Assembly: GCA_041694835.1 (NCBI GenBank)
Contig: JBGFRZ010000082.1
Coordinates: 52,266-116,265 of the forward strand
Length of the DNA stretch: 64,000 bases
Source: Ignavibacteria bacterium
GTDB taxonomy: Bacteria > Elusimicrobiota > Endomicrobiia > PHAN01
Direction: 5' to 3'
Numbering within the stretch: position 1 is the stretch's first letter; each line of letters opens with the position of its first letter. Of this stretch, positions 1 through 64,000 are shown in pieces. A program made the position numbers and the translations under genes. Under the pieces are notes generated by a model. That model was not told where the DNA came from. It saw nothing but the letters and a program-made list of their open reading frames with translations, and ran no database searches.

Positions 1-1511
1 ACAATGCCTTTTTCAATTTTTTCCTTGTTCGCTTCGTAAATTTTGTTCCATTTATCTTTTGTGCCGTAATACCTCTGCGAAATCGACTGCAACGTTTCTC
101 CGGGAAGCACCTTATGCGTTCTTGCGGCAGGTGGCGGCGGTGTTCTTTCAGGACGTCTGCGCATCTCCTCGGAAATAACAGACGGACTGGAGACCTCTAC
201 ATTTAAAATATCGGTAATGTTTTTTTCGGGAGTTTTTGTAAATTCCGCCGGTGAGGGCGGGGTTGATATTAAAACCGGAATAATCTCTTTTTTCTGGACA
301 GGCGCATAAGTGGATATTTCAGCGGTAAACTCCGTTAGAAGTAAGTCACCAGAGGCGGCCGGCCCCGATGAATATAGGGGAACTTCTAACGGGATAAATT
401 GTTTTTCTTGCACGAGAGCGGGTTCAGGCGGTGGTATCGGCAACTTTCTGTGTTCTTCGAATTTGACGGGATGGAATGTTTCCCGCGTTTTAACGACATC
501 TTTTTTTCTTTCACCGAAATAAACCGAAATACCGAACATATGACTCCCCGACATTTCAGACATACCCCCTAAAGGATACAACATCGCATAGTCGAAAGAA
601 ATATTTTTAATGTTCATTCCGAGACCCGCTGTAATCCTCCTGTAATTATTGCTGCCAAAATTGAACCCTGTCCTCAAAACAAGTACTTCGTTTAACAATT
701 TCTTTTCGACTCCCAAATTGACCGTCTGCCGTTCGGACGATATTACATAATCGGCGGCAAGCAGAAAATCTTTTTCCTCGTATGACGCTCCGAATACATT
801 TCCGGCCGGTCTCTTGTATTTTTTATTATCTTCGCTTTCAATCTCCGTGTGATAACCAAATTTTATATTGCCGAACCGCAAAATAACTCCCAATGGAAAA
901 GACATGAAATCTCTGTTATACGGTTCTCTAAATACGGGGTCGACTTTTTGATAATTATCTCGTATGGGAATTCTTATCAAATAATTTTTGACGCCAGCGC
1001 CGACGAAAACAAAATTATGCGGGTTCCACGAAAAGTTGAGCGCATAAATTTCTTCAGAATAATAATCACCGAGGGAAAGACCGCTGTAGCCTGCGCCAAA
1101 ACCGAAATTTCTAAAAGGTATTCCGAAAGAAAAAGAAGCGTTTGATATATTGCTCCTGTCATCTAGACCAATATGCAGTTTGCTGTAGCCAAACGAGAGA
1201 GTCGTATTTCTAAGAGACGAAACGCTCGATGGATTAAAAAACACAACTCCCGCATCCTCCGTCATAGAAGCCGCTGCCATACCGAGAGAACTTATGCGAG
1301 CGAAAGCAGGTTTTTCCTCGAAAGCCGCATAAAGGCAGACAATAGGCAATAGGCAGTGGGCAATAGTAAAATATAGGCAATAGGCAATAGGCAGTAGGCG
1401 GTAGTAGTTGGCGGTTGGCGATTTGTGATATGAATAACGAGCCACAAGCCACGAGCCACGAGCCACCAATAAACTTTTAAACTCTTGAACTATCCTCTGT
1501 CTTTTATTCAT
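1..1511 (-). CDS. FadL/OmpP1/PorV-like outer-membrane beta-barrel with C-terminal LysM domain (3' end runs off window start; start codon uncertain: ATG at 1511 or internal ATG ~1285/1264)
   Basis: Hand translation of the minus strand is open from 1511 to position 1. The N-terminal motif ARISSLGMAAAS..EDAGVVFFNPSSV matches the FadL-family signature SxGLGxA..ADDA...NPA. The same motif occurs in the ORF at 15423-17057. The C-terminus HKVLPGETLQSISQRYYGTKDKWNKIYEANKEKI is a typical LysM. It is not in the ORF track because there is no stop codon inside the window. Confidence 0.5.
   Translation of the reverse strand, partial: MNKRQRIVQEFKSLLVARGSWLVARYSYHKSPTANYYRLLPIAYCLYFTIAHCLLPIVCLYAAFEEKPAFARISSLGMAAASMTEDAGVVFFNPSSVSSLRNTTLSFGYSKLHIGLDDRSNISNASFSFGIPFRNFGFGAGYSGLSLGDYYSEEIYALNFSWNPHNFVFVGAGVKNYLIRIPIRDNYQKVDPVFREPYNRDFMSFPLGVILRFGNIKFGYHTEIESEDNKKYKRPAGNVFGASYEEKDFLLAADYVISSERQTVNLGVEKKLLNEVLVLRTGFNFGSNNYRRITAGLGMNIKNISFDYAMLYPLGGMSEMSGSHMFGISVYFGERKKDVVKTRETFHPVKFEEHRKLPIPPPEPALVQEKQFIPLEVPLYSSGPAASGDLLLTEFTAEISTYAPVQKKEIIPVLISTPPSPAEFTKTPEKNITDILNVEVSSPSVISEEMRRRPERTPPPPAARTHKVLPGETLQSISQRYYGTKDKWNKIYEANKEKIEKGI
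1290..1470. repeat. imperfect 7-8 bp periodic low-complexity repeat (ataggca / ggcaatag units, then agccacg units) overlapping the predicted signal-peptide coding region of the FadL/LysM gene
   Basis: The DNA shows aggcaataggcaataggcagtgggcaatag...ggcaataggcaataggcagtaggcggtag and gagccacaagccacgagccacgagccacc. On the minus strand this reads as a hydrophobic LLPIAYCLYFTIAHCLLPIVCLYAAF stretch. Confidence 0.6.
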
Positions 1512-1529
1512 TTCTATCGCCTGTCTTTT

Positions 1530-4500
1530 TTATCTCGCCACCACGACTGTGCCGTTTTTTATTTTATCTCCGACTTTCAACTGATAGATGTAAACTCCCG
1601 TCGGAAGCGCTCCGCCCGATTGTTCTTTGCCATTCCAAACCACCCATAAATCGCTCTTTTTCTCCATCTCTGCCACTTTATAGCCGCTCAAATCAAAAAT
1701 CTCACCCGTGACACTTTCGGAGAAAGGATTTTCGAAAGTTACATTAAACTCATCGTTTATCCCATCGCCGTTGGGTGTGAAAACTTTCGGCCATGCGTTT
1801 AAAATTTTAAACTCCACCGCTCTTTGAAGAGAGCGAACCCTGAACTCCCCCGAGTATCTCGCATCTGCAATTAAATATGCCCCCAAATATCTCCCGCCAA
1901 GATTGACCCACTCCACTCCGTTAAACCAGAAGACAGCATAACTGGCGACTTCTGAAGGTGTCTTTGAAACTGCGGGCGACGAAGCAGTGAGGTTTTCAAG
2001 TTGAAATTTAAGAGTCAGAGGTTTTTTGAATCCAGTTTTTATCAATGCCCCTTCCCTATCCATTATTTCAACCATATACGAGAGTTTCGTCTTCTGGTCG
2101 TCGGGTGGGTTTTCTTTCTTTGTAATTTTAACGGAATAATCCGGTCTTAAAATTTCGGGTTCAGCAACAATTTGGAATTTGCCGTTTTCCGAATGATGAA
2201 TGTTTTGATTTGGTTCGCCTGCCACCAATACTGCCGATGGCTCGCCAAGGACTCCAAGTGTATTTATTGCTCTAACCATATAATAGATATTAACGTCAGA
2301 GACCAAAGCGAGTGTCAATGTGCTAGAAGATGCGGGGACAAATGCCACATGGTTAGAAGTAAACAAGTCGTCAAATCTATGGGCCACGTAAACCCTGAAG
2401 CCTGCGAGGTTTCCTGGAGAGGAACCATCTGTATTTTTAATGGGCGCAGTCCACGAAAGGACTATATCTTTTGTATTTGGGATATCAAACTTAAAGTTCG
2501 TTGGAGGCAGGGGTCTTGCTGAAGGGTTTGTATAAAAACTCCAGTCAGTTGTTGGCGTAGAGCGACTCGTTTTATCTACTGCATAAACCCGCCAGTAATA
2601 GGTGCTGTCGACCAAGAGGGTCTTATCGAGGGGGACTTGATACGACAAAGAAGCAATATTTGAAACAACTTTTCTTGAAGAAAAATCGGGCGATGTCGAA
2701 TGCCATAACTCATAAACCACAAAGTCTTCAGGGTCTGGGTCAAAAGAAGATGACCACGAGAAATTAGGCATAAGCGTTTCTATAATGGCCCCGTTGGCTG
2801 GGGAAAGCAGAGAAAACGCCGAAGGATTTTCTTCAATTGAATTTACCTTGAAACTTAAAACACTTGACCATCTCTGATTGCCCCATATATCGCAAGCAAC
2901 TGCCCTCCACCAATAAGTTCCGTTCTCTTTAAGTTCCAGGGTTATATATGAAGTGGTTGTAATTCCGACTGAAGACACAAAGACATTGAAATTTTCATAA
3001 GACGAATAATGGACATCATACCAGAATGTATCCGATTCGGGGTCTGAACTTGGTGACCATATTAAAGTTGGCGTTCTAGTCGAAATTATCCCTGATGGAC
3101 TAACAGGAACAAAAGGGTTTGGTGGCAGATTGACTGCAATAAAACTTCGCGATAGTGTATCTGTTGAACCCGTAAGTGTTGAATGCGCCGTAACATACCA
3201 GTAATATGTCGTGTTGTTGGACAGGTCACTTTGAAATGTATATGAGGTAATATATATCGGAGAAATCTGAGTTTTAATGGCAAAAAGCGAATTCGTGGAA
3301 TAAGTCAGAGTGTAATAATACACATAATCATAAGGGTCAGGGTCTGTTGTTTCCTGCCACAAAAGAGTGGGCTTGAGATAACTATAAAAAGAGCCATCCA
3401 GTGGCGAAAGCAGAGAAAAAGCTTTTGGATTTTCTGAAGTTGCATCAACTATAAAAAACCAGGTTGAGGAATGCGTCATGGCATTAAAGGAATCAATAGC
3501 AATAACATACCACCAATATGTAGTGTTTTCATTTAGCGATGTAGTGACCGAAAAAGGTGGGGAACTAATTCCGACTGAAGAGACAAAAATAGAGAAATTT
3601 GAGACGGAAGAATAAAAGATGGAGTAGGTGACGGTGTCCCCATCCGGATCGATTGCACTTTGCCAACTTAAAGACAGCGTCTGGGTTCTAATTATTCCCG
3701 AAGATGCGAGCAAATTGAAACTGCCCGGCGGAAAATTTACCGCTTTTACCGTAAAACTTGAAATTTCCGATTGCGTCGTCAGGTTATCCGGAGACGACCT
3801 TGCGACAACTCTCCACCAATACACCGCATCTTCCTGTAAATCTATCAATTGATAGTAGGTGGTGAGTATATCGAAAATGACTGGCGGGGCTGGAGTGGCT
3901 GTGGTTGAAGAGTAAGAAATTCCGTAATATACAGTATTGCCGGGGTCTAAATCAATAGCGATGCTCCATCGAAGTGTCGGTGATGATGTAAAAATCATTG
4001 TGCCGCCCGTGGGCCAGAGAAGTGAAAATGGCTGAGGCGGTTCATTCACAGTATTTAATCTAAAACTGCCGGTTGACGACGAAACGGTTTCGCGGCCCGT
4101 CGTGTCTCTTGCATGAACCTTCCAGAAATACCTGGCGTTTTCAGTTAAATTCCACCACGGCGACCAGGATAACTGATTAATGCCCGACACTCTGGTAGAA
4201 ACATTTGATTCAAAACTGATAGATGTAGAAATATAAACATTATAAACAACAAAATCTGCAGGGTCAGGGTCGGAAGAAGCGTTCCACCAAAGCGTCGGCT
4301 GAAGGGTACCGGTTTCTATGGTGTCATTTATCGGCTGAATAAGCGAAAAAGCCGTCGGCGATTCGCTCGTCGCATTTACAACAAACTGAGGGGTGCCGGT
4401 TACTCCCAATGAAAGTAGTCCTTCTGAATCCCTCGCATAGACACGCCAGTAGTATGTCGTGTTTTCGTTTAGCGCGGGGGTTGTCCAATTTGTCTGGGTT

Positions 4501-5168
4501 ATATTCTCCACAACGCTTTTTGGCGAAAAATTGCTTGCGGTTGAATACCAAAGGATGTAACTCGTTATACTGTCGCCGTAGATATTGTCTGTGCCGACAG
4601 GAAATCCACCGGCATTTGTCACATCGCCCCATGCCAGAAAGACCAATGAAGAAAAAACAACTGTTGTCGGGGTTCCTGTGTAGTTGTAGCCACTTACATT
4701 CCCAGGTGAGTTGTTCTGAGTCGCCGACTGGGGCTCAGGACTTGAAGTGTCAAGCAGCGACCAGTTGATGTTGTCCGTCGAAGATTTTATCGCAAAAAAA
4801 TATGTTATATTATTTACAAGAGATGAAACGACTCTCATCTCCGAGTTGCTGGAAGAAGTTGAAGTCGAAAATTTTATCCTGTAGGGGTAAGAAATCGATG
4901 TGGAGTTGTTTGTCCAGTCGGCTTCTGCGACTATTACCCGGTAACTCGAAACTCTTACCTCGTACCATTGAGGCGCTCCTTCCGGCCCACCTGGAGCTGT
5001 CCATTGAAGGGTTATGTGTCTGAAGCCGCTTGATCTTATTGAGAGATCGGTGACCTGATTTGGAACAGCGTTCAGGGTCGTTAATCCAAATAAAAAAAGT
5101 ATCGTCGGCCAAAAAAAACGAACGGGGCGAAACTTATCGATATCCGACAGTTTTGTCCGATGTTTCAT
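1530..5168 (-). CDS. large secreted surface protein (1212 aa): signal peptide, >=8 Fn3/Ig-like ~100-aa repeats, C-terminal T9SS type-B sorting domain (gliding-motility-associated CTD)
   Basis: Recurring repeat motifs PTLxWxxxxDPDxDxxxYxxxxSTxxxF appear throughout. The last ~85 aa, FTPNGDGINDEFNVTF...WNGK...GVYIYQLKVGDKIKNGTVVVAR, match the TIGR04131-type FxPNGDGxND CTD. The N-terminus has a hydrophobic signal-like segment. Confidence 0.6.
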   Translation of the reverse strand: MKHRTKLSDIDKFRPVRFFWPTILFLFGLTTLNAVPNQVTDLSIRSSGFRHITLQWTAPGGPEGAPQWYEVRVSSYRVIVAEADWTNNSTSISYPYRIKFSTSTSSSNSEMRVVSSLVNNITYFFAIKSSTDNINWSLLDTSSPEPQSATQNNSPGNVSGYNYTGTPTTVVFSSLVFLAWGDVTNAGGFPVGTDNIYGDSITSYILWYSTASNFSPKSVVENITQTNWTTPALNENTTYYWRVYARDSEGLLSLGVTGTPQFVVNATSESPTAFSLIQPINDTIETGTLQPTLWWNASSDPDPADFVVYNVYISTSISFESNVSTRVSGINQLSWSPWWNLTENARYFWKVHARDTTGRETVSSSTGSFRLNTVNEPPQPFSLLWPTGGTMIFTSSPTLRWSIAIDLDPGNTVYYGISYSSTTATPAPPVIFDILTTYYQLIDLQEDAVYWWRVVARSSPDNLTTQSEISSFTVKAVNFPPGSFNLLASSGIIRTQTLSLSWQSAIDPDGDTVTYSIFYSSVSNFSIFVSSVGISSPPFSVTTSLNENTTYWWYVIAIDSFNAMTHSSTWFFIVDATSENPKAFSLLSPLDGSFYSYLKPTLLWQETTDPDPYDYVYYYTLTYSTNSLFAIKTQISPIYITSYTFQSDLSNNTTYYWYVTAHSTLTGSTDTLSRSFIAVNLPPNPFVPVSPSGIISTRTPTLIWSPSSDPESDTFWYDVHYSSYENFNVFVSSVGITTTSYITLELKENGTYWWRAVACDIWGNQRWSSVLSFKVNSIEENPSAFSLLSPANGAIIETLMPNFSWSSSFDPDPEDFVVYELWHSTSPDFSSRKVVSNIASLSYQVPLDKTLLVDSTYYWRVYAVDKTSRSTPTTDWSFYTNPSARPLPPTNFKFDIPNTKDIVLSWTAPIKNTDGSSPGNLAGFRVYVAHRFDDLFTSNHVAFVPASSSTLTLALVSDVNIYYMVRAINTLGVLGEPSAVLVAGEPNQNIHHSENGKFQIVAEPEILRPDYSVKITKKENPPDDQKTKLSYMVEIMDREGALIKTGFKKPLTLKFQLENLTASSPAVSKTPSEVASYAVFWFNGVEWVNLGGRYLGAYLIADARYSGEFRVRSLQRAVEFKILNAWPKVFTPNGDGINDEFNVTFENPFSESVTGEIFDLSGYKVAEMEKKSDLWVVWNGKEQSGGALPTGVYIYQLKVGDKIKNGTVVVAR

Positions 5169-5716
5169 ATCTTTATATGTGTGTAATTAAGCCATCTTAT
5201 GATTTTTGAGAATACGCTCTTTTTCTCATTCCTCACAATCTTGAGTGATGTGAGTTTAAGGTTTAATCTTCTTATCTCGTCCTCATACTGCTTGAGAGTA
5301 TTTTTATGGCCGCTTATTGCGACCGATTGAGTATCGATAATATCTTCTTTTTTGTGCAGCACAAGCAAGAAATCTTTTCGCCAGTTTGCGAATTCTTTCG
5401 CCTGAACGGAAATCTTCGCCAACTCGTTTTTCAGAGTTTCTATCTCGTCGCGAAGTTTTTCGTTTTCTTCCCTTATGCTGTTTTTCTCATCCTCAAGAAG
5501 TTGCATTTTTTGATTGCCATCCTCCGCCATCCGAGATAAAATCTCATTCTTTTTGTTTAAATCAGATCTCAGTCTTGTGATTTCGCTCATATACAGATTG
5601 TTTTTCTCTCTGAACAAAGATGATTCTGGCATTTCACCACGACAACCGAATTCATCCTCGAGGCGCTCTATCTTTTTAAGAAGCTCTGAAACTTTAGTTG
5701 CTCTTTGGCTTGCCAT
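5165..5716 (-). CDS. coiled-coil protein (183 aa), E/K/L-rich heptads
   Basis: Track ORF. It overlaps the downstream gene by 4 bp (ATGA) and the upstream gene by ~23 bp, suggesting translational coupling within the operon. Confidence 0.4.
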   Translation of the reverse strand: MASQRATKVSELLKKIERLEDEFGCRGEMPESSLFREKNNLYMSEITRLRSDLNKKNEILSRMAEDGNQKMQLLEDEKNSIREENEKLRDEIETLKNELAKISVQAKEFANWRKDFLLVLHKKEDIIDTQSVAISGHKNTLKQYEDEIRRLNLKLTSLKIVRNEKKSVFSKIIRWLNYTHIKI

Positions 5717-8700
5717 CGTTTCTCCTTATCTTGATTATGGGTTCGTTCAGGTTTTCCCAGAACTTCTTAAACGACGATGCCTTCTTTCCTTCTGAAAACT
5801 CTCCCTCGCCCTCTTTATCGACAAATTTCCTAATCGCCTTCTTGAGTTCATTTATTTCCTCGTCCTTAATTGAGATTTCAATCTCACGGGCTTTGTATTT
5901 TTTTGTTATTTCATCTATAATTTCTTTCAGCTCAAATACATCCGAGGTTGCGATTTTGGTCGCTGAATTTTTCAGATTTTCATAAGCGTCCGATATCTCT
6001 CTCTTCTGAGATTCCATCTCCTCAATTTTTCCGCGATACTCGCTATTTAAAAGCGATATATTTTTCTCGAGGTTCTCCGCTCTCGCTTTTAGTACCGCTC
6101 TTTCCTCTTCTTTCGCCTTTAACTCGGAATCTTTCAAAGACAGTTCTTCCTGTGCGGTCTTTATTGAGTGCTCCATTTCGGCTCTTATTTCACTTAACTC
6201 TGAATTCAGGGCGGATTTCATCTGCGATTTTTCTTTTAAAAGGGTTTCAATCTGATTTCTGTATTTCTCCTCCATCTCCCTTTGAATTTCCAATTCCTTC
6301 CGCCTGTAGTCGAGATGAAGCCTCTCGATTTCTCCCTCTTTCGAAATGATATCGGCTTTAAGTCTGTCTTTTTCATCGTACCACTTTGTGAGCATCTGCT
6401 CATAATTTTTTTTAGACTCTTCGACCTCTTTCCTAAGACGTTCGAACTCAAAGGCATTTTCCATCTCCACTTCCCTTCTCACTTCAAGCTCCATCTGCTT
6501 CCATTCGGCATTCATATTTCTTATCTGGTTTTCTTTTAGAACAATATCCTGTTTGATGTTGTTTGCTTCTTTTTGAGCCGATGAAATCTCCTCTCTGAGT
6601 TTAACGGTTTCTATCTGATAGTTCTTCTTCTCTAATTCAAGAGAAGTGATTTTTCTTTCAATCTCGCCTTTCTCAATCCTAGAATTATTCAGAATCTCCT
6701 GCTCTTTCATCAACTGCTCGGCGAGCTTTCTGTTTAACTCTTCCTTCTGTCTGGCGAATTCATTTTGGACTTCCCTGATTCTTGCGTCGGCATCTTTTTC
6801 TCTGAGTAAAATCGCGTGATTCAGATCGGACACCGCTTTTCTTGCATGTTCAAGCTCAAAACGAATGTGCTCCGCCTCTTTTGAGAGCGCATTACAGCGC
6901 GACTCTTCCTTTGAAAAACTCTCTATCAGACGATGAATTTCCCCGTTAAGCTCCGATATTTTGCTTTCATATCCGCCGATAGTTTTTGATTTTTCCCTCT
7001 CAAATTCTTTTGCAAGGTTTGCGACTTCTCTTTCCGCATCTCGCTGAATATTTACAACATCATTCCTGAGCGACGTGATTTTGGCCTCACTTTCGCTCGT
7101 CAACCTTGATATAGTCTCCTGATAATTCTTTTCAATTTCCTTTATCCTGACTTCGGCCTCCCTCTCTTTTAGCTCGATAGCGTGATTGCTCTCCGCTATC
7201 TTATGACTTGCGTTATCGAGCTCAAAAGTTATCGATGCGATTTTCTGCGAGTATGAATCGTTTTTAGATGATAACTCGACTATATGACTTCTAGAGTCGG
7301 TCAGATCTTTCTCCATGATTTTTTTGTCCTGTTCCAACCGCAAACTCCTCATTTCAAACTCTTTCATTCGCGCCGCGTACTGTTGCATCTGATTTTCATA
7401 TAAAGAGTCACTTCTCTGTGCGTCCTGTCTCAGGATAGAAATTTTCTGCTCATACTCCGCTTCTTTCTGTTCAAGCCTCTGCAACCATTGGGCTTCGGCG
7501 ATTCCGAGTTGAGCTTCCTTTGAGCTAAGTTTTGAGTCGTATTCGGCCGAAAGGGTTCTCAATTTTTCTTCGTAATGCCTTTTAATGTTTTCGAGTTCGG
7601 TTTCCTTCAAACGGACGGCGCTATTAAAATCTCTTTCGTGATCGGCGAAATATACCTTCAGAGATTTTATCTCCTCTTCCTTCTTTTGTATCTCAAAACC
7701 AGATTCCTGGATTTTTTTGTTAAGCTGTTCCTTGTAAAATAATATCTCCCTGAGAAGTTTGTCCTGTTCTGTTTTAGTCTTCCCCTGGAAAAGCGCAAAC
7801 TGCGTCTTCAGGAGAAAATACTCCTTCTCTTTCGCTTCGGCACATTTGACGAGTTCGTTTTTCTCGGTTCTCATCTTTTCAATAAGATGGACGAGCTTCT
7901 CGCCCTTTTCTTTCTGCTCCCTTAATTGAACCGAAGACATTGCAATCTGCGCCTTTATCGCAAGAAACTCTCTATCTCTTTCTTCAAGTTGTTTCAGGAG
8001 AATATTTTTTTCTTCCTGATTTTTTGCGACAGATTCCTTCAAGTCCCTCAAAGCGGCGTCTCTGTCGGATTCCATCCTTGAAATCCTGTTTTCAAAGTCG
8101 TCTTTTTGTTCAAGCAGATTTTTCTCGAATGCAAGCTTCAGTTTCGAGAGCTCTTCTTCTTTATTTCTCAGAGATGTGGACCATCCAAGTTTTTCTTCGT
8201 GCCATTTTCTCTCGAGATCTTTTATCTTCAGGGAAAACTGTTCTTCAATCTCTGTCTCCTGGAAGTCCCTCTGCTGCATCTGTGTCTTTAACGTCTGAAC
8301 CCATGTTTCTCTCTCTTGAGAGAGTCTTTCCTCAAGTTCTTTTATCTTCGATTCGGCTTTCGCTTTCGCTTCCTCTATTTCCTGCTCTCTTTTTTCCCGC
8401 CTGAGGCGTTCTTGAATGTCTTTTATAGATTCCTCGACTTTGGAGGCCATCGCTTCTTCTTCCTTAGACTTCATCATCTGTAAGAGAAGTTTTTCCCTTT
8501 CCTGCTGAAGTTGATTCTGAAGTTCTATTATCTGCTGTTGAAGTTTGGTGGCGGACGCGTCGGAGGCGGGGGTGTCCAAGATGGGCAGATGCTGTGCGGG
8601 CGGCTTCAGAGGCAGCCCGGTCCTTTTGGGGAGTACGGGCGAGCCCGAAGATGGTTTCGGGGGCAGCGGTAGATTTGGTTTTCCTCCTGCGTGTTGACCT

Positions 8701-8741
8701 TTCGATGGCAAAGGCGGAAGTTTGGGTTTTTTATCTTCCAT
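5694..8741 (-). CDS. giant coiled-coil protein (1015 aa) with proline-rich N-terminus (PKLPPLPSKG...PLPPKPSSG)
   Basis: Track ORF. The protein is an almost continuous E/K/L/Q heptad coiled coil. It overlaps the upstream 1616-aa gene by 11 bp. Confidence 0.5.
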   Translation of the reverse strand: MEDKKPKLPPLPSKGQHAGGKPNLPLPPKPSSGSPVLPKRTGLPLKPPAQHLPILDTPASDASATKLQQQIIELQNQLQQEREKLLLQMMKSKEEEAMASKVEESIKDIQERLRREKREQEIEEAKAKAESKIKELEERLSQERETWVQTLKTQMQQRDFQETEIEEQFSLKIKDLERKWHEEKLGWSTSLRNKEEELSKLKLAFEKNLLEQKDDFENRISRMESDRDAALRDLKESVAKNQEEKNILLKQLEERDREFLAIKAQIAMSSVQLREQKEKGEKLVHLIEKMRTEKNELVKCAEAKEKEYFLLKTQFALFQGKTKTEQDKLLREILFYKEQLNKKIQESGFEIQKKEEEIKSLKVYFADHERDFNSAVRLKETELENIKRHYEEKLRTLSAEYDSKLSSKEAQLGIAEAQWLQRLEQKEAEYEQKISILRQDAQRSDSLYENQMQQYAARMKEFEMRSLRLEQDKKIMEKDLTDSRSHIVELSSKNDSYSQKIASITFELDNASHKIAESNHAIELKEREAEVRIKEIEKNYQETISRLTSESEAKITSLRNDVVNIQRDAEREVANLAKEFEREKSKTIGGYESKISELNGEIHRLIESFSKEESRCNALSKEAEHIRFELEHARKAVSDLNHAILLREKDADARIREVQNEFARQKEELNRKLAEQLMKEQEILNNSRIEKGEIERKITSLELEKKNYQIETVKLREEISSAQKEANNIKQDIVLKENQIRNMNAEWKQMELEVRREVEMENAFEFERLRKEVEESKKNYEQMLTKWYDEKDRLKADIISKEGEIERLHLDYRRKELEIQREMEEKYRNQIETLLKEKSQMKSALNSELSEIRAEMEHSIKTAQEELSLKDSELKAKEEERAVLKARAENLEKNISLLNSEYRGKIEEMESQKREISDAYENLKNSATKIATSDVFELKEIIDEITKKYKAREIEISIKDEEINELKKAIRKFVDKEGEGEFSEGKKASSFKKFWENLNEPIIKIRRNDGKPKSN

Positions 8742-11700
8742 TTTTCCCTCCTGATTTGTTATTTATCTTGTTTGTTAATTCCTTCTCAAAGCTAATCAGA
8801 TTCTCGTTTTTAGGTTCTATGGATATCGCCTTTTTTATCGCCATAAGAGCGTCATCCAGTTTGTCTGTGTTATAAAAGCATAAGGACATATACTGCTGTG
8901 CTTCCGCGCTGGATGGATTATTCCGAGTGAACTCCCTCAGTATTTCCAAAGACTCGGAGTAACTGCCTTGTTCGCAAAGTTCTACGGCTCTTTTCAAAAG
9001 CATCGGTCTGACTTCTTTTGGTGTCTGTCCATAAGAAACCATCTTTCCCATAAAGTCGTCGGCGAATTTCTTAAGATTTTCCCTCATCTCCCGTCGACGA
9101 ATGCTTTCTGCCATTATTTCTTTTGTAGTCATTTGCATACCGGCCTCGAGCACATCGAGTTGATTCATCTTAAGTTCAAGCAGTTTTGTGAATCTATCTT
9201 TTTCCGACATTATAGAGTTTTCAAGTTCTGATATTTCCCGAACCATAGAGATAAGTTCGGTGTTTTTATCCTCATAAAGCTTTAACTGAGCGGATATCTC
9301 CGGAGAATCCTTCATATAAGAGGCTCCCGCATCCGCAAGCTCTTTTCTTAAATTCTCTATGGCTTGAGATGAGAGTTTATGCTGCGACTTATTCTTATCG
9401 ATTGTCTCTTCCAGAACTCCTTTTAGTTCATCAATATATTTTTGGAGCTCTTCTCCGCGCTTTTTTGTTTCATTTTGCAGACGCTCATTTCTCAACTCAA
9501 GTCGTTTTGAGAGGGTGGTTATCTTTTCTTCTTCCATATAGATTTTGTTTTTAGACTCTGACAAATAATCGTTGTATTTCCTGAGAAGTTCCGTCAAATC
9601 TTTTTCGAGCTTTTTCAAGAGGTTCTTGCTTTTTTTCTCATGCCTCAATCGCGCAGTCTCGAACTCGGACTTCGAAAGTGCCACTTTGAGTTTTCTGGAT
9701 TCTATTTCCTTTTCAATCTCTCCGATTATCTTTGCCGAAGAGTTCTCGCTTTCTTTCAACTTACTTTCCCAAAGATTCACTTCGGCGAGGAGCGTTTCTC
9801 TCTCTTTAAGAAGCTTCGCTTCCTGAAGGACCCATTCGGATTCGAGGCGATTTTTTTCATCGTCATATTTTGCCTCTAGTTCTCTTTGCGTTTTTATTTT
9901 CCCGGAAATCGTTTCCCCGGTTTCCTTCTTTAACTTTTCCATTTCAGACGACAACTTTTCCATCTCTCGCTCGATCTTTTCTTTCTCGGCGAGGTGTTCT
10001 TTCGTTATTCGTTGCTCTTCGTCGGTCACATAGGATTCCCATGTTGTTATTTTGTTTCCGAGCTCTTTCATCTCTTCTTCTTTTTGCGATTTTAAATTGC
10101 TCCAGTAATCGCCTTGCTCTCTGATAGTCTTTTGAAGAGTTGATATCTGCTCTTCAAGTCTTTTATTCGTATCAGTCCAGGTTGTCTCTTTATTCTTTAG
10201 TTCATTTTTTGTCTGTTCAAGAGATGCCTGTGATTTATTGATGAACGCATTCAGCTCGCTCGTCTTGGAGCAAAGCGCGGTTTTGCCCGCATTCTGAACT
10301 TCCAAAAAGTTGTTTTGGAGCATCGTCAGTTCTTCGGCCAGAACTTTTCTCTCGTTTTCATAATTTTCGTTTTGCTTTTTTTCCTCCTCGTGCCATGATT
10401 TTTCTCTTAAAGCCATCTGCGTCTTCAGGACATAAAGTTGCCTGTCCAGAATCCTTACTTCATCGCGATTCGTTCCGACTAGAGCTTTTAGCTTATGTTC
10501 TAACTCATCCCTCTTCCTATCAAGCGAATGTTTCTCGGCGGCATAATTCTGTGATGAGTTTTCAAACTTTGTTTTCATTTCATCTTCCAATACTTTTAGA
10601 TTCTGCTGTCCAACTTTCAGTTTTTCTTCAACTTCGGATAACTCTTGCTCCTGCTTGATTTTTATGGCTTTCATCTGGTTTTCAAGATTTTCTTTCCTTT
10701 TTTCAATTCTTTTGACGAACTGCTCATGCGATTGAAAATATGAATCTCTATTTTTTGTGTAATTATCCTCCTGTTCCTTCAATTTCGCATTTAGTTCCTG
10801 AATCTGCTGCTGCCTTGTGGCAACCATCCCCGGATGTTTTTCTTCCAACTGCGCAAGTTCCATTTCATTCGATGTAATTTTGGAAATCAGCAGTTCTTTG
10901 ACTTTATTAAACTCGCTTTCCATATGATTCAACCTGGCTTTATACTCCTGTTCAAACCTCAAGTGGTCCGACTTAAGCTTTTCAATTTCACGCTTTTTCT
11001 CCGCCAGCAACTCCGCATGGCGGGATTTCATCTCTTCCGATTCATTTTCAATCTTTTCTATTTCCTCATTTATGAGCTTTTTTTCATTTTCATTTTCTAA
11101 CTCAAGAATTTTTATTTCTTTTTCATATTTGTGAATGTTGGTTTCACGAGATGCGTTTAAAAAAGTTATCTTGTTATCGAACTCTATTAAGATATCAGCA
11201 TGTTTTTTTCTTGTTTCATCAAGTTTTTTTGAAGATTCTTCGAGTTTTTTTCTGACCAACTCAAGCTCCGCGCTTATTATGCTCTCCTTTTCTTCTATCT
11301 CATATTTATTTGCCGAAATTAAATCATTCACTTTTTTACTTATCGCTTGTATATGTCTTTCGGACTCCGAAATTTCACTTTCGCATTTTTCTTTAAAAAA
11401 ATTAAACCCGACTTTCGTCCTTTCAAGCGACTCTATCGCTATCTTCTTCTTGCCTTCAAGTTCAAAGCGGGTGGCGTCCAAATTTTTTTGTAACACCGCT
11501 GTCTTTTCCAAAAGAACTTTTTCTAACTGATTGTTCTCATCGTTTTTCGCGCTTACGGTCTCATCAAATCTCTTTTGTTCTGAAATCACCACACTATTCA
11601 ATTCCTCTATTTTAGCCTCAATACTTCCTTTTTCTTCTTTTAGTTTTACATTAAAACTTTCAAGCGCAAGAGAATGATTTTTCTTTTCATCTTCCATCTT

Positions 11701-13581
11701 TTGCATCAAAGACTGATGGACATTTTCAAGTTCCTTCATGTTTTTTGAATGTTCTTTTTCAAGCGATATTTTTTGAGAGTCAATCTCGTCTATGTCGGCC
11801 TTTATTGAATCGATTTCGGCCGAGAGTTTATCGACTGACTGATGGTATCTACTTTCAAGCATATTTTCCTGATGGGCAAAACGTTGCTTCAAACTTAAAT
11901 AATCTCTTTCCTTTTCTGCCATCTTCTGCTTAAAATCCATCTCAAGACGCGCTTTTTTACTTTCAGCGACCTTCAGCTTTTCTTTATAAGGTTCAACTTC
12001 CACAAAAAGTTTCTTTTTAGCGTTCTCAAAAGACCTGGTGCTTTCCAAAAGTTCCGCTTCCACTGAATTTTTTGCGGCTTCAACCTGGGATTTCTTTTGA
12101 GAAAGAAGTGAAGAGTACTCCGTCTTTATTTTCGAAAAATCTTCCTGGAACTTTTGATATTTATCCTCGATGAGTTTTTTCTCCTCGGAAAGAATTTCAA
12201 TTTGATGTTTATGTTGAAGATTCTTCTGTTCCTGGTTCGATTGCCAATCGTTTTTGAACTTTTCCATCTCTTCGTACTTTCCGGAGAGTTCACTTTGATA
12301 TTCTATTTTCTGGTTCAAAACTTCTTTTTCAAGATCAGTACATCTCAAAGAGATTCTCTTTTTTTCATTTTCAATATTTGTTTTGTATTTTTCTATTTCT
12401 GCGTTTTTCTCCCTTATCTTTATTTGAGCCTGGATTTTAATGTCTTCTATATCCTGATCCGCGACTCTTATCATATTCTCCCATTCGGATTTTTCCTGCT
12501 CATATTTCTGATGAAGCTCCTTGAGCTGTTTTTCAGCCAGAGATTTTGCCTCTTTGAACTCGTTGAAACGTTTTTCGCGAGCGGAACTTTCCTGCGTTTC
12601 CTGAAGCATCATGTCAATTTTTAGTTTATTGAAAGCATCTTCCCTCTCTTTCAATAGTTTCTCGTATTTCTCCTTTTCGGAAAGCGACTCCCTTTCCATC
12701 TCACTCATCTGAGCCACTAACTTTTCTTTTAAATCCTTAAGCAATATCTTTTTCGCATTCAGTTCCTGCTCATATATTATCTGACGCTGTTTCAAAGCCG
12801 AGCTGAATGCAAGCAATCCCTCTTTTTTATCGTTATAAATTTTCTGGAAGTTTGCTCTCATTTCGGAAAGATTTTTTTCAACACCATTCAACTGATTATT
12901 GTAATTGCCTTCTAATTCTTTTTTCTCCCGATGAAATTTTTCCTCTTCCTGCCGGGACTGGTTGACTCTGAGGGATATCTGTGCTTTTAATGCCACGATT
13001 TCCTCTTCCCTGCCTTTCAGTCTTGTTACAAATTCCCCTATTTCCTGCTGTGCTTTTTTCTCGAAGGCAAGAAGCTGACTTTCTATCTCTCTTAATTCCT
13101 GAGTGGATGAAATTATCTCTTTTTCATCTTCGGCTTTTTTTTCGTTTTCCCTGGTTTGCAAATTTACTTTTGTTTCGTCTATCTCGGTTATGATAGCTCT
13201 GATTTTTTGACCCCACTCTTTATCCTCTTCTTCTATCTTGCGCTCAACCCTTTGCAGTTCGTCATTCCATTTTTTTCTAAGCGAATTTATCGAGTCCTGA
13301 TGAAGTTGCATGTTGTTTGAAAGTTCGAGTTCAACAAGTTCAAGATGGATGGAAAGTTTTATTTTTTCATCTTCTTTCTCTTTTTCTTTCTTCCTGTAAT
13401 TTTCCCGCTCAACTTCGAGCATCTTTTCTATGTTTTCAAGTTGCTCACGCGCCGTTTTTTTTATGCTTTGTAAATCATGGCTGGCGGTAAGCTCTATCTT
13501 TTTCTCGTCGCACTCAATATCCGATGTCGCTTTTTTTTCGGCGACTGGTTCCTCTTTGTGTTTGATTAGCCACTTCCACAT
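8731..13581 (-). CDS. giant coiled-coil protein (1616 aa) with C-terminal TPR-like repeats
   Basis: Track ORF. It reads as ~1500 aa of SMC/myosin-tail-like coiled coil followed by LEILREFTRNNPSSAEAQQYMSLCFYNTDKLDDALMAIKKAISIEPKN (TPR). Confidence 0.5.
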   Translation of the reverse strand: MWKWLIKHKEEPVAEKKATSDIECDEKKIELTASHDLQSIKKTAREQLENIEKMLEVERENYRKKEKEKEDEKIKLSIHLELVELELSNNMQLHQDSINSLRKKWNDELQRVERKIEEEDKEWGQKIRAIITEIDETKVNLQTRENEKKAEDEKEIISSTQELREIESQLLAFEKKAQQEIGEFVTRLKGREEEIVALKAQISLRVNQSRQEEEKFHREKKELEGNYNNQLNGVEKNLSEMRANFQKIYNDKKEGLLAFSSALKQRQIIYEQELNAKKILLKDLKEKLVAQMSEMERESLSEKEKYEKLLKEREDAFNKLKIDMMLQETQESSAREKRFNEFKEAKSLAEKQLKELHQKYEQEKSEWENMIRVADQDIEDIKIQAQIKIREKNAEIEKYKTNIENEKKRISLRCTDLEKEVLNQKIEYQSELSGKYEEMEKFKNDWQSNQEQKNLQHKHQIEILSEEKKLIEDKYQKFQEDFSKIKTEYSSLLSQKKSQVEAAKNSVEAELLESTRSFENAKKKLFVEVEPYKEKLKVAESKKARLEMDFKQKMAEKERDYLSLKQRFAHQENMLESRYHQSVDKLSAEIDSIKADIDEIDSQKISLEKEHSKNMKELENVHQSLMQKMEDEKKNHSLALESFNVKLKEEKGSIEAKIEELNSVVISEQKRFDETVSAKNDENNQLEKVLLEKTAVLQKNLDATRFELEGKKKIAIESLERTKVGFNFFKEKCESEISESERHIQAISKKVNDLISANKYEIEEKESIISAELELVRKKLEESSKKLDETRKKHADILIEFDNKITFLNASRETNIHKYEKEIKILELENENEKKLINEEIEKIENESEEMKSRHAELLAEKKREIEKLKSDHLRFEQEYKARLNHMESEFNKVKELLISKITSNEMELAQLEEKHPGMVATRQQQIQELNAKLKEQEDNYTKNRDSYFQSHEQFVKRIEKRKENLENQMKAIKIKQEQELSEVEEKLKVGQQNLKVLEDEMKTKFENSSQNYAAEKHSLDRKRDELEHKLKALVGTNRDEVRILDRQLYVLKTQMALREKSWHEEEKKQNENYENERKVLAEELTMLQNNFLEVQNAGKTALCSKTSELNAFINKSQASLEQTKNELKNKETTWTDTNKRLEEQISTLQKTIREQGDYWSNLKSQKEEEMKELGNKITTWESYVTDEEQRITKEHLAEKEKIEREMEKLSSEMEKLKKETGETISGKIKTQRELEAKYDDEKNRLESEWVLQEAKLLKERETLLAEVNLWESKLKESENSSAKIIGEIEKEIESRKLKVALSKSEFETARLRHEKKSKNLLKKLEKDLTELLRKYNDYLSESKNKIYMEEEKITTLSKRLELRNERLQNETKKRGEELQKYIDELKGVLEETIDKNKSQHKLSSQAIENLRKELADAGASYMKDSPEISAQLKLYEDKNTELISMVREISELENSIMSEKDRFTKLLELKMNQLDVLEAGMQMTTKEIMAESIRRREMRENLKKFADDFMGKMVSYGQTPKEVRPMLLKRAVELCEQGSYSESLEILREFTRNNPSSAEAQQYMSLCFYNTDKLDDALMAIKKAISIEPKNENLISFEKELTNKINNKSGGKNGR

Positions 13582-13596
13582 ATTATTCCTCCGCTT

Positions 13597-15411
13597 TTAT
13601 TTTCTTGATGCCTCGAGTTTTATCTGTTCAATAAAGTTTGACAGCTCCGTGTCATTTGGGTTTATGTTTAACACCGCTTCATAATTTGCAATCGCTTCGT
13701 CATATCTTCCGAGAGCATAATATGAAGCGGCAATATAACTGTAGGCGTCGGTCAAAGTGTTGTCGATTGAAAGGACGTACTCAAGATAGCTTATGGCATC
13801 CTCATAGTTTCCCGCTTCATAACTGGAGAGTCCTGCCTGATAGTAATCCGCAGCGTCACCTTCCGAAGGAGCGGCTTCTTCGTCAACAACCTCTTCACCC
13901 TCAAGAGCGCTGCTTTTCGGCTTTTCTCTTATAAAGATTTTACCGTCATCTTCAAGTTTTCTTATGACATCCATTATTTTCTTTCTTCCTTCTTCTGTCT
14001 GTAACGGCGTTACGGATTGGGTGTACTGCATTTCTTCTTGAATAAGTTGGACCGCGTTAGACGACATGTTGGCAAAAAACTTATTTACCACATCCTGAGG
14101 CACTCCTTTGAGTGAGCGGGCAAGAAGTTCCGAATTTTTCAAATCTGGAAAGTTAAGTATTGTCTGCATCGTCTGATCCGTGAAGTTCTTAATGTCATCA
14201 AACTTCAATATAAACTTTCTGACCCTGTCGTAGAGTTCCGGTTTTTCGTTCTGTAGATAATCCAGTATGTTGTCCCTTGTTACGTTGTCAACCTGATCAA
14301 GCACTTTCAAAAGATGCTCTATGCCGCCTATTAGGAAGTCTATCTTTTCTTTTATGTCGTCGTCTATCTTCATTACCTTATCCCTCGTCATCTGTCTTAT
14401 GGTCGCCATCTCTATGGCCACCTGCGACTGAACCTGCGCCGAAAGGCTGAGAAGTATCTCTTTGACATGCTCGGGTTTAAGATAACTTATTACGAGAGCT
14501 ATTATTCTTGCGCTTTCTTTCCTTATTAAATATATAAGTCTTTTAAGATTTTCGTCATCTACATAGTGAAACGGTTTGTACTTTTTTTTCTCCTCTTCCA
14601 GCGCTTCAAGCTCAGCCGCAGAAAGAGCGCCGCCTCCGCCTCCTCCTTCACCGCCTTCTGGCTCCCCCTCGGGGTTTTCGAATTTTGAATCCACGGTAAC
14701 TTCTGTTCCGCCCTTTTCCCTCATCGTTTTTACATATGCACGGAAAAAGCCAGCAAGAGGACCGAAAAGAAAAAATAAAAGAAGAAATGCTATAACAAGA
14801 GGTATCAAAACAAGCGGCTTCAGCAGCTCTTCAAAAAATCCCGTCGTGAATTTTGTTTTCTTAAAATCTATCCGGTCACCGCGCTTTTGATCTATTCTGA
14901 GAGCGGAAGTAATAGCATCTTTTACGGCTTCAAGTTTCGACTCGGGAACTTTTTCATCGTGCAAAACAGTCACTATCTGTTTTTTCAGAGCAATTTTGAC
15001 CTCGACAGTTATTTTTTCCTGCTGGCCGGCCTCTTCTTTCGATTCGCCGACTTGATCCGCTTGAGAAACCGCTCTGGGCGCCGGAACACCCGGCAGCAGA
15101 TACTCCACCTCGCCTATCGGCTTCTTTTTTTCGGCCTTTCTTTCCCTGACGAAGGTTTTTCTGGTTATCGTATCAAGACCGAATTCGACATCGACTATGG
15201 CTATCGCTTTATCCGGTCCAAGTATCCTGTCAAGGATGTCTTTCTGAACGTACTCCGTCTTTTCTTTTTCGTACTTGAGTTCATGTTCTATCAGTGAGAT
15301 TTCCGCAGACTGCGGGGTCATCTGTCCATAAAGATAAACAAAAGAAGAAAGAGCCAGTAAAAGTGCCACCGCGCTTTGTTTCAAATTTTTAAGCTGTTTT
15401 AATTTTTTCAT
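13597..15411 (-). CDS. membrane protein fusing FliF/YscJ-like periplasmic ring-building motif, TM helix, FliG-like middle+C-terminal domains and C-terminal TPR repeats (604 aa)
   Basis: N-terminal signal/TM anchor MKKLKQLKNLKQSAVALLLALSSF. The periplasmic segments AIAIVDVEFGLDTITRKTFVRERK and ITVEVKIALKKQIVTVLHDEKVPESKLEAVKDAITSALRIDQKRGDRIDF resemble FliF ring-building regions (compare SARVHLAMPKPSLFVREQK and VTVTLEPG...VVHLVSSAVAGL). A second TM helix is PLVLIPLVIAFLLLFFLFGPLAGFF, followed by a Gly-rich linker. Then ESARIIALVISYLKPEHVKEILLSLSAQVQSQVAIEMATI ... DIKNFTDQTMQTILNFPDLKNSELLARSLKGVPQDVVNKFFANMSSNAVQLIQEEMQY..EEGRKKIMDVIRKLEDDGKIFI follows the FliG/MgtE-N fold pattern. TPR repeats lie at the C-terminus. 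Confidence 0.5.
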   Translation of the reverse strand: MKKLKQLKNLKQSAVALLLALSSFVYLYGQMTPQSAEISLIEHELKYEKEKTEYVQKDILDRILGPDKAIAIVDVEFGLDTITRKTFVRERKAEKKKPIGEVEYLLPGVPAPRAVSQADQVGESKEEAGQQEKITVEVKIALKKQIVTVLHDEKVPESKLEAVKDAITSALRIDQKRGDRIDFKKTKFTTGFFEELLKPLVLIPLVIAFLLLFFLFGPLAGFFRAYVKTMREKGGTEVTVDSKFENPEGEPEGGEGGGGGGALSAAELEALEEEKKKYKPFHYVDDENLKRLIYLIRKESARIIALVISYLKPEHVKEILLSLSAQVQSQVAIEMATIRQMTRDKVMKIDDDIKEKIDFLIGGIEHLLKVLDQVDNVTRDNILDYLQNEKPELYDRVRKFILKFDDIKNFTDQTMQTILNFPDLKNSELLARSLKGVPQDVVNKFFANMSSNAVQLIQEEMQYTQSVTPLQTEEGRKKIMDVIRKLEDDGKIFIREKPKSSALEGEEVVDEEAAPSEGDAADYYQAGLSSYEAGNYEDAISYLEYVLSIDNTLTDAYSYIAASYYALGRYDEAIANYEAVLNINPNDTELSNFIEQIKLEASRK

Positions 15412-15422
15412 ATATTTACCCT

Positions 15423-17057
15423 TTATCTAAGTTGGTTCAGGAACTGCGGAACCACTCTGTTTGTTGGATCTATTTCGAGCACCCGCATCCAGACCTCTTT
15501 TGCTTTTTCCGGCTGATCCATCATAAAGAAAGCGCTTCCCATAATTTCGTAAGCTGTCACATGGTTCGGTTCAAGATTCAGCACTTCCTGGGCTTTAATA
15601 AGGGCTTTGTCATATTTGCCGTCTATTATGGCTTGTCTTGCGTCGAAGATCTTCTGATCTATTATAGTAAATCCTGCGATTGTTTCCTTGAATGCTTCCG
15701 TAGGCGGGATGCCCATTTCTTTTTCAATCCTGTTCAACAAAGCAAGTAGCTTCATGTTCTCGGGTTTTTTGTAATAAGCATATCTGAAAGAGTTTATGGC
15801 GCCCGTGTCGTCGCCTTCTATATATGCTACAATCCCTTTTCTTGTCGCTACGGCATCTTCAGTATCTCCTACCACAGTGTCTATGTGACCTATTATTACC
15901 TGTAGTTTTTTGGACATATTCTGTGCATCTTTATTGGCCGGGTCTATATCAAGAAGTTTTTCAAGTCGATTGTGGGAAAGAAGCATGTCTCCTTTTCTGT
16001 AGGATTCTATAGCTTCTTTCATAAGACGCACCACTATAGCCGCTCTGTTAGCGCTTACCGATTCCCCTATTTTCCACGAACCGGATATTCTATGTGAAAG
16101 TCCGAGCTCATGCAAAGCAAACGCATAATCAAGCCCGTAATCTTTATATTTGAAACCAAAACCAGCGGTTGTCTCTCTTATTCTACCTTCGCCCTCGAAT
16201 CCGAGACGCATGGCAAGATAATTCATAAGCCAGTATTCTGTCCCTATGTGCCAGCCGAGATTTGCGTTAAGCGATTTTTCAATATCAAACGCCAGTAAAA
16301 ACTTTTTTTTCATAAACGGATGGGCCGCGCCGACTCTGAATATCATAGGAAGTTTGTCTTCCGTATCGCCAAAGCTCGTAGAAATTATGTTCCTGACACC
16401 GAAAGCAATTTTTATATCGGGCAACGTGTCATTTACTCCTTCAAGGAGCAGCGCAAGATCGAATGTTAGGGCTCCGCTTATAGAATCGGCCAGAGCATGG
16501 TTCATGTACTTCCCAGAAAGACCTATGGAGAGATTTTCTCTTATTCTTCTGCCGTATGCTGCCATTAAAGCCAGACGGGAATCTTCAAATGTGCCTAAAT
16601 TTTCAATCTTAACTATGTCCTGTGTAGTTGGGTCTATGTTTATCGCTATTTTTTCAAAACCGCCCGAGTGGAGACGGACGATGTTTGCTCCGAAAACTCC
16701 CAACTTTGCGGTTGGATGCACATACGACAGAAAGTTATAGTTGGTATCGGCAAAAAGCGTGGCATGGAGAGCCATAACTTCTTTCCTGTCAAGCTGGGTC
16801 AGAGCTGCCGGATTCCAGTAAGTAGCGGAGGCATCGTCGGAAACCGCGAAAAACGCTTTTCCCATACCAAGTGATTTAGCGCCAGCACCCCATGAAAGGA
16901 ACTGCCCAGGCTGGCCGCCGGTGGCAGCGGCAAAGACAGAGGATAGCGGCGAGAGACAAGAGACGAGAGAACAAATAAAAACAAAAGCCATCCCTGACAA
17001 AGTTTTTGCGACTTTGTTCGCTAGTTTTGTCGAGAGTTTTGTTTTTGAATTTTTCAT
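15423..17057 (-). CDS. FadL/OmpP1/PorV-like outer-membrane beta-barrel with C-terminal TPR domain (544 aa)
   Basis: A signal peptide is followed by GAKSLGMGKAFFAVSDDASATYWNPAAL, the FadL-family N-terminal signature. The body is beta-strand-rich. The C-terminal ~200 aa are TPR repeats. Confidence 0.55.
   Translation of the reverse strand: MKNSKTKLSTKLANKVAKTLSGMAFVFICSLVSCLSPLSSVFAAATGGQPGQFLSWGAGAKSLGMGKAFFAVSDDASATYWNPAALTQLDRKEVMALHATLFADTNYNFLSYVHPTAKLGVFGANIVRLHSGGFEKIAINIDPTTQDIVKIENLGTFEDSRLALMAAYGRRIRENLSIGLSGKYMNHALADSISGALTFDLALLLEGVNDTLPDIKIAFGVRNIISTSFGDTEDKLPMIFRVGAAHPFMKKKFLLAFDIEKSLNANLGWHIGTEYWLMNYLAMRLGFEGEGRIRETTAGFGFKYKDYGLDYAFALHELGLSHRISGSWKIGESVSANRAAIVVRLMKEAIESYRKGDMLLSHNRLEKLLDIDPANKDAQNMSKKLQVIIGHIDTVVGDTEDAVATRKGIVAYIEGDDTGAINSFRYAYYKKPENMKLLALLNRIEKEMGIPPTEAFKETIAGFTIIDQKIFDARQAIIDGKYDKALIKAQEVLNLEPNHVTAYEIMGSAFFMMDQPEKAKEVWMRVLEIDPTNRVVPQFLNQLR
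16911..16991. repeat. pyrimidine/purine-skewed low-complexity tract (ggcagcggcaaagacagaggatagcggcgagagacaagagacgagagaacaaa) encoding the signal-peptide h-region MAFVFICSLVSCLSPLSSVFAAATGG
   Basis: Direct reading of the DNA and its minus-strand translation. Confidence 0.55.
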
Positions 17058-17093
17058 TTCATCAAACCCTGTCCTCTACTCTCTCCTCCGCTT

Positions 17094-17462
17094 TTAATGT
17101 ATGACTCCAATTTTTCTTAAAGCCACTATCTTCCCGCCATCGACGGAAACCACACAGATATATCCGCCCTTGGCGACGTAATGACCGTTTTCGTCGCGAC
17201 CGTCCCACAGGATTGTATCTCCAAAAAATTCGAGATGCTTGACGGGGCGGCCAAAAAGATCGAAAATTTTTACCGCAATTCCAACGTCGGTCTGATTTGA
17301 TTTTTTTACAAGGATGCTTGTGGAAGTTTTTCTCGAATCGAACGGATTGGGATAGTTTGAAAGAAATATGTCAGAAGATGATGCGACGGATGCCGTCAAC
17401 AAAAGAATTGATGAGGCGAAAGGGATAAGTAAAAGATAATTTAAAAAGTTGATGTGCTTCAT
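17094..17462 (-). CDS. small secreted protein consisting of a signal peptide plus T9SS type-A C-terminal sorting domain (FlgD-Ig-like CTD) only (122 aa)
   Basis: LSNYPNPFDS...VKIFDLFGRPV..L....ILWDGRDENGHYVAKGGYICVV...KIVALRKIGVIH matches the TIGR04183/PF13860 CTD pattern. It is the first gene of the operon. Confidence 0.5.
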   Translation of the reverse strand: MKHINFLNYLLLIPFASSILLLTASVASSSDIFLSNYPNPFDSRKTSTSILVKKSNQTDVGIAVKIFDLFGRPVKHLEFFGDTILWDGRDENGHYVAKGGYICVVSVDGGKIVALRKIGVIH

Positions 17463-17971
17463 AAATTGCCTTCGGTAACCCGGCCGCCATAATCTCGCAT
17501 TTTGCTTGATGTTAGGCCCGTATCCTGACCTATAGTCAGAATGACCCGATTCAACATCGGGATCGGCTTTGCGTCCTCCGGTTTCCCGGAGTTTGCCATT
17601 TATCGGACAATCCTTACGTTTCCATCTCCGCCACGGCGGAAGGGGGCTATCAAAATAAAAATGCTACCGAACTTCCGCCCGGTAGCATAAAGATAGGGGG
17701 TCCTAAAACTTGTTGCAAACCACTACAACCGCAACCGCTAACAAATTAAACTTACTACACCTTCTCTCGGTAGCCCGGCCAGCTCCCCCGACATTATGTC
17801 GGGGGCATCGCTCCGATTTCCCGAAACGATTTTGATAGCCCCCTATCTTTAGCTCCGCGGCTTTGCGTCCTCCGGTTTCCCGAAGTTTGCCTTTATCGCA
17901 ATATATATATAATAAAATTTATGACATTTGTCAAGGTTTTTTTAACAGCCGAAATTCTGCCAAAAATTGCA
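17463..17971. other. structured 510-bp non-coding leader/element: two 41-bp direct repeats (17565-17605, 17859-17899) flanking ~250 bp with perfect hairpins and a 15-bp inverted repeat
   Basis: The direct repeat ggctttgcgtcctccggtttcccg(g/a)agtttgcc(a)tttatcg occurs twice. gggggctatcaaaat at 17641 pairs with attttgatagccccc at 17826. The hairpin cccccgacattatgtcggggg has a 9-bp stem and gctaccgaacttccgcccggtagc a 7-bp stem. No ORF >=60 aa lies in this region. Confidence 0.5.
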
Positions 17972-18817
17972 CTAAACATTGTCTATCAGCCTTGTCCTGC
18001 CAACCTTGGCGGCTATCAGGATTCTTAAATTATTTTTCAGCGATATTCTCCCCTCAATATTCGTTAACGTTTTCGGATCGACAATTTCTACATATTCAAG
18101 ATTTATCCCGGAGATTTTTGAAACCGCTTTAGTTATATATTTTTTTACCGATACAATGTCTTTAAGATACCCCTCTGAAATTTTGACTTTCGCGTCCGAT
18201 ATCGCTTTATAAATTAATGCCGAATCTAATTTTTGACCCGTCGAAAGATATTTATTTCTGCTTGAAAACGCCAGTCCGAATTTTTCTCTTATAGTCGGAC
18301 ACGAAATGATTTTCACGGGGATATTTAAATCATCTACCATTTTTTCTATGATTTTCAGTTGTTGAAAATCCTTCGTGCCGAAATACGCTCTTGTCGGTTG
18401 GATAATGTTAAACAGTTTTAAGACGACGGTTGTAACTCCGCGAAAATGTCCCGGGCGGAATTTTCCGCAAAGTATGTCTGAAAGATTTTTCACTTCAACA
18501 AAAGTCAGATGCTCTTGTTTATAGATATCGTTTGTGGAAGGATAGAAAATTATGTCGACGCCAGTTTGTCGACAAATTTTTTTGTCTTGGCGAAATGTGC
18601 GTGGATATTTTTCAAAATCCTCGTTTTTGCCGAACTGCGCGGGATTTATAAATATCGAAACGACAACGAGAGCATTTTCTTTGCGAGCCCTTTTTATCAA
18701 AGAGAGATGTCCTTCGTGGAGCGCCCCCATCGTAGGGACAAAGCCGATTGTTTTGCCACACTTTTTAAGCTTTACAAAATATCTTTGGGCAACAACGGGT
18801 GAAGTGATTATCTTCAT
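17972..18817 (-). CDS. panC: pantoate--beta-alanine ligase (pantothenate synthetase)
   Basis: MKIITSPVVAQRY...GFVPTMGALHEGHLSLI (HxGH motif) ... FGKNEDFEKYPRT. Length and motif order are typical of PanC. The track ORF starts 19 codons upstream, but MKIITSP is the likely start. Confidence 0.85.
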   Translation of the reverse strand: MKIITSPVVAQRYFVKLKKCGKTIGFVPTMGALHEGHLSLIKRARKENALVVVSIFINPAQFGKNEDFEKYPRTFRQDKKICRQTGVDIIFYPSTNDIYKQEHLTFVEVKNLSDILCGKFRPGHFRGVTTVVLKLFNIIQPTRAYFGTKDFQQLKIIEKMVDDLNIPVKIISCPTIREKFGLAFSSRNKYLSTGQKLDSALIYKAISDAKVKISEGYLKDIVSVKKYITKAVSKISGINLEYVEIVDPKTLTNIEGRISLKNNLRILIAAKVGRTRLIDNV

Positions 18818-19018
18818 TTTGAAACCGCTGAAAAACCTGTCAATAGTCCACAGTCCGCAGATTCTGTCGACCATCGACTATCGACTAAATTCTTTTGGGT
18901 GTCAGAAGGCCTTTTTCAATACCCTCATTTTACAAATGTTCGATGCTTCAGACGATAAAAATCGACAATATTTAACAATGCTCCGACGATAAATTCGAAC
19001 AAATGTTCGAATTTTCAG

Positions 19019-19891
19019 TCAGAGATTTTTGCTAAAAAATCTCGTTATTGTTTTCTTATACTCATCCGTATGCTCTATATAAGCTGTGCCATGGCCGTGC
19101 GAATCGAAAACGACCAGTTCCTTGGGTTCCTCCGCTTTTTCATAAACCCTTTTTACCGCTTCAACCGGAATGTTTTCATCGCCAGAAGTAGCCAACAAAA
19201 GAACCGCTGTCGGCGAAACTTTCGATATATTTCGCATCGGAGAGTATCTCTCGGGCGAATGACCCAGGCGGATTATCGCACCCAGAATCGTAAGAACAAC
19301 AAGTGGGTGCCGCGGGAGATTAAGAAAAAGTTTCGCATGGTGGGCTGTAATTTCGTTGAAAGAATCAAAAGGGCTTTCGGCCACAACTGCGTTTATTCTT
19401 TTGTCTTTGGAAGCAGCGTATATTGCAGCGACACCACCCATAGAAAATCCGAAAACGCCTATCTTCGCCGACAGAGAAGGTTTTTCCTCTTTGAGATATT
19501 TCACGGCTGAGAGCATGTCCTCAGATTCATATTTTCCCATGGAGGTTTTATTTCCGCCACTTTCTCCGTGATTCGTAAAATCGAAATATAGAAGATTGTA
19601 ATGCTGATGGAGAAAAAATGTCGAATATAAAACATCGCCTTTAGAAGCGCCCCATCCGTGACAAATTATTATAGTTTTGGAAGTATTTTTCTGCGAAGTT
19701 ATAAACCAACCTGATATTTTTCGTCTGCCGGATTTAAACTCTATTTTTTCAAAAGGAATTTTTAAGTTGTCCGGCGTTACATAATCTCTTATGCGAGGTG
19801 CATTTAAAATTAAACGAGACGAAAACCATGCCCAAATTAAACAAGTGGTTAGAAAAATAAGTGCCCAAAAAACCGCAGGGTTGAGTTTCAA
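19019..19891 (-). CDS. alpha/beta-hydrolase fold protein with N-terminal TM anchor
   Basis: HGWGASKGD...FDFTNHGESGG and nucleophile elbow GFSMGG. C-terminal His/Asp follow. Confidence 0.6.
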   Translation of the reverse strand: MKLNPAVFWALIFLTTCLIWAWFSSRLILNAPRIRDYVTPDNLKIPFEKIEFKSGRRKISGWFITSQKNTSKTIIICHGWGASKGDVLYSTFFLHQHYNLLYFDFTNHGESGGNKTSMGKYESEDMLSAVKYLKEEKPSLSAKIGVFGFSMGGVAAIYAASKDKRINAVVAESPFDSFNEITAHHAKLFLNLPRHPLVVLTILGAIIRLGHSPERYSPMRNISKVSPTAVLLLATSGDENIPVEAVKRVYEKAEEPKELVVFDSHGHGTAYIEHTDEYKKTITRFFSKNL

Positions 19892-19892
19892 T

Positions 19893-21317
19893 CTATATCT
19901 TCCCCCATGGTTTTCTTTTTACAAATCGCCCGTGTCCGACGGTGCCGGTAAATTTTCCGTCTTTCGCTACGATTTTTCCGCGAGAGATTGTAACGGCGGG
20001 GTAACCTTTTAATTTCATACCCTGGAAAGGCGACCAGTCGCATCTGGTCTGCATATTATTAAAATCAATAACAACCCGTTTATTTGGGTCAAAGACGCAG
20101 ATATCGGCGTCGGAGCCGACTTTGATTGTTCCTTTCTGAGGGTATAGTCCGAAAATTTTGGCGGGGTTCGTTGAGACGACTTCCACGAATCTGTTGAGCG
20201 AGAGTTTTTTCTTGTTAACACCCGCGGTAAATATCGTCGGAACCATCGTCTCAAGCCCCGGTATACCGAATGGAATTTTTGTAAAATCCCCCTGCCACAT
20301 CGCTTTTTGTTTTGTGTCAAATGTGCAGGTGTCGGTTCCTATGGTGTCAATGTATCCTTTTTTCAATCCTTCCCAAAGACCCAGCTGGTCGTGTTTCTTT
20401 TTTACCTGCGGACAAATGCCGTAAAGGTGTCCCGTTTCCCTGGATTTATAAACATCGTCGGTCAAAAGGAGATAAGTCGGACAGGTCTCCGCCCATATTT
20501 TTACGCCGTCTCTTTTCGCCTCGCGCACAATCTCGGCGCTTTCCGACGCCGACATATGGACGATAAAAAGCCGTCCGCCCGTTTCTTTTGCCCAAGTCGC
20601 CGCGCGGCGGACCGCCTCGTATTCTGTATAACAAGGACGAGCCATCGCGTGAAGATAGGCGCCGTATTTATTCATCATCTCCTGCGTGTGGTATCTCTCA
20701 ATAAGGAGGTCCAGGACAATCGCACTCTCGGCGTGGACAAGGATTAGTCCTCCGTGTTTTGCCGTTTCCTCAAGCCCTTGAAAAAGTATTCCGTCGTCAG
20801 CCATCCAGCCCTGAGAGCGATAAATCATAAACATCTTAAAAGAGGTCACACCGTCCTTTACGAGGTCGCTCATATCTCTTCTCACATTCTCGTTCCACTT
20901 GGTTATTCCGCCGTGAAGAGCGTAATCCACGCACACTTTTCCGTCGGCTTCTTTCTTCCTCGCCTCAACGGTTTCAATAAGAGAACCCCCTTTGTCCTGT
21001 ATGGCTATGGCGAAATCAATAACGGTGGTCACGCCGCCGCATGCCGCGGCTTTCGTGCCATTTTCAAAATCGTCGCATGAAACCGTTCCGCAAAAAGGCA
21101 GCTGCAAATGCACATGGGCATCAATCGCGCCGGGAAAAACAAGCAATCCCCTGGCATCGAGCATATGGGCGCCATCTGCTCTGATGTCTTTTTTGACCGA
21201 GACGACTTTCTCTCCTTTGATGGCGATGTCGGCAACAAATGTCTTTTCGGCAAGAACGATTTTTCCGCCTTTAACGACTAAATCAAATGACATAAAACCT
21301 CCTCTTAATATAGGCAA
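19893..21317 (-). CDS. dihydropyrimidinase / D-hydantoinase (cyclic amidohydrolase)
   Basis: GAIDAHVHLQLPFCGTVSCDDFENGTKAAACGGVTTVIDFA parallels the dihydropyrimidinase metal-binding N-terminus (GGIDPHTHLQMPFMGT..DDF..GTKAAL.GGTT). Confidence 0.8.
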   Translation of the reverse strand: MPILRGGFMSFDLVVKGGKIVLAEKTFVADIAIKGEKVVSVKKDIRADGAHMLDARGLLVFPGAIDAHVHLQLPFCGTVSCDDFENGTKAAACGGVTTVIDFAIAIQDKGGSLIETVEARKKEADGKVCVDYALHGGITKWNENVRRDMSDLVKDGVTSFKMFMIYRSQGWMADDGILFQGLEETAKHGGLILVHAESAIVLDLLIERYHTQEMMNKYGAYLHAMARPCYTEYEAVRRAATWAKETGGRLFIVHMSASESAEIVREAKRDGVKIWAETCPTYLLLTDDVYKSRETGHLYGICPQVKKKHDQLGLWEGLKKGYIDTIGTDTCTFDTKQKAMWQGDFTKIPFGIPGLETMVPTIFTAGVNKKKLSLNRFVEVVSTNPAKIFGLYPQKGTIKVGSDADICVFDPNKRVVIDFNNMQTRCDWSPFQGMKLKGYPAVTISRGKIVAKDGKFTGTVGHGRFVKRKPWGKI

Positions 21318-21321
21318 AGAA

Positions 21322-21600
21322 AAATAGGAAATAGGGAACGATGGAAAGAACGGTGCCAGATGTCAGATGCAGGTTAAAACGACAGATACACGTTGTAGCG
21401 GCACCGCCTTGCAGTGCAAATAATTGGCATCGTAAAGCTTGTCCTCGCAGGGGAACGATGCATCTACCTGTATTCTGTATTTGCTTTTCCTTTATCCTGC
21501 ATCCTGTATCTGTTTTTTGGTATCCGGGATCCGGTATCCGCTATCGCTTTTGTCTGTTCTACTGCTCCGACCTCTGACCTCTCATCTCTGACCTCTGTTT
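21322..21600. repeat. long imperfect hairpin-like intergenic element: purine-rich arm (aggcaaagaaaaataggaaatagggaacgatgg...cagatgtcagatgcagg) then pyrimidine-rich arm (ttcctttatcctgcatcctgtatctg...gacctctgacctctcatctctgacctctg)
   Basis: Word-level reverse complementarity between the two halves, e.g. gatgcagg versus cctgcatc and cagata versus tatctg. No ORF is present. Confidence 0.45.
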
Positions 21601-22072
21601 ATTCCAGCATATATTCTTCAAAAGGAATTCCTTTCTTAATCAATTCTTCGCGCCAGAGTTGTTTTGCCTTCGGCATTTTTTCGCGTGAGCGTCTCACCCA
21701 TTTTGATTCGGGCGGCGAAAAGAGTTCCGCCGCCGTCTGATACCATACATATGCATATTTTATTGACGATTCTTCTCGTTCTCTTTTATTGTTAAACTCA
21801 ATGATTTCTGTTTGTATTTCGTATTCTTTCTGTGAGATTTTTTTTGAATCCAACTTCTTTTGAAGTGATGTTTTTTCTTTGGAGAGTTTTTCGTCAAAAA
21901 ACTTCTCTTTTAATTGAGGGTTTTCGTGCCATGCCCAAAACTTTTCGCCTTCAAGATACGCCGAGCGAGCACGCATTACAACATCAACATAAATGAGCGC
22001 ATAAACTGCAATTATGGTAGCAACGACCGAGGCGGCAATTCTTTGCCATTTTTTAGGAAATAATTTATTCAT
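21599..22072 (-). CDS. hypothetical membrane-anchored protein (157 aa)
   Basis: Track ORF with an N-terminal TM segment (IAASVVATIIAVYALIYV). No recognisable motif. Confidence 0.3.
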   Translation of the reverse strand: MNKLFPKKWQRIAASVVATIIAVYALIYVDVVMRARSAYLEGEKFWAWHENPQLKEKFFDEKLSKEKTSLQKKLDSKKISQKEYEIQTEIIEFNNKREREESSIKYAYVWYQTAAELFSPPESKWVRRSREKMPKAKQLWREELIKKGIPFEEYMLE

Positions 22073-22469
22073 CTTTGTTTTTTATCTTTTTATGTCTTTA
22101 ATGTCGTGCGTCCGATAAAAATGTTCTTTTAATCTCTATAATCGTTTTCAACCTGCTCTTCTTTTTCCACAAACTCTTTTATCTACCTGCGATGATTCGG
22201 TTACTCCAAAAAATTTTCGTCTTGTTTTTCTCATTTGAGCGAGCACATTAAGAGAGGTTTAAAAATTTTTCTTCGTTGAGCGATTCTGCTTCTTCGTAAC
22301 TTCCCTGTCTCCAATAGATTTTTCTTCCATCTGATATTTTTTTCTAATTTTCATAATAGTGTTCCGGACAATGTTTTCATTGGTTTATTTCGCACAGAGG
22401 ATTTTTAATTGAGACCCGTCTCCAATTCCATCCAATTCCAAATTCTGACAATTTACCACTGCTTTTATT

Positions 22470-23474
22470 CTAAACAGATAGTAATTTTAATTGATGAATA
22501 TGTTGATACCGATAATGATTACGTTTAATCAAAGAATGCTTTTTTTCAATGTCAACTTCTTTCAATCTTCGAATAGCAATTTTTACATATTCACTATTAG
22601 AATCAATTCCAATGTATTTCTTTTCTAATATCTTGGCAGCGACTGTCGTGGTAGCGCTCCCAACAAAAGGGTCTAATATAATGGCATTTTTAGAAAAAGC
22701 CGATAACTGAATCAAATATTCACAGATCGCTAATGGTTTCACTGTTTTATGTAGATTATAATCTCCTTTTTCTTTCTTTGATGGTTTGGGCAACAGGAAC
22801 ACTTTATCAATCTCAGTGTTTATGTTTTCAGTGGTAATTACATTTGCTGGATACATATTTTTACCCAATCTAATATTCGTATTTACCAAACCAACTTTGT
22901 ATTTCAACATGTTGTTTAGATAAGTAGTGTCTGTCGGTTTTTGCGCCACAGCAATAGGTTCAAAACAAGATTTAATCTGCGGGGTCTTCCATCCGTGCAA
23001 TCTTTCTCTAATAATATTTTTTTGGTCATTGCCAGCTCCCATCTTATCAATAAAATGATTAAGCCCCATTGCCTTTGCCTGATTTTGAGTATAGAGCCAC
23101 ATGAAAACATCTCTGATCTCAAATCCCGCATCGTCCAATGCTGATGCCATTCTATGATATAGGCGAGGACTAGAAAATGAAAAGAAAAATCCACCGGGTT
23201 TCAATAATCTGATAATTTCCTTTGATATTTTTAAATACCAACTATAAAATCTGACGCCTTGTTCTCTCTCAAATTTCATTCCAGCTGGCAATGACTTTAT
23301 GATGTAGTGATTGCGTGTATTAGTTACTACTTCATGATTCCATTGGTTGTCCAGTTTATCTAAAAAATACGGGGGGTCAGTTATAACAAGATCTATTGAA
23401 TTGCTTTCAATTTGCGGAAGCACGTTTAATGCATTATCACATATAATTTTATTCAAAAATTTTTTGTTTTTCAT
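22470..23474 (-). CDS. DNA methyltransferase, N6-adenine/N4-cytosine (PF01555-type, DPPY motif)
   Basis: LVITDPPYF is motif IV. ILDPFVGSATTTVAAKILEKKYIGIDSNSEYVKIAIRRL is the C-terminal AdoMet motif I. The gene is visibly AT-richer than its flanks. Confidence 0.8.
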   Translation of the reverse strand: MKNKKFLNKIICDNALNVLPQIESNSIDLVITDPPYFLDKLDNQWNHEVVTNTRNHYIIKSLPAGMKFEREQGVRFYSWYLKISKEIIRLLKPGGFFFSFSSPRLYHRMASALDDAGFEIRDVFMWLYTQNQAKAMGLNHFIDKMGAGNDQKNIIRERLHGWKTPQIKSCFEPIAVAQKPTDTTYLNNMLKYKVGLVNTNIRLGKNMYPANVITTENINTEIDKVFLLPKPSKKEKGDYNLHKTVKPLAICEYLIQLSAFSKNAIILDPFVGSATTTVAAKILEKKYIGIDSNSEYVKIAIRRLKEVDIEKKHSLIKRNHYRYQHIHQLKLLSV

Positions 23475-23477
23475 ACT

Positions 23478-23972
23478 CTATTTTATTTCGGAAGGTTTTT
23501 TACCGTCAAACTTATCATATAGAATTTTGTAAATTTTTATTTTTATCTCTCTATCGCAAGTTCTTACCACATTTGAATCGGCAACTTTTATTACTCTGCC
23601 TTTTTCGTCATAAACCCATCTATTCCTATCTCCACGATTACACTTTTGACATTGAGGAATAATATTATCCGCAACTAATGGTTTACGAGGATTCATATGA
23701 GCTTTTTGTAATTTTGTTTTTGTGGCAGGCCAATGCAAATGAGGCAGTCCTTCTTCGGAACCACATGTGGCGCATCTAAAATGATATTTTTCTTTCATCT
23801 TACTCCAATCGTCCGTATCACTAATTCTATGTCCTTTTTTAAAAGATGGGTAGGGCTTTTCTAATGTGTATAATTGATACTCCCCCCTTTTAAGATTCAA
23901 GACGATATTATCTCTGCCCCCTGCCACAATCCACCAACCTTTTTGTGCTCCTAAATGCCTGGCCTGTTGCAC
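23478..23972 (-). CDS. HNH endonuclease (probable restriction-endonuclease partner; 5' part appears frameshifted, with a protein-like reading continuing to ~24190 in two frames)
   Basis: FRCATCGSEEG...NIIPQCQKCNRGDRNR is an HNH/Zn-finger motif. The track ORF begins at a GTG. Upstream, the same frame continues protein-like (..LVYLAQNYPYTNKVTKEELTRFIREFDPDVND) up to a TAA. A 45-codon ATG ORF (MDKNEIYRIYHTIIKECHAKHLEKYGVGLPRLHDASGNFKRMRLF) sits in another frame. Confidence 0.45.
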   Translation of the reverse strand: MQQARHLGAQKGWWIVAGGRDNIVLNLKRGEYQLYTLEKPYPSFKKGHRISDTDDWSKMKEKYHFRCATCGSEEGLPHLHWPATKTKLQKAHMNPRKPLVADNIIPQCQKCNRGDRNRWVYDEKGRVIKVADSNVVRTCDREIKIKIYKILYDKFDGKKPSEIK

Positions 23973-24205
23973 ATCATTGACATCAGGGTCAAACTCTCGA
24001 ATAAATCTCGTTAGTTCTTCTTTAGTAACTTTATTCGTATATGGATAGTTCTGAGCTAAATAAACTAAAACAAGCGCATCCTTTTAAAATTGCCAGAAGC
24101 ATCATGAAGTCTAGGTAAACCAACCCCATATTTTTCCAAATGTTTTGCATGACACTCTTTAATAATAGTGTGATAAATTCTATATATTTCGTTCTTATCC
24201 ATATT

Positions 24206-25414
24206 TTATGTTTTCATTTCGAGTGTCACGCAGGATTCTACGGGGCAAATCACGGCGCAGAGGCCGCATCCGACGCATTTTTCTTCGTCGACCGACGGCA
24301 AACGGTTGCTGTCAAGGGTAATCGCTTGATGTCCCCCGTCGGAACATCCAAGATAACAAAGGTCACATTTCTCGCAGGTTTCTTTGTCGATTTTGCTGAC
24401 CGGCTTTTTTTCTCTTGAAAGAGCGACGTGCGAAGAGATTTTTTGTGCAGAAACGCCGACCATGTCGGATATTTTTGCAAAGCCCTTGTCGTCCATGAAG
24501 TTTGAAAGTCCGTCTTTGAGGTCCTCGACGATTCTATAGCCGTAATGCATTGCCGCTGTACAGACCTGAAGTCCCGACGCTCCCATAAGTAAAAACTCGG
24601 CAGCGTCCCGCCAAGTGGTTATTCCGCCCATTCCCGATATCGGAAGACCCAGACGTTCGTCGAGATAAAGTTCGGTAATGAATCTGAGCGCAATCGGTTT
24701 TACGGCGGGACCTGACAATCCTCCGAGAGCGGATTTTCCGTTTACCGTTGGGAGCGGAATCAGTGTTTCAAGGTCAACACCAATTACCGCCTGAACGGTG
24801 TTTATCGCGGCTATGGCATCCGCTCCGCCGTTTTTTGCGGCAAGAGCGGGCTCTCTCATATCTGTGATATTAGGTGTGAGTTTTGCAAGAACAGGCATTT
24901 TGCCCGCGGCTTTTTTTACCCATCCGCAGACCTTCTCGACGTTTGAAGGCGATTTCCCCGTCGCAGAGCCCATTCCTTTTTCAGGCATTCCGTGGGGACA
25001 TCCGAAGTTTAATTCAAGTCCGTCGACGCCGCAGTCAAGCACTTTTTTCGTTATTTCCGTCCACGACTCTTCGTCGTTTGCAACCATTAGCGACGCTACT
25101 ACGACATTTTTTGGATATTTTTTTTTCGTCTCGCGGATTTCTTTTAAGTTTACTTCAAGGGTTCTGTCGGTTATCATCTCTATGTTTTCAAGCGCGATGA
25201 GTTTTTTGTCCTCGTAGTCAAGTCCGGCAAGGCGCGGGCTGACGTTGACAATCGGAGTTTTTTCTTCCAATCCGAGAGTTTTCCAGACGGCGCCGCCCCA
25301 GCCGGCGTCAAACGCCCTCTGAATCATCTCGCCGGTATTTGTCACCGGACTTGAAGCCAACCAGAACGGATTTTGGGATTTGATACCACAAAAATCAATC
25401 GAAATGTCCGCCAT
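24206..25414 (-). CDS. preA: NAD-dependent dihydropyrimidine dehydrogenase subunit PreA-like (DHOD-like TIM barrel + two 4Fe-4S ferredoxin motifs)
   Basis: The N-terminus MADISIDFCGIKSQNPFWLASSPVT and the NFGCPHGMPEKGMG motif are PreA/DPD-like. The C-terminus CEKCDLCYLGCSDGGHQAI...CVGCGLCAVICP carries 2x[4Fe-4S] motifs. Length is 402 aa. Confidence 0.75.
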   Translation of the reverse strand: MADISIDFCGIKSQNPFWLASSPVTNTGEMIQRAFDAGWGGAVWKTLGLEEKTPIVNVSPRLAGLDYEDKKLIALENIEMITDRTLEVNLKEIRETKKKYPKNVVVASLMVANDEESWTEITKKVLDCGVDGLELNFGCPHGMPEKGMGSATGKSPSNVEKVCGWVKKAAGKMPVLAKLTPNITDMREPALAAKNGGADAIAAINTVQAVIGVDLETLIPLPTVNGKSALGGLSGPAVKPIALRFITELYLDERLGLPISGMGGITTWRDAAEFLLMGASGLQVCTAAMHYGYRIVEDLKDGLSNFMDDKGFAKISDMVGVSAQKISSHVALSREKKPVSKIDKETCEKCDLCYLGCSDGGHQAITLDSNRLPSVDEEKCVGCGLCAVICPVESCVTLEMKT

Positions 25415-25430
25415 AAAACCTCCTGACTCC

Positions 25431-25545
25431 GCTATAGCGGGAAGTTAAAGGTCAAAGGATAAAGGGTAAAGGTCAAAATATTTAGATTTTATACCTTTAA
25501 TTTTAACCTTTCACCTTAAATTTTAACCTTTATATTCTTCTTATC
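25431..25545. repeat. purine-arm/pyrimidine-arm imperfect hairpin element (aaaggtcaaaggataaagggtaaaggtcaaaat ... tacctttaattttaacctttcaccttaaattttaaccttt)
   Basis: The two arms are reverse complements at word level. The element is intergenic between the M20 amidase and preA. Confidence 0.45.
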
Positions 25546-26757
25546 AATCTCCAAAACTGTGTTTAGTAAAACATTTATGCCTTTGCAACAGTCATCAAGT
25601 GATGTAAATTCTAACTCGCAATGACTGTGTCCGTCTTTAGACGGAACAAAAATCATCGTGGCGGGAATTATATCGGCGACATACTGAGCGTCGTGACCTG
25701 CTCCGCTGTACATCTTTTTGCTTGTGTATCCGAAGGCGTCCGCACTTTTTTGGACAAGAGCGACTAATTCTTCGTTGAATCTGACCGTTTTGCGCGACCA
25801 TGCCTCTTCGCATTTCACTTCGCACTTGTCAAATTCTTTTGGAATGTTTTTGATTATTTCCACAACTTGTTTTATGACTTCCGGTTCCTTGTGTCTTGCG
25901 TCCAATGAAAAATCCACATAGTCGGGTATGACGGTATGGATATTCGGATGGCAGATTATATTACCCGTCGTATAGACAAGAGCGCTGTCAAGTTTGTCAA
26001 GTTCCCGGTGAAGATATTTAATCGCGGAAGCCGCGGCCAATAGAGCGTCTCGTCTGAACTTCATCGGCGTTGTTCCCGCGTGGTCGGACTGCCCATAAGT
26101 TCTTATTCTGTAATTTACCATTCCCAAAACACCTTCTACAACACCGATTTCTTTTTTTTCGGCTTCAAGCACGGGGCCTTGTTCAATATGCAACTCCAAC
26201 ATCGCTATGTAATCTTTCGGATTGAGCCGGTTCGATTGAGCGCCGACGTATCCACTCTCTTTTAGCGCTTCGCCGAATGTTTTTCCGTCGGGGCTTTTTG
26301 ACGAGAGTATTTTTTCTTTTTCAAACTTGCCGCAGACGACGCCTGATGAGAGCATCGCCGGAGGATAGAGTGAGCCCTCTTCGTTGGTCCAGATCATAGC
26401 GGTAACAGGGTGATTGTGGGGAATTTTTTGCGTAGCGAGTGTTTCCACTACTTCAAGAGCCGCAATGACTCCCAAAATGCCGTCGTAGTTGCCACCGTTT
26501 CTTACGGAATCGCAGTGGGAAGCAATCACAATTTTCGGAAGGCCTTTTTCGGGACCGGGGTGCGTCGCATACATATTTGCCATGTCGTCGGTTACGGTTT
26601 TTGCGCCTACTGAATTCATTCTTTTGACAAACTCGGCTCTTGCCTGAAGGTCTTCTTTCGACAGCGAAAATCTCGTTATTCCGCCGCGGGCCGTAGCGCC
26701 GAATTTCGCGAAAGTTTCGATTTTATTTTTTACTCTTTCTTTGTTGCAAGTCAGCAT
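25516..26757 (-). CDS. M20-family hydantoinase/carbamoylase-type amidase (N-carbamoyl-beta-alanine / N-carbamoyl-amino-acid amidohydrolase, beta-ureidopropionase-like)
   Basis: ASHCDSVRNGGNYDGILGVIAALEV and the HIEQGPVLE motif are typical of the allantoate amidohydrolase/AmaB family. Confidence 0.7.
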   Translation of the reverse strand: MLTCNKERVKNKIETFAKFGATARGGITRFSLSKEDLQARAEFVKRMNSVGAKTVTDDMANMYATHPGPEKGLPKIVIASHCDSVRNGGNYDGILGVIAALEVVETLATQKIPHNHPVTAMIWTNEEGSLYPPAMLSSGVVCGKFEKEKILSSKSPDGKTFGEALKESGYVGAQSNRLNPKDYIAMLELHIEQGPVLEAEKKEIGVVEGVLGMVNYRIRTYGQSDHAGTTPMKFRRDALLAAASAIKYLHRELDKLDSALVYTTGNIICHPNIHTVIPDYVDFSLDARHKEPEVIKQVVEIIKNIPKEFDKCEVKCEEAWSRKTVRFNEELVALVQKSADAFGYTSKKMYSGAGHDAQYVADIIPATMIFVPSKDGHSHCELEFTSLDDCCKGINVLLNTVLEIDKKNIKVKI

Positions 26758-26769
26758 ATTCTATACCCC

Positions 26770-26900
26770 GGCGACATAGCGACGCATCGACTCAGCGACA
26801 TAATAGCAGAGCAACAGAGCAGTAGCGAGTAGCGGGTAGATAGTAGATAGGGGGAACAACCCTCGCTACTCGCTACCATCTACTATCTACTATTCGCTAT
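26770..26900. repeat. purine-arm/pyrimidine-arm imperfect hairpin element (cagagcagtagcgagtagcgggtagatagtagatag-ggggaacaacc-ctcgctactcgctaccatctactatctactattcgc)
   Basis: Sub-words are exact reverse complements: tagcgagtagcg pairs with cgctactcgcta, and gtagatagtagatag pairs with ctatctactatctac. The element is intergenic. Confidence 0.5.
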
Positions 26901-26903
26901 TTG

Positions 26904-28742
26904 CTATCTACCATCCAACTCCAGTTCTTTCAACTTTTCCTGCTTCGGTATTCCTTCTTCATCCCATCCGCGATGGACATAATACTCCATAACCATTTTT
27001 GCGACATTCGGGACCACGCCTTTCGCTTTTCCTTCTTTTTTCGGATATACGGTAATTCTCGACGGTTCCAGGTCATCTTTTCTTGAAATGCCGAGGCGCG
27101 TGTTGTAGAGCCGTTTTAAATCGAACAATCGCTCGCCTGTTTTCATATAGTCGTCGAGTGTCCAGTCCCATCCACAAACGGCGTTGACCCAGTTTGAAAT
27201 CTGCGACGGACCCACACGGGCGTGAAACAGAAATTTACAGAGTCCGAGCGGATTAAATAATGATATAAAATTTTGCATCTCAAAAACAATTTTCGGTTTG
27301 TCGGTTTCTTCAAACTGGTTCGGCGGGGCGGTGATTCCCAGATCTTTGCAAGGGACGCCCCTATCAAGAAAGTATGTGAGACCTTCAAGATGACACGCAC
27401 CTCTTGCGGCGGTCGCGTAGTTGATTGCCATAGAGACATGTCCTCTCGGGTCGTGGGCGGGAAAGTCAAGTCCTTTGTTGTGAGAAACATACTCGATAGT
27501 ATTTTTGCCGATGGCTTTTGCCGCATCTCTGACACCTTTTGCAAGGAGAACACCGATGTTTTTTTTGTAAGCGGTCATCTTAATTATTTCAACGAGAGTC
27601 TTCGCGTCGCCCCATTTGAACTCAACGTCTCCAGTGTCTGCTCTTGTGATTTTTCCTTTCTCGTAACACTCAATCGCAAACGCGGCGACAGAGCCCATGG
27701 AAATCGTATCCATACCGAGCTTATTTGTGAGTTCGTTTATATACGCCAATACATAGAGGTCGTTATTTAAAACATTTGAGCCGAGCATCGCGACGGTCTC
27801 ATACTCGGGATAGTGGCCACAGAAACTTCCGAAGTTCTTTAACTCGCCCTTGACGAGCTTGCCGCAGCCGATGGGACATGCCCAGCAAGCGTAGTGCTTG
27901 ACCCAGATTTTTTCTCTCATCGCCTGTCCCGAAATTTTTACAATATCGGGATACGTTCCAATGGCGTAATTTTTTATCGGAAGGTCGCCGAACGACTCAA
28001 CTGCAGGAGAGCCGCCGGCAGTACCAAATTCTCCGAGGGCTTTTGCATTTTCTTTTATCGCGGGTATTTCTTCTTTAAGCAGTGCTCTTAATTTTTCGGG
28101 GTCTGCGACGGCGACTCTTTTCCCCTGACCTTTTACGACGATAGCTTTAAGGTTTTTTGAGCCCATGTTGGCACCGATGCCCGAGCGCGCCGCAAAACGG
28201 GAATTGGGCGGGTCAAAACAAATTGCGGCTATACTGACAAGATTTTCTCCAGCAGGGCCTATCGCGGCGACGAGATGCTTCTCATGTCTCTTTGAGAGAA
28301 TTTCACCGGTTTCGTAGGTATCCTTTCCCCACAAATCACTGGCATCCTGTATCCTGCATCCTGCATCTATTATTAGATAAACCGGCTTATTGGATTTTCC
28401 CGTTATTAAAATTCCGTCATATCCGAGCATCCTGAATTCCGTCGGCCAATGGCCGCCCACGGTCGCTTCGTTCCAAATGCCCGTAAGCGGCGATTTTGCG
28501 CAGACGGACATTTTGCAGGCAGTCGGCACGACTGTCCCGGTTAAAAGCCCCGACAAAAACAAAATTGGATTTTCTTCTGAAAGTGGCGCGAGGTTAACAG
28601 GGGCTTCGTTGTAAAGAATCTTTGCGGCAAGACCCGAGCCGAGCGTATATTTTTTGACATCCGTCTCATTGATTGGTTTCTCGCCGATTTTTCCCGACGA
28701 CAAATCAACGGTTAAAATTTTCCCATGAAATCCGTTCGGCAT
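26904..28742 (-). CDS. aldehyde:ferredoxin oxidoreductase (tungsten-containing AOR family)
   Basis: The N-terminus MPNGFHGKILTVDLSSGKIGEKPINETDVKKYTLGSGLAAKILY matches the AOR N-terminus pattern (M.G..GKILRVDL..G.I). Length is 612 aa. Confidence 0.8.
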   Translation of the reverse strand: MPNGFHGKILTVDLSSGKIGEKPINETDVKKYTLGSGLAAKILYNEAPVNLAPLSEENPILFLSGLLTGTVVPTACKMSVCAKSPLTGIWNEATVGGHWPTEFRMLGYDGILITGKSNKPVYLIIDAGCRIQDASDLWGKDTYETGEILSKRHEKHLVAAIGPAGENLVSIAAICFDPPNSRFAARSGIGANMGSKNLKAIVVKGQGKRVAVADPEKLRALLKEEIPAIKENAKALGEFGTAGGSPAVESFGDLPIKNYAIGTYPDIVKISGQAMREKIWVKHYACWACPIGCGKLVKGELKNFGSFCGHYPEYETVAMLGSNVLNNDLYVLAYINELTNKLGMDTISMGSVAAFAIECYEKGKITRADTGDVEFKWGDAKTLVEIIKMTAYKKNIGVLLAKGVRDAAKAIGKNTIEYVSHNKGLDFPAHDPRGHVSMAINYATAARGACHLEGLTYFLDRGVPCKDLGITAPPNQFEETDKPKIVFEMQNFISLFNPLGLCKFLFHARVGPSQISNWVNAVCGWDWTLDDYMKTGERLFDLKRLYNTRLGISRKDDLEPSRITVYPKKEGKAKGVVPNVAKMVMEYYVHRGWDEEGIPKQEKLKELELDGR

Positions 28743-28763
28743 ACTTCCTCCGAAGTCATTAAC

Positions 28764-28955
28764 TTATGTACCAGTTTTAATAAAGTCAATAGCACAATCA
28801 TCACATAAAGGCGCCCATGCCTGTTCAGTATAAAAAGCATCGTATTGGTTATTGTCTTTTTTCTTTGCTTCATCTTCGTCAATATAACCGAATCTTACTT
28901 CAACCGCCATTGTCTCGTTATCAAATATTTCTTCACATTTTTCACATTTCCACAT
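28764..28955 (-). CDS. small C4 zinc-ribbon protein (63 aa), AT-rich, possibly part of the adjacent R-M island
   Basis: CEKCEEIF ... CDDCAIDF. No further support. Confidence 0.25.
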   Translation of the reverse strand: MWKCEKCEEIFDNETMAVEVRFGYIDEDEAKKKDNNQYDAFYTEQAWAPLCDDCAIDFIKTGT

Positions 28956-29027
28956 AAATTCTCTTAAATCGAAACAGAAACCTTCGTGCCGAAATTAAAT
29001 CGAAAGCATATTTGTAATAAGGAGCAA

Positions 29028-29816
29028 CTATTTCAAAAAATCACAGATAGACCCAACTAAACCAGAAAAATTGCCAATACCGTCAAGATGGTCGTAATTA
29101 TTCAAAACAAACAATCCCCCTCCAAGTTTAATATCATCAATAATCAGTTGCACTTCTGTCTGTTTTACTGTTTTTCTGGTTTTTCCACTTTCATTATATT
29201 TATCAAAATCCCTATATCTTGCCCAATCAAGAGTAATAAAACCATATTTGATTTGTAAATTTTCTTTTGTAAAAATGACCGTATATTTATCTTTACCATA
29301 TTTTGCATTTAATACATCTTGATCCATCAAAAATAAATGAGATAAAAATTGTCCGATTCTTTCTCTTGTTGTACCTTTTGCCGATAATATAAAAGCCTTT
29401 TTTATTTTTTCAAAATTATCTTTAACAACTACAATATCACTATCAAATTTCTTGATGTGACTTGTATTTTTTCTCACAAGACACAGAGAATTGGTAACAT
29501 AAGAAATAATATCGTTATAAGTTTTGTGGTTTGTTGCCAAATAATTTAATTTATTTTCCTTGAAGTAAGCATTGAGTAAATATACTATACTTTCTTCTAC
29601 CAATTTTCCAAGAACCGAATCTTTGCTTGATTTTTCTTGCCTTGCTTCGTCCTCTGTTTTCTTCTTATCAAATTGCGAAGCATATTTTTTAGCATATTTA
29701 TTTGCATCTGAAAAAATGAAGTATTTATTCAAGTTTACCCCAACATTTAAACTACCTTTGTCTTTTATCACTTTGCCTAATTTTCCTTCTAAATAACTTT
29801 TGTGAACTAAATCCAT
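29028..29816 (-). CDS. hypothetical protein, candidate type II restriction endonuclease (partner of adjacent methyltransferase)
   Basis: Immediately downstream (18-bp gap) of the MTase gene. It is AT-rich with no recognisable family motif. The call rests on gene context only. Confidence 0.35.
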   Translation of the reverse strand: MDLVHKSYLEGKLGKVIKDKGSLNVGVNLNKYFIFSDANKYAKKYASQFDKKKTEDEARQEKSSKDSVLGKLVEESIVYLLNAYFKENKLNYLATNHKTYNDIISYVTNSLCLVRKNTSHIKKFDSDIVVVKDNFEKIKKAFILSAKGTTRERIGQFLSHLFLMDQDVLNAKYGKDKYTVIFTKENLQIKYGFITLDWARYRDFDKYNESGKTRKTVKQTEVQLIIDDIKLGGGLFVLNNYDHLDGIGNFSGLVGSICDFLK

Positions 29817-29833
29817 AATAAACCCTCTTTCCT

Positions 29834-30706
29834 TTATAAAAGTTTAGGTTGTCTTGCAACAATCTTTATATTTTTTTCTGCTATTTCACAATATTCTCGG
29901 CAATTATCTATATAAATATATTTTCTTTCAGTTTTTACACTAACAACTGGAACTGTTCCAGTTCCCCCAAAAGGGTCTAAAACTATATTATCAATGTATG
30001 AATAAAATTTAACTAAACGATATATAAGTTTTTCTGGAAAGGGTGCCGGATGTCCTTTTGGTTGAGTTTGAGGTTTTATGTCCCAAAATGAATTTGAAAA
30101 TTCTATAAATTCCTCTTTTGTAATATCTATCTTTTTAGGTTCTCCCTCTAATTTTTTTTCTTCTTTACTAAACACTAATACGAATTCATACGGTTGAACA
30201 ACATAAGGATTTGATGGAGATTTCCAAGAACCCCAAGCAGTTCTTTTCGAAATTGCTTGTTTATACCACAATATATCACCTCTCATAATATAGCCAATTT
30301 TTCTCATTTGATTAACGACATCTACAAAAAGTGGTTGATATTGTCCGTCAGCCGTCACACTTGGTACATTTATGCAAATTCTACCTCCTTTAATTAAAAC
30401 ACGATAGCATTCAAACCAAACTTTTTCAAGCCAATCTAGATATTCCTTGTAAGGCATATTATCATAATGGTTCTTGTATGGTTTTCCTACATTATATGGT
30501 GGGGATGTAATTATAAGATGAATAAAATTTTCCGGCATTAATTTCATAACTTCTACACAATCACCACAAATAACTTGATTTATAAACCTATTTTCCGATT
30601 GAACAAGAATTTCTTTTTGAGTAATTGTGTGATATGGTATTACCGTTTCTTCCAACAAATTATTCTTTGTTACTTTCTTTTTTTTATATTCCATTGATTT
30701 ATCCAA
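29834..30706 (-). CDS. DNA methyltransferase, N6-adenine/N4-cytosine (PF01555-type, SPPY motif)
   Basis: ITSPPYNVGKPY is motif IV. VLDPFGGTGTVPVVSVKTERKYIYIDNCREYCEIAEKNI is motif I. The gene is AT-rich. Confidence 0.8.
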   Translation of the reverse strand: MDKSMEYKKKKVTKNNLLEETVIPYHTITQKEILVQSENRFINQVICGDCVEVMKLMPENFIHLIITSPPYNVGKPYKNHYDNMPYKEYLDWLEKVWFECYRVLIKGGRICINVPSVTADGQYQPLFVDVVNQMRKIGYIMRGDILWYKQAISKRTAWGSWKSPSNPYVVQPYEFVLVFSKEEKKLEGEPKKIDITKEEFIEFSNSFWDIKPQTQPKGHPAPFPEKLIYRLVKFYSYIDNIVLDPFGGTGTVPVVSVKTERKYIYIDNCREYCEIAEKNIKIVARQPKLL

Positions 30707-30822
30707 AATCGATAAGTACTGTTCATCGGTTACTACTTATACTTACCATATTCTTTTAGTATTTCTTTTGCGGGAAACAATTTATAAAAGTTTGCTGCGA
30801 CTTAAAGAATGTCGTTCACATC

Positions 30823-31959
30823 CTAAATGTTTGACATTATCTCATCGGTGTGTTCGCCAAGAAGAGGGGCGGGCTTAAAATGTTTGTCGTCGCATCCGTC
30901 TATTTTTATCGGGGTGCCGGCGACTTTGATTTTTCCTATTTTTTTCTGATTCAATTCTACTATCATGTTCCTGTGGATTATCTGCGGATGTTTACAAACG
31001 CGGGATATGTCGTTCACAGGCCCGCAGGGAACGCCATGTCTGTTGAGGTTGTTTAAAAGTTCCTTTATCGTGTGCGCTTTTGTATATCTCTCGATTATCG
31101 ATTTCAGTTTTTTCTCGTTTTTCAAACGCTTTTCATTGTTTTCGAAGTGTTTGTTGTGTATCAAATCTTCGCGGCTTATCGCCAGGCAAAACTCCATCCA
31201 GAGATCCTCGTTTCCGCAGGCTATCGCCAAAAATCCGTCTTTTGCCTTAAATATGTCGAACGGGCAGAGAGACGGATGAAGCGAGCCTATGCGCTCGGGA
31301 GTTTTATTAGTAGCGTTATATCTTACTATGGCATTTTCAAGAACCGCTACGATGGAATCGACCATTGATATGTCAATACGGCAGCCCAATCCTGTTTTTT
31401 CTCTTCCGTAAAGGGCTGTAGTTATGCCGTAAGCCGCAAACATGCCGGCAAGTACATCTGCCATTGAAGTTCCGACTCTCGTCGGAGGCGTGTCGGGATA
31501 ACCTGTGATGCTCATTATTCCGCCGACAGCTTGGGCGATAACGTCGTATCCGGCGTATTGCGAAAGCGGCCCCGTCTGGCCGTATCCGGTTATCGAAGCA
31601 TAAATGAGTTTTGGATATTTTTTTTTGAGCGAGTCATAATCAAGACCTAATTTTTTCATTGTTCCCGGACGAAAGTTTTCAAGAAGAATGTCAGTATTTT
31701 TAAGCAATCGCTTAATAATTTTTATTGACTCTTTATTTTTTAAATCCAAAACAACGCTTTTTTTTCCGCGGTTTACGCTTATAAAATATCCGCTCTGTCC
31801 GTCGATAAACGGTCCGAAGAGTCTTGAATCGTCGCCGGTCTTCGCTCTTTCAATCTTTATGACCTCGGCCCCCATGTCGGCAAGCATCATAGAGCAATAT
31901 GGGCCGGAAAGCACCCTTGTAAAATCAATGACTTTCACGCCTTTAAGCGGTTTTTTCAT
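30823..31959 (-). CDS. CoA-transferase family III (CaiB/BaiF-type)
   Basis: GVKVIDFTRVLSGPYCSMMLADMGAEVIKIE is the family III N-terminal signature. Confidence 0.8.
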   Translation of the reverse strand: MKKPLKGVKVIDFTRVLSGPYCSMMLADMGAEVIKIERAKTGDDSRLFGPFIDGQSGYFISVNRGKKSVVLDLKNKESIKIIKRLLKNTDILLENFRPGTMKKLGLDYDSLKKKYPKLIYASITGYGQTGPLSQYAGYDVIAQAVGGIMSITGYPDTPPTRVGTSMADVLAGMFAAYGITTALYGREKTGLGCRIDISMVDSIVAVLENAIVRYNATNKTPERIGSLHPSLCPFDIFKAKDGFLAIACGNEDLWMEFCLAISREDLIHNKHFENNEKRLKNEKKLKSIIERYTKAHTIKELLNNLNRHGVPCGPVNDISRVCKHPQIIHRNMIVELNQKKIGKIKVAGTPIKIDGCDDKHFKPAPLLGEHTDEIMSNI

Positions 31960-31998
31960 ATATCAACTCTTCGTCCAATGTAACCTGGGGCACTGCAC

Positions 31999-32049
31999 TA
32001 TTTTTCTATCCCCTATTTTCTATCCCCTATTTTCTATCCTCTATTCTTT
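31999..32049. repeat. 3 tandem copies of a ~14-bp unit (tattttctatcccc)
   Basis: The DNA reads ctatttttctatcccctattttctatcccctattttctatcctctattc, intergenic between the biotin-carrier and CoA-transferase genes. Confidence 0.6.
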
Positions 32050-32337
32050 GACCTTAACAAGTATATCATTTTTTCCAACTTTATTGCCAACTTTCACGAA
32101 AATCTTCTCTATTTTCCCTTTAACTTCTGAAATTATCTCGTTTTCCATTTTCATCGCTTCCAGAATTATAATCGTTTCTCCCGACGATACGGCATCCGTT
32201 TCTTTTTTTTTGACTTCAATTATAACGCCGGGGATAGGCGAAGCGATAAGATAAGGATTATTGGCCTTTTCTGCACGGATTTTTTTGTCCGGAAATTCGG
32301 TAATATACTCTCCGTCTTCAAGAATCAGTTTGTCCAT
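32041..32337 (-). CDS. biotin carboxyl carrier / biotin-lipoyl attachment domain protein
   Basis: EAMKMENEI carries the AMKM biotinyl-lysine motif. The start was chosen at MDKLILEDGEY, because the track ORF's extra 21 N-terminal codons are read through a low-complexity hairpin element (32338-32449). Confidence 0.7.
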   Translation of the reverse strand: MDKLILEDGEYITEFPDKKIRAEKANNPYLIASPIPGVIIEVKKKETDAVSSGETIIILEAMKMENEIISEVKGKIEKIFVKVGNKVGKNDILVKVKE

Positions 32338-32449
32338 AATCAGAGACAAGAGAACAGAGGTGAGAGGACAGAGGTCAGGGAAAAACCTCTCACCTCTCAT
32401 CTCTCTCCTCTATTCGCTATTCGCTGTCCACTATTCTCTATTCCCCAAT
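32338..32449. repeat. purine-arm/pyrimidine-arm imperfect hairpin element (cagagacaagagaacagaggtgagaggacagaggtcaggg-aaaaac-ctctcacctctcatctctctcctctattcgc...)
   Basis: Direct reading of the DNA. It has the same architecture as the elements at 21322, 25431 and 26770. Confidence 0.45.
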
Positions 32450-33985
32450 TTACAGCGGAATGTTGCCGTGTTTTCTGTCGGGTTTTTTTGAACGTTTGTT
32501 TTTCATAACGGAAAGCGCTGAAACAATTTTAAGACGCGTTTCTTCGGGCAGAATAACATCGTCGATATAGCCGAACGACGCCGCAATGTAAGGCGAAGCG
32601 AATTTTTCGGTGTATTCTTTCATCTTGTCCTGTCTTGTTTTTTCGGGTTGGGACGAGGACTCTATCTCTTTCTTGAAAATTATGTTTGCCGCGCCAAGCG
32701 GACCCATAACAGCTATCTCGGCCGAAGGCCATGCGAACACAAAGTCGGCCCCGAGATGGCGGCTGCACATCGCTATGTATCCACCACCGTAGGCCTTCCT
32801 CAATATCACGGTAAGTTTCGGAACGGTCGCCTCAGAATATGCATAAAGCATCTTCGCTCCGTGCCTGATGACGCCCGAATGCTCCTGCTCAATGCCGGGG
32901 AGATATCCCGGGATATCGGCGAAAGTTACGATAGGTATGTTAAATGAATCGCAAAATCTTATGAATCTTGCAGCCTTGTTGGAAGAATCTACGTCAAGAA
33001 CGCCGGCGAGAAACTTGGGCTGATTGGCGATTATACCGACGGATTCCCCGTCGAGATGTGCAAAACCTACGACTATATTTTTCGCGTGCATCGCCTGGAC
33101 TTCAAAAAAATCTCCGTCATCGAAAACGGCTTTTATGACGTCCCTGACATCATACGGTTTTTTGGGGTCGGAGGGAACAATCGAATTTAAGTCGGCAGAA
33201 GGTGGGGGGCGCCGCTCGGCGAGGGGTGGTTTTTGTGCGTTATTATCTGGCAAGTAAGAAAGCAAAGTTTTAATCTGTTCAATACACTCCTTTTCACTTT
33301 CGGCATAAAAATGCGCATTGCCGGTTATTTCGTTATGAACCCTTGCGCCGCCGAGATCTTCCATACTTATTTCCTCTCCAAGAACGGTCTTTATAACCTC
33401 CGGGCCGGTGATAAACATCTTCGATATTTTGTCAACCGTAAAAACAAAGTCAGTCAGAGCGGGGGAGTAAACCGCTCCTCCGGCACAAGGCCCGAGTATG
33501 ACCGAAATCTGCGGGATTACCCCGGAAGAAAGGGTGTTTCTGTAAAATATTTCTCCGTAACCGGCGAGAGCGTTGATGCCTTCCTGTATCCTCGCTCCAC
33601 CTGAGTCGTTTATGCCTACTAGCGGGATACCTGAACTTAACGCGAAATCCATTATTTTAGTAATCTTCCTGGCGTGCATCTCTCCCAGAGAACCTCCGGC
33701 GGACGTGAAGTCTTGAGAAAATACAGCGAGACACCTCTCGTTAACTTTTCCATGACCAACAATTACGCCATCGGCCGGAATTTCTTTTTTGTCAAGTCCG
33801 AAATTGGATGAGCGGTGTTTAACGAAAGGGTCTATCTCGACGAAGCTTCCCTTGTCAAACAGCAAATCAAGCCTTTCCCTTGCTGTAAGCTTGCCGGAGT
33901 CGTGCTGTTTTTTAACAGCGACGCTGCCGCCGAGAGAAATTAGATTCCCGCGACTTTTGCCGAGTTCTTCGTTTTTATCCGTCAT
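32450..33985 (-). CDS. acyl-CoA carboxyltransferase (methylmalonyl-CoA decarboxylase alpha / propionyl-CoA carboxylase beta family)
   Basis: GINDSGGARIQEG and the two-domain carboxyltransferase layout. Length is 511 aa. Confidence 0.85.
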   Translation of the reverse strand: MTDKNEELGKSRGNLISLGGSVAVKKQHDSGKLTARERLDLLFDKGSFVEIDPFVKHRSSNFGLDKKEIPADGVIVGHGKVNERCLAVFSQDFTSAGGSLGEMHARKITKIMDFALSSGIPLVGINDSGGARIQEGINALAGYGEIFYRNTLSSGVIPQISVILGPCAGGAVYSPALTDFVFTVDKISKMFITGPEVIKTVLGEEISMEDLGGARVHNEITGNAHFYAESEKECIEQIKTLLSYLPDNNAQKPPLAERRPPPSADLNSIVPSDPKKPYDVRDVIKAVFDDGDFFEVQAMHAKNIVVGFAHLDGESVGIIANQPKFLAGVLDVDSSNKAARFIRFCDSFNIPIVTFADIPGYLPGIEQEHSGVIRHGAKMLYAYSEATVPKLTVILRKAYGGGYIAMCSRHLGADFVFAWPSAEIAVMGPLGAANIIFKKEIESSSQPEKTRQDKMKEYTEKFASPYIAASFGYIDDVILPEETRLKIVSALSVMKNKRSKKPDRKHGNIPL

Positions 33986-33988
33986 AAT

Positions 33989-35197
33989 TCACTTCCTCTC
34001 AGAGATATTTTTTATAGACCTCAAAGCGGACGGCGGATGCCTGTAGATTTTGCCATTCTCAGAAGCGCTCCAAAAATGCTTTCCATCGCTCCCGAAGGCG
34101 ATGAGCCTGTAATCCTTTTTTTCGTATTCGGGAAAAACATAGATTTTTTCGAGAATTAAATCTTCGGGAGACATCTTGAAAATCCTGTTGGTCTTTGAAT
34201 CCGCCAAATAAAAATGCTTCTTGTATTTTGTGAAACCACATGGATTTTCAACAGGTATATCGTATGAAGTTATCACAACAAGAAGATTATCTATCTTTTG
34301 TTTGTATATTTTTTTCGTATGAATGTCGTATGACCATATGATATCGCCGTCCAGATAAACACCCGTGGGCGAAGGGCCGGGGGATTTATGCTCCTTTTTA
34401 AATGTTACTTGCGGCAAGGTCTTTTTCTCTCGGGACTTGAGAAAATGAAAGAAGAATCCCTGAAGAGAATCCGCTATCCAAAAATTTTCCGCATCGACGG
34501 CTACGGCCGTCGGCTGGGCTTTATCCTGATTGAGCGCGTCTATCAGCTTAAAATTATTTTTATCATAAACATATATGCCATAATCCATCCAGTCGGAGAC
34601 ATAAACGGCATCGGAATTTATACAGATGTAAGATATATTTTTCGACCGGAAATCGAACGATGCGCCGCTATCGCGAAAGAGTCTCGACTTTATGAGGAAA
34701 ACCAACGATGAGAGAACGGCAAGAGTAAAAAAAATGAGAATGTAAGAGTAGCGGGAAGTTTTCCCAATTGACGGGGCTTTTGCTTTTTTGGCTTCCTTTT
34801 TAACCTGTTGCATGTTTTCCGTCGTGGGTATGGTTTTTTCAACGGCTTTTCTCAATTCTTCCATTCTGAAAGGTTTTGAAATTTTGGATGAGGCGCCCGA
34901 TTTCATCGCGCTCTCAAGCAAAGTTTCGTCGCTGCCTATGCCTTCCATCACGACCACATTCGAGTTCGGACTCGCTTTTTTAAGATCCGCGACAGCTCCC
35001 CGAACCGCATTGACTTCGGATATTTCAGGGAGTTGTATGTCGATGAAAATAATCTCCGGTTTCTCCTTTTGAGCGAGTTCCACGGAAGATTTCATCTCTT
35101 CTGATTCAATAAACTCCGTCTCGCATAAAGAAGAAAGGGAGTTCATCAGAACTTGTCTCATTGTTTTATCGTCGTCGATAATCAAAATTTTTGTCAT
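33989..35197 (-). CDS. response-regulator receiver domain protein with TM helix and C-terminal beta-propeller-like (NHL/YVTN-like) domain
   Basis: MTKILIIDDDKTMRQ....IIFIDIQLP (REC) ... KPFRMEEL; TM YSYILIFFTLAVLSSLVFLI; then repeated Y/W-rich beta-strand blocks. The start was moved to MTKIL, giving a 4-bp overlap with the fumarase-alpha gene. Confidence 0.5.
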   Translation of the reverse strand: MTKILIIDDDKTMRQVLMNSLSSLCETEFIESEEMKSSVELAQKEKPEIIFIDIQLPEISEVNAVRGAVADLKKASPNSNVVVMEGIGSDETLLESAMKSGASSKISKPFRMEELRKAVEKTIPTTENMQQVKKEAKKAKAPSIGKTSRYSYILIFFTLAVLSSLVFLIKSRLFRDSGASFDFRSKNISYICINSDAVYVSDWMDYGIYVYDKNNFKLIDALNQDKAQPTAVAVDAENFWIADSLQGFFFHFLKSREKKTLPQVTFKKEHKSPGPSPTGVYLDGDIIWSYDIHTKKIYKQKIDNLLVVITSYDIPVENPCGFTKYKKHFYLADSKTNRIFKMSPEDLILEKIYVFPEYEKKDYRLIAFGSDGKHFWSASENGKIYRHPPSALRSIKNISERK

Positions 35198-36036
35198 ATA
35201 GTGACTTCTCCGCGCCGCAAGCTGTGGCACTGTATGCTTATCGCACACGGGAGCGAAGCGATGTGTACCGGGAGCGCGGTTATATAAACCGCCAAAGCCG
35301 TCGTTTTGCCGCCGGTGCCCATCGGCCCGATGCCGGTCAGATTTATCAGATGCAGGAGTCTTTTTTCTTTTAAATCGTAAAATTTATCTGGATTTTTCGC
35401 TCCTATATTTCTAAAAAGCGCCTTTTTTGCAGCGGCCGGGGCTGATGAAAAATTTCCACCCACCGCCACGCTGACAACCACCGGTGGACACGAATAGAGA
35501 GCTTTTTGATATACGTTTTCGAGTATATATCCCTCCAAAGAATCCCAAGAGACGTTGGGGGTAAAGAAATTGATTGAACTTGAATTTTCTGAGCCGGCGC
35601 CTTTTAGAAGAACTTTCAATTTTATATTATCGCCTTCGCTCGTTTCGACATAAACCGAGGCAGGGGTGTTGTCTTTTGTATTTTCTCTTTTGAATGGATC
35701 CCTTACGATTGATTTTCTGAATTTTTCATTCAGGTAGGCCGCAGAAACGCCTTCGTTAACAGCATCTTCCAGTCGTCCGCCAATTATCTTTACAGAGCGT
35801 CCGAGTCTGGCAAAAACCTCGACGGCGCCTGTGTCCTGACAAAGCGGGCTCTCGTTTTTTTCGGCGATCCGGAGATTCTCCATTATCTGAAACAGGGTAT
35901 TTCTTGCCAGAAGGTTTTTCTCCCTCTTTCTCGCTTTTTTAAGGGCGGCGGAAACGTCTCCAGGAAGGACATAATTTATTTTTATACAAAGTTTTTTTAC
36001 GGCATCTGCGATTTTTTTATATTCTATTTTGCTCAT
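35194..36036 (-). CDS. class I fumarate hydratase / L(+)-tartrate dehydratase alpha subunit (Fe-S hydro-lyase)
   Basis: KIEYKKIADAVKKLCIKINYVLPGDV...CQDTGAVEVFARLG is typical of the FumA/TtdA N-terminal catalytic domain. No beta subunit is adjacent. Confidence 0.65.
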   Translation of the reverse strand: MSKIEYKKIADAVKKLCIKINYVLPGDVSAALKKARKREKNLLARNTLFQIMENLRIAEKNESPLCQDTGAVEVFARLGRSVKIIGGRLEDAVNEGVSAAYLNEKFRKSIVRDPFKRENTKDNTPASVYVETSEGDNIKLKVLLKGAGSENSSSINFFTPNVSWDSLEGYILENVYQKALYSCPPVVVSVAVGGNFSSAPAAAKKALFRNIGAKNPDKFYDLKEKRLLHLINLTGIGPMGTGGKTTALAVYITALPVHIASLPCAISIQCHSLRRGEVTI

Positions 36037-36060
36037 CGGAGGAGGGTTTGACGCTTTGTA

Positions 36061-37125
36061 CTATTGTCCGGCGATTTCAGATATGTAGACATCCACTATT
36101 TTAGGATCGAATCTGATTTCTTTTCCCATGGCAAGCATTTTGTTAACCGTAGCATCATCCATTCCGTTTGCCTTCATCTCGTCTATAGTTTCCGCCACAT
36201 ATAAAATTCTTGATGCAAGCGGTATCTGTTCACCCGAAAGTCCGTCCGGGAATCCCGTCCCGTCGTAATTTTCGTGATGATGCTTTATTATGACAGCGGC
36301 CCCCTTCAAAAGATTTATGGGTTCAAGCATGCTGGCCCCGATAGACGGATGCTTCGTGTCGATGTCGATATCGGAGCCGGATGTGATAAATATTCCTTCG
36401 GTTATCACTTTGTTTCCTTTTACAAAAAGTCTCCCTATGTCGTGAAGCATTGCACCGTAATAAAGGTCTTTGTATTCTTTGCCTGTAAGCCCCATGTGTC
36501 TGCCTATCATGGTAGTCAGCTGCGTGACTCTGGTGTGATGACCAAGGAGTTTGTTGTCCTGCGCCTCTATGGCAGCCACAAGAACTTCGAGCATGTTTAC
36601 AAAAAAGTTTCTCTGGTCTTCAGATAACTTTGCGTTGTGGATGCTTACAGCCGCAAGATCGGCCAAGGTCGCCAGAATCTCCTGGTCATCCAGGGTGTAT
36701 TGTCCTTCTTTCTTATTAAGAACCTCGACGATGCCGATGAGTTCGTTTTCTATGAGCATCGGGACGCAGAGAATCATCCTCGTCATAAATCCGCTAGATT
36801 TATCAAGCACGCCCGTAAACCTCGGGTCCATCGATACATCGTTTACAATCGTTGGTTTTTTGTTTTCTGCAACCCACCCCGCTATTCCATGACCAACCGG
36901 AACTTTCATTCTCTGGATGATGCCGCCTTTCGTTCCACTGGCCACCTTAAACGAAAGATTTTTTTTATCTTCGTCAAGAAGCATTATGGAAGACGCCTCC
37001 GAACTGAGATGCTCTTCGGCAAGTGCGCTTATCTTTTTGAGCAGTATATCAACATCAAGCGTCGTGGCTATGTTTTTGGCTATCAAAAAAATACTCTTAA
37101 AAATCTCTCTGGTTTTTGGATCCAT
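36061..37125 (-). CDS. GAF-domain HD-GYP phosphodiesterase (c-di-GMP)
   Basis: GHHTRVTQLTTMIGRHMGL is the HD motif. HHENYDGTGFPDGLSGEQIPLASRI is the HD-GYP motif. The N-terminal half is GAF-like. Confidence 0.75.
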   Translation of the reverse strand: MDPKTREIFKSIFLIAKNIATTLDVDILLKKISALAEEHLSSEASSIMLLDEDKKNLSFKVASGTKGGIIQRMKVPVGHGIAGWVAENKKPTIVNDVSMDPRFTGVLDKSSGFMTRMILCVPMLIENELIGIVEVLNKKEGQYTLDDQEILATLADLAAVSIHNAKLSEDQRNFFVNMLEVLVAAIEAQDNKLLGHHTRVTQLTTMIGRHMGLTGKEYKDLYYGAMLHDIGRLFVKGNKVITEGIFITSGSDIDIDTKHPSIGASMLEPINLLKGAAVIIKHHHENYDGTGFPDGLSGEQIPLASRILYVAETIDEMKANGMDDATVNKMLAMGKEIRFDPKIVDVYISEIAGQ

Positions 37126-37133
37126 GCATTCCT

Positions 37134-38849
37134 CTATTGTGCCGAAGACAGAAGCTCTTCGACTGTGCTTAAACCCTGGGCTACCTTAATGAGACCGTCA
37201 GCAAAAAGCAACCTCATTCCTCTTTTTACAGCCAAATCCCTTATCGGCCCTGCTGCTATTTCCGTAAGTAAAAGCCTCCTTATCTCCTCATCCATAATGA
37301 GCAATTCGTGTATGCCCAACCGCCCCTTATAGCCGGAGCCCCTGCAGGTTTTGCATCCGACCGCTTGATAAAACTTTGTGCCTTTCATGTCTATCCCATA
37401 TTTTTTATATAACTCTATATACTTATCCTCCAAAGGAGCCGGCTGCTTGCATTCGCCGCAAAGTCGTCTTATCAAACGTTGAGCCAAAACCCCTTCTATG
37501 GACGAAGCTATCAAAAAAGATGGAATGCCCATCTCATGAAGCCTCGCTACGGCGGAAGGGGCATCGTTCGTGTGAATAGTCGAAAAAACAAGATGGCCCG
37601 TCATGGCGGCCTCCATGCCGATCTGCGCCGTCTCCTTGTCTCTTATTTCTCCGACCATTATTATGTCCGGGTCCTGTCTCAAAAATGCCCTCAGGGCAGC
37701 GGCGAAATCAAATCCTATTTCCTGAATCACGTTCACCTGCATTATTCCGGCAAGATTGTACTCAACTGGATTTTCCGCCGTGAGTATTTTTACATCAGGG
37801 GTGTTAATGGAGTTCAAAGCGGCATAAAGCGTCGTAGATTTTCCGGAGCCCGTTGGACCACAAACGAGTATAAGTCCGTACGGTTTTTCAAGCAAGGTCT
37901 GAAATTTACCAAATGTATCGGGAAGAAAACCGAGTTTTTGAAGATCGACCTGCACGGAAGCCCTATCCAAAACCCTCATTACGCAAGATTCGCCGAAAGC
38001 CGTAGGGATTATATTTACCCTAAACTCTATTGGATTCCCCTTGGCGATGACCTGTATCCTTCCGTCCTGTGGTCTCCTGCGCTCGGTTATATCCATCTGG
38101 TTAGTCATGATTTTCAACTTGGCTATGAGGGCGTTTTTGAACGCCGGCGGCACGGGATGTCGCCATTCGTTGAGGACGCCGTCAACCCTGAATCTTACGA
38201 TGAATTTTTTCTCGAGCGGCTCCATGTGTATATCAGATGCCTTCATTGAAATAGCGTCGAGTATGATGGCGTTTACAAGTTTCTCAACCTCGGGGGCGCT
38301 TGCGTCAAGCTCCGTGATATCGGTCGGTTCTTGTGGCGCAGCCGCGGCGAGTTCGATGCCTTCCGTGTCTCTCTTTTCAATATCGCTTAGAAGTTTATCT
38401 ACCACTTCCGTTCCACCTATCCCGTAAGCCTTGTCGAGACATTTTGTTATATCGTCGGACATAGCCAAAAAAGGCTGAACGTTTATATTCGTTCTAAGAT
38501 GTATGTCCTCGACGGCAAAAATGTCTTTTGGGTCGGCCATAGCGACGTAGAGGTAGTCCTCTTCTTTCGCGAAAGGAACCGTTCTGTGACGGCGGGCAAG
38601 CGCTTCCGGGATGATTTTTACTATCTCCGGATCTATCTCGATGGCATCCAGATCCATCGACTTTACACCCCACTCCACCGAAAGAAGTTTCAGCAAAGCG
38701 AGTCTGTCAATTAATCCGAGTTTTATTATTGTTTGTTCAAGCGGCTGGTTCGTCCTTCTTGTCTCCGAAAGGGCGTGGTTAAACTGCTCATCAGATATGA
38801 GTTTTTTTTCGGTCAGAATTTCTTTTACCGTTTTTCTTCTGCCGGCCAT
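37134..38849 (-). CDS. type II secretion / type IV pilus assembly ATPase (GspE/PilB family) with N-terminal T2SSE_N-like domain
   Basis: Walker A GPTGSGKSTTLYAAL. Asp/His boxes and a tetracysteine CGEC..C.TCRGSGYKGR are present. Length is 571 aa. Confidence 0.85.
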   Translation of the reverse strand: MAGRRKTVKEILTEKKLISDEQFNHALSETRRTNQPLEQTIIKLGLIDRLALLKLLSVEWGVKSMDLDAIEIDPEIVKIIPEALARRHRTVPFAKEEDYLYVAMADPKDIFAVEDIHLRTNINVQPFLAMSDDITKCLDKAYGIGGTEVVDKLLSDIEKRDTEGIELAAAAPQEPTDITELDASAPEVEKLVNAIILDAISMKASDIHMEPLEKKFIVRFRVDGVLNEWRHPVPPAFKNALIAKLKIMTNQMDITERRRPQDGRIQVIAKGNPIEFRVNIIPTAFGESCVMRVLDRASVQVDLQKLGFLPDTFGKFQTLLEKPYGLILVCGPTGSGKSTTLYAALNSINTPDVKILTAENPVEYNLAGIMQVNVIQEIGFDFAAALRAFLRQDPDIIMVGEIRDKETAQIGMEAAMTGHLVFSTIHTNDAPSAVARLHEMGIPSFLIASSIEGVLAQRLIRRLCGECKQPAPLEDKYIELYKKYGIDMKGTKFYQAVGCKTCRGSGYKGRLGIHELLIMDEEIRRLLLTEIAAGPIRDLAVKRGMRLLFADGLIKVAQGLSTVEELLSSAQ

Positions 38850-38882
38850 AGTTGTTTATTAAACAAAATAATTAAAATAAAG

Positions 38883-39893
38883 TCAAACATCGGAGACGGT
38901 AGTTCTGTTTCTCCCGAGCTGTTTTGATTTGTACAGCGCCTCGTCGGCGTTTTTTATCAGTTTCAGAGCGTCCATTTTGATTGAAGAGCCCGCGACGCCA
39001 GCCGATATCGTCACTTTAAGAACCCTGCCCTCATGGTTGAACATCGTCTCCGCTATACTTTCCCTAAGACGTTCGGCCCCTTGATGGGCGTCCGATATAT
39101 GTGTCTGGGGCATTATGACCGCGAACTCCTCGCCGCCGTAGCGCGATTTTACATCTGAAAAACGGAAAGCGTCTTTCAGGAGCCTTGCTATTTCTTTTAT
39201 TACAAAGTCGCCCGCGAGATGGCCGTAGCTGTCGTTGAACCTCTTGAAAAAATCTATGTCAAAAATCATAAGCGACAAATCCAATCCGTATTTTTGGGAA
39301 AGATTCAGCTCGTCGGCGAGTCTCTTTTTGAAATAATTCTGATTGTAAAGTCCCGTCATCGGCTCGCTCACGGTGACTTTTTCAAGCACAGCGTTTTTGA
39401 GTGACTTAGAGGCAAGAGCAGCCATTATCCTAAGCGTCTCTTTTTCAAAATTCGCAACATCATGGAGACTTAAAACCCCGAGATGTTCCTGGCGATGTGT
39501 CAGAGGTATTACAAGCAAAGAACCACCCTTAAGAGGCTTCGTCTGCTCCTGAAAGAATCTTTTGTATCTGCTATCGCTCGATACTTCGTGGATAAATACT
39601 ATATCGTTTACCTTAAGCGCCTCTCCCACAACTCCCTGCGACGGAGAAAGTCTGACCGTTTTCCATGCCGCGGGGGAAAGCCCGGATGCCGCCCTTACGC
39701 TTAAAAGTCCGTCTTCGTCCGGAACCATCAGAGATGCCTTTTTCGTTTTCGTAAACTCCATGAAACTCTCCACGATGGCTCCGACAAGACGCTCGTAGCA
39801 TTTTGCGTTCCCTATCTTTTTTACAGCGTCAGAAAGCTCCTTATTGCCTTGAGAATCTTTCCGAAATAATCCTATTGATTTCAACATTATCAA
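38883..39893 (-). CDS. GAF-domain diguanylate cyclase (GGDEF)
   Basis: RYGGEEFAVIM is the GGDEF motif. There is an N-terminal GAF-like region. The track start overlaps the phoA 3' end by ~50 bp, so the true start may be a downstream ATG. Confidence 0.7.
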   Translation of the reverse strand: MIMLKSIGLFRKDSQGNKELSDAVKKIGNAKCYERLVGAIVESFMEFTKTKKASLMVPDEDGLLSVRAASGLSPAAWKTVRLSPSQGVVGEALKVNDIVFIHEVSSDSRYKRFFQEQTKPLKGGSLLVIPLTHRQEHLGVLSLHDVANFEKETLRIMAALASKSLKNAVLEKVTVSEPMTGLYNQNYFKKRLADELNLSQKYGLDLSLMIFDIDFFKRFNDSYGHLAGDFVIKEIARLLKDAFRFSDVKSRYGGEEFAVIMPQTHISDAHQGAERLRESIAETMFNHEGRVLKVTISAGVAGSSIKMDALKLIKNADEALYKSKQLGRNRTTVSDV

Positions 39894-40953
39894 TAAATCC
39901 TTTTATGTCGTCGGTCTTTGTGTCCGACACCGCCATTATCACGGGAATAGACGTATGCTGTCTGCTGACCCAATAAATGCCTTTTAAATTTTTCAACTCT
40001 TCAATCGTTGGATACCCGTAATCCTTCGATTTCTGAGTTATAGCAACTCCTCCTGTGTCGTGATCGGCGGTGACTATTACAACCGTTTCGGGATTTTTCT
40101 TTTTGTATTCAAGAACAACCCCTATAGCGTCGTCGAACTCCAGAAAATCCTCTATAATGTCTTCCGCCGAGTTTGCATGACCGGCGTGGTCTATCCTGCC
40201 GCCTTCGACCATTAGGAAAAAACCGTCCTTTGACTTTGAAAGAAAATCGAGCGCCGATTTCGTCATCTCCGGAAGCGAAGGCTCGGTGGGTCTTCTGTCC
40301 TTGTAGTAACTCATCTCGTTCTGGTTGAAAAAACCGAGGACGTAATTGGATTTCATAGACGGAAGTTTCTTGAGTTCTTTCTTTGCGTAAATTGTGGCGT
40401 ACCCTTTTGATTTTGAAGTTGCTTCGTCGAAGTATTTAGCGCCTCCGCCGAAAATAAGATTTACTTTTTTTTCAAGTTGCTGGATGGCTATCTCTTCCTT
40501 GTTCGCCCTCGCCGTAACGTTCGCGGAAAAAGCGGCGGGGGTGGCGTCTACGACCTCGCAGGTCGTCACAAGCCCCGTCATCATTTTTCTTTCATGGGCC
40601 AAATCCAATAGCGAGCGAAGCGGGTTTCCTTTTTCGTCGACTCCCACCGCTGTGTTATATGTTTTTTTGCCGCAGGCGATGGATGTGGCCGCAGCGGCGG
40701 AATCAGTAATAAGATGTGAGGCGGAATAAGTTGTAACGAGAGAAATTTTAGTGTCGGCTCTATTCATAAAATTTACTATGTTCATTTCAGATTTTCCAAG
40801 AACAAAGTCGTTGTAGTATTTGGCAAGACCTATAACTCCAGGCCCCATCCCGTCGCCTATCATCAGTATTATCTTCGGAGATTGAGCGAATAAAAGTGAA
40901 GCAAATAGCAAGCAATAAGTGCTAAGTAACAAGAAACGATGCGATTTTTTCAT
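39841..40953 (-). CDS. alkaline phosphatase (PhoA family), secreted
   Basis: IGDGMG is the N-terminal motif. TDSAAAATS carries the active-site Ser. A signal peptide is present. Confidence 0.8.
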   Translation of the reverse strand: MKKSHRFLLLSTYCLLFASLLFAQSPKIILMIGDGMGPGVIGLAKYYNDFVLGKSEMNIVNFMNRADTKISLVTTYSASHLITDSAAAATSIACGKKTYNTAVGVDEKGNPLRSLLDLAHERKMMTGLVTTCEVVDATPAAFSANVTARANKEEIAIQQLEKKVNLIFGGGAKYFDEATSKSKGYATIYAKKELKKLPSMKSNYVLGFFNQNEMSYYKDRRPTEPSLPEMTKSALDFLSKSKDGFFLMVEGGRIDHAGHANSAEDIIEDFLEFDDAIGVVLEYKKKNPETVVIVTADHDTGGVAITQKSKDYGYPTIEELKNLKGIYWVSRQHTSIPVIMAVSDTKTDDIKGFIDNVEINRIISERFSRQ

Positions 40954-40977
40954 AAATCCTCCAAATAGATAATAAAT

Positions 40978-42888
40978 TTATTTTCTGAAAACTTCCGGAA
41001 GTTTGCCGGGCAGTTTTTCGCCAATCTTTTTTTTCAGCTCTTCTTCGGCTTTCTTTTTTTCTATCTCAACATATTCTTTAATGCGGTTTTCAATCTCTTC
41101 AACTTTCGCTTTTGATTCGTCTATCCTGGAGCGAACTTCCTTCTGCTTGTCGATGTATTGTTTTTGTACAGATTCTTTTTTGGAGTTGAATTCTTTCATC
41201 ACCTCGTTTTTCTTCTCGTTAGTTAGACGAACTATTTCGGCTCTGATTTTCTTGTGAAATTCGGCGATTTTTTCTCCGAAAAGCGCTTTCAATCTTTTGG
41301 AAAATATCTTTTCGATATTTGAATTGACCGAAACTTTCAGGTTGTCCGACGGGCCGAGAACTCTTGCGTCGATATTTATGGCATCCATTCCCGACCAGAG
41401 GTTTTTCACAATTTCTTTGACCTCGTCGTCTTCTGGCGCTCGCGCTGAAACTTCGTCCATTGTGAGATTTAATCCACAGTCAATGATGTCGCCGTCCTTC
41501 ACGAACTTGGCGGAGATTCTCGAATTGCTTTTCTCAAAAGATGGCAGATAATCCGAAGACGGCAATCCAAGAGATTTTGATTCCAATCCAATGTAACTTA
41601 TATTCAGGGAGTCGTAAGGCGTTGATTGTGTGTGATCCAACTTGGCTGAAATTTCAATCTTTTTTTTGCCTTTATATCCTTTTATGTCCACAAGCATCGG
41701 ACGGCCTAAAAGAACGGGTTCTGAAGTTATGTCGGTCACCTCCCCTATAAATCCAAGAGGTTCTTCCTGACCAAATGCACCCGAGAGCGAGATTTTTTTT
41801 ATCAGGAAATCTGGCGATGTACCCTTTTTAGGGAAGATGACATCCGTACCCCTTAGACGTTTCCTGACGACTTTTTCCTCCTTTTTCCTGGCGGGCATGT
41901 ATTTTCGGGCAAGATGAATGTAGTACATTACATTATTGACCCTTTCAATCCATACCCTTCCGAAAATCGCCTCGGAGATGTTGCCAAAAGAAACCGGGGG
42001 AAGTTTCAACTTGTCGGCGAAAGCCCTGTAATCTTTCTCTTTAAGTTCGTTTAACCTGCCAAGTAAATTTTTTTCCGATCCGAAGTCGACGGAGATACTA
42101 TCCGATATTTGCATAATTTCCAAATACGATTTTTCGAGCTCCTGTTTCGAGCGGTTCAGTTCGTTTATGACCTGCTTTGCATTTTCGATGTCTTTTGCAT
42201 CCTGTATTTTTATTTGTCTTGCCATCTGCAGGGCGCTCTCGGCCGCTGCAAGTTGAGGGCTGAGCTTTAAATCCGAGAGTTTTGTTTCATAGTGAGAGTA
42301 TTTCTGCGAGTAGCTTTCTTTAAGTGCGTCCATCTCCTTGACCGAGCCAAGCTCGTCGAACTTTACAACTTTGTCAATCGATATTTCCTTGATTTCTTTC
42401 TCATATGATTTTATCTTAGAAAGAGCGGGGAGGGATGCTATCTCGCTCTCCGCTTTCTTTTTCAGTTTTCCGTAAAGCTCAGATGTCAGCCCCTGTTTTT
42501 TCTTCTTTTTCTCTATCTGCACCACCTTTTTCGGCGCAAGAGCGCCTGAAGTTTTACGAGGTGTTCCGGTTTTTATGCCTTCGACGGACATCTCCTCAAT
42601 TATGAATTTTTTCGAAAGAAGCGGGACGGGCTTCACGGCGAATCTGATATCGGATATCTCAAATAAATTCTTCCATGGGTCGTTTTTATCGGCAACTTGC
42701 AGATTTGATATCCCGACAGAGAGGTTTCTGAATTTTGTTTTAAGTGAACCAACATCGACTTTAGCACCGAATATCATCTCTCCCGAAGCCACCAGCGATT
42801 TCTTGAGCAGAATATCCAGCAAAAGGATATTAAAAAGCGTGATAAGAAAAATTATTGCCAACGCTGGAAGTAAAAATTTCCATCTCAT
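40978..42888 (-). CDS. membrane-anchored hypothetical protein (636 aa), possibly AsmA-like
   Basis: It has an N-terminal TM helix and a long coiled-coil middle. There is only weak resemblance to an AsmA N-terminus. Confidence 0.3.
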   Translation of the reverse strand: MRWKFLLPALAIIFLITLFNILLLDILLKKSLVASGEMIFGAKVDVGSLKTKFRNLSVGISNLQVADKNDPWKNLFEISDIRFAVKPVPLLSKKFIIEEMSVEGIKTGTPRKTSGALAPKKVVQIEKKKKKQGLTSELYGKLKKKAESEIASLPALSKIKSYEKEIKEISIDKVVKFDELGSVKEMDALKESYSQKYSHYETKLSDLKLSPQLAAAESALQMARQIKIQDAKDIENAKQVINELNRSKQELEKSYLEIMQISDSISVDFGSEKNLLGRLNELKEKDYRAFADKLKLPPVSFGNISEAIFGRVWIERVNNVMYYIHLARKYMPARKKEEKVVRKRLRGTDVIFPKKGTSPDFLIKKISLSGAFGQEEPLGFIGEVTDITSEPVLLGRPMLVDIKGYKGKKKIEISAKLDHTQSTPYDSLNISYIGLESKSLGLPSSDYLPSFEKSNSRISAKFVKDGDIIDCGLNLTMDEVSARAPEDDEVKEIVKNLWSGMDAINIDARVLGPSDNLKVSVNSNIEKIFSKRLKALFGEKIAEFHKKIRAEIVRLTNEKKNEVMKEFNSKKESVQKQYIDKQKEVRSRIDESKAKVEEIENRIKEYVEIEKKKAEEELKKKIGEKLPGKLPEVFRK

Positions 42889-42918
42889 AATTTTTCTCCT
42901 GTGAAATCCTTCGGATTT

Positions 42919-43431
42919 CTATTTCAGTTTGTCGTATATCCCGTAAATTTTCGTAAGTTTAAGCACCTTCACTATTTTCAACTTTTCCACTTTCGTTTTC
43001 AGATTGGTGCGGTAGTAAATTATGAATTTTTTGGCGAGCAGATATACAGGAACAAAAAGTATAATCGAAATCAAAATGCTACCGAGAACAACGGTGTTGT
43101 TGAATCTAGTGAAAGGAACAATGGGCAGGTTGTAAAGATAACTCCAAAAAGGAGCAAGTAAGCGGGCATCCACAAGCAGAGCGTAGCCGAAGATATCGGC
43201 CAGCGGATCCGCAAAATAGGCCACGAGCTTGAACAAAAGCGCCGAAAATAAAGCTGCTCCTATGTTCACCTTAAGCAAGAATATCAACAGAAATACGAAG
43301 ATGCCGAGAACTAAGCTTAAAGGCACAAGACCAAGTATTACACCGAAAGCCACTCCGGCGGCGATCTCGGACGGAGAAATTTCACTGTGTAACAACCTTA
43401 TGATTTTCTGAATTATCTTTAGCCAAAACAT
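42919..43431 (-). CDS. DUF2062-family membrane protein
   Basis: SPSEIAAGVAFGVILGLVPL..L..FVFLLIFLLKVNIGAALFSALLF is the typical DUF2062 pattern. The gene is flanked by two copies of the palindrome gaaatccttcggatttc (42903 and 43448). Confidence 0.45.
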   Translation of the reverse strand: MFWLKIIQKIIRLLHSEISPSEIAAGVAFGVILGLVPLSLVLGIFVFLLIFLLKVNIGAALFSALLFKLVAYFADPLADIFGYALLVDARLLAPFWSYLYNLPIVPFTRFNNTVVLGSILISIILFVPVYLLAKKFIIYYRTNLKTKVEKLKIVKVLKLTKIYGIYDKLK

Positions 43432-43701
43432 CGATTCCCTCCCATGAAATCCTTCGGATTTCTACATGAGTGTGTATCAGTGCCGACTTAGGCATTCGCT
43501 TCCTGCAAACATTATAGTAATTATTTTTGGTTTTTCAAAAGGTGCTACACTCAAATGTACTGCGGGGGTTGACCCCGTTAGAAATTATAGCGCTCTTAAG
43601 AGGAAATTAAAAGTTTCCCTGAACTCCTCAAATCATCAGAGATTTCTAACGGGGTTGACTAAAAAATTCGTATTTGATAGAATAACTCGCATATAATTTG
43701 A

Positions 43702-43787
43702 CGCCGGGGTGGCGGAACTGGCAGACGCAAGGGACTTAAAATCCCTCGGGGGGCAACCTCCATGTGGGTTCGATTCCCACCCTCGGC
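43702..43787 (+). tRNA. tRNA-Leu (anticodon UAA), long variable arm
   Basis: GCCGGGGTGGCGGAACTGGCAGACGC-AAGGGACTTAAAATCCCTC-GGGGGGCAACCTCCATGT-GGGTTCGATTCCCACCCTCGGCA gives a cloverleaf with a 7-bp acceptor stem, an anticodon loop CTTAAAA and a T-arm GGGTTCGATTCCC. A TATAAT lies 6 bp upstream. Confidence 0.8.
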
Positions 43788-43799
43788 AAAAGGAGAATT

Positions 43800-43940
43800 T
43801 ATGGTAAAAAGGACATTCCAGCCGAAGGTTAGGAGGAGGAACAAAAGAATCGGTTTTCGTTCAAGGATGAAAACAAGCGGCGGGCGAAAAACCATATCCC
43901 GACGAAGAAAAACCGGAAGAAAGAGACTTTCCGTCGCCTG
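43800..43940 (+). CDS. rpmH: 50S ribosomal protein L34
   Basis: Hand translation gives [46 protein letters not shown] (46 aa). This is below the track cutoff. An RBS aaaggag lies upstream. Confidence 0.85.
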
Positions 43941-44294
43941 ATGCCCCATAAATTCTACTACTCCGAAAGACTTCACGGCAAGAAGGAGTTTGGCGTTGTA
44001 CTCAACGGCGGGTCTTACATAAACTCTGATTTTCTAACTATCATCTTTTACAAAAATCCTTTGCATAAAATCGTCCGTCTCGGATTGATCACAAAAAAGT
44101 CTGTGGGTCAAGCCGTTGAAAGAAACAGGGCCAAAAGAAGGCTGAGAGAAATCTTCAGGCTAAACAAAGACCGCCTTCTTAAGGGGCTTGACATCGTATT
44201 TATGCTCAAGCCGCCAATAATAAAGATGAGTTACGGTGAAATAGAAACAAAAGCGATGGAGATGCTCGCCAAAAAAAACCTCATATTAAAGTGA
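43941..44294 (+). CDS. rnpA: ribonuclease P protein component
   Basis: SERL....EF......G....N..F...F...........R.G..V.KK.G.AV.RNR.KRR.RE is the RnpA pattern. The start overlaps the rpmH stop (ATGA-type coupling). My hand count puts it 1 nt lower than the track. Confidence 0.85.
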   Translation: MPHKFYYSERLHGKKEFGVVLNGGSYINSDFLTIIFYKNPLHKIVRLGLITKKSVGQAVERNRAKRRLREIFRLNKDRLLKGLDIVFMLKPPIIKMSYGEIETKAMEMLAKKNLILK

Positions 44295-44434
44295 GCCCCG
44301 TCAGAAATTACCGGGATTCTATGAAAAATAAAAAAGTTCGGCTCTTCTCCAAATGTTTTTATACGCACAACAAAAAATGGCGAAGACCCGAAAGTTTTAA
44401 CAAACCTTACAAATATCGGAAAGTTTCTTGTAGT

Positions 44435-44641
44435 ATGAAAAAGATAGTTTTTTTTATCATCGATTTCGTAAAAATGTTTCGCTTAATACCGGGTGCGGCT
44501 TGCCGTTTTCATCCATCCTGCTCCGTTTACACCAAGGAGGCCGTGGAGAAATACGGAATAACGCGAGGAATTTTGATGGGAGCGATGAGGGTTCTTAGAT
44601 GCCACCCTTTTTCAAAAGGTGGCTATGCTCCTTTAAAGTGA
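44435..44641 (+). CDS. yidD: membrane protein insertion efficiency factor YidD
   Basis: CRFHPSCSVYTKEAVEKYGITRGILMGAMRVLRCHPFSKGGYAPL. The start was chosen at MKKIVFF, because the track's GTG-initiated 48-codon extension looks non-genuine. Confidence 0.7.
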   Translation: MKKIVFFIIDFVKMFRLIPGAACRFHPSCSVYTKEAVEKYGITRGILMGAMRVLRCHPFSKGGYAPLK

Positions 44642-44842
44642 ATTCGCGAACCCGCTTTGCGATTTTCATATAACTCTATCACTTTACTACCCTGTTATTT
44701 TTTACCGCTCTGCGACAGAAACCGATAAACCCTGCAAACGGGGTAAATCGGCGACTACATATATCAATTATCCGTGGCGCAGAACATCACTCGTTGTCTC
44801 TGCGGGCTTTGTAGTCGGAGTTTATTACATAGGAGGAAAAAA

Positions 44843-46351
44843 ATGAAAAAAAACACAATAATTGCTGTGATTTTATCGATTGCTTTTCTGATACTTTGGA
44901 CGCGTTTTTATCAAGTCCCGAAGCAAAAAGAGAAAGTCGCTTTTCAGGAGACGACGCCGCCTCAAAATCAGAGGCAGGAAATCGTTGAACCACCCAAAGA
45001 AGCCGCCAAAATGCGGGCGCCCGAAGAAAAAACGAGCACGATGGATAGGGTTAAATCAAAAATCACTTTCACAAGCAATGGCGGCGCCGTAAAAAAATAC
45101 GAGGTGAAAGAAAAAGACAAGATTACGGATATAGTTTTTAAGGGAAGTGAATTTTTCTCGACTTATCCCGATACGTCGGCAAAAATAACGACAACGAAAA
45201 ACGCTGTCATATCAAGGCAGGAAATAGACGGACTCGTAATTCAAAAGACATACCTCTTGAACGACGACAGCATAGAGAAGTTGAAGATAGAGCTCGCAAA
45301 CCAGCGAAGGGTGAAGGTTTCCTCGGAGTTTAAGATGAAAGTCTCCGGCGGGCTCGCTTCAGATTCTCCCGATGAAAAAGAAAACATAGACTTGAATAAA
45401 GTGCACATCTACTCTCAAAAAAAACCGCAGGTTGTCAAATCCGGAAAAAGAAGCCTTGAAAACGTGAAGTGGTTTACAAACGACAACAGATACTTCCTGC
45501 TTGCACTGATGCCCGTAAAATACCAAAAAGAAGAAATAGAGGTAGTGCCGAAGACAAAAACCTCGCCACCTGTGGTCTATTTGACCACAAACATTTCTCT
45601 GGAGGCGGGAGAAAAAAAATCGCTTGAATACGGTGTATACATAGGCGGCAAATCATATTTTGAACTGACTAAAACAAACACGGGCCTTGAAAAAACCATT
45701 GCTCTCGGTCTCCTCGACGGGATGGCTAAATTCTTCCTTAAAGCGCTCTCTGCCATAAACAAAATTTTGGGAAACTACGGTTGGGCGATAATAATCCTCT
45801 CCCTTGGAATACAACTTATAACATCTCCACTTTCCATAAAATCCATAAAAGCGGCAGCCGATATGAAGCGGCTTCAGCCTCATCTTAAAGAAATACAGCA
45901 GAAGTTCAAGAACGACCCAAAAAGACTCAACGTCGAGGTAATGAATCTTTACAAAACTCACCGCGTGAACCCTTTGAGCGGTTGCTTGCCGATGCTTCTT
46001 CAAATGCCAATATTTTGGGCACTTTTTTCGACACTGCAAAACGCTTACGAACTAAGACATGCCCCGTGGATTTTATGGATAAAAGACCTCTCCTCTCACG
46101 ACCCTTATTATGTTCTTCCCCTTCTAATGGGTGCGGGAATGTTCGCTCAGCAGATAATGTCCGGAACAACGCACGATCCACAGAATAAGATGATGAGTTA
46201 TATCTTCCCGGCGGTTTTTACGTTTATGTTTTTGAAATTCCCGTCGGGGGTAGTTCTCTACTGGCTGATGAACTCGGTCCTCACGATAATTTTGCAGTTG
46301 CTCTTTTTGGAGAAAGAAGTGATAAAAGAACACCATATTGTTAAACGTTAA
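44843..46351 (+). CDS. yidC: membrane protein insertase YidC
   Basis: The C-terminal core LPLLMGAGMFAQQIMSGT...FPSGVVLYWLMNSVLTIILQLLF is present. The start was chosen at MKKNTIIAVIL, which has an aggagg RBS. Confidence 0.85.
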   Translation: MKKNTIIAVILSIAFLILWTRFYQVPKQKEKVAFQETTPPQNQRQEIVEPPKEAAKMRAPEEKTSTMDRVKSKITFTSNGGAVKKYEVKEKDKITDIVFKGSEFFSTYPDTSAKITTTKNAVISRQEIDGLVIQKTYLLNDDSIEKLKIELANQRRVKVSSEFKMKVSGGLASDSPDEKENIDLNKVHIYSQKKPQVVKSGKRSLENVKWFTNDNRYFLLALMPVKYQKEEIEVVPKTKTSPPVVYLTTNISLEAGEKKSLEYGVYIGGKSYFELTKTNTGLEKTIALGLLDGMAKFFLKALSAINKILGNYGWAIIILSLGIQLITSPLSIKSIKAAADMKRLQPHLKEIQQKFKNDPKRLNVEVMNLYKTHRVNPLSGCLPMLLQMPIFWALFSTLQNAYELRHAPWILWIKDLSSHDPYYVLPLLMGAGMFAQQIMSGTTHDPQNKMMSYIFPAVFTFMFLKFPSGVVLYWLMNSVLTIILQLLFLEKEVIKEHHIVKR

Positions 46352-46412
46352 TAGTTCAAGAGTTTATTGGTGGTTCGTGATTCGTTTCCTCCAGCCACCA
46401 GCCACTTTTTTT

Positions 46413-47051
46413 ATGAACTACGAATTCAGGGGAAAAAGCGTCAAAGAGGCCCTTCAGAAATCCCTCAAAAAACTTTCGCTTGCCGAAGACGAGGTGGAAG
46501 TAACAATCCTTGACGAGGGAAAAAGGGGCCTTTTTTCGCTTGAAGGAAAGCAACAGGCGGTTATTCTCGTAAAACCCAGAAAAACGCAACTAACCGCAGC
46601 AGACTTTATAGAAATCCAAAAAAAAATCAAAAAGCATCTTTCCGAAATCCTGAGGTGCGCGGGGATTCCGTTTAAAAAGATAAATACGACTATGATGACT
46701 GGAAGGATATTCATCAATATCATCTGCGGCAAAAACCCGATGGACGAAGATTTCTTGTTCGCCCTTGAATCAATCATTTACGAAATCATAAATAAAGACA
46801 AAACTTCCTCCCTGAAAATACACCTCGATTCAAACTTCATAATTAAAAAAATGGAAGAAAATCTCAGAGAGAAAACCATAAAGATAGCTCATATCGTTAA
46901 AAAAACCGGAAAACCGCATAAATTTAGCGAGCCTTTGAGATTTTTTTTCAGAAAAATAGTCCATGACGCCGTAAGGGAAGTGCCGGGAACAACATCCGTC
47001 TCACACGGAAGCGGGGAAGAGAAAACGGTCGAGATATACCCGAAGCCGTAG
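46413..47051 (+). CDS. jag: Jag/KhpB-like RNA-binding protein (Jag_N + KH/R3H-like)
   Basis: Position between yidC and mnmE. The Jag-N-like start MNYEFRGKSVKEALQKSLKKLSL is present. Confidence 0.55.
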   Translation: MNYEFRGKSVKEALQKSLKKLSLAEDEVEVTILDEGKRGLFSLEGKQQAVILVKPRKTQLTAADFIEIQKKIKKHLSEILRCAGIPFKKINTTMMTGRIFINIICGKNPMDEDFLFALESIIYEIINKDKTSSLKIHLDSNFIIKKMEENLREKTIKIAHIVKKTGKPHKFSEPLRFFFRKIVHDAVREVPGTTSVSHGSGEEKTVEIYPKP

Positions 47052-48433
47052 TGAATAAAATGTATAGCGCAACCGAAACCATAACTGCAATCTCCACGCC
47101 CCCTCAGCTTTCTGCCATAGCGATAATACGTATAAGCGGGAAAAAATCTCATGAGATACTCTCACGGATATTCAGACCAGCCGCCGGCAAAATCATTCCA
47201 AGAATGGCGTTGACGGGAAGCATCTTTGACGGTCAAAAACAGATAGACGAGGTCATAGCGATTCAATTCAACGGCCCCAACTCATACACAGGCGAGGACA
47301 TGGCCGAAATCCACTGTCACGGAAGCCCCTTCGTCGTCCAGAAGATACTGAAACTCATATATAGTTTCGAAGGAACAAGACTCGCCGAAAGGGGGGAGTT
47401 TACATACAGGGCTTTCCTCAACGGTAAAATGGACCTTACTCAGGCAGAAGCGGTGGTTAAGATCATAGAGTCAAAATCGGAGCTTTCGCTAAAAAGTGGG
47501 TTGGGGCAGCTCAAAGGCAGACTCTCCGGGAAAGCAAAAGAATGGAAATCAGAGCTTGTGGGCATTTTGTCCACAATAGAGGCGTCTATAGAAGATTATG
47601 AGGACACGGAGACCCCAAATACCGGAAATATCACAGAAAAAATAAATAATTTGGTTGACGACATGGAAAAAGTTCTCGAAAAAACCGGCGAGTTCCTTTC
47701 AACGGACATACCGGTTGTTATAGTGGGTAAGCCCAACGCAGGAAAATCTTCGGTTTTTAACGCCCTGGCCGGCGAAGAAAGGGTGATAGTTACCCCCATA
47801 GCCGGGACCACGACCGACATCGTCTCGGAGACGCTCCAGTGGGACGGGCTTTCATGGAAGCTCCACGACACAGCCGGAATAGGAAGCAATCCTACCGACA
47901 TAATCGAAGAGATTGGTCAGAGCAAAACCCACCGCAAACTAAAAGAATCCGAGGTTATACTCTTTGTCCTGGATTCGTCGGTCCCCATGGACGCGATAGA
48001 CACTGAGATTATGAAAAAGATAGAACTGGTCGAAAACAAACTGCTCGTTTTTGTGCTTAACAAATCGGACAAATCCAGCGTGGTAAAAAAAGCCGACATT
48101 GAAGCTTTTTTCAAAAAAGAGGGAATAATCGCCGTCGAGCTGTCGGCAAAAACAGGCTTCGGAATAAGAACGTTAAAGGAAACTATGACAAAACTTTGTG
48201 GCGGCGACGTTGAAAACTCCGAGGAGATAGTGGTGGGTTCGATGAGACAGAAAAATGCCATAAAAAACTCTGCCAACATCCTTAAAAAAGCAGTTTCGGA
48301 ACCAGGAGACGACGAAGAGGTTTTGGCTCACCACATAAAACTCGCAATCGACCAGATAAGGGAGCTTTTGGGCGAGATAACCGCTGACGATGTCCTTGAT
48401 GAAATATTTTCAAGATTCTGTGTCGGGAAATAA
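47051..48433 (+). CDS. mnmE: tRNA modification GTPase MnmE
   Basis: AISTPPQLSAIAIIRISG is the N-terminal motif. The G domain is VVIVGKPNAGKSSVFNAL ... DTAG. The C-terminus is CVGK. The start overlaps the jag stop. Confidence 0.9.
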   Translation: MNKMYSATETITAISTPPQLSAIAIIRISGKKSHEILSRIFRPAAGKIIPRMALTGSIFDGQKQIDEVIAIQFNGPNSYTGEDMAEIHCHGSPFVVQKILKLIYSFEGTRLAERGEFTYRAFLNGKMDLTQAEAVVKIIESKSELSLKSGLGQLKGRLSGKAKEWKSELVGILSTIEASIEDYEDTETPNTGNITEKINNLVDDMEKVLEKTGEFLSTDIPVVIVGKPNAGKSSVFNALAGEERVIVTPIAGTTTDIVSETLQWDGLSWKLHDTAGIGSNPTDIIEEIGQSKTHRKLKESEVILFVLDSSVPMDAIDTEIMKKIELVENKLLVFVLNKSDKSSVVKKADIEAFFKKEGIIAVELSAKTGFGIRTLKETMTKLCGGDVENSEEIVVGSMRQKNAIKNSANILKKAVSEPGDDEEVLAHHIKLAIDQIRELLGEITADDVLDEIFSRFCVGK

Positions 48434-48674
48434 TGTAGGGGCTTTCTAATGCTCTGTGCCATAAATAATTGACATTTTATCACAGAGACGCGGAGAAAAG
48501 TGAAAGTATCACAAAGAAATTACCAACGGAGATTTGAACTCTGTGTTTTTTCTCTGTGTTCTTTGTGCCTCTGTGGTAAGGCTTTTCAGTTCTGTGTTAT
48601 TAAAACCCTTAACCACGAAGACACGAAAACGCGAAAAATATCGTTCTCTTTTTGTAAATCCCCCTGCTTCGCTT

Positions 48675-48710
48675 CCCCCTTTACAAAAGGGGGTTAGAGG
48701 GGGATTTTCC
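48675..48710 (+). terminator. candidate intrinsic terminator hairpin ccccctttacaaaaggggg followed by ttagagggggatttt
   Basis: A perfect 8-bp G/C-rich stem with a U-tract nearby. It lies 240 bp downstream of mnmE, in a repeat-rich spacer. Confidence 0.3.
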
Positions 48711-48893
48711 ATGATTTCTAACTTTCGCGCTTTCGTGGTAAAGTTTTTTCTCTGTGTTCTCCTTGCCCCGTTAGATGCTTGCTATCTAACGGAGTGAATG
48801 TCTCTGTGGTGAATTTTAGCGAAGCGCCAGTGAACCCTAAATATCATCTGTGGGCGGCGCCTTATATGACTTTCGGCAGGAGCTATTGACTTT

Positions 48894-49691
48894 ATGTCTA
48901 CAAAATACGGACAAAACTTTCTCATCGACAAAAACATAGCGCTCAAAATAGCCGAAGCCGCGGAAATTTCCGCTTCCGACACAGTCATAGAAATAGGCCC
49001 TGGCAAAGGGATAATAACCGAACATCTACATGAGAGGGCGAAAAAAGTCATTGCAGTTGAAATAGATAAAAATCTCGCCGGACTTCTGAGCGAAAAATTT
49101 AAACACGGAAGAATTGATGTAATAAACGAAGATGTACTGAAAGTTGACCTTGCAAAACTCGCCGGAGCTGACAAAATAACGTTCGTAGGCAACCTCCCTT
49201 ACTACATATCAACTCCGATATTGCATAAGATAATGACGGGAGAATACTGGAAGACCGCCATATTCACCTTCCAGAAAGAGGTCGCCGAAAGAATTGTGGC
49301 TAAACCATCTAAAAAGAATCCTAAAAATTATGGCTATCTTTCAGTAATCTGCACTCTCTACTCCGAGTCAAACATAATAATGAAAATACCACCCGAGGCT
49401 TTTTTTCCGAGACCAAAAGTAATGTCGGCTGTCGTTAAGTTCAAGCCCATTTTTCCGAAAATAATAAAAGACGCCGATACGGAAAGACTCTTTTTTAAGA
49501 CAGTCGGGACGGCTTTCGCTCAAAGAAGAAAAAAAATTTCGAACTCCATAGCGGCTGCGAGCGAAATTGAAAAAGAAAAAATAATAGAGATTCTGAAGCA
49601 ATCCGGAATACCTTCCGACTCCAGGGCCGAAGAGCTCGGTTTGAGCGACTTCCTAAATTTGACTTACCACTTTAAAAATAGTATAATCTGA
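48894..49691 (+). CDS. rsmA: 16S rRNA (adenine1518/1519-N6)-dimethyltransferase
   Basis: GQNFLIDKNIALKIAE...VIEIGPGKGIITEHL is the KsgA signature. Confidence 0.85.
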   Translation: MSTKYGQNFLIDKNIALKIAEAAEISASDTVIEIGPGKGIITEHLHERAKKVIAVEIDKNLAGLLSEKFKHGRIDVINEDVLKVDLAKLAGADKITFVGNLPYYISTPILHKIMTGEYWKTAIFTFQKEVAERIVAKPSKKNPKNYGYLSVICTLYSESNIIMKIPPEAFFPRPKVMSAVVKFKPIFPKIIKDADTERLFFKTVGTAFAQRRKKISNSIAAASEIEKEKIIEILKQSGIPSDSRAEELGLSDFLNLTYHFKNSII

Positions 49692-49776
49692 TATCTAAAA
49701 ATCCGCTTCTATTTAAGGTTATATCAACTATTACATCTGTCTAAATAACAAAATATGACATTAAAAGGCAAAAAAA

Positions 49777-49826
49777 GATATCAACAAAAAGATATCAACA
49801 AGTGTTGATAATTTTGTGGATAACAT
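49777..49826 (+). promoter_or_regulatory. DnaA-box cluster upstream of dnaA: perfect box tgtggataa (49815-49823), 1-mismatch box tgttgataa (49803-49811), two copies of agatatcaaca
   Basis: The consensus TTATCCACA is read on the complementary strand. The perfect box is 13-21 bp before the dnaA ATG. Confidence 0.6.
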
Positions 49827-49835
49827 AAGTTTGAA

Positions 49836-51236
49836 ATGGAAAACATTCAAGACATCTGGAAAAAGATAATAGAGGGGCTTAAAGGAAGGTTAACATCAGA
49901 AGTTGTGGAGCTCTGGCTGGGCCCGGTTAAACTCCTAAAAAAAGAGGGTGCCGGCGAGTTATCTTTTGTTATAAAGGTGCCGAACAAATTCTTCAAAAAT
50001 TGGATTGAAGAAAATCGCATAGTTGATGAGATAAAAAGGGCAATATCCGAAAAATACTCGCTCCACGACGATTCGTCCATATCCATAGAATACCTGGAAC
50101 TTCAGGATTTGTCGGCCTCAAAATCGGAAGGATTTTCCGCCGGCTTCAAACTTCAGAAAAGCGAGACGCAAGTAACAACCCGCCAGGAACAGGCCGTGGT
50201 TTCTTCGACGATTTTTAATCCCAAACTCACATTTTCAAGGTTCATAGTGGGAAAACAAAATCAATTCGCATATTCCGGGGCATGGGCGGTGGCTAATGAT
50301 CCCGGAAAACAGTACAATCCTCTTTTCATATGGGGAGGAGTAGGGCTTGGTAAAACCCATCTTTTGCATGCCATAGGCAATCGGATAAAAGAAAAATCCC
50401 CGTCTTTAAAAACGCTCTATATCCAAACCGAAACCTTCATAAATGACTTTATAGATTCTCTCAGGTTCGATAAACCCGCTTCCTTCAGAAACAAATATCG
50501 CTCGGTTGAATGCCTGCTTATCGACGACATACAATTTCTTGCTGGAAAAACAAGCTGTCAGGAAGAGTTCTTCTACACATTCAACGCCATATACGACTTC
50601 AAAAAACAGATAGTCCTCACTTCAGACAAACCCCCCAAAGACATTGAAGGTCTTGAGGAAAGACTAATATCCCGTTTTGTTTGGGGGCTCGTTGTTCCCA
50701 TGGACCCGCCGGATCTTGAAACAAGGATAGCTATCTTGCGCTCAAAAGCCGAAGAAGAAAGGGTGTATGTTTCTGAGGACATAATACTCTATCTCGCCAA
50801 CGAGATAAAAACGAACATAAGGGTCCTCGAGGGGGCTCTAACAAAAGTTGTCGCCACCGCCGCCCTGCTTGATACCCCGTTAACTCTTGATGTCGCCAAA
50901 AAGATGCTCAGCGACATAATAACAAAAGAAAATGTTGGCGTTCCAATAAACATAGAAAGAATACAGAAAATCGTGGCGGAACATTACAACATAAAGGTTT
51001 CGGATTTAAAGTCGAAGAAAAGAACGGAGATGCTCGCCATGCCCCGACAGATAGCGATGTATCTGTCGAGAGAGATGACGAGCGAATCTCACACCTCTAT
51101 AGGTGACGCCTTCGGAGGGAAAGATCACAGTACGGTCATCCACGCAATAAACAAAATAAAATCGAAGGTTGTGGCAGATCCTTTTTTCAGCGCTGAAATA
51201 AACAAAATAGCTAAAAAAATAACTTTCAGCGAGTGA
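49836..51236 (+). CDS. dnaA: chromosomal replication initiator DnaA
   Basis: NPLFIWGGVGLGKTHLLHAIGN is the Walker A. LLIDDIQFL, the sensor motifs and a C-terminal DNA-binding domain are present. Confidence 0.95.
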   Translation: MENIQDIWKKIIEGLKGRLTSEVVELWLGPVKLLKKEGAGELSFVIKVPNKFFKNWIEENRIVDEIKRAISEKYSLHDDSSISIEYLELQDLSASKSEGFSAGFKLQKSETQVTTRQEQAVVSSTIFNPKLTFSRFIVGKQNQFAYSGAWAVANDPGKQYNPLFIWGGVGLGKTHLLHAIGNRIKEKSPSLKTLYIQTETFINDFIDSLRFDKPASFRNKYRSVECLLIDDIQFLAGKTSCQEEFFYTFNAIYDFKKQIVLTSDKPPKDIEGLEERLISRFVWGLVVPMDPPDLETRIAILRSKAEEERVYVSEDIILYLANEIKTNIRVLEGALTKVVATAALLDTPLTLDVAKKMLSDIITKENVGVPINIERIQKIVAEHYNIKVSDLKSKKRTEMLAMPRQIAMYLSREMTSESHTSIGDAFGGKDHSTVIHAINKIKSKVVADPFFSAEINKIAKKITFSE

Positions 51237-51484
51237 ATCTGTGTTGAATGAGTGTTGGGATTTTGTTAATAACTCTTTAAAACCGTAGATAATTTCAAAA
51301 ACCGTTGAAAAAAAGAAGTTATCAGAAAAATTTCAACTTAAAGATAAACTTTAAACATCCGCTAAAAGGTGATATTTTTACTGATAAAAAAACGGCTTTC
51401 GAAAATTTTCAACAGAATTAACATCGCTAATACTACTAACACTAAATTAAAGATATAGTATTAAATCAACATTAAGGAGGATTT
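51237..51484. promoter_or_regulatory. AT-rich dnaA-dnaN spacer (candidate oriC/DUE region)
   Basis: About 248 bp that are strongly AT-rich with A-tracts. Only weak DnaA-box-like words (ttatcagaa) are present. Confidence 0.3.
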
Positions 51485-52636
51485 ATGTTTATCAAAGCGC
51501 CGAAGGAAAAATTTGTATCTATGCTAAATGTAATACAAAATGCCGTATCCCAAAAGACGACGATGCAGATACTGAACAACTTCTACATAGGCATAAAAGG
51601 AAAGAAGGTCCATCTTTCCGCCACGGACCTCGAGATATATGTTGAAGGAGAATTCGACATTGACGATGGGACGAAATCCGAAAAAGAGAAAATAGAGCTT
51701 AAGGATGGCGAGTGCGCTATTCCAGCCAAGAGGTTCATAGATATGCTCAAAGAACAAGAGTCCGGAAAGATGCTTTCGGTTGAGATTGGAGAGTCAAACA
51801 GGGTGGATGTGAAATGCGGAAGGTCGCACTTTAATCTGCCCGGGTTTTCGGCGAAAGACTATCCCGAACCCCTTGAGTTTCCGAAACAGAAAGTCATCGC
51901 GGTTTCGTCAGTTCTTATGAAAGACATAATAGAAAAAACACTCTTCGCTGTATCGGCCGAGGACATAAGATATGCCCTCAACGGCGTTTATTTTATAGTT
52001 GAAAAAGATACTCTGAAGCTGGTTTCAACCGACTCTCGCCGCCTTGCTTTTGTAAGCGGGGATATAGACGGCTCCAAATTCACCCACAGCGCTATAGTTC
52101 CGCAGAAAGCCCTAAACGAACTTCTTCGTCTTATAGACTTACTGCAGCCGACGTCGATTAAAATAGGATTTTCGGACAATCAGGTTTCTTTCGAGTTGAA
52201 CGAGGTTACTTTGAGCTCCAGAATTATCGACGGCGAGTTTCCGAACTACGAAAGGGTGATTCCAAAAACATCCGCCATATCTGCCAAGATAAAGGCTAAA
52301 GATCTTCTTTCAGGTCTCAGGCAGTTGCAGTTTCTGTCACAGGACAAATCCAGTGCGGTGAAGTTTTCGTTCAAAAAAGGAGTCCTCACGCTTGTGGCGT
52401 CTGCACAGGGCATAGGGCAGGGGGAGGTGGAGCTCGACATAGATTACAGCGACAAGCCGCTCGATATAATCTTCAATATGAATTATCTTTTCGATTTTTT
52501 AAAAGTTGTAAAAGAAAGCGAACTCAAGATTGAGCTGAATTCCGGGGTAAACCCGGCCATATTTTCACTGGCTTCGGAAATGATGCCGAACGTGAAGAAA
52601 TATCTTTACATCGTCATGCCGATAAGAACGGAATAA
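51485..52636 (+). CDS. dnaN: DNA polymerase III beta sliding clamp
   Basis: LKLVSTDSRRLAF and the three-domain length (383 aa). An RBS aaggagg lies upstream. Confidence 0.9.
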   Translation: MFIKAPKEKFVSMLNVIQNAVSQKTTMQILNNFYIGIKGKKVHLSATDLEIYVEGEFDIDDGTKSEKEKIELKDGECAIPAKRFIDMLKEQESGKMLSVEIGESNRVDVKCGRSHFNLPGFSAKDYPEPLEFPKQKVIAVSSVLMKDIIEKTLFAVSAEDIRYALNGVYFIVEKDTLKLVSTDSRRLAFVSGDIDGSKFTHSAIVPQKALNELLRLIDLLQPTSIKIGFSDNQVSFELNEVTLSSRIIDGEFPNYERVIPKTSAISAKIKAKDLLSGLRQLQFLSQDKSSAVKFSFKKGVLTLVASAQGIGQGEVELDIDYSDKPLDIIFNMNYLFDFLKVVKESELKIELNSGVNPAIFSLASEMMPNVKKYLYIVMPIRTE

Positions 52637-52641
52637 TAAGC

Positions 52642-52920
52642 GTGGTAACGAAGGCGAAGGATATAGTCGAGCTTGTATTCAAGAAATTTGGTTTTTCTTC
52701 GAGAACTCAGGATATTTTTGAAGCGTGGGCTAGCCTCGATAGAGCCATAACGCTTGATTCGGAGCTTTGTGAGGTTTGCCGCGGAGTTCTTTATGTTAAA
52801 GTGAGGTCTCCGATGGCATTTAATAGCTTGTACTACAACAAACGTAAGATAATACACTCGCTTAATGCGAGGCTCAAAGAAAAGGTTGTAAAAGATATAA
52901 AATTTGAAATGGCTCTTTAG
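52642..52920 (+). CDS. DUF721-family (DciA-like) small protein between dnaN and gyrB
   Basis: IFEAWASL....L..VCRGVLYVKVRSPMAFNSLYYNKRKIIHSLN fits the DUF721 pattern (W...G.L.V.V.S..W..EL......I...LN). No recF is present. Confidence 0.5.
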   Translation: MVTKAKDIVELVFKKFGFSSRTQDIFEAWASLDRAITLDSELCEVCRGVLYVKVRSPMAFNSLYYNKRKIIHSLNARLKEKVVKDIKFEMAL

Positions 52921-52969
52921 AGCATTCGTATAGAATATACAACGGCGAAAAGAGAGTTTCTTCCGTTAG

Positions 52970-55450
<2,481 letters not shown>

Positions 55451-55467
55451 AATCGTAAAAAAGTAGA

Positions 55468-56484
55468 ATGAAAACAAAGGTAAAATGTAAACAAAGAGAG
55501 AACAAACAATCGTTTGTAAGAGAGAACGTAACCTCATCACTTTCTTATCGGATAACTATACCAAATTTTGAATATGGTGCTATTTGGGAAGACCCGATTA
55601 GCGGACATAAAATTGGCTGCCTTGATGTATCAAAAAAGGAAGATGTTGAAAGGCTGATGCAGGGCAAAAAAGCAATCTTAGCGGTTCAAGACCCGCCGTA
55701 TAATGTTGATATAAATGACGAGTTTGGAAACTTGCCTTTGGAAAAATACATTAACTGGAGCGAAAAGTGGGTTGATAATACAATAGATATTCTTGATAAA
55801 AATTCCTCTCTTTATATTTGGCTTGGTGCAGATATTAGAAATGCCTTGCAACCACTACCAGATTTTATGATTATGATGAGAAACAAACCCGTTCAAATTA
55901 GAAACTTTATTACAATGAGAAATCAACGGGGGTACGGAACTCAGAAAAACTGGATGGCAATACGGCAAGAATTGCTTTACTACATAAAAGGCGAGCCGAT
56001 TTTTAATGTTCAAGCCGAATATACAGACATACTAAAAAAAACAAAGGGATACTATAAAGAAGTAAACGGAAAAGTTACGGAAAATTTTGAGAGAAGCAAA
56101 TCCTTAACTATCAGAGCAGGAAATGTTTGGCACGATATACAACAGGTTTTCTATTTAATGCATGAGAATGTAGAGGGTTGTTTTGCTCAAAAACCACTTA
56201 AATCAGTAAAAAGAATTATTGAAGCAAGTAGTAATAAGGGCGACATTGTCATAGATTTTTTCGGCCATTCCGGTTCTACTTTGTTGCAAACGGAATTAAG
56301 TAAAAGAAAATGTTATACGATGGATATAAATCCCGCATATTGCAAAATAATGGCCGCCCGCCTGCTCCATTATCGCCGAACAGGCGAAACTGGCTGGGGC
56401 AGGACAAAAATTTTAAAGGATGGGAAAATTTTAGTGCAGGACGAACAATTATTAGGCACACCAACCTTATTAGATTTAATTTAA
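55468..56484 (+). CDS. DNA methyltransferase, N6-adenine/N4-cytosine (PF01555-type, DPPY motif), inserted between gyrB and gyrA
   Basis: AVQDPPYNVDI is motif IV. IDFFGHSGSTLLQTELSKRKCYTMDINPAYCKIMAARL is motif I. The gene is AT-rich. Confidence 0.8.
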   Translation: MKTKVKCKQRENKQSFVRENVTSSLSYRITIPNFEYGAIWEDPISGHKIGCLDVSKKEDVERLMQGKKAILAVQDPPYNVDINDEFGNLPLEKYINWSEKWVDNTIDILDKNSSLYIWLGADIRNALQPLPDFMIMMRNKPVQIRNFITMRNQRGYGTQKNWMAIRQELLYYIKGEPIFNVQAEYTDILKKTKGYYKEVNGKVTENFERSKSLTIRAGNVWHDIQQVFYLMHENVEGCFAQKPLKSVKRIIEASSNKGDIVIDFFGHSGSTLLQTELSKRKCYTMDINPAYCKIMAARLLHYRRTGETGWGRTKILKDGKILVQDEQLLGTPTLLDLI

Positions 56485-56489
56485 ACAAT

Positions 56490-57221
56490 ATGGACAAAAG
56501 GAATTTAGACAAAAAACTGGAAGAATGGATTAAAGAATTACCACAGGAAAGTAAGAAATCTTTACTGGCTCGTTTAAGCGGTTTGAAATCTATTTATCCG
56601 TTCAATGAATACGAATATCGTTTGATGTATCTTTTGGATAAGAAAATTATTACTTTCCGAGAGTATGAGGATTTGAGAAATTCCTATGTTAATGCCAATC
56701 CTTATCTGAATCTCTATAGTATTTCGCCGCGAGTGTTTGGTGAAATTTGGGCCCAACAGCATTTAGTTGATATTGATGCAAGATTTAAGAAACCGTCAAA
56801 AAAAATTGATAAAAAGTATTCCGGCGATTATGACCTTTATCTTGAAAACGAAAAGAAAATAATAAAAGTTGAAGTTAAGGCATGTCGGGCAATCAATACA
56901 AAACTTCGTGGCGGACTGGAAACCAAAGCGTTAAGCTTTGAATCAGACGAGCCGTATTGGATGAATTTTCAGCAGATTAAATTGGACATAGCGGATGTTT
57001 TCGTTTTTGTCGGCGTTTGGGTAGATAAAATTCTTTATTGGGTTTTAACGAATAAAGAGGTTAAGAAACACCCAACCAGAAGTCATCAACACAGAGGCGG
57101 TATTGAATACCAAATTGGCATTACAGAAAAGAATATAAAGGAATTTAAGAAATTTTTAGTTAAACCAAATCGATTAGTTGATAATATAAAATCAAACTTG
57201 CTAAAGGATGGAATTACTTAA
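56490..57221 (+). CDS. candidate type II restriction endonuclease with PD-(D/E)xK-like motif
   Basis: [19 protein letters not shown] has the D...E-V-K spacing. It lies immediately downstream of the MTase and is AT-rich. The start was chosen at MDKRNLDKK, because the track ORF overlaps the MTase by 175 bp. Confidence 0.4.
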
Positions 57222-57223
57222 TT

Positions 57224-59746
57224 ATGACGGAACAGAATGAAAAAAATTTAGAAAAAAATCAAAAACAAGAAATCTTACCGACGGGCATAACCCCCAGAAA
57301 CATTGAAGACGAGATGAAGTCGTCATTCATTGATTATTCGATGAGCGTTATAATGAGCCGCGCTCTTCCCGATATTCGCGACGGTTTGAAACCCGTTCAT
57401 CGAAGAATTTTATTCACAATGAAAGAAATGGGTCTTCGACATAACGTTGCATATAAAAAGTCAGCCCGCGTCGTCGGTGATTGCCTTGGAAAGTATCATC
57501 CGCACGGCGACACCGCCGTCTATGATTCAATGGTCAGAATGGCTCAGGATTTTTCGCTCAGATACCCGCTTGTCGACGGACAAGGCAATTTCGGCTCAGT
57601 CGACGGCGATAGCCCTGCCGCTATGAGATACACGGAAGTAAGAATGAAGACCATAGCCGACGAACTCTTGTCAGACCTTGACAAAGAAACGGTGGATTTT
57701 GTCCCGAACTACGACGGTTCACTTGAAGAGCCGTCCATACTTCCAGCAAAACTTCCCAATCTTTTAATCAACGGCTCGTCGGGCATTGCCGTCGGTATGG
57801 CAACGAACATACCGCCGCATAACCTGTCTGAGGTTATAGACGGAACGCTCGCCGTCATCGATGACCCTGAAATAACGGTTCAGGGGATTTCAAAAATCGT
57901 CAAAGGCCCAGATTTTCCGACGGCAGGAATAATTCAAGGAAAATCCGGAATAAAGAGTTATCTTGAAACCGGTCGCGGCTCCGTCAAGATGCGCGCCAAA
58001 GCCGAGCTCGAGGAGATGAAGGGCAACCGCGAGGCGATAATAATAAACGAGCTCCCCTACCAAGTGAACAAAGCGTCCCTGCTTGAAGCCATAGCCGACC
58101 TTGTAAAGGACAAAAAACTCGACGGTATATCAGATCTCAGAGATGAGTCCGACAGAAAAGGGATGAGGGTGGTCATAGAGCTCAAGCGCGACGCAAACGC
58201 TCAGATAGTTTTGAACCAACTGTTCAAGCACACCCAGATGGAGAGTTCGTTCGGCGTAATAATGCTTGCAATCGTCGACGGCAAACCGCGAATATTGAAC
58301 ATAAAACAACTCCTTGAAAACTATATCGAGCACAGAAAAGTAATCGTCATAAGGCGGACAAAATATGAATTAAAAAAAGCCGAGGCTCGCGCCCATATCC
58401 TTGAAGGATTGAAAATCGCTCTCGACCATCTCGACGCCGTCATAAAGACGATAAGAGAATCAAAGGATGTTGAGTCGGCTCGCGAACGTCTGATAGAAAA
58501 ATTCAAACTCACAAAAATTCAGGCGCAGGCGATACTGGAAATGAAACTCCAGCAATTGACAAATCTCGAAAGAAAGAAAATCGACGACGAATATCTTGAG
58601 TTGATAAAGTTGATTGATAAATTGAAATCAATTCTGGCAGATACCCGAAAGGTATTGAACGTCATCAGGACGGAACTGGAAGAACTGAAAGAAAAACACG
58701 GCGACGCCCGCCGCACAAGGATTGTTGCCCAGATGGTCGAACTCGACGAGGAAGATTTGATTCAGCATGAAGAAGTCGCGGTAACGCTTTCGCATACCGG
58801 CTACATTAAAAGGATACCACTCTCTACTTACAGAGCTCAGGGTCGCGGTGGTAGGGGCGTTACGGGAATGACAACGAAAGACGAGGACTTCGTCGAACAT
58901 CTCTTTACGACCGACACTCATGCGTATCTCTTGCTTTTCACGAATAAAGGACGATGTCACTGGCTCAGGGTCTATGAAATTCCCGAAGGAACTCGCGCGG
59001 CGAAAGGCAAGGCGGCGGTTAATTTTATTCAGATCAGCTCCAATGAAAAAATAACGGCGGCCATACCCATCAAGTCATTTGAGGAAGAAAAAGAATCGTA
59101 TCTTCTGATGGCGACAAAAACGGGAACGATAAAGAAGACACCCCTTTCCGAATATTCAAACCCTAGAAAAGGCGGAATAATAGCGCTCAATCTTGAAACC
59201 GGAGATGAACTCATAGATGTCAAGCATACCGACGGCGAATCCGAAGTGCTCATGGCCACCAGAGACGGCATAGCCATAAGATTCAAGGAGACGGATGTCA
59301 GACCGATCGGCCGCGCAGGAAAAGGCGTAAGAGGTATAAAACTTGAAAAAAACGACTCTGTCGTAGGCATGGAAGCCGTCAGAAAAGACGACATATTTCT
59401 TACCGCCACCGAGAACGGCTACGGAAAAAGAACAGAGGTCGGCAAATATCGTCTTCAATCGCGTAGCGGAAAAGGCGTCAAAAATATGAAAACGACCGAT
59501 AGAAACGGAAGAGTCGTAGGGATAAAGAAAGCGATCGATACAGACGACCTTATGCTTATGACTCAAAAAGGCGTGACTATACGGCTTGCGTGTCAGTCAG
59601 TTGGTATAATAGGAAGAAATGTGCAAGGCGTTCGACTTGTGCGTCTTGATGAAGGCGATAAACTTTCTGCCATAGCGACCGTCGTTAAAGAAGAAAACGG
59701 CGACTCGGCCGCTAACCCCGAGAAATCGGAGAAATCTCAGCAGTGA
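57224..59746 (+). CDS. gyrA: DNA gyrase subunit A
   Basis: AMRYTE carries the active-site Tyr region. The QRDR-like region and the C-terminal beta-pinwheel repeats are present. Confidence 0.95.
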
Positions 59747-59812
59747 TAAATTTCTCAGACGAGAAATTCGAACAAATGTTCGAAAGTTCCGACGAGAGAA
59801 TTCGGGGGTTTA

Positions 59813-60232
59813 ATGGAAGGCTTCAAGCTAATAAACCACACCGCCGATACAGGGATAGAAGTCGCAGGTCATACCCTTGAAGAGCTTTTTGTAAATTCGG
59901 CTCGCGGCTTATATTGCATACTTCTTGGCGAAAAAGTTGAATCCCGCCTCAAAAAAAAACTTCCCCAAAAAAGCAATATCTCCCTCGATGCCCCGGATAT
60001 AGAAACCCTAATAGTTGAATGGCTTAATGAGATTCTTTTTTTTGCCGTAAATAAAAACAAGTATTTTGATAAAATAGAGTTAAAGATATCTGGCAACGCG
60101 CTGAAAGCGTCGCTTGCCGGCGGCATATTTGAAGGCGGTTTCCGTCACGAGGTAAAATCGACGACATATCACGACTTAAAAATCGAAAAAACAAAAAAAG
60201 GTTACAGAACAAAAATAATATTCGACATCTGA
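59813..60232 (+). CDS. archease
   Basis: MEGFKLINHTADTGIEV and length (139 aa). It lies upstream of rtcB, as is typical. Confidence 0.8.
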   Translation: MEGFKLINHTADTGIEVAGHTLEELFVNSARGLYCILLGEKVESRLKKKLPQKSNISLDAPDIETLIVEWLNEILFFAVNKNKYFDKIELKISGNALKASLAGGIFEGGFRHEVKSTTYHDLKIEKTKKGYRTKIIFDI

Positions 60233-60254
60233 AGCAGCGAAGCGAATAAAAATC

Positions 60255-61706
60255 ATGGAACTTTCACTTACTAAAGTTGATAGCTACAGGTGGAAAATCG
60301 AAAAAAGTGTTCCAATGAGAGTCGAAGGCTTGATTTTCGCCTCAGAGAAGATGATTCCTCATATACGTTCACAGAAAGCGGTCCAGCAGGTCTCAAATGT
60401 GGCTACGCTTCCTGGAATTGTTGGTATGTCCCTGGCTATGCCGGACATCCACTGGGGATACGGCTTTCCGATAGGTGGCGTGGCTGCTTTCGACGTAAAT
60501 ACAGGAATAATTTCTCCCGGAGGAGTCGGCTACGATATTAATTGTGGAGTGAGGCTTCTGAGAACAAATCTGAAAAAGCAAGACATAAAAATTCCCCCCC
60601 TTGTTGAAGAGCTTTTCAGAAATATCCCCTCGGGCGTGGGCTCGACCGGAAAACTGACACTGACGCAAACAGAAGTAAAAAATGTTTTGGTGGAAGGCGC
60701 CAAGTGGGCGGTAAAAAAAGGATTTGGTTTTCTTGAGGATATTAAACGCACGGAGGAAGGGGGAGCCATGGCCGGCGCCGACTATGATGATGTTTCGGCT
60801 AGGGCGATAGAGAGAGGAAAACCTCAACTCGGAACGCTTGGGGCCGGAAATCACTTTCTCGAGATTCAGGAGCTCGTCGAGATTTACGACGAAAAAGCGG
60901 CGGCGGTTCTCGGAGTATTCAAGGGACAGATAATGATAATGATTCATACCGGTTCCCGCGGGCTCGGGTATCAGGTCTGCGATGACTACCTTAAAATGCT
61001 ACAGCATGCGATTCAAAAATACAACATTTTCCTTCCCGACAGGCAGCTAGCCTGCGCCCCGGTTGATTCGCCCGAAGGCAAGAAATACTTCTCGGCTATG
61101 GCCGCCGCTGCAAACTACGCATGGGCCAACAGGCAACTCATAACCCACTGGACGAGGGAATCATTCATAAGAGCGCTTTCAAAATCAATTTCGGATATCG
61201 GGCTTGAGGTCGTCTATGATGTCGCCCACAACATAGCGAAGTTTGAAGAGCATATCGTTTCCGATGACAATGCCCAAGAAGGCCGTCGGCGACGGCTTCT
61301 TATTCACAGAAAGGGCGCCACGCGTTCTTTTCCCGCGAAGCATCCCGACATTCCGAAAGATTACATAACCGTAGGACAACCCGTGATAGTACCGGGAACG
61401 ATGGGAACCGAGAGCTATCTCCTTATAGGGACAGAATACGCGATGAAAGAAACATGGGGCTCCACTTGCCATGGGGCGGGCCGAATGATGAGCCGCTCCC
61501 AGATTTTAAGACAGGTGAGGGGGGAAGAGTTGAAGAATCGCTTACGCGATCAGGGCATCAGTGTCTTGTCCGAATCATGGAAGACGCTTGCCGAGGAAGC
61601 GCCCGAGGCGTATAAGGATGTCACAGAAGTTGTCGATGTCTGCCACAATGCCGGGATTTCGAAAAAAGTTGCCAAGATGAAACCCCTTGGCGTTATAAAA
61701 GGGTGA
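60255..61706 (+). CDS. rtcB: RNA-splicing ligase RtcB
   Basis: PDIHWGYGFPIGGV, GAGNHFLEIQ and CHGAGR are the conserved RtcB metal- and GTP-binding motifs. Confidence 0.9.
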   Translation: MELSLTKVDSYRWKIEKSVPMRVEGLIFASEKMIPHIRSQKAVQQVSNVATLPGIVGMSLAMPDIHWGYGFPIGGVAAFDVNTGIISPGGVGYDINCGVRLLRTNLKKQDIKIPPLVEELFRNIPSGVGSTGKLTLTQTEVKNVLVEGAKWAVKKGFGFLEDIKRTEEGGAMAGADYDDVSARAIERGKPQLGTLGAGNHFLEIQELVEIYDEKAAAVLGVFKGQIMIMIHTGSRGLGYQVCDDYLKMLQHAIQKYNIFLPDRQLACAPVDSPEGKKYFSAMAAAANYAWANRQLITHWTRESFIRALSKSISDIGLEVVYDVAHNIAKFEEHIVSDDNAQEGRRRRLLIHRKGATRSFPAKHPDIPKDYITVGQPVIVPGTMGTESYLLIGTEYAMKETWGSTCHGAGRMMSRSQILRQVRGEELKNRLRDQGISVLSESWKTLAEEAPEAYKDVTEVVDVCHNAGISKKVAKMKPLGVIKG

Positions 61707-61780
61707 CGCAACTTTATTAAAAATATATTATTTTTTTGTATAATGAGCTCGTTGAAAAACCTTAATCTTTTGAACGATTT

Positions 61781-61885
61781 GGCAGTTTTAGGTTAAAAGT
61801 TGAAATCGTTTAGACCGCAATGTCCGACGAGCAAAGCGAGGAGTTTTGCGGTCTGATTGAAACTTTTAACCGTTAAGAAACTGCC
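61781..61885 (+). ncRNA. candidate cis-regulatory RNA: ~105-nt extended imperfect stem-loop in the leader of the COG1900 homocysteine-synthesis operon
   Basis: ggcagtttt/aaactgcc, ggttaaaagtt/aacttttaacc and agaccgcaa/ttgcggtct are nested complementary pairs around the loop tgtccgacgagcaaagcgaggagt. Confidence 0.35.
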
Positions 61886-61933
61886 CTTTAAGTGAAAAAG
61901 ATGGGTTTTTCAATAATCTCATAATATCTTGCT

Positions 61934-63097
61934 ATGAAGCAAATACGTTCTTATGCAGAAATTAACGAGAAGATAAAAAATGGGAGAGCGGTGGTTCTCA
62001 CCGCCGAAGAATTCATAAAACTCTCAAAAAAAGAAGGGCTCAAATCCGCTGCTAAAAAAGTGGACATAGTCACAACCGCCACTTTCGGTCCGATGTGCTC
62101 TTCGGGCATTATCCTCAACTTCGGACACTCTGATCCGCCAATAAAAATGCAGAGCGTCTGGCTCAACGACGTTCCCACCCACGCGGGTCTTGCCGCCGTG
62201 GACATATATCTCGGCGCGACAGAAATTTCGACGACGAAAGGGATGGAATATGGTGGTGCTCATGTAATAGAAGATCTTATCAGGCGCAATAAAGTAACGC
62301 TCAAGGCCGTTGCCTACGGAACCGACTGCTATCCGAGGAAAGACATAAAAACAAAGTTCACGCTTGATTCAATAAATCAGGCGATAATGCTCAATCCTCG
62401 CAATGCGTACCAGAATTACTCCGTCGCAGTTAACTCGTCAAACAGGACGCTTTACACATACATGGGTGTGCTTCTTCCCAATCTTGGGAACGCTACTTAC
62501 TGTAACGCAAGCCAACTTTCGCCGATGATAAAAGATCCCCTTTACAGAACTATCGGCGTTGGAACGAGGATTTTCTTCGGCGGCGCCGTCGGATATGTAG
62601 CGTGGGAAGGAACTCAACACAATCCAACAAATGAGCGCGATCCGAATACGAAGATACCTTACACTCCATCTGGAACACTCTGTCTCATCGGCGATCTAAA
62701 AAATATGTCGACCGATTTTATCAGGGCCGCTTTGTTTCATAAATATGGAACGACTCTTTATGTCGGCGTTGGTATTCCTATACCTGTTCTGGATGAGGAT
62801 ATGGCAAGACATCTCGCTGTGACCGACGACAAAATTTTCGCTACGATAATCGACTACAGCGTCCCGAAGAGGGCGAAGCCGAAACTAGGAAGGGTTTCGT
62901 ATGCCGAGCTCCGTTCGGGTTACATAGAGATAGAAGGAAAAAAAGTTCCGACGGCTCCACTTTCAAGTTACGCCAAGGCGAGAGAGATTTCCTCAATACT
63001 TAAAAAGTGGATTGAAAGCGGCAAGTTCCCGATCACACAGCCCCTGGAAAGACTTTCCCTTGAAAGCACCTTCAAGCCGCTCGATGTGATGGAGTAA
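61934..63097 (+). CDS. COG1900/DUF39 homocysteine biosynthesis protein (sulfide-dependent, methanogen-type)
   Basis: MKQIRSYAEINEKIKNGRAVVLTAEEF and the overall DUF39 pattern. It is paired with a NIL-ferredoxin gene directly downstream. Confidence 0.7.
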   Translation: MKQIRSYAEINEKIKNGRAVVLTAEEFIKLSKKEGLKSAAKKVDIVTTATFGPMCSSGIILNFGHSDPPIKMQSVWLNDVPTHAGLAAVDIYLGATEISTTKGMEYGGAHVIEDLIRRNKVTLKAVAYGTDCYPRKDIKTKFTLDSINQAIMLNPRNAYQNYSVAVNSSNRTLYTYMGVLLPNLGNATYCNASQLSPMIKDPLYRTIGVGTRIFFGGAVGYVAWEGTQHNPTNERDPNTKIPYTPSGTLCLIGDLKNMSTDFIRAALFHKYGTTLYVGVGIPIPVLDEDMARHLAVTDDKIFATIIDYSVPKRAKPKLGRVSYAELRSGYIEIEGKKVPTAPLSSYAKAREISSILKKWIESGKFPITQPLERLSLESTFKPLDVME

Positions 63098-63099
63098 CT

Positions 63100-63507
63100 A
63101 TGGCGGTTAAACGAATTGTTTTATATTTTCCTCAGAAACTGATAGACAAGCCGATAATCTACCATCTTGTGAAGGATTACGCCCTCGTCACGAATATATT
63201 GAGGGCGAACGTTGAACCTGACGAAGCGGGGAGGATGGTTATCGAGATTTCCGGGACACCTTCGGGTATAAGCAAGGGGATAAAATTTTTAAAGAAGCAA
63301 AAAATAGAGATAGAGTATCTTGCGAGAGAGATTTCTGTAGATGTCAAATCCTGTGTTGACTGCGGTGCCTGCACTGCCGTCTGCCCTCAGGACGCTTTGG
63401 ATATAGGGGAGCCCGACTGGAGGCTTAAATTCGACAAAAACAAATGCATACTCTGTGGTTTATGCGTCCCCGCCTGCCCGGTCGGAGCCATAAAAATAAA
63501 AGTGTAA
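63100..63507 (+). CDS. NIL-domain + 2x[4Fe-4S] ferredoxin partner of COG1900 protein
   Basis: CVDCGACTAVCPQDAL and CILCGLCVPACPVGAI. The N-terminal ~75 aa is NIL-like. Confidence 0.7.
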   Translation: MAVKRIVLYFPQKLIDKPIIYHLVKDYALVTNILRANVEPDEAGRMVIEISGTPSGISKGIKFLKKQKIEIEYLAREISVDVKSCVDCGACTAVCPQDALDIGEPDWRLKFDKNKCILCGLCVPACPVGAIKIKV

Positions 63508-63641
63508 TTTAGAACAAAGGACCGCTCAACAAAAACCAACAAGTATTTTCGCTCTTTTTCTCTCTCCACCAAGTCGTGTCGCCCTGAAGTTTTCCACCTC
63601 CAAAATAGCGGGGATGAATCTTTGTTCTCAAGAGTTTTTCA

Positions 63642-64000
63642 GTGAAACATAAATTCTGGGATGTAAGGTCCTACAGAAACTTTTCCGAAAAAGACAAAAA
63701 CGAAAATAGACTTAAATACTTCAACGCGACCGTAGAAGAATCTGACATTTTTTTCCTCGCCGAGAGGGATCTTTCAGAAAATGCAATTAAACTCATAAGG
63801 CGTTTCAGGAAAGATATTGAAAGTTATATCGTAATTCATCCCAATTTTTTGAGAGCATTTACTTCCATCAAAGCGATTGGAAATCCGCCCGATATCGTAA
63901 AAGATATGATTCATTTTTCGAAAATCGCTAATGTCGGCCCGATGGCGGGCGTCGCCGGAGCGATAGCGGAATATGTCGGCAGGGAGCTTTTGAAGTTGAG
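63642..64000 (+). CDS. hypothetical protein, 5' partial at window end (GTG start)
   Basis: The reading frame is open from 63642 to the window end, ending ANVGPMAGVAGAIAEYVGRELLKL. It is not in the track because there is no stop codon. Confidence 0.3.
   Translation, partial: MKHKFWDVRSYRNFSEKDKNENRLKYFNATVEESDIFFLAERDLSENAIKLIRRFRKDIESYIVIHPNFLRAFTSIKAIGNPPDIVKDMIHFSKIANVGPMAGVAGAIAEYVGRELLKL

Follow-up and report, generated by a model that had tools for sequence, protein, structure and literature searches.

Positions 1–17462 of the window, by which we mean the whole 64,000-nucleotide stretch of DNA analyzed, carry a gene cluster for which we favor the following reading: a rotor that is driven by MotAB, regulated by c-di-GMP and linked to surface proteins, serving either in gliding-like motility or in the handling of adhesins; this function is inferred, not shown. 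Whether the cluster represents the Endomicrobiia-type form of a phylum-wide, non-flagellar, envelope-spanning machine with the mechanism and the gliding or adhesion output proposed below is, in our judgment, an evenly balanced question. The initial annotation had proposed an undescribed envelope-spanning machine, a reading that would have failed if its FliF/FliG and FadL resemblances had been spurious or if the genes had not been conserved as a block in related genomes. Neither was the case, and the reading is supported. Such a machine has not been described previously, and it would reuse a flagellar rotor, and in most relatives a flagellar stator, in bacteria reported to be non-flagellated.

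The region is occupied by eight closely packed ORFs, one fewer than originally claimed:

17094–17462, minus strand: sm, 122 aa
15423–17057, minus strand: BAR, 544 aa
13597–15411, minus strand: FliFG, 604 aa
8731–13581, minus strand: ccA, 1616 aa
5694–8741, minus strand: ccB, 1015 aa
5165–5716, minus strand: cc183, 183 aa
1530–5168, minus strand: Fn3-rich protein with a type-B CTD, 1212 aa
3–1511, minus strand: PorP/PorV-like barrel with LysM, >503 aa, the ORF leaving the window edge

The description of ORFs packed with overlaps or with gaps below 40 bp was accurate: gaps of 36, 11, 15 and 18 nt separate sm from BAR, BAR from FliFG, FliFG from ccA, and the 1212-aa protein from the PorP-like barrel, respectively, and the ORFs overlap by 11 nt (ccA/ccB), 23 nt (ccB/cc183) and 4 nt (cc183/1212-aa protein). 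For every ORF except the 183-aa one, homologues were found in the same order in other genomes, showing that the cluster is not a chance arrangement, and the expected conservation as a block was observed in 72 Elusimicrobiota genomes.

Domains were assigned by Pfam and NCBIfam profile searches of the cluster ORFs. FliFG matched the Pfam FliG_C (86 bits), FliG_M (50 bits) and TPR families, and YscJ_FliF_C at 23.6 bits, marginally below the cut-off of 23.8, in agreement with the FliF/FliG-like membrane fusion recognized earlier. It consists, in order, of a signal/TM1 segment, a FliF-like RBM3 and collar (residues ≈36–190), TM2 (191–227), a Gly/Glu linker, FliG_M, FliG_C with the torque helix at residues ≈448–463, and a 2-TPR tail; it lacks RBM1/2, FliG_N and two residues of the EHPQR motif, H and Q. 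The FliFG family profile matched Thermotoga maritima FliG (1lkv) with an E-value of 5e-62, and an AF2 model (pLDDT 78) matched the FliG M and C domains (E 9e-12) and the RBM3/collar of FliF S-ring chains 6sd3, 8z5v and 8z4g (E ≈5e-5, TM ≈0.49). Together with the PorV matches described below, these profile, model and PDB matches exclude a spurious resemblance to FliF/FliG or FadL. The NCBIfam FliG equivalog score was 115.6, below the cut-off of 226.7.

Judging from an alignment of 30 sequences, the torque-helix charges of FliG are partly retained. The equivalent of D288 is Glu in all 30 and that of D289 is Glu in 22; at the position of K264, a basic residue is found in 19 (Arg or Lys), or in 22 with His counted. 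The equivalents of R281 and R297 are never basic in this comparison, and the rotor–stator interface is therefore not the canonical one. Full-length FliFG homologues form more than 100 clusters, all named members of which are from Elusimicrobiota. The FliF-like module is rare, with 125 clusters among 1.84 billion proteins, and was fused to FliG in seven of seven full-length proteins tested. One FliFG variant carries a histidine kinase fusion, and a TPR-less paralogue is followed by MotA–MotB–MotB.

The conserved core of the cluster is BAR, FliFG and ccB, followed by FlbD–MotAB in most lineages. The BAR gene lies directly upstream of the FliFG gene in 59 of the 60 Elusimicrobiota genomes with sufficient upstream sequence, a set over which FliFG identities range from 30 to 79%, and ccB comes after FliFG in the great majority of loci; this phylum-wide linkage argues for a physical interaction of at least those three proteins. 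The genes after FliFG vary between lineages. In most, the operon runs on with a coiled-coil protein, FlbD, MotA and MotB, the last two forming a flagellar-type stator, and among 45 genomes with a flank of 7 kb or more, 28 have MotA downstream. The search for a MotA/TolQ-like stator that had been recommended was thus successful in the relatives, not in the window: neither MotA nor MotB was found in the 64 kb, and the stator of the source genome is therefore inferred from relatives. In one genome whose locus has the gene order of the window (L013), motAB is encoded elsewhere, at locus L104. On another contig (L103), the riboswitch, BAR, FliFG, MotA, MotB, ccA, ccB and the Fn3 protein are united in a single cluster, which we counted as evidence for stator linkage. 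In the PDB, all matches of the L005 MotA were to flagellar stators (8ucs_C, E 1e-52), and this MotA retains the R..E pair; the L005 MotB retains the channel Asp, and the plug was detected by Pfam. No flagellar genes besides FlbD and MotAB were found in the annotated flanks. According to the literature, a few Elusimicrobiota have full flagellar sets, and most free-living members lack flagellar structural genes yet have motAB, flbD and fliG. The only prior mention that we found is a note, at the annotation level, of these "enigmatic" motAB/flbD/fliG genes in non-flagellated Elusimicrobiota.

The PorV/PorQ family model NF033709 matched BAR with 140.5 bits (cut-off 90), and TPRs were detected as well. 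BAR comprises a 14-strand outer-membrane barrel (residues ≈92–330) and a C-terminal TPR solenoid (334–543), inferred to be a periplasmic arm. Its AF2 model, of medium confidence (pLDDT 67, from a five-sequence alignment), gave PorV as the best PDB matches in Foldseek (6h3i_F, E 7e-10; 8gl6_F, E 3e-9), including PorV bound to a substrate CTD. The sm protein consists of a signal peptide and a T9SS-like type-A CTD, and nothing further. It scored 21.9 bits against Por_Secre_tail (cut-off 23), matched the CTDs of PorU and PorZ (E ≈1e-6), and had a weak Pfam match to FlgD_ig. This same domain is found at the very C-terminal end of giant ORFs that precede the operon in 15 related loci; in many relatives, these giant CTD proteins have 14,000–17,000 aa. 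For a device that moves adhesins, it is odd that the sole type-A CTD protein in the window lacks a passenger domain. The window showed no sign of a SprA-like translocon, PorU or PorK/L/M/N, leaving unexplained how the CTD proteins cross the outer membrane.

The 1212-aa protein is secreted and has about ten Fn3/Ig-like repeats and a type-B CTD (CHU_C, 45 bits, cut-off 27; TIGR04131, 34.6 bits, cut-off 35), so that both the type-A and the type-B sorting domains of the initial annotation were recovered. It is listed as an accessory cargo protein or adhesin, and orthologues occupy the same position in four related loci (L001, L004, L079 and L103). The last ORF, the second of the two FadL/PorV-like barrels originally identified, has a PorP/PorV-like barrel, a Pro-rich linker and a C-terminal LysM domain (PorV_fam, 44.6 bits; PorP_SprF, 21.9 bits, cut-off 22.3). 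The 5′ end of this ORF contains two heptanucleotide tandem arrays:

1340–1404, minus strand: heptanucleotide tandem array
1437–1466, minus strand: heptanucleotide tandem array

This barrel is the partner of the 1212-aa protein. Pairs of a CHU-type protein and a PorP-like barrel were also found elsewhere without FliF/FliG, indicating that they constitute an accessory module.

All three proteins annotated as coiled coils proved to have that character, with ≈30% Glu+Lys, 2–4% Pro+Gly and a heptad coverage of 0.52–0.96, versus 0.24–0.37 in shuffled sequences; none contains a hydrophobic segment. The cytoplasmic coiled coil ccA has a C-terminal 2-TPR tail and is limited to Endomicrobiia-type loci. 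The other large cytoplasmic coiled coil, ccB, has a Pro-rich N-terminus and had no Pfam or PDB family match. The N-terminal ≈300 aa of ccB show conservation across all lineages, and its C-terminus is fused to FlbD in some relatives, such as L003. A scan of related loci revealed no counterpart of the small coiled coil cc183; in L079, its position is taken by an unannotated ORF of 251 aa.

Upstream of the first gene, the initial annotation had overlooked tandem c-di-GMP-I riboswitch aptamers with a terminator (17471–17900):

17906–17934, minus strand: promoter-like site (TTGACA, 17 nt, TATATA), a consensus match only, ending 5 nt before aptamer 1
17765–17900, minus strand: aptamer 1, c-di-GMP-I-GGC variant class RF03167 (60 bits, gathering score 59, E 1e-13)
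17651–17688, minus strand: intrinsic terminator between the aptamers, a 12-bp stem followed by a U-tract
17471–17607, minus strand: aptamer 2, c-di-GMP-I RF01051 (45.2 bits, gathering score 35)

The promoter-like site was read from the sequence, and an overlapping consensus match was also found. The terminator was also present in minimum-free-energy folds, and L009 has an analogous one downstream of its aptamers. Aptamer 2 is separated from the sm start codon by 8 nt. In L001, L004, L006, L017, L019 and L038, the homologous operon is likewise preceded by an aptamer of class RF03167, the tandem arrangement is kept in six relatives, and c-di-GMP-class aptamers were found upstream in 14 of 21 loci scanned. 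The evidence for control of cluster expression is the aptamers, and whether the ligand turns it on or off is undetermined.

From these observations we propose the following mechanism. By homology, the RBM3/collar of FliFG would form an inner-membrane ring, with the FliG M and C domains on its cytoplasmic face; ring formation is itself inferred. MotAB units, aided by FlbD and encoded in the same operon in most lineages or at a separate locus in window-type genomes, would rotate the ring by pushing on the torque helix of FliG. Here the gene linkage is observed and the rotation inferred. A T3SS export gate, rod and hook are absent. More speculatively, the ring would instead connect through the periplasm with the TPR arm of BAR, and ccB, ccA and the shared 2-TPR tails would make up a scaffold in place of the C-ring, tying in the stators. 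BAR may hold the CTDs of surface proteins as PorV does in the T9SS, an analogy for which CTD–barrel binding is untested. The held proteins would be the giant ones in many relatives and the CTD-only sm in the window, where the Fn3-rich protein with its own LysM-anchored PorP-like barrel may, by the same analogy, be a second. Expression would be set by the tandem riboswitches, of which the aptamers are identified. The likely output is that surface adhesins are moved or tensioned, i.e., gliding-like motility or regulated adhesion.

It is possible, if unlikely, that the cluster encodes a secretion or attachment system and not a motility device, with MotAB–FliFG in the role of PorLM/GldLM, energizing the export of CTD proteins, the giant ones included, and their anchoring via the PorV-like barrel. 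The PorV-family barrel, the type-A-like and type-B CTDs, the PorP-like partner and the giant CTD proteins encoded adjacent to the cluster are all consistent with this, and the T9SS is likewise powered by a 5:2 motor. However, neither the window nor the annotated flanks revealed a SprA/Sov-like translocon, PorK/N or PorU, a FliG torque interface and a PG-anchored, flagellar-type MotB suggest a large ring that rotates continuously, and a PorM-like periplasmic shaft would be expected to look different. This model overlaps in part with the rotor reading. We consider it quite improbable that the cluster is an operon of convenience, in which independent modules (CTD protein and PorV-like barrel; FliFG and coiled coils; type-B cargo and PorP-like barrel) are co-transcribed only for a shared response to c-di-GMP. 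The near-invariant adjacency of BAR and FliFG, even at FliFG identities as low as 30%, and the position of ccB after FliFG speak against it, although the CHU–PorP pair does stand alone on other contigs and is missing from many FliFG loci, and the genes after FliFG differ by lineage.

Loss of RBM1/2, FliG_N, the R281/R297 charges and the EHPQR H and Q, the lack of motAB in the window-type operon and the histidine kinase fusion of one variant could instead suggest a degenerate, non-rotating flagellar relic, its FliF/FliG ring a static membrane platform, e.g., for polar organization, for signaling or as a cytoskeletal anchor of the coiled-coil proteins. We give this little credence, since a static platform needs no stator, whereas intact flagellar-type MotA, MotB and FlbD are kept in tight linkage in two FliFG subfamilies and an acidic residue of the torque helix is invariant. 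FliG, the FliF-like module, MotAB and FlbD are flagellar families, and full flagellar sets do occur in a few Elusimicrobiota, which would allow an accessory part of a true flagellum, a lineage-specific elaboration of the basal body like the spirochaete collar or a second FliG. That is very unlikely, however: other flagellar genes are absent from every annotated flank, two papers report that flagellar structural genes are absent in most Elusimicrobiota carriers, and the RBM1/2 region, in which the export gate is housed, is missing from FliFG, whose score is below the FliG equivalog cut-off. ZorA of the Zorya anti-phage defense system has a long coiled-coil tail, ZorAB are homologues of MotAB, and the L005 MotB matches ZorB models, raising the idea of a Zorya-like defense system in which a MotAB-type motor is combined with long coiled coils. 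This identity was effectively refuted by comparison with the PADLOC models, which were unmatched by any window protein or any MotA; the ZorB match reflects generic MotB/OmpA similarity, MotA matches flagellar stators only, and ZorC/D-like genes are absent.

One of the closest known systems is the flagellar motor, with which the cluster shares the FliG middle and C domains with their torque helix, a periplasmic ring domain like the RBM3/collar of FliF and the membrane topology. In most lineages, the operon also encodes FlbD (SwrD) and a flagellar-type MotA/MotB in which the plug, the channel Asp and an OmpA-like PG anchor are present. Unlike in the flagellum, FliF and FliG are a single polypeptide without RBM1/2 or FliG_N, with uncharged R281/R297 equivalents and with TPRs as a C-terminal tail; this polypeptide is partnered by a PorV-like barrel and coiled coils, genes for FliM/FliN, the export apparatus, rod, hook or filament are lacking near the cluster, and the hosts are reported non-flagellated. 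The T9SS and Bacteroidota gliding machinery (GldLM, GldKN, SprA–PorV, SprB, SprF) resembles it in the PorV-family barrel, the type-A-like and type-B CTD surface proteins, some of them very large, the type-B cargo gene adjoining a PorP/SprF-like barrel, and the overall logic of an inner-membrane 5:2 ion-driven rotary motor acting on surface adhesins. It differs in that the motor of the cluster is MotAB with a FliF/FliG ring and not GldLM/PorLM, GldK/N, SprA and PorU were not seen, BAR has a long TPR extension, Elusimicrobiota are not part of the FCB group, and expression is under a c-di-GMP riboswitch. The Myxococcus Agl–Glt system, with its ion-driven motor, TPR-rich proteins, outer-membrane barrels, AglZ coiled coil and surface adhesin, is an envelope-spanning motility complex that combines the same types of parts; the likeness is organizational only, as the Agl motor is of the TolQR/ExbBD type, without FliG or FliF, and no sequence relationship was seen. 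Finally, the engineered FliF–FliG fusions (PDB 8z4d/8z4g), matched in the FliFG searches, show that covalent fusion is compatible with ring assembly, but these are full-length laboratory fusions in a normal flagellum, whereas FliFG is a natural, non-flagellar fusion of RBM3 and FliG_MC only.

The operon at 1–17462 was found to contain eight co-directional ORFs on the minus strand, rather than the nine counted in the initial annotation. The encoded proteins are, in order, 122, 544, 604, 1616, 1015, 183, 1212 and >503 aa long, the last ORF being open at the window edge; the junctions consist of gaps of 36, 11, 15 and 18 nt and overlaps of 11, 23 and 4 nt. The domain assignments that had been made for these proteins were borne out by Pfam and NCBIfam.

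The 604-aa protein, here called FliFG, matched the Pfam domains FliG_C (86.2 bits) and FliG_M (49.9 bits) and contained TPRs. The match to the FliF C-terminal domain PF08345 was borderline (23.6 bits, cut-off 23.8), no match to PF01514 was found in FliFG by Pfam, and the score against the FliG equivalog TIGR00207 was below cut-off (115.6 bits, cut-off 226.7). A profile of the FliFG family matched T. maritima FliG (1lkv) with an E-value of 5e-62. An AF2 model generated from 30 homologues (pLDDT 78) began with a signal/TM helix and a long helix; next came an α/β domain, interrupted by a disordered insertion, and the second TM segment (191–227). A Gly/Glu linker then led to an all-helical region resembling FliG and a tail of two TPRs. 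When searched with Foldseek, the model matched FliG middle/C structures (E 9e-12) and the RBM3/β-collar (S-ring) of Salmonella and Vibrio FliF (E about 5e-5, TM about 0.49, the whole target chain being covered). The two TM segments enclose the single RBM3/collar-like domain, of ~165 aa. FliFG lacks both the RBM1/2 part of FliF, which encircles the export gate, and a true FliG_N, the domain that binds the FliF C-terminus; its FliF and FliG parts are covalently fused. Judged by the family profile and the predicted structure, the FliF/FliG fusion is real.

Only E and P of the EHPQR motif were kept in FliFG. In the torque helix, the equivalent of D288 was Glu in 30/30 sequences and that of D289 was Glu in 22/30, the K264 equivalent was Arg or Lys in 19/30 (22/30 counting His), and the equivalents of R281 and R297 were basic in 0/30; three of the five classic charged FliG positions are conserved. 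Among 1.84 billion protein representatives the FliF-like module is rare (125 clusters), and it was fused to FliG in 7/7 full-length proteins tested. One variant, P0317 (847 aa), has a HisKA-HATPase histidine kinase fused ahead of the FliF/FliG module.

The 544-aa protein (BAR), a PorV-like barrel with TPRs, met the cut-off for the PorV/PorQ family NF033709 (140.5 bits, cut-off 90). Its model, based on a shallow alignment (pLDDT 67), had 14 strands and then 11 helices, with the TPRs at the C-terminal end. The best PDB matches in Foldseek were 6h3i_F (E 7e-10), which is PorV in the SprA translocon, and 8gl6_F, which is PorV bound to the RemA C-terminal domain (CTD), with FadL and TodX next. The 122-aa protein (sm) consists of a signal peptide and a T9SS-like type-A CTD (TIGR04183, 21.9 bits, cut-off 23). 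This CTD was matched by the CTDs of PorU and PorZ (E about 1e-6), and it matched the extreme C-terminus of giant ORFs located directly upstream of BAR in 15 of the related loci from other genomes (numbered L001 onwards):

L004, 1–5490: giant-ORF segment upstream of the operon
L005, 1–7823: giant-ORF segment upstream of the operon
13 further loci: giant-ORF segments upstream of the operon

Within the flank, these ORFs were longer than 1,800–2,800 aa; the genes called there encode proteins of 14,454 aa (L005) and 17,339 aa (L004). Apart from the CTD, no Pfam domain was found in the giant proteins. In L004, the giant gene and the riboswitches are separated by a gene for a sigma-54 response regulator.

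The 1212-aa protein has Fn3/Ig repeats and a type-B CTD, which met the CHU_C cut-off (45.1 bits, cut-off 27) and scored 34.6 against TIGR04131 (cut-off 35). The last ORF encodes a LysM domain and a weak PorV/PorP-like barrel (PorP_SprF, 21.9 bits, cut-off 22.3; TIGR03519, 16.6, cut-off 90.55). Other metagenome contigs (L081–L089) also encode an Fn3-rich type-B-CTD protein paired with a PorP-like barrel, with no FliF/FliG nearby, and unrelated CHU+PorP pairs made up most of the output of a metagenome scan that used the L002 Fn3 protein as seed. Since the pair also occurs without FliFG, we regard it as accessory cargo, outside the core; it forms a module that is mobile or independent. Two heptanucleotide tandem arrays (coding strand) lie within the PorP/LysM ORF, at its 5' end:

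1340–1404: (CCTATTG)x8
1437–1466: (GGCTCGT)x4

The arrays code for the hydrophobic leader of the protein, and their period of 7 suggests slipped-strand phase variation. A search for PorP/LysM homologues gave three distant matches only, one of which led to L079, where the PorP-like gene is followed by a 694-aa protein without confident family and no stator was found after the PorP-like gene. The heptanucleotide repeat was not conserved in L079, and the phase-variation repeat was rejected as a candidate.

The 1616-aa (ccA), 1015-aa (ccB) and 183-aa proteins are cytoplasmic coiled coils, with Glu+Lys at ~30%, Pro+Gly at 2–4%, and a heptad coverage of 0.52–0.96 compared with about 0.25–0.37 in shuffles. 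None of the three has a hydrophobic segment. Profile searches of PDB and Pfam with the N-terminal domain of ccB gave generic coiled-coil noise only. A similar two-TPR C-terminal unit of ~70 aa is common to BAR (15423–17057), FliFG (13597–15411) and ccA (8731–13581). The pairwise similarity (E about 2e-7) is weak and generic, and the unit may be a docking module common to the three proteins or may reflect TPR similarity of a generic kind.

FliFG has >100 full-length homologue clusters with 30–79% identity, and all the named ones are from Elusimicrobiota. A scan of GTDB species representatives yielded 73 loci, 72 of them in Elusimicrobiota. Six-frame ORFs from the related loci were searched with phmmer. 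The same gene order, which the initial annotation had proposed to look for in other genomes, did recur as a block across Elusimicrobiota: in 59 of the 60 loci whose upstream sequence was long enough, BAR was directly upstream of FliFG, and in most loci a ccB orthologue came after FliFG. Three layouts were distinguished:

Layout 1, Endomicrobiia type (as in the window): sm, BAR, FliFG, ccA, ccB, often then a type-B-CTD protein and a PorP-like barrel
Layout 2, the commonest: often a giant ORF, then BAR, FliFG, ccB, FlbD, MotA, MotB, lipoprotein
Layout 3, intermediate: giant ORF, BAR, FliFG, ccB, type-B-CTD protein, PorP-like barrel, HATPase protein, TPR protein

On the L034 contig (1–22345), two paralogous barrel–FliF/FliG–stator systems are arranged in tandem. 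Some FliFG proteins, of ~480 aa, form a subfamily without TPRs; in L105 (1699–6363), genes for MotA, two MotB-like proteins and a TPR protein come after such a fusion, and a divergent CheY-like gene lies upstream of it.

Of the 45 loci whose flank was 7 kb or longer, 28 encoded MotA downstream of FliFG. The L005 MotA matched only flagellar stators in the PDB (8ucs_C, E 1e-52) and has the conserved Arg/Glu pair, and in the L005 MotB (PDB match, E 4e-40) the channel Asp is kept and the plug was detected by Pfam. In L103, a riboswitch, BAR, FliFG, MotA, MotB, ccA, ccB and an Fn3 protein form a single cluster. In the genome of L013, an Endomicrobia MAG with a window-type locus, motAB is at a separate locus beside rpsR-rplI-dnaB, and the same genes flank the operon in L005. 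As to the stator, whose presence had been left as a point to be checked, operon-linked MotA/MotB occur in relatives; in the 64-kb window, tblastn and phmmer searches with MotA, MotB and FlbD detected none.

Two predicted aptamers, not noticed in the initial annotation, follow a promoter-like site and precede the first start codon of the operon:

17934–17906, minus strand: promoter-like site upstream of both aptamers
17765–17900, minus strand: c-di-GMP-I-GGC aptamer, RF03167 (60 bits, gathering score 59)
17688–17661, minus strand: intrinsic terminator with a 12-bp stem, between the two aptamers
17471–17607, minus strand: c-di-GMP-I aptamer, RF01051 (45.2 bits, gathering score 35)

By covariance model, both meet the thresholds for c-di-GMP-I-class riboswitches, an assignment made from sequence without ligand-binding data. 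To our knowledge, the c-di-GMP-I-GGC variant has no established ligand. One or two aptamers were present in 14/21 loci scanned, and their position is kept in 13 related loci: tandem aptamers in L001, L004, L006, L007, L009 and L010, and a single aptamer before sm or BAR in L014, L017, L019, L005, L038, L059 and L103. A terminator is also present after the aptamers in L009. In MFE folds, the terminator formed with or without the aptamer and there were several competing G5/C5 pairings; the ON/OFF polarity was not called.

Elsewhere in the window, a c-di-GMP-related cluster at 36061–39893 (minus strand) encodes a GAF-HD_5 protein (possibly a phosphodiesterase of the HD-GYP type), a GAF-GGDEF cyclase and a T2SSE ATPase that includes MshEN, a domain type known for c-di-GMP binding; a response regulator is encoded close by, at 33989–35248. 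Three N6/N4 DNA methylase genes (22470–23474, 29028–30706 and 55468–56484), one of them paired with a BsaWI-like restriction endonuclease, make up restriction-modification systems dispersed among housekeeping genes. A probable replication origin region spans 43400–59746, with a flip of coding strand and AT skew at about 43–44.7 kb and tRNA-Leu (43703–43788), yidC, jag, mnmE, ksgA, dnaA (49836–51236), dnaN, gyrB and gyrA in the flanks. This would place the operon about 26–43 kb from oriC, co-directional with replication.

These results establish a conserved, c-di-GMP-linked gene module specific to Elusimicrobiota, show homology of its domains to those of PorV and of the rotor and stator of flagella, and document the linkage of rotor and stator genes in most lineages. 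The initial annotation had proposed an undescribed envelope-spanning machine; the observation behind it was confirmed, and the interpretation is supported and extended. We infer that FliFG forms a ring that would be turned by MotAB. It is more speculative that the TPR arm of BAR couples this ring to the outer membrane, that BAR holds the CTD of surface proteins, whereby rotation would move or tension adhesins, and that the coiled coils provide a scaffold in place of a C-ring. At its boldest, the model is one of a new rotary organelle in Elusimicrobiota: a minimal, flagellar-type rotor, made of a FliF S-ring fused to FliG and driven by MotAB, would lack both secretion apparatus and filament and would instead rotate or pull along a PorV-like outer-membrane barrel bearing giant CTD-anchored surface proteins. 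We hold this full model only tentatively, with clearly less than even confidence.

If it is correct, surface motility or adhesion would have a third solution, in addition to flagella and to gliding by the T9SS. The organelle may have arisen from a flagellum by reduction or, less probably, may be related to a pre-flagellar rotor–stator core; either origin would show that the FliF/FliG/MotAB module can work independently of the type III export apparatus. As far as we found, the FliG–MotAB torque interface is otherwise known only inside flagella, and a conserved non-flagellar machine built on it would represent a new class of envelope nanomachine. The system would also offer a possible account of how members of a phylum described as non-flagellated, magnetotactic ones included, might move or adhere. 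Flagellar-evolution research gains a natural case of a rotor–stator core apart from the type III secretion apparatus, and structural work gains a FliF–FliG fusion that occurs in nature and a homologue of PorV whose arm is inferred to be periplasmic. The system also ties c-di-GMP riboswitches to a rotor–stator system.

Several rival explanations must be weighed against the rotary organelle. The genes could encode co-regulated but independent modules; the solitary type-B-CTD/PorP-like pairs are to be considered together with the near-constant adjacency of BAR and FliFG. A static relic is also conceivable, to be judged on a torque helix with no basic residue at two positions and Glu at the D288 equivalent throughout, and on the retained channel Asp of MotB. 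For a T9SS-like secretion motor, the PorV/PorQ-family barrel is a T9SS feature that BAR meets; none of the core components PorL/M (GldL/M), PorK/N, the SprA/Sov translocon and the PorU sortase was found in the 64-kb window or in the annotated flanks of the relatives. Finally, the system could be a flagellar accessory, as FliFG has the FliG middle and C domains with the torque helix that are found in the flagellar motor. However, flagellar FliF has RBM1, RBM2 and RBM3 and a separate FliG_N, whereas FliFG has the RBM3/collar only and no FliG_N. No genes for FliM/FliN, the T3SS export gate, rod, hook or filament were present among the window's 41 ORFs, and no C-ring, export, rod, hook or filament genes in the annotated flanks of L001, L003–L005, L103 and L105. 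Zorya anti-phage defence, or any other defence role, was considered separately and rejected, with no PADLOC match for the window proteins or MotA and only a generic ZorB/MotB match.

Most free-living Elusimicrobiota are reported to be without flagellar structural genes, and numerous motAB, flbD and fliG homologues were noted in the same organisms and left unexplained, their role being "unclear" or "enigmatic" (Uzun et al., bioRxiv 10.1101/2022.07.08.499144). Flagellar genes were likewise noted to be absent in Elusimicrobia (Doud et al., PMC7031533). The system is not mentioned in a survey of MotAB evolution (PMC12505986) or of giant genes (bioRxiv 10.1101/2023.11.21.568195), and we found no description of the fusion, barrel, coiled coils, synteny or riboswitch link in the literature, subscription-only papers excluded. 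Beyond the one annotation-level remark by Uzun et al., the system appears to be undescribed, and by their defining features it is neither a flagellum nor a T9SS.

Follow-up and report, generated by a model that had tools for sequence, protein, structure and literature searches.

The gene closing an operon headed by tandem c-di-GMP riboswitches, cut by the edge of the 64-kb stretch of DNA analyzed here (the window, 64,000 nucleotides), encodes a predicted outer-membrane barrel with a C-terminal LysM domain. We interpret its product (hereafter barrel-LysM), with a probability of roughly 0.6, as a cognate anchor or shuttle of the PorP/SprF type that carries its own PorE-like tether to peptidoglycan. 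One chain would thereby do the jobs of both PorP/SprF and PorE of the Bacteroidota: its 14-stranded PorV/PorP-type barrel would receive and hold the C-terminal sorting domain (CTD) of the Fn3/Ig protein encoded upstream, and the LysM at the end of a flexible linker would bind peptidoglycan. The outcome would be a static adhesin fixed to the cell wall, with the riboswitches at the operon head setting its expression.

Six-frame reading of the window revealed an open frame of 503 codons without a stop running from position 1511 to 3 on the minus strand, whereas each of the other five frames over 1511–3 holds 18–27 stops, making a chance open frame of this length very unlikely; the uninterrupted frame of the original prediction thus survived re-inspection. 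The frame is still open at the window edge and the orthologs P0001 and P0002 extend about 14 residues further (...EKGxLKxGxxxxIP), which indicates that the gene lacks its last ~14 residues and agrees with the truncation proposed for it. A search of metagenome contigs with an exact 50-nt stretch, aimed at extending the sequence past position 1, gave no match. Two plus-strand ORFs (310–522 and 849–1145) were taken as shadows of this gene. Its start codon is ambiguous (ATG 1511, TTG 1469, GTG 1466 or GTG 1445). The translation and start candidates delimit a leader and signal peptide comprising residues 1–62 (1326–1511, minus strand), with cleavage predicted between ...CLYA and AFEE because the signal peptides of homologs end just before [YC][AG]AFED. 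Tandem heptanucleotide repeats encode the signal-peptide region, with period-7 repeats at 1340–1399 and 1437–1466 specifying its hydrophobic core. P0004, considered as a fourth homolog, was rejected: its similarity is confined to this repeat-encoded leader and leaves the barrel unmatched.

Residues 63–335 (507–1325, minus strand) form an outer-membrane barrel of FadL/PorV fold that includes a helical hatch at its N-terminus; AlphaFold models it as a 14-stranded FadL fold in which the hatch fills the lumen. The domain carries the FadL/PorV-type N-terminal motif ARISSLGMAAASMTEDAGVVFFNPSSV and aligns over the whole barrel with the product of the gene at 15423–17057 (26% identity, 325 columns, E 3e-9), bearing out the proposal that it is a second barrel of this fold sharing the N-terminal signature of the first. 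Profile searches with TIGR03519 (PorP), PF03349 (FadL/Toluene_X) and PF01476 (LysM), suggested as checks alongside the original prediction, were run together with related models. Barrel-LysM aligned end to end with PF11751 (PorP_SprF; profile positions 17–271 of 273), its score being 21.9 bits when the leader is included and 22.5 when it is left off, around a cut-off of 22.3, and the barrel, at 273 residues, equals that Pfam model in length. It scored far under the cut-off with TIGR03519 (16.6 bits against 90.55), and under it with the PorV/PorQ model NF033709 (44.6–45.1 bits against 90) and the PorQ model NF033711 (~19 bits against 220); no match was obtained with the PorV model NF033710 at E 0.1 or better, nor with PF03349 at E 0.01 or better; a likeness to FadL was seen at the fold level only. 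The family comprises ~630 strong members (E 1e-30 or better); among the 96 closest, 95 matched NF033709, 39 TIGR03519, 25 PF11751 and only six PF03349. PDB searches found no PorP/SprF structure or sequence, so that PorP versus PorV affinity was judged from HMM scores alone. By these scores, barrel-LysM is better described as carrying a divergent barrel of the PorV/PorQ/PorP superfamily, lying between families by sequence, than as a substitute drawn from a different family.

The original prediction had placed a FadL-like barrel in the position occupied by PorP/SprF in Bacteroidetes. The position, following a type-B CTD gene, stood, but the contrast between FadL and PorP/SprF was overdrawn, since the PorP-like proteins also belong to the FadL family of barrels and have 14 strands (PMC9143113) and barrel-LysM aligns with PF11751 over its full length at threshold. 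The FadL fold also raises the alternative of an uptake channel for hydrophobic compounds that acquired its LysM by chance, which we regard as highly improbable: PF03349 goes unmatched here and in nearly all of the 96 relatives, the compact barrel falls about 150 residues short of FadL/TodX in length and, unlike these, has much shorter loops without long surface extensions, and its gene context, also different from theirs, includes no lipid or aromatic catabolism.

The barrel is followed by a disordered, proline-rich linker (138–506, minus strand; residues 336–458; 15% Pro; pLDDT 39–61) that differs in length and sequence among orthologs, and by a LysM peptidoglycan-binding domain (3–137, minus strand; residues 459–503) cut short at the window edge. 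Both would be located in the periplasm; because a barrel with an even number of strands has both termini on the periplasmic side, the 123-residue linker could reach the cell wall. The PF01476 score of 17.6 bits falls below the cut-off of 20.9 because the window edge severs this copy of the domain, which nevertheless scores 29 bits with NF008399, is modeled at a pLDDT of ~95 and in complete orthologs exceeds the Pfam cut-off with 23.8 to 37.8 bits. A family profile searched against the PDB also matched LysM chains (e.g. Kbp, 7pvc_A, E 3.8e-10). The C-terminal LysM of the original prediction is hence upheld by both domain match and expected fold, and on this basis the domain probably binds peptidoglycan. 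Among the 152 closest family representatives at 50% identity, a LysM tail is present in at least 76, and the tails of other members are OmpA_C or TPR; all three are probably periplasmic anchoring or scaffold modules.

OmpA and intimin/invasin likewise are single chains in which a flexible hinge joins a membrane barrel to a peptidoglycan-binding domain in the periplasm. OmpA has eight strands and an OmpA_C domain, whereas the 12-stranded barrel of intimin comes with an LysM at the N-terminus and, in the same polypeptide, a passenger displaying Ig-like repeats on the surface. Unlike in intimin, the displayed protein of barrel-LysM is a separate gene product, which would be recognized via its CTD. 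The layout shared with OmpA, and the interchangeability of LysM, OmpA_C and TPR tails within the family, would also suit a general outer-membrane-to-peptidoglycan staple of purely structural function, incidentally adjacent to an adhesin gene. We consider this unlikely given its genomic setting: at least two paralogs reside in one operon of this genome, the operon is probably under c-di-GMP control rather than housekeeping, and the place directly after a CTD gene is kept in most loci despite low sequence identity, as detailed below.

The gene immediately upstream (1530–5168, minus strand) encodes a Ser/Thr-rich surface protein of 1212 aa that has a signal peptide, Fn3/Ig repeats and Pfam matches to fn3, Ig_Rha78A_N and CHU_C. 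Its C-terminal type-B-like CTD (1554–1793, minus strand; residues 1126–1205) scores 45.1 bits with PF13585 (CHU_C; cut-off 27) and marginally with TIGR04131 (34.6 bits against 35), above the 16.6–16.7 bits obtained with type-A CTD models. Only 18 nt separate the two genes, confirming that barrel-LysM lies directly downstream of an Fn3-repeat, type-B CTD gene. The order of CTD cargo followed by barrel-LysM recurs in nine of ten loci with a readable upstream gene, among proteins of just 25–36% identity. The upstream gene carries a significant CHU_C match in the window, in L001, L003, L057 and L059, and on the contig encoding P0002; CHU_C or Por_Secre_tail matches in L005, L060/61 and L062–64 are weak or sub-threshold. 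In the exception, L004, the gene that comes after the CHU_C gene encodes a paralogous barrel, and the LysM-bearing barrel adjoins no cargo gene. The weak upstream domains and the L004 arrangement count against an anchor function, as do the scores below the TIGR03519 and NF033709 cut-offs, the marginal PF11751 score and the Elusimicrobiota host, with no SprA or PorKLMN in the window. A metagenome scan for further loci with the family alignment returned 600 pattern matches, none of which was confirmed. In L001 and L055, the gene after barrel-LysM encodes a ~690-aa coiled-coil/membrane/beta-propeller protein.

Barrel-LysM thus resembles PorP/SprF, the shuttle and anchor of type-B CTDs within type IX secretion systems (T9SS), in its 14-stranded FadL-family barrel of comparable size (~270–290 residues), in the full-length threshold alignment with PF11751 and in its position immediately 3' of a type-B CTD cargo gene. 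It differs in its TIGR03519 score, in its host, in the absence of T9SS core genes from the sequence examined and in its C-terminal linker and LysM, a tail for which we found no description on PorP/SprF in the literature searched. With respect to PorV, the shuttle for type-A CTDs (PDB 6H3I/8GL6 chain F), barrel-LysM reaches only half the NF033709 cut-off, its barrel is ~100 residues shorter and it bears the additional LysM tail; it is also paired with a single type-B-like cargo gene, whereas PorV serves many type-A cargoes. A functional parallel may be the complex of PorE (PG1058) with PorP and PG1035, in which a barrel holding a type-B CTD is linked to peptidoglycan, as we propose for barrel-LysM. 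PorE is a separate lipoprotein (TPR, beta-propeller, CRD and OmpA_C-like domains), however, whereas here the LysM is fused to the barrel itself.

SprF is known to bind SprB, and cargoes with a porE-like gene in their operon have been proposed to be static (PMC9143113; PMC12618676). A recent model has PorP-like barrels holding type-B CTD cargoes, with the PorE-peptidoglycan tether making these cargoes static rather than mobile. If our interpretation is correct, the fusion of a PorP-like barrel to a wall-binding domain would provide independent, Rosetta-stone-type support for this model, and the pair would offer a simple two-gene system for testing CTD recognition and surface anchoring.

The GyrB encoded in the window shows 100% identity to a protein from an NCBI MAG, and its named close relatives are all Elusimicrobia, placing the window in the Elusimicrobiota and not in the Bacteroidetes. 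Among species-representative genomes, barrel-LysM has its closest full-length relatives in Elusimicrobiota MAGs. The 64-kb window showed neither SprA nor PorKLMN of the T9SS translocon or motor, the examined flanks of related loci held no T9SS core gene, and the literature searched reports no T9SS translocon or motor for this phylum. The recurrence of the pair in the Elusimicrobiota, together with the abundance of barrel-LysM proteins among family representatives, suggests that the CTD-barrel sorting module reaches beyond those phyla whose type IX secretion has been investigated.

Alternatively, in a phylum lacking the SprA translocon, barrel-LysM would itself be the translocation pore in a two-partner-like scheme, recognizing the CTD in the periplasm, threading the cargo out and staying bound to both cargo and wall. 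The lack of T9SS core genes in the window and examined flanks, the strict pairing of one cargo per barrel and the presence of two CTD-then-barrel pairs in the operon would fit such a pore. The modeled barrel, however, has its lumen filled by the N-terminal hatch, its homologs PorV and PorP act as shuttles and anchors rather than as channels (PMC9143113; PMC12618676), and the 64 kb of genome examined leave room for a translocon encoded elsewhere, making a pore function improbable.

The remainder of the operon contributes several components to a broader picture. Upstream of the cargo gene lie genes for three Glu/Lys/Leu-rich predicted coiled-coil proteins (5165–13581, minus strand) of 183 aa (5165–5716), 1015 aa (5694–8741) and 1616 aa (8731–13581), the largest with a C-terminal TPR; their gene order is kept in L001. 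Composition and hydrophobicity analyses identified no signal peptide or membrane segment in these proteins and, apart from the TPR, they yielded no Pfam or NCBIfam family and no PDB relative. The next gene (13597–15411, minus strand) encodes an inner-membrane FliF_C/FliG-like protein with TPR, identified through Pfam, TIGR00207 and PDB matches. Its periplasmic part is FliF_C-like, a membrane segment lies at residues ~191–215 and the cytoplasmic side comprises FliG middle and C-terminal domains (FliG_C 86 bits, FliG_M 50 and YscJ_FliF_C 23.6; TIGR00207 115 bits; PDB FliG 1lkv, E 2.7e-30). It is preceded by the gene for the first barrel of the operon (15423–17057, minus strand), a PorV/PorQ-family protein scoring 140.5 bits with NF033709, above the cut-off of 90, with C-terminal TPR repeats and additional matches to TPR_2 and UPF0164. 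Directly before this barrel, the first gene of the operon (17094–17462, minus strand) encodes a 122-aa protein with a signal peptide and a single domain with faint similarity to T9SS CTD or FlgD Ig-like domains (NYPNPF...WDGRDENG), seen in weak Pfam matches to FlgD_ig (E 0.005) and Por_Secre_tail (E 0.03).

Taken together, these genes tentatively suggest a further reading, on balance doubtful, in which barrel-LysM would be the outer end of an undescribed, c-di-GMP-controlled envelope-spanning apparatus in Elusimicrobiota. Its parts would be the two T9SS-style CTD-then-barrel pairs, one barrel TPR-tailed and the other LysM-tailed, the inner-membrane FliF/FliG-like protein, the three large cytoplasmic coiled-coil proteins and, in relatives, the coiled-coil/membrane/beta-propeller protein. 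Such an apparatus would link the Fn3/Ig adhesin on the surface with both the cell wall and a cytoplasmic scaffold without a canonical T9SS translocon or motor, and would imply that the CTD-barrel recognition module predates, or exists independently of, the T9SS of Bacteroidota.

The operon leader (17471–17900, minus strand) contains two c-di-GMP-I riboswitch aptamers in tandem, at 17765–17900 and 17471–17607, both on the minus strand. Their Rfam scores exceed the gathering thresholds (RF03167, 60 bits against 59; RF01051, 45.2 against 35). A terminator-like hairpin (17661–17688) lies between the two aptamers, and 9 nt separate the end of the second one from the operon's first ATG.

The barrel-LysM gene occupies the minus strand of positions 1-1511 as an open frame of 503 codons without a stop, beginning at an ATG at 1511, 18 nt past the stop codon of the upstream gene, and leaving the window at position 3. 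Since each of the remaining five frames contains 18-27 stops over the same stretch, this frame is not open by chance, and a check for interruptions found all 503 codons intact. The gene is truncated at the window edge, as originally noted; orthologues extend ~14 residues further (...EKGxLKxGxxxxIP), and the target therefore lacks only the last strand of its C-terminal domain. The start codon is uncertain (candidates ATG 1511, TTG 1469, GTG 1466 and GTG 1445), and comparison with homologues suggests that the signal peptide ends at ...CLYA, immediately before AFEE. Period-7 tandem repeats inside the ORF at 1340-1466 encode the leader (VARGSWLVAR...LLPIAYCLYFTIAHCLLP), and the frame would shift if their copy number changed by a non-multiple of three units. 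P0004, which is FliG-like, unrelated and encoded in a different NCBI genome, has a nearly identical leader. Period-7 repeats are numerous in the window, with differing units and mostly intergenic, and occur elsewhere at 18867-18887, 21488-21597, 25446-25532, 26821-26915, 28342-28367, 32005-32047, 32355-32443 and 35669-35692.

An AlphaFold2 model generated from an alignment of 96 relatives (mean pLDDT 79) resolves four minus-strand segments: a leader with signal peptide (residues 1-62; 1511-1326), a barrel mostly above pLDDT 90 (63-335; 1325-507), a linker with 15% proline and pLDDT of about 40-60 (336-458; 506-138), and the expected C-terminal LysM domain at pLDDT about 95 (459-503; 137-3). 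The modeled barrel has 14 strands with an N-terminal helical hatch inside it, and its top Foldseek match is PorV in a substrate-bound complex (chain 8gl6_F). The FadL/PorV-type N-terminal signature proposed to be common to both barrels of the operon was recovered, with ARISSLGMAAASMTEDAGVVFFNPSSV in the target aligning with AKSLGMGKAFFAVSDDASATYWNPAAL in the barrel at 15423-17057, and the similarity spans the whole barrel (26% identity, 325 columns, E 3e-9).

Curated cut-offs do not place the target firmly in any named family. For PF11751 (PorP_SprF), whose cut-off is 22.3 bits, the score lies at threshold, with 21.9 bits for the complete ORF and 22.5 once the leader is removed, and the alignment covers profile positions 17-271 of 273. 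The best NCBIfam match is the PorV/PorQ family NF033709 (about 45 bits, cut-off 90), and TIGR03519 (PorP) aligns over its full length at 16.6 bits (cut-off 90.55), next to BamG (21 bits) and PorQ (19 bits). Among the 96 closest relatives, NF033709 matches 95, PorVQ2 74, TIGR03519 39, PF13729 (TraF_2) 35, PF11751 25 and PF03349 (FadL) six. Taken together, these matches place the target barrel in the PorV/PorQ/PorP superfamily, with a FadL fold. The original description of the barrel as FadL-like thus holds for the fold and fails for the family, as a Pfam search of the target returned no match to PF03349. This missing match, the compactness of the barrel and an unsuited gene context make a FadL-type uptake channel highly improbable.

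A search with the barrel profile against 1.84 billion representatives returned 633 proteins at E <=1e-30, rising to 11,140 when the limit was relaxed to 1e-3. LysM was matched by 46 of the 96 closest relatives, TPR by about 29 and OmpA by two, and, of the 152 closest representatives, 76 proved in a local search to end in LysM. The combination of barrel and LysM is therefore a common architecture and turns up in metagenomes often enough to make its presence here less surprising; the literature searched yielded no description of it.

The upstream gene (1530-5168, minus strand), hereafter the cargo gene, encodes a Ser/Thr-rich protein of 1212 aa that carries a signal peptide, repeats of the Fn3 and Ig_Rha78A_N types and, at its C-terminus, a CHU_C domain. 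Its sorting domain (CTD) reaches 45.1 bits with PF13585 (cut-off 27) and 34.6 with TIGR04131 (cut-off 35), compared with only about 16.6-16.7 bits for type-A models, confirming a type-B Fn3 protein directly ahead of the target. Among the ten loci with a readable upstream gene, the same order is seen in nine, including the window: CHU_C is found upstream in L001 (1199 aa, 28.8 bits), the P0002 contig, L003 (Elusimicrobia GWA2_62_23; 30.5 bits), L057 (35.1 bits), L059 (32.5 bits) and, weakly, L062-64, while L005 (Endomicrobiia) has a 1916-aa Fn3/Ig protein with CHU_C at 18.3 bits and L060/61 a 1688-aa Fn3/Ig protein with Por_Secre_tail at 19.5 bits. L004 differs in that no cargo gene adjoins its LysM barrel, and a CHU_C gene instead precedes a paralogous barrel. 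Because proteins of these loci share only 25-36% identity with the window protein, the linkage is not accounted for by common descent of the contigs. The porP/sprF-like genes likewise lie directly downstream of their own cargo genes (PMC9143113; PMC12618676), a position that the target was proposed to hold and does hold. This conserved pairing also speaks against a generic OmpA-like envelope staple, which we consider unlikely. In many of the related loci (L002, L004, L005, L059, L060, L062) the pair is followed by a gene for a histidine kinase, in many cases accompanied by one for a response regulator.

The target is the last visible gene of a tightly packed minus-strand operon: the first two genes lie 36 nt apart, and all other gaps or overlaps are <=23 nt. 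The operon opens with a 122-aa protein (17462-17094) bearing a signal peptide and a domain (NYPNPF...WDGRDENG) with weak resemblance to a CTD or a FlgD-Ig domain, directly followed by the PorV/PorQ-family barrel with a TPR tail (17057-15423); these two genes possibly form a second CTD-then-barrel pair. In the product of the third gene (15411-13597), a periplasmic part resembling FliF_C is combined with a membrane segment, the middle and C-terminal domains of FliG (E 2.7e-30 to Thermotoga maritima FliG) and a TPR. This FliG-like protein sits in a non-flagellar context, between the PorV-like barrel and giant coiled-coil proteins, and no further flagellar genes were seen among the annotated window ORFs. 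Three Glu/Lys/Leu-rich proteins follow (13581-8731, 8741-5694 and 5716-5165; 1616, 1015 and 183 aa); apart from a terminal TPR they match no family, they lack signal peptides and membrane segments, and they look like cytoplasmic coiled-coil scaffolds. The cargo (5168-1530) and barrel-LysM (1511-3) genes end the operon. Gene order is the same in L001 (where the counterparts of these three proteins have 1605, 1122 and 251 aa), and barrel-LysM is followed there by a gene (11801-13885) for a ~690-aa protein that has a coiled coil at its N-terminus, a single membrane segment and, at its C-terminus, a domain resembling a beta-propeller with a weak Vgb_lyase match. A copy with 59% identity follows P0005, another homologous protein, in L055 (1767-3845); a window equivalent would fall past position 1. 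Upstream of the operon lie tandem minus-strand c-di-GMP-I aptamers at 17900-17765 (RF03167, 60 bits) and 17607-17471 (RF01051, 45 bits), both above Rfam gathering scores, with a terminator-like hairpin between them (17661-17688) and 9 nt from the second aptamer to the first operon ATG.

SprF binds SprB, and cargoes with a porE-like gene in their operon have been proposed to be static, those without one mobile (PMC9143113; PMC12618676). In light of this literature, the target most likely combines the PorP/SprF and PorE roles. We favor, at a probability of roughly 0.6, a barrel that holds the cargo CTD and a LysM that ties it to the wall. The barrel would receive the adhesin-like upstream protein by its CTD and hold it there, and LysM, through the flexible linker, would fasten the complex to the cell wall, leaving the cargo a surface protein that is static, anchored to the wall and produced in response to c-di-GMP. 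In an even-stranded barrel both ends lie on the periplasmic side, and LysM is therefore predicted to be periplasmic. Of this picture, the analysis establishes the barrel, the linker, the LysM domain and the conserved gene pair; that the barrel binds the cargo, that LysM binds the wall, and how the cargo is exported are inferred. Export by the target barrel itself, in a phylum possibly without SprA, is doubtful given the hatch-filled 14-stranded fold. That the whole operon encodes an unrecognized envelope-spanning adhesion or motility apparatus, with CTD-barrel modules working without a canonical type IX system, is a tentative suggestion. The barrel-LysM finding is of direct relevance to the PorP-PorE anchoring model.

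The window GyrB is 100% identical to a protein encoded on a 126,657-bp NCBI contig. All named proteins among the best 120 GyrB relatives belong to Elusimicrobia, Elusimicrobiota, Endomicrobiia or Endomicrobiales (closest, HGW-Elusimicrobia-1 at 78% identity), and the three full-length target relatives in species-representative genomes are all from Elusimicrobiota MAGs, indicating that the host is not a Bacteroidete. The papers searched contain no account of type IX secretion in Elusimicrobia. The target represents a barrel of the PorP/PorV superfamily that has a wall-binding domain fused to it and a CTD cargo as its partner, outside the phyla studied for type IX secretion. The presence of yidC, mnmE, dnaA, gyrB and gyrA marks the window as a chromosomal origin region; these genes, together with nearby ones for an ATPase resembling PilB of type IV pili and for a member of the TIGR03545 family, lie at 44774-59746 (plus strand) and 37134-38849 (minus strand).

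Follow-up and report, generated by a model that had tools for sequence, protein, structure and literature searches.

Probable translation of heptanucleotide repeat arrays within the putative signal peptide of a bacterial outer-membrane barrel protein

The leader of gene A, which occupies positions 1..1511 of the minus strand of the 64-kb stretch of DNA analysed here (the window), is composed largely of tandem heptanucleotide repeats. The reading that we favour, and to which we would give a probability of about 60%, is that these arrays represent the spill-over of a genome-wide heptamer phenomenon, are translated within a Sec-type signal peptide, and are tolerated or co-opted there rather than acting as a dedicated switch. 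On the 5' side the arrays would be flanked by a conserved n-region start, MNKRQR..., and on the 3' side by the signal-peptidase site CLYA/AFEE, likewise conserved (a slash denotes the cut). Within this segment the (GTGGCTC)4 array would be the source of positive charge, via VARGSWLVAR, the degenerate CGCCAAC units would provide a polar linker, and the (TGCCTAT)3+2 arrays would provide the hydrophobic core, LLPIAYCL...CLLPIVC. No part of a protein is likely to accept an arbitrary hydrophobic sequence more readily than the h-region of a signal peptide, and the arrangement would work because a 7-bp array gives one 7-residue peptide in all three frames, such that a stop-free, pyrimidine-rich unit would yield a hydrophobic segment in any register. 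TGCCTAT translates as CLLPIAY in every frame, with a mean Kyte-Doolittle value of 1.93.

The product of gene A, read from ATG 1511, starts with MNKRQRIVQEFKSLLVARGSWLVARYSYHKSPTANYYRLLPIAYCLYFTIAHCLLPIVCLYA, followed across the cleavage site by AFEEKP, and the frame runs unbroken from this codon to the window edge over 503 codons, in which a barrel and a LysM domain are recognisable. Positions 1335-1474, inside the gene, form a composite of 7-bp tandem arrays that consists, in minus-strand order, of (GTGGCTC)4, (CGCCAAC)2, (TGCCTAT)3, a 10-nt spacer and (TGCCTAT)2 (Table 1). Three period-7 rows are reported by TRF for this leader, with 8.1 copies at 1340-1399 (score 58), 4.4 copies at 1374-1404 (score 41) and 4.3 copies with 91% matches at 1437-1466 (score 53), and the longest perfect run comprises three units (21 nt) for TGCCTAT and 2.9 for GTGGCTC. 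A reading made from the sequence alone (hereafter the sequence-only reading) had proposed that repeats with a period not divisible by three encode the hydrophobic core of this leader, and this is upheld; the tract is located downstream of the start codon, ahead of the region for the mature protein. The period, which had been given as 7-8 bp, is exactly 7 in gene A by TRF. The same reading held that the leaders of both gene A and a second barrel gene, gene B, are built from such repeats, which is true of gene A, where the scores are far beyond chance, and does not extend to gene B, whose score of 31 falls within the range of shuffled sequence.

Tracts with a period of 7 were defined by at least 17 of 21 lag-7 matches, with 30 dinucleotide shuffles as the control. 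Ten such tracts are found in the 64-kb window against none in the 30 shuffles. Among the other lags from 4 to 15 only 14 is enriched, with 0-1 tracts at lags 4-13 (other than 7) and 15. Similarly, TRF returns 22 period-7 rows for the window against a mean of 1.6 for the shuffles, in which the best score is 38. In this densely coding window six of the ten tracts lie between genes, three make up the gene A leader and one lies in the gene for an aldehyde:ferredoxin oxidoreductase (AOR). The repeats are not special to genes A and B but form part of a genome-wide, mostly intergenic heptamer phenomenon, as seen over the 64 kb examined; arrays of the same kind are also found at housekeeping genes, one hairpin-forming composite ending 3 nt before the ATG of a biotin-carrier gene (Table 1), and other ORFs of the lineage carry in-frame heptamer arrays as well. 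The arrays in h-regions encode the most hydrophobic heptapeptides (Kyte-Doolittle values of 1.93 and 1.66), and the intergenic arrays encode hydrophilic peptides or hold stops. No Rfam family covers the heptamer tracts.

Table 1. Leader elements, heptamer tracts and riboswitches of the window
Feature	Position	Strand	Remarks
c-region and signal-peptidase I junction, ...LYA/AFE	1320..1334	-	cut between 1326 and 1325; from homologue alignment
(TGCCTAT)3, spacer attttactat, tgcccac, (TGCCTAT)2, tgtctgc	1335..1393	-	hydrophobic core LLPIAYCLYFTIAHCLLPIVC
Degenerate heptamers (CGCCAAC)2 + tactac + cgcctac	1394..1420	-	encode polar stretch SPTANYYR
TTG, then (GTGGCTC)4 array	1439..1469	-	encodes LVARGSWLVAR; GTG in all three frames
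ATG, most likely start of gene A	1509..1511	-	from spacing to upstream gene and MNKRQR-like homologue starts
Gene B (PorV/UPF0164-like barrel + TPR) signal peptide, MKNSKTKLSTKLANKVAKTLSGMAFVFICSLVSCLSPLSSVFA/AATGG	16929..17057	-	orthologues share n-region
Weak (GTCTCTY) period-7 pyrimidine tract, possible hairpin 3' arm	16931..16970	-	inside gene B leader
Purine-rich spacer aaaagcggaggagagagtagaggacagggtttgatgaa, possible hairpin 5' arm	17058..17095	-	inverted repeat, upstream of gene B ATG
Two tandem c-di-GMP-I riboswitch aptamers	17471..17900	-	head the operon containing genes B and A
Heptamer composite (GAGGTCA, GGATACC, TACAGGA), direct arrays only	21488..21598	-	intergenic; fold z = -0.25
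Inverted arrays AAAGGTT / ACCTTTN, long hairpin	25442..25532	-	intergenic; fold z = -5.3
Inverted arrays TAGATAG, TAGCGAG and complements, hairpin	26820..26917	-	intergenic; fold z = -3.2
GATGCAG-type tract in aldehyde:ferredoxin oxidoreductase coding region	28338..28373	-	translation ...YLIIDAGCRIQDASDLWGK; AFOR_N E = 1.2e-69
Composite CGAATAG; GAGAGGT / ACCTCTC, hairpin	32340..32450	-	intergenic; fold z = -3.7

The tract appears to be translated because homologues put the signal-peptidase site directly after it and the residues that follow are conserved. The gene A junction aligns with CLYA/AFED, CYG/AFED and SRA/SFED in three homologues (P0003, P0002 and P0001, respectively), and more distant relatives read ALA/QFED, AAA/AFKD and AHA/EFDE. 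The residues at -1 and -3 are A and L, and L-Y-A/A is identical in P0003. The homologues all align at ...A/[AS]FE[DE] and have ordinary leaders of about 19-30 residues (eight read from the first Met; 26 in P0002 and P0003) that end exactly there. Four residues, F64, E65, A71 and R72, are invariant across the homologues, and all are 5' of the next ATG, that of Met78. Initiation at Met78 would lose the invariant FE...AR motif and leave a barrel without a signal peptide, and the only in-frame start between the tract and Met78, TTG 1349-1347, would give a leader of just 8 residues, MPIVCLYA. As the nearest in-frame start able to give a signal peptide is GTG 1445 or one further upstream, the TGCCTAT arrays would be coding.

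The most likely start is ATG 1511, which lies 18 nt past the stop of the upstream CHU_C gene (1530-1532), a spacing that fits the other gaps in the operon (36, 11, 15, -11, -23 and -4 nt), and from which the product starts MNKRQR, homologues starting MKKTKY, MDKKIE and MKQINV. No clear Shine-Dalgarno (SD) sequence is found before this ATG, only about half of the window genes having one, and SD evidence favours neither ATG 1511 nor the GTG starts. The units of the tract lack stop codons, which leaves it open in all three frames, and for the same reason an open frame is no evidence of translation. Export competence of the gene A product is suggested by hydrophobicity, charge, the -1/-3 residues and homology. 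The n-region carries a charge of +3 to +8 and precedes a hydrophobic core of about 10 residues or more, and the best 12-residue Kyte-Doolittle window has a value of 2.16. In its charged n-region, hydrophobic core and small or aliphatic residues at -1/-3 the leader resembles the Sec signal peptides of the PorV, PorP and FadL barrels, and the mature N-termini are conserved as in barrel families ([AS]FE[DE]..GAR for gene A and AATGGQPGQF for gene B). Unlike those of its homologues, it is 40-62 residues long and consists almost wholly of tandem repeats; read from ATG 1511 it has 62 residues, of which the n-region takes 38, and its core contains Pro, His and Tyr, all unusual features. An assignment of gene A as a lipoprotein was rejected from sequence, PIVC not being a lipobox.

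A homology search with gene A gave four matches only, all at no more than 30% identity, and a metagenome scan added nine loci, 24-29% identical, whose leaders are ordinary and free of heptamers. These searches yielded no close orthologue of gene A, the 10-kb flanks of the gene B relatives stopping short of it, and exact-sequence look-ups of CHU_C, gene B, the carboxyltransferase and P0004 returned no records.

Arrays of the same kind encode export leaders elsewhere. At least three units of TGCCTAT in tandem, (TGCCTAT)3, occur at more than 120 places in Cyanobacteria, Bacteroidota, Planctomycetota, Nitrospirota and other phyla. A heptamer vocabulary common to the window and these 120 loci of other phyla was considered and rejected, the searched unit being all that they have in common. 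The array (TGCCTAT)3-4 is found, in each case in another phylum, inside the signal peptide of a SpoIID protein with a strong SD (L020) and in the signal peptide of an RlpA-like lipoprotein with the lipobox LSSC, the n-region of which comes from a second array (L007). In a syntenic homologue of gene A (L002), the h-region, FAIYYLLFTT, is encoded by (CTATTTA)3, and the DNA at the cleavage junction matches that of the window. A FliG-like protein of another genome, P0004, likewise bears a composite similar to the gene A leader, at a position where its homologue in the window has an ordinary N-terminal hydrophobic segment. Candidate array-encoded export leaders were found in five cases, which span three protein contexts and two or more phyla. 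The arrays at L011, L013 and L091 are clearly within 5'-UTRs, the real start lying downstream.

The window arrays belong to the wider class of heptameric simple sequence repeats (SSRs) and are a variant of the known bacterial heptanucleotide repeats. Heptamers of the STRR type were reportedly described in cyanobacteria by Mazel in 1990, and the over-representation of heptameric SSRs is said to have been noted by Mrazek in 2007. The arrays are not STRR in the strict sense, as the units are TGCCTAT, GTGGCTC, GAGGTCA, GGATACC and others, and the host, to judge from the gene B homologues, belongs to the Elusimicrobiota; the classical STRR1-3 units are presumably different from those of the window. 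What is shared with bacterial heptanucleotide SSRs is the head-to-tail arrangement of a few to many 7-bp units, the strong period-7 excess, a mostly intergenic location, often near start codons, frequent inverted stem-loop pairs, and an occasional overlap with ORF ends. Heptameric SSRs are over-represented and found occasionally at the ends of ORFs (PMC4692102; PMC4679880), known examples being GGGAATC in Xanthomonas and GGGGAYT in Nostoc (PMC4692102) and the TAACTGA repeats of Beggiatoaceae, Cyanobacteria and Bacteroidetes (PMC4679880). Unlike these, the window has many units side by side rather than one that dominates, and at gene A the arrays form the inner part of a putative signal peptide; MacGregor described repeats at the ends of proteins and made no link to export signals (PMC4679880). 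No report of heptamer repeats in Elusimicrobiota was found in a search of the literature that was not specific to the phylum.

Gene B (15423..17057, minus strand) has an ordinary conserved signal peptide. The peptide MAFVFICSLVSCLSPLSS is confirmed, and comprises an n-region, MKNSKTKLSTKLANKVAKTLSG, followed by a hydrophobic core, MAFVFICSLVSCL. Its orthologues are 72-81% identical and have in common both the n-region and the mature end AATGGQPGQF; cleavage is at V-F-A/A, and the mature end is invariant across 15 orthologues. The orthologues all start upstream of the pyrimidine tract, which is coding. The repeat itself, 2.7 copies of GTCTCTC at 16952-16970, is within shuffle range, and its 15 lag-7 matches of 21 fall in the top 0.3% of positions; the tract alone is not significant. 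Its pyrimidine content of 73% is moderately higher than that of the window's other signal peptides (51-61%). What lends the tract credibility is solely that two close relatives (L132 and L137) carry a clear (CTATCCC)3 array at the equivalent leader position, on account of which it is probably a decayed heptamer array.

A rather unlikely explanation of the arrays is that they serve mainly as RNA hairpins enclosing the start codon, in which case inverted arrays would throttle initiation or create an RNase III site and any coding role of the 3' arm would be secondary. A hairpin had been suggested for the gene B tract, which may indeed act as a 3' arm: its pairing with 17058-17095 is present in the minimum free energy (MFE) structure with a dG of -32.7, and is significant or not according to the choice of control (z of -2.7 or -0.9, p = 0.01 or 0.19). 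The pairing is weak in the window and clear in L132 and L137, where a (TAGGGTN)4 array stands in place of the purine-rich spacer 5' of the gene B ATG. There the purine-rich arm, 5' of the SD and AUG, pairs with the pyrimidine-rich arm in the leader, such that both the SD and the AUG are enclosed (MFE -49.6, z = -3.8; duplex z = -4.0 and -3.2). Folding is also seen at CHU_C of L135, which has a 20-bp stem of (AGUGAAU)3 with (AUUCACU)n (z = -2.8), at L001 (z = -2.5) and at L007 (z = -4.05), and three intergenic composites of the window fold strongly (z of -3.2 to -5.3). A precedent is provided by the hmw1A and hmw2A genes of H. influenzae, in which an ATCTTTC array in the 5'-UTR forms a hairpin that is processed by RNase III; here the arrays have 11-63 perfect units, all in the UTR and untranslated, and a graded effect on expression has been demonstrated (PMC12721329). 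The likeness lies in a heptamer array at the 5' end of a surface gene that pairs with a purine-rich stretch, in gene B of L132 and L137 and weakly in the window. Unlike hmw, the number of units is 3-4, the 3' arm is coding, and the predicted structure is absent from gene A and from some close orthologues. At gene A, the main site singled out by the sequence-only reading, no such pairing is seen, the leader RNA being no more stable than shuffled sequence (fold z = +1.3; duplex z = -1.2). At gene B the orthologues L135 and L136 have neither arrays nor pairing, so that the structure is not conserved. Furthermore, L132 and L137 give no independent covariation since their units are identical, and inverted arrays could come from template switching with no selected function.

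Phase variation at the gene A leader is unlikely, and a role as an on/off switch is probably absent. The proposal of the sequence-only reading was that of a contingency locus, in which slipped-strand mispairing would add or remove 7-bp units downstream of ATG 1511, ahead of the mature region, and the resulting change of frame would turn a surface protein on or off. In favour of this, the unit length is not divisible by 3, the gene encodes an outer-membrane protein and has its arrays downstream of the likely start and upstream of the cleavage site, and only the present unit configuration puts ATG 1511 in frame, any 7-nt change in the tract shifting the frame alike. Relatives differ in their arrays at this leader position and the equivalent ones, which shows that the arrays turn over. 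The opa genes form a multigene family with long perfect arrays in a host-adapted pathogen. In Neisseria, CTCTT pentamers in the leader-peptide coding region of opa bring about switching at around 1e-3 per generation (PMC3960869). As in opa, the signal peptide of an outer-membrane protein is encoded in part, at gene A, by repeats whose unit is not a multiple of 3 and which specify hydrophobic residues. Unlike opa, its arrays have no more than three perfect units and are interrupted, GTG starts are available in every frame, and the distribution of the repeats is unrelated to surface genes, similar arrays flanking housekeeping genes and filling intergenic spacers; the switching of hmw occurs at 11-63 units. 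In a simulation of slippage, changes of one or two units in either direction put ATG 1511 out of frame yet retain an in-frame GTG start within the array, and with it a leader of 40-47 residues that has a charged n-region and the same core. Slips would be buffered in this way because (GTGGCTC)4 puts GTG in all three frames and all are open. The operon is moreover already under dedicated control by tandem c-di-GMP riboswitches, the gene B tract is not significant, and two independent samples of a close relative show no difference in their gene B leader arrays. On these grounds the proposal is not supported. Apparent indels between two HGW-Elusimicrobia-1 samples proved to be scaffold N-gaps and not repeat variation. 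A repeat that is out of frame in the leader of a surface protein is not automatically a phase-variation switch, and array length, genome-wide background and alternative in-frame starts need to be weighed before it is called one.

An extended form of our reading, which we hold to be improbable, would make heptamer arrays a recurrent raw material for N-terminal targeting sequences that are slippage-proof and rapidly remodelled, and would add hairpins that tune a c-di-GMP-controlled surface machine in free-living Elusimicrobiota. Pyrimidine-rich units would give frame-independent cores, and GTGGCTC or AGGGCAA would give charged n-regions, the former also supplying start codons in every frame, and inverted arrays around a start codon would form hmw-like mRNA hairpins by which expression might be tuned or switched.

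The favoured reading, in which the arrays are translated as signal peptide and appear to be selectively near-neutral, bears on the calling of start codons in repeat-rich genomes, as annotators and gene-finding programs take such tracts for spurious 5' extensions or for non-coding DNA, whereas homology here points to the repeat as the signal peptide. Simple-sequence expansion would represent a concrete route by which export signals are remodelled or created. Why the period should be 7, and why one unit recurs across phyla, are questions that this lineage could help to address.

It is quite improbable that the leader is a transferable cassette, a homologous composite of about 130 nt that recombination or horizontal transfer would have carried from one gene to another, unrelated one and that would act as a ready-made signal or anchor peptide. 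The order of its elements would be a start codon, (GTGGCTC)n, a variable block, (TGCCTAT)3, WTTTTACTAT and (TGCCTAT)2-3. The case is made by P0004, a FliG-like protein of another genome that is unrelated to gene A and carries a composite like the gene A leader, the two leaders being 55% identical over 66 residues. The likeness starts exactly at (A/T)TG-GTGGCTC, the array with which both leaders open, and extends to the block order and the spacer peptide (YFTI vs FFTI); the middle block of P0004 differs, RQSPVTSHQS representing a different unit as deduced by back-translation. The homologue of P0004 in the window has an ordinary N-terminal hydrophobic segment at the position of the composite. 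However, an exhaustive HMMER search of 1.84 billion representatives with the leader gave one weak match, a pure (ARGSWLV)n translation, and a word-index search with the leader alone gave no matches, leaving a widely shared cassette unsupported. Genomes that share these units may instead have brought the two arrays together independently, and no hallmarks of transposition were seen.

It is very improbable that gene A is being inactivated, as an incipient pseudogene in which repeat expansion overwrote the signal peptide and impaired export. The unusual length of the leader and the Pro, His and Tyr of its core would fit such a process, and few genes of the operon are as poorly conserved as gene A, which has identities of no more than 30% vs 76-81% for gene B, where gene A was compared with the more distant L001 locus (CHU_C 42%). 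In addition, the gene A protein itself was absent from the results of the database search, in which that of gene B was returned (P0006). Nevertheless, the frame is intact over its 503 codons with a recognisable barrel and LysM domain, core hydrophobicity, charge and cleavage motif are kept, and comparable array leaders are found on the SpoIID and RlpA-like proteins.

Scarcely credible is a non-coding tract, with the start of gene A further downstream and the repeats as a 5'-UTR or intergenic element, a form of which, with a 5'-UTR hairpin, the sequence-only reading had raised: three frames are open only through stop-free units, most heptamer tracts of the window are intergenic and those of L011, L013 and L091 lie in 5'-UTRs, but this is refuted for gene A by the invariant residues that precede Met78, the 8-residue leader left by TTG 1349-1347, the aligned junction at which all homologue signal peptides end and the want of significant structure in the leader RNA (z = +1.3).

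The operon that contains genes B and A is headed by two riboswitch aptamers, which match Rfam RF01051 at 17471-17607 (45.2 bits, gathering 35) and RF03167 at 17765-17900 (60 bits, gathering 59). Both barrels had earlier been labelled FadL-like. Gene B passes the Pfam family UPF0164 with 31.3 bits (cutoff 21.4), misses the Toluene_X/FadL cutoff (20.8 bits, cutoff 29.7), and has homologues that NCBI names 'PorV/PorQ family protein'. Gene A just misses PorP_SprF (21.9 bits, cutoff 22.3), and its putative LysM domain scores 17.6 bits (cutoff 20.9). From these family scores and homologue names, PorV/PorP-like is the better label.

The leader of gene A, a PorP/SprF-like barrel gene (borderline Pfam match) with a LysM domain, is built largely from short tandem repeats. 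The sequence-only reading had its peptide and coordinates right, as given by translation from ATG 1511, and erred in the period, put there at 7-8 bp: TRF returns a period of 7 (scores 58, 41, and 53), and the longest perfect runs are of three units. The units TGCCTAT and GTGGCTC are stop-free in every frame and three frames are open over 1300-1470, so an open frame is in itself no proof of translation. The four nearest homologues, however, align at the cleavage junction, marked here by a slash, which reads CLYA/AFEE in the window, CLYA/AFED in P0003, CYG/AFED in P0002, and SRA/SFED in P0001 (P0001-P0003 being protein homologues of gene A). Residues F64, E65, A71, and R72 are invariant in this alignment, the signal peptides of P0002 and P0003, ordinary ones of 26 residues, end precisely at the aligned junction, and farther metagenomic relatives have the same layout (ALA/QFED, AAA/AFKD, and AHA/EFDE). 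A start downstream of the repeats, the other option that had been raised, fails, since Met78, the next ATG, would cut away conserved residues and deprive an outer-membrane barrel of its signal peptide. The sole in-frame start nearer than GTG 1445 is a TTG, giving the 8-residue leader MPIVCLYA. From these junctions and start options it follows that the TGCCTAT arrays must be translated and form the hydrophobic core, as had been proposed; the best 12-residue Kyte-Doolittle window of the leader is 2.16.

Among the starts, ATG 1511 is favored, because it lies 18 nt past the upstream stop, in keeping with the other gaps of the operon (36, 11, 15, -11, -23, and -4 nt), and because its MNKRQR resembles the MKKTKY and MDKKIE of homologues. 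Shine-Dalgarno evidence is uninformative for this choice. The annotated leader of P0001 (L001:8080-8110) contains gtcattctgagcgcagcgaagaatctc, translated VILSAAKNL, which we take for a palindromic element frequent in environmental genomes; that leader is probably extended spuriously at its 5' end, the true start being MCLIISV.... The sequence of gene A itself was absent from the protein database search results, in which the database copy of gene B (P0006, 100% identity) was returned. The source record may lack an annotation for gene A or list it as a pseudogene, possibly owing to its repeat-built leader.

Features of the gene A leader, its operon, and the period-7 tracts of the window
Feature	Position	Strand	Details
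Gene A	1-1511, cut by window edge	minus	translation from ATG 1511: MNKRQRIVQEFKSLLVARGSWLVARYSYHKSPTANYYRLLPIAYCLYFTIAHCLLPIVCLYA/AFEEKPAFARISSLG...
TTG then (GTGGCTC)4	1466-1439 (block 1469-1335)	minus	in gene orientation
(CGCCAAC)2	1420-1407	minus	
tactac + cgcctac	between (CGCCAAC)2 and (TGCCTAT)3	minus	
(TGCCTAT)3	1393-1373	minus	
attttactat	directly 3' of (TGCCTAT)3	minus	10-nt spacer
tgcccac, (TGCCTAT)2, tgtctgc	ending at 1335	minus	
ctttatgcg, then mature coding sequence	mature part from 1325	minus	
c-di-GMP-I riboswitch aptamer	17471-17607	minus	RF01051, 45 bits; tandem, upstream of eight-gene operon 17462 to 1
c-di-GMP-I riboswitch aptamer	17765-17900	minus	RF03167, 60 bits; tandem, as preceding
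Operon products, in order from the start	1-17462	minus	FlgD_ig-like small protein; PorV-like barrel with TPR
604-residue fusion in operon		minus	FliF_C-like, FliG_M, and FliG_C domains + TPR, behind N-terminal signal or anchor
1616- and 1015-residue operon proteins		minus	without Pfam matches
Remaining operon products		minus	coiled-coil protein; 1212-residue fn3/Ig protein with CHU_C (T9SS-type) tail; PorP/SprF-like barrel with LysM
Period-7 tract	21516-21598		intergenic, own unit
Period-7 tract	25442-25477		intergenic, own unit
Period-7 tract	26820-26917		intergenic, own unit
Period-7 tract	32383-32429		intergenic, own unit
gatgcag gatgcag gatacag gatgcca	28338-28373	minus	in N-terminal domain of aldehyde:ferredoxin oxidoreductase; encodes ...IDAGCRIQDAS...
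Array + reverse complement	25430-25540	minus	intergenic long hairpin, z = -5.3
Array + reverse complement	26800-26925	minus	intergenic long hairpin, z = -3.2
Array + reverse complement	32340-32450	minus	intergenic long hairpin, z = -3.7

A 7-bp array passes through all three reading registers, so that it specifies a single 7-residue peptide in whichever frame it is read. The peptide is CLLPIAY for TGCCTAT (mean hydropathy 1.93), LFTIYYL for the CTATTTA unit of a homologue (1.66), and VARGSWL, with one Arg, for GTGGCTC; the intergenic units of the window give hydrophilic or stop-containing peptides. This division fits a filter by which only stop-free, hydrophobic-coding arrays would survive inside signal-peptide cores. 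We class the gene A tract as heptanucleotide SSR arrays that, in an Elusimicrobiota lineage, have become part of signal-peptide coding sequence, where they may be a tolerated by-product or weakly selected.

The gene A repeats exceed chance and are not peculiar to gene A. A lag scan of the window finds 10 tracts with at least 17/21 matches at lag 7. The other lags from 4 to 13 and lag 15 give 0-1, lag 14, itself a multiple of 7, gives three, and 30 dinucleotide-preserving shuffles give none. By TRF the window has 22 period-7 rows, compared with a mean of 1.6 in 20 shuffles, the best of which scores 38. The significant tract in the aldehyde:ferredoxin oxidoreductase gene places heptamers within conserved coding sequence too. 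The composite of the 32.4-kb hairpin stops 3 nt short of the ATG of a biotin-carrier gene, and the gene A and 21.5-kb tracts are direct arrays only, with no reverse-complement partner.

Other repeats are present in the window. Between the biotin-carrier and CoA-transferase genes, at 32002-32047, a 14-bp unit, TAGGGGATAGAAAA, occurs three times (96% matches, score 81), and its core, GGGGATAG, is the reverse complement of CTATCCC, the unit of the gene B leader in relatives. Two neighboring genes, with starts at 42888 and 43431, each have the 17-nt motif aaatccgaaggatttca, a small hairpin, 5' of the SD (at 42902-42918 and 43445-43461, respectively; minus strand). Further short families, cccgttaga...tctaacgggg palindromes and caccttttgaaaaagggtg hairpins (43573-43654, 48766-48775; 43531, 44608), lie in the neighborhood of a tRNA gene (43703-43788), where minus-strand genes give way to plus-strand ones.

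Comparable arrays are found in other genomes. Contig L002, which carries P0003, is syntenic with the window: its upstream gene ends in ...VVIAR*, as does the CHU_C protein of the window. Its junction DNA matches that of the window, its h-region is FAIYYLLFTT, the product of (CTATTTA)3, and the spacer 5' of the ATG is (AAAGGNN)3. P0004, a FliG-domain protein from another genome, carries MVARGSWLVAR..LLPIAYCLFFTIAYCLLPTARLYA at exactly the place where its window homologue has an ordinary leader, MKKLKQLKNLKQSAVALLLALSSFVYLYG. When 185,579 species genomes were scanned for a single array, (TGCCTAT)3, the matches listed comprised at least 120 loci in at least eight phyla, where we estimate that about 0.3 would be expected, and arrays of up to 46 units. 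Neighboring arrays at these loci are often one-mismatch variants (AATAGGG, ACTAGGC, AATGGGC), which suggests point mutation and then re-expansion. Among these loci, a Nitrospirota gene with a SpoIID domain and a strong SD (L020) reads MRIWSIRVAVFVLFIAYCLLPIASFA/ETT, and an RlpA-like DPBB + SPOR gene of Thermodesulfovibrionales (L007) reads MKTSAGIYSKDKGQRAKGKRRRVANLAYCLLPIAFYLSSC up to the junction; an (AGGGCAA)-type array supplies its n-region, and a lipobox comes next. At three of the listed loci (L011, L013, and L091) the array is plainly 5'-UTR, and some long ORFs that run through arrays appear spurious. MacGregor reported repeats at the very start or end of a few ORFs, not tied to export signals (PMC4679880). 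A histidine-kinase ORF of L002 carries in-frame heptamer tracts of AGCGAAT and GGAAGTG units in its HATPase_c region (2891-2970), encoding RANSEQRIANSGGQTAIVGSGKSEVGS; AGCGAAT also occurs at 26.9 and 32.4 kb of the window. L002 and L137, a 78-79% relative, share the sample ERR14788558.

A repeat-built leader had likewise been described for gene B, the PorV/UPF0164-like barrel gene with TPR, which is also on the minus strand. Its peptide, MKNSKTKLSTKLANKVAKTLSGMAFVFICSLVSCLSPLSSVFA/AATGG, is indeed present as a coding signal peptide, whereas the repeat itself (2.7 copies, TRF score 31) falls within the shuffle range. Gene B has 292 homologues, one of them an NCBI entry with 100% identity, on a contig of 126.7 kb. 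Elusimicrobia bacterium HGW-Elusimicrobia-1 is among the relatives that are 72-81% identical, and the NCBI family name is PorV/PorQ. By these homologues the window belongs to Elusimicrobiota. In all close orthologues the leader opens with the same n-region, ahead of the tract, and runs to an invariant AATGGQPGQF, which makes this an ordinary conserved signal peptide and speaks against a downstream start here too. In HGW-Elusimicrobia-1 (L132-L134) and L137, a clear (CTATCCC)3 at the same leader position encodes FFYPLSPIPCLF, and a (TAGGGTN)4 array stands immediately upstream of the ATG; the hairpin of the two encloses the SD and AUG (MFE -49.6, z = -3.8; duplex z = -4.0 and -3.2). For gene B of the window, the MFE structure includes a pairing of the purine-rich spacer (17058-17095) with 16931-16967 (dG -32.7), for which z = -2.7 or -0.9 depending on the control. 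Neither arrays nor pairing were found in the L135 and L136 orthologues. The gene B tract is probably a decayed array of this heptamer class, and its hairpin, if any, would be sporadic rather than conserved. The 77%-identity relative L135 also has (AGTGAAT)3 upstream of its CHU_C start and the reverse-complement (ATTCACT)n in the 5' coding region (LVFTIYYLLFTIH), at 12068-12105 and 12212-12251; these arrays pair over 20 bp (duplex z = -2.8). Apparent indels between the two HGW-Elusimicrobia-1 samples are N-gaps.

The repeats had also been put forward as a substrate for phase variation. A dedicated switch at gene A, the geometry of which would be allowed if ATG 1511 is the start, is improbable. 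Its perfect runs of at most three units compare with 11-63 in the hmw heptamer array of H. influenzae (PMC12721329), and its arrays belong to a background of heptamer repeats seen throughout the genome, housekeeping genes included. The (GTGGCTC)4 array offers GTG in each frame, and simulated changes of +/-1 and +/-2 units always keep a 40-47-residue in-frame leader with its charge and the same core. Moreover, two c-di-GMP-I riboswitches already head the operon, and the gene B leader arrays are identical in two independent HGW-Elusimicrobia-1 samples (99.9% identity). Long perfect arrays are the defining feature of the Neisseria opa genes, and such an array, which defines opa and hmw alike, is absent from the gene A tract. 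The closest functional analogues are the CTCTT leader repeats of opa (PMC3960869) and the hmw heptamer hairpin (PMC12721329).

With the riboswitches upstream, the whole surface-protein operon (17462-1) is probably under c-di-GMP control. It is syntenic in L132, L135, L136, L137, and L001, and annotation of the window over approximately 1-36 kb revealed no flagellar genes. A rotor-type FliG protein in an operon that is T9SS-flavored and controlled by c-di-GMP may point to an envelope machine not described so far. Among relatives, gene B and the FliG-like protein are conserved at 70-81%, the large operon proteins at just 33-49%.
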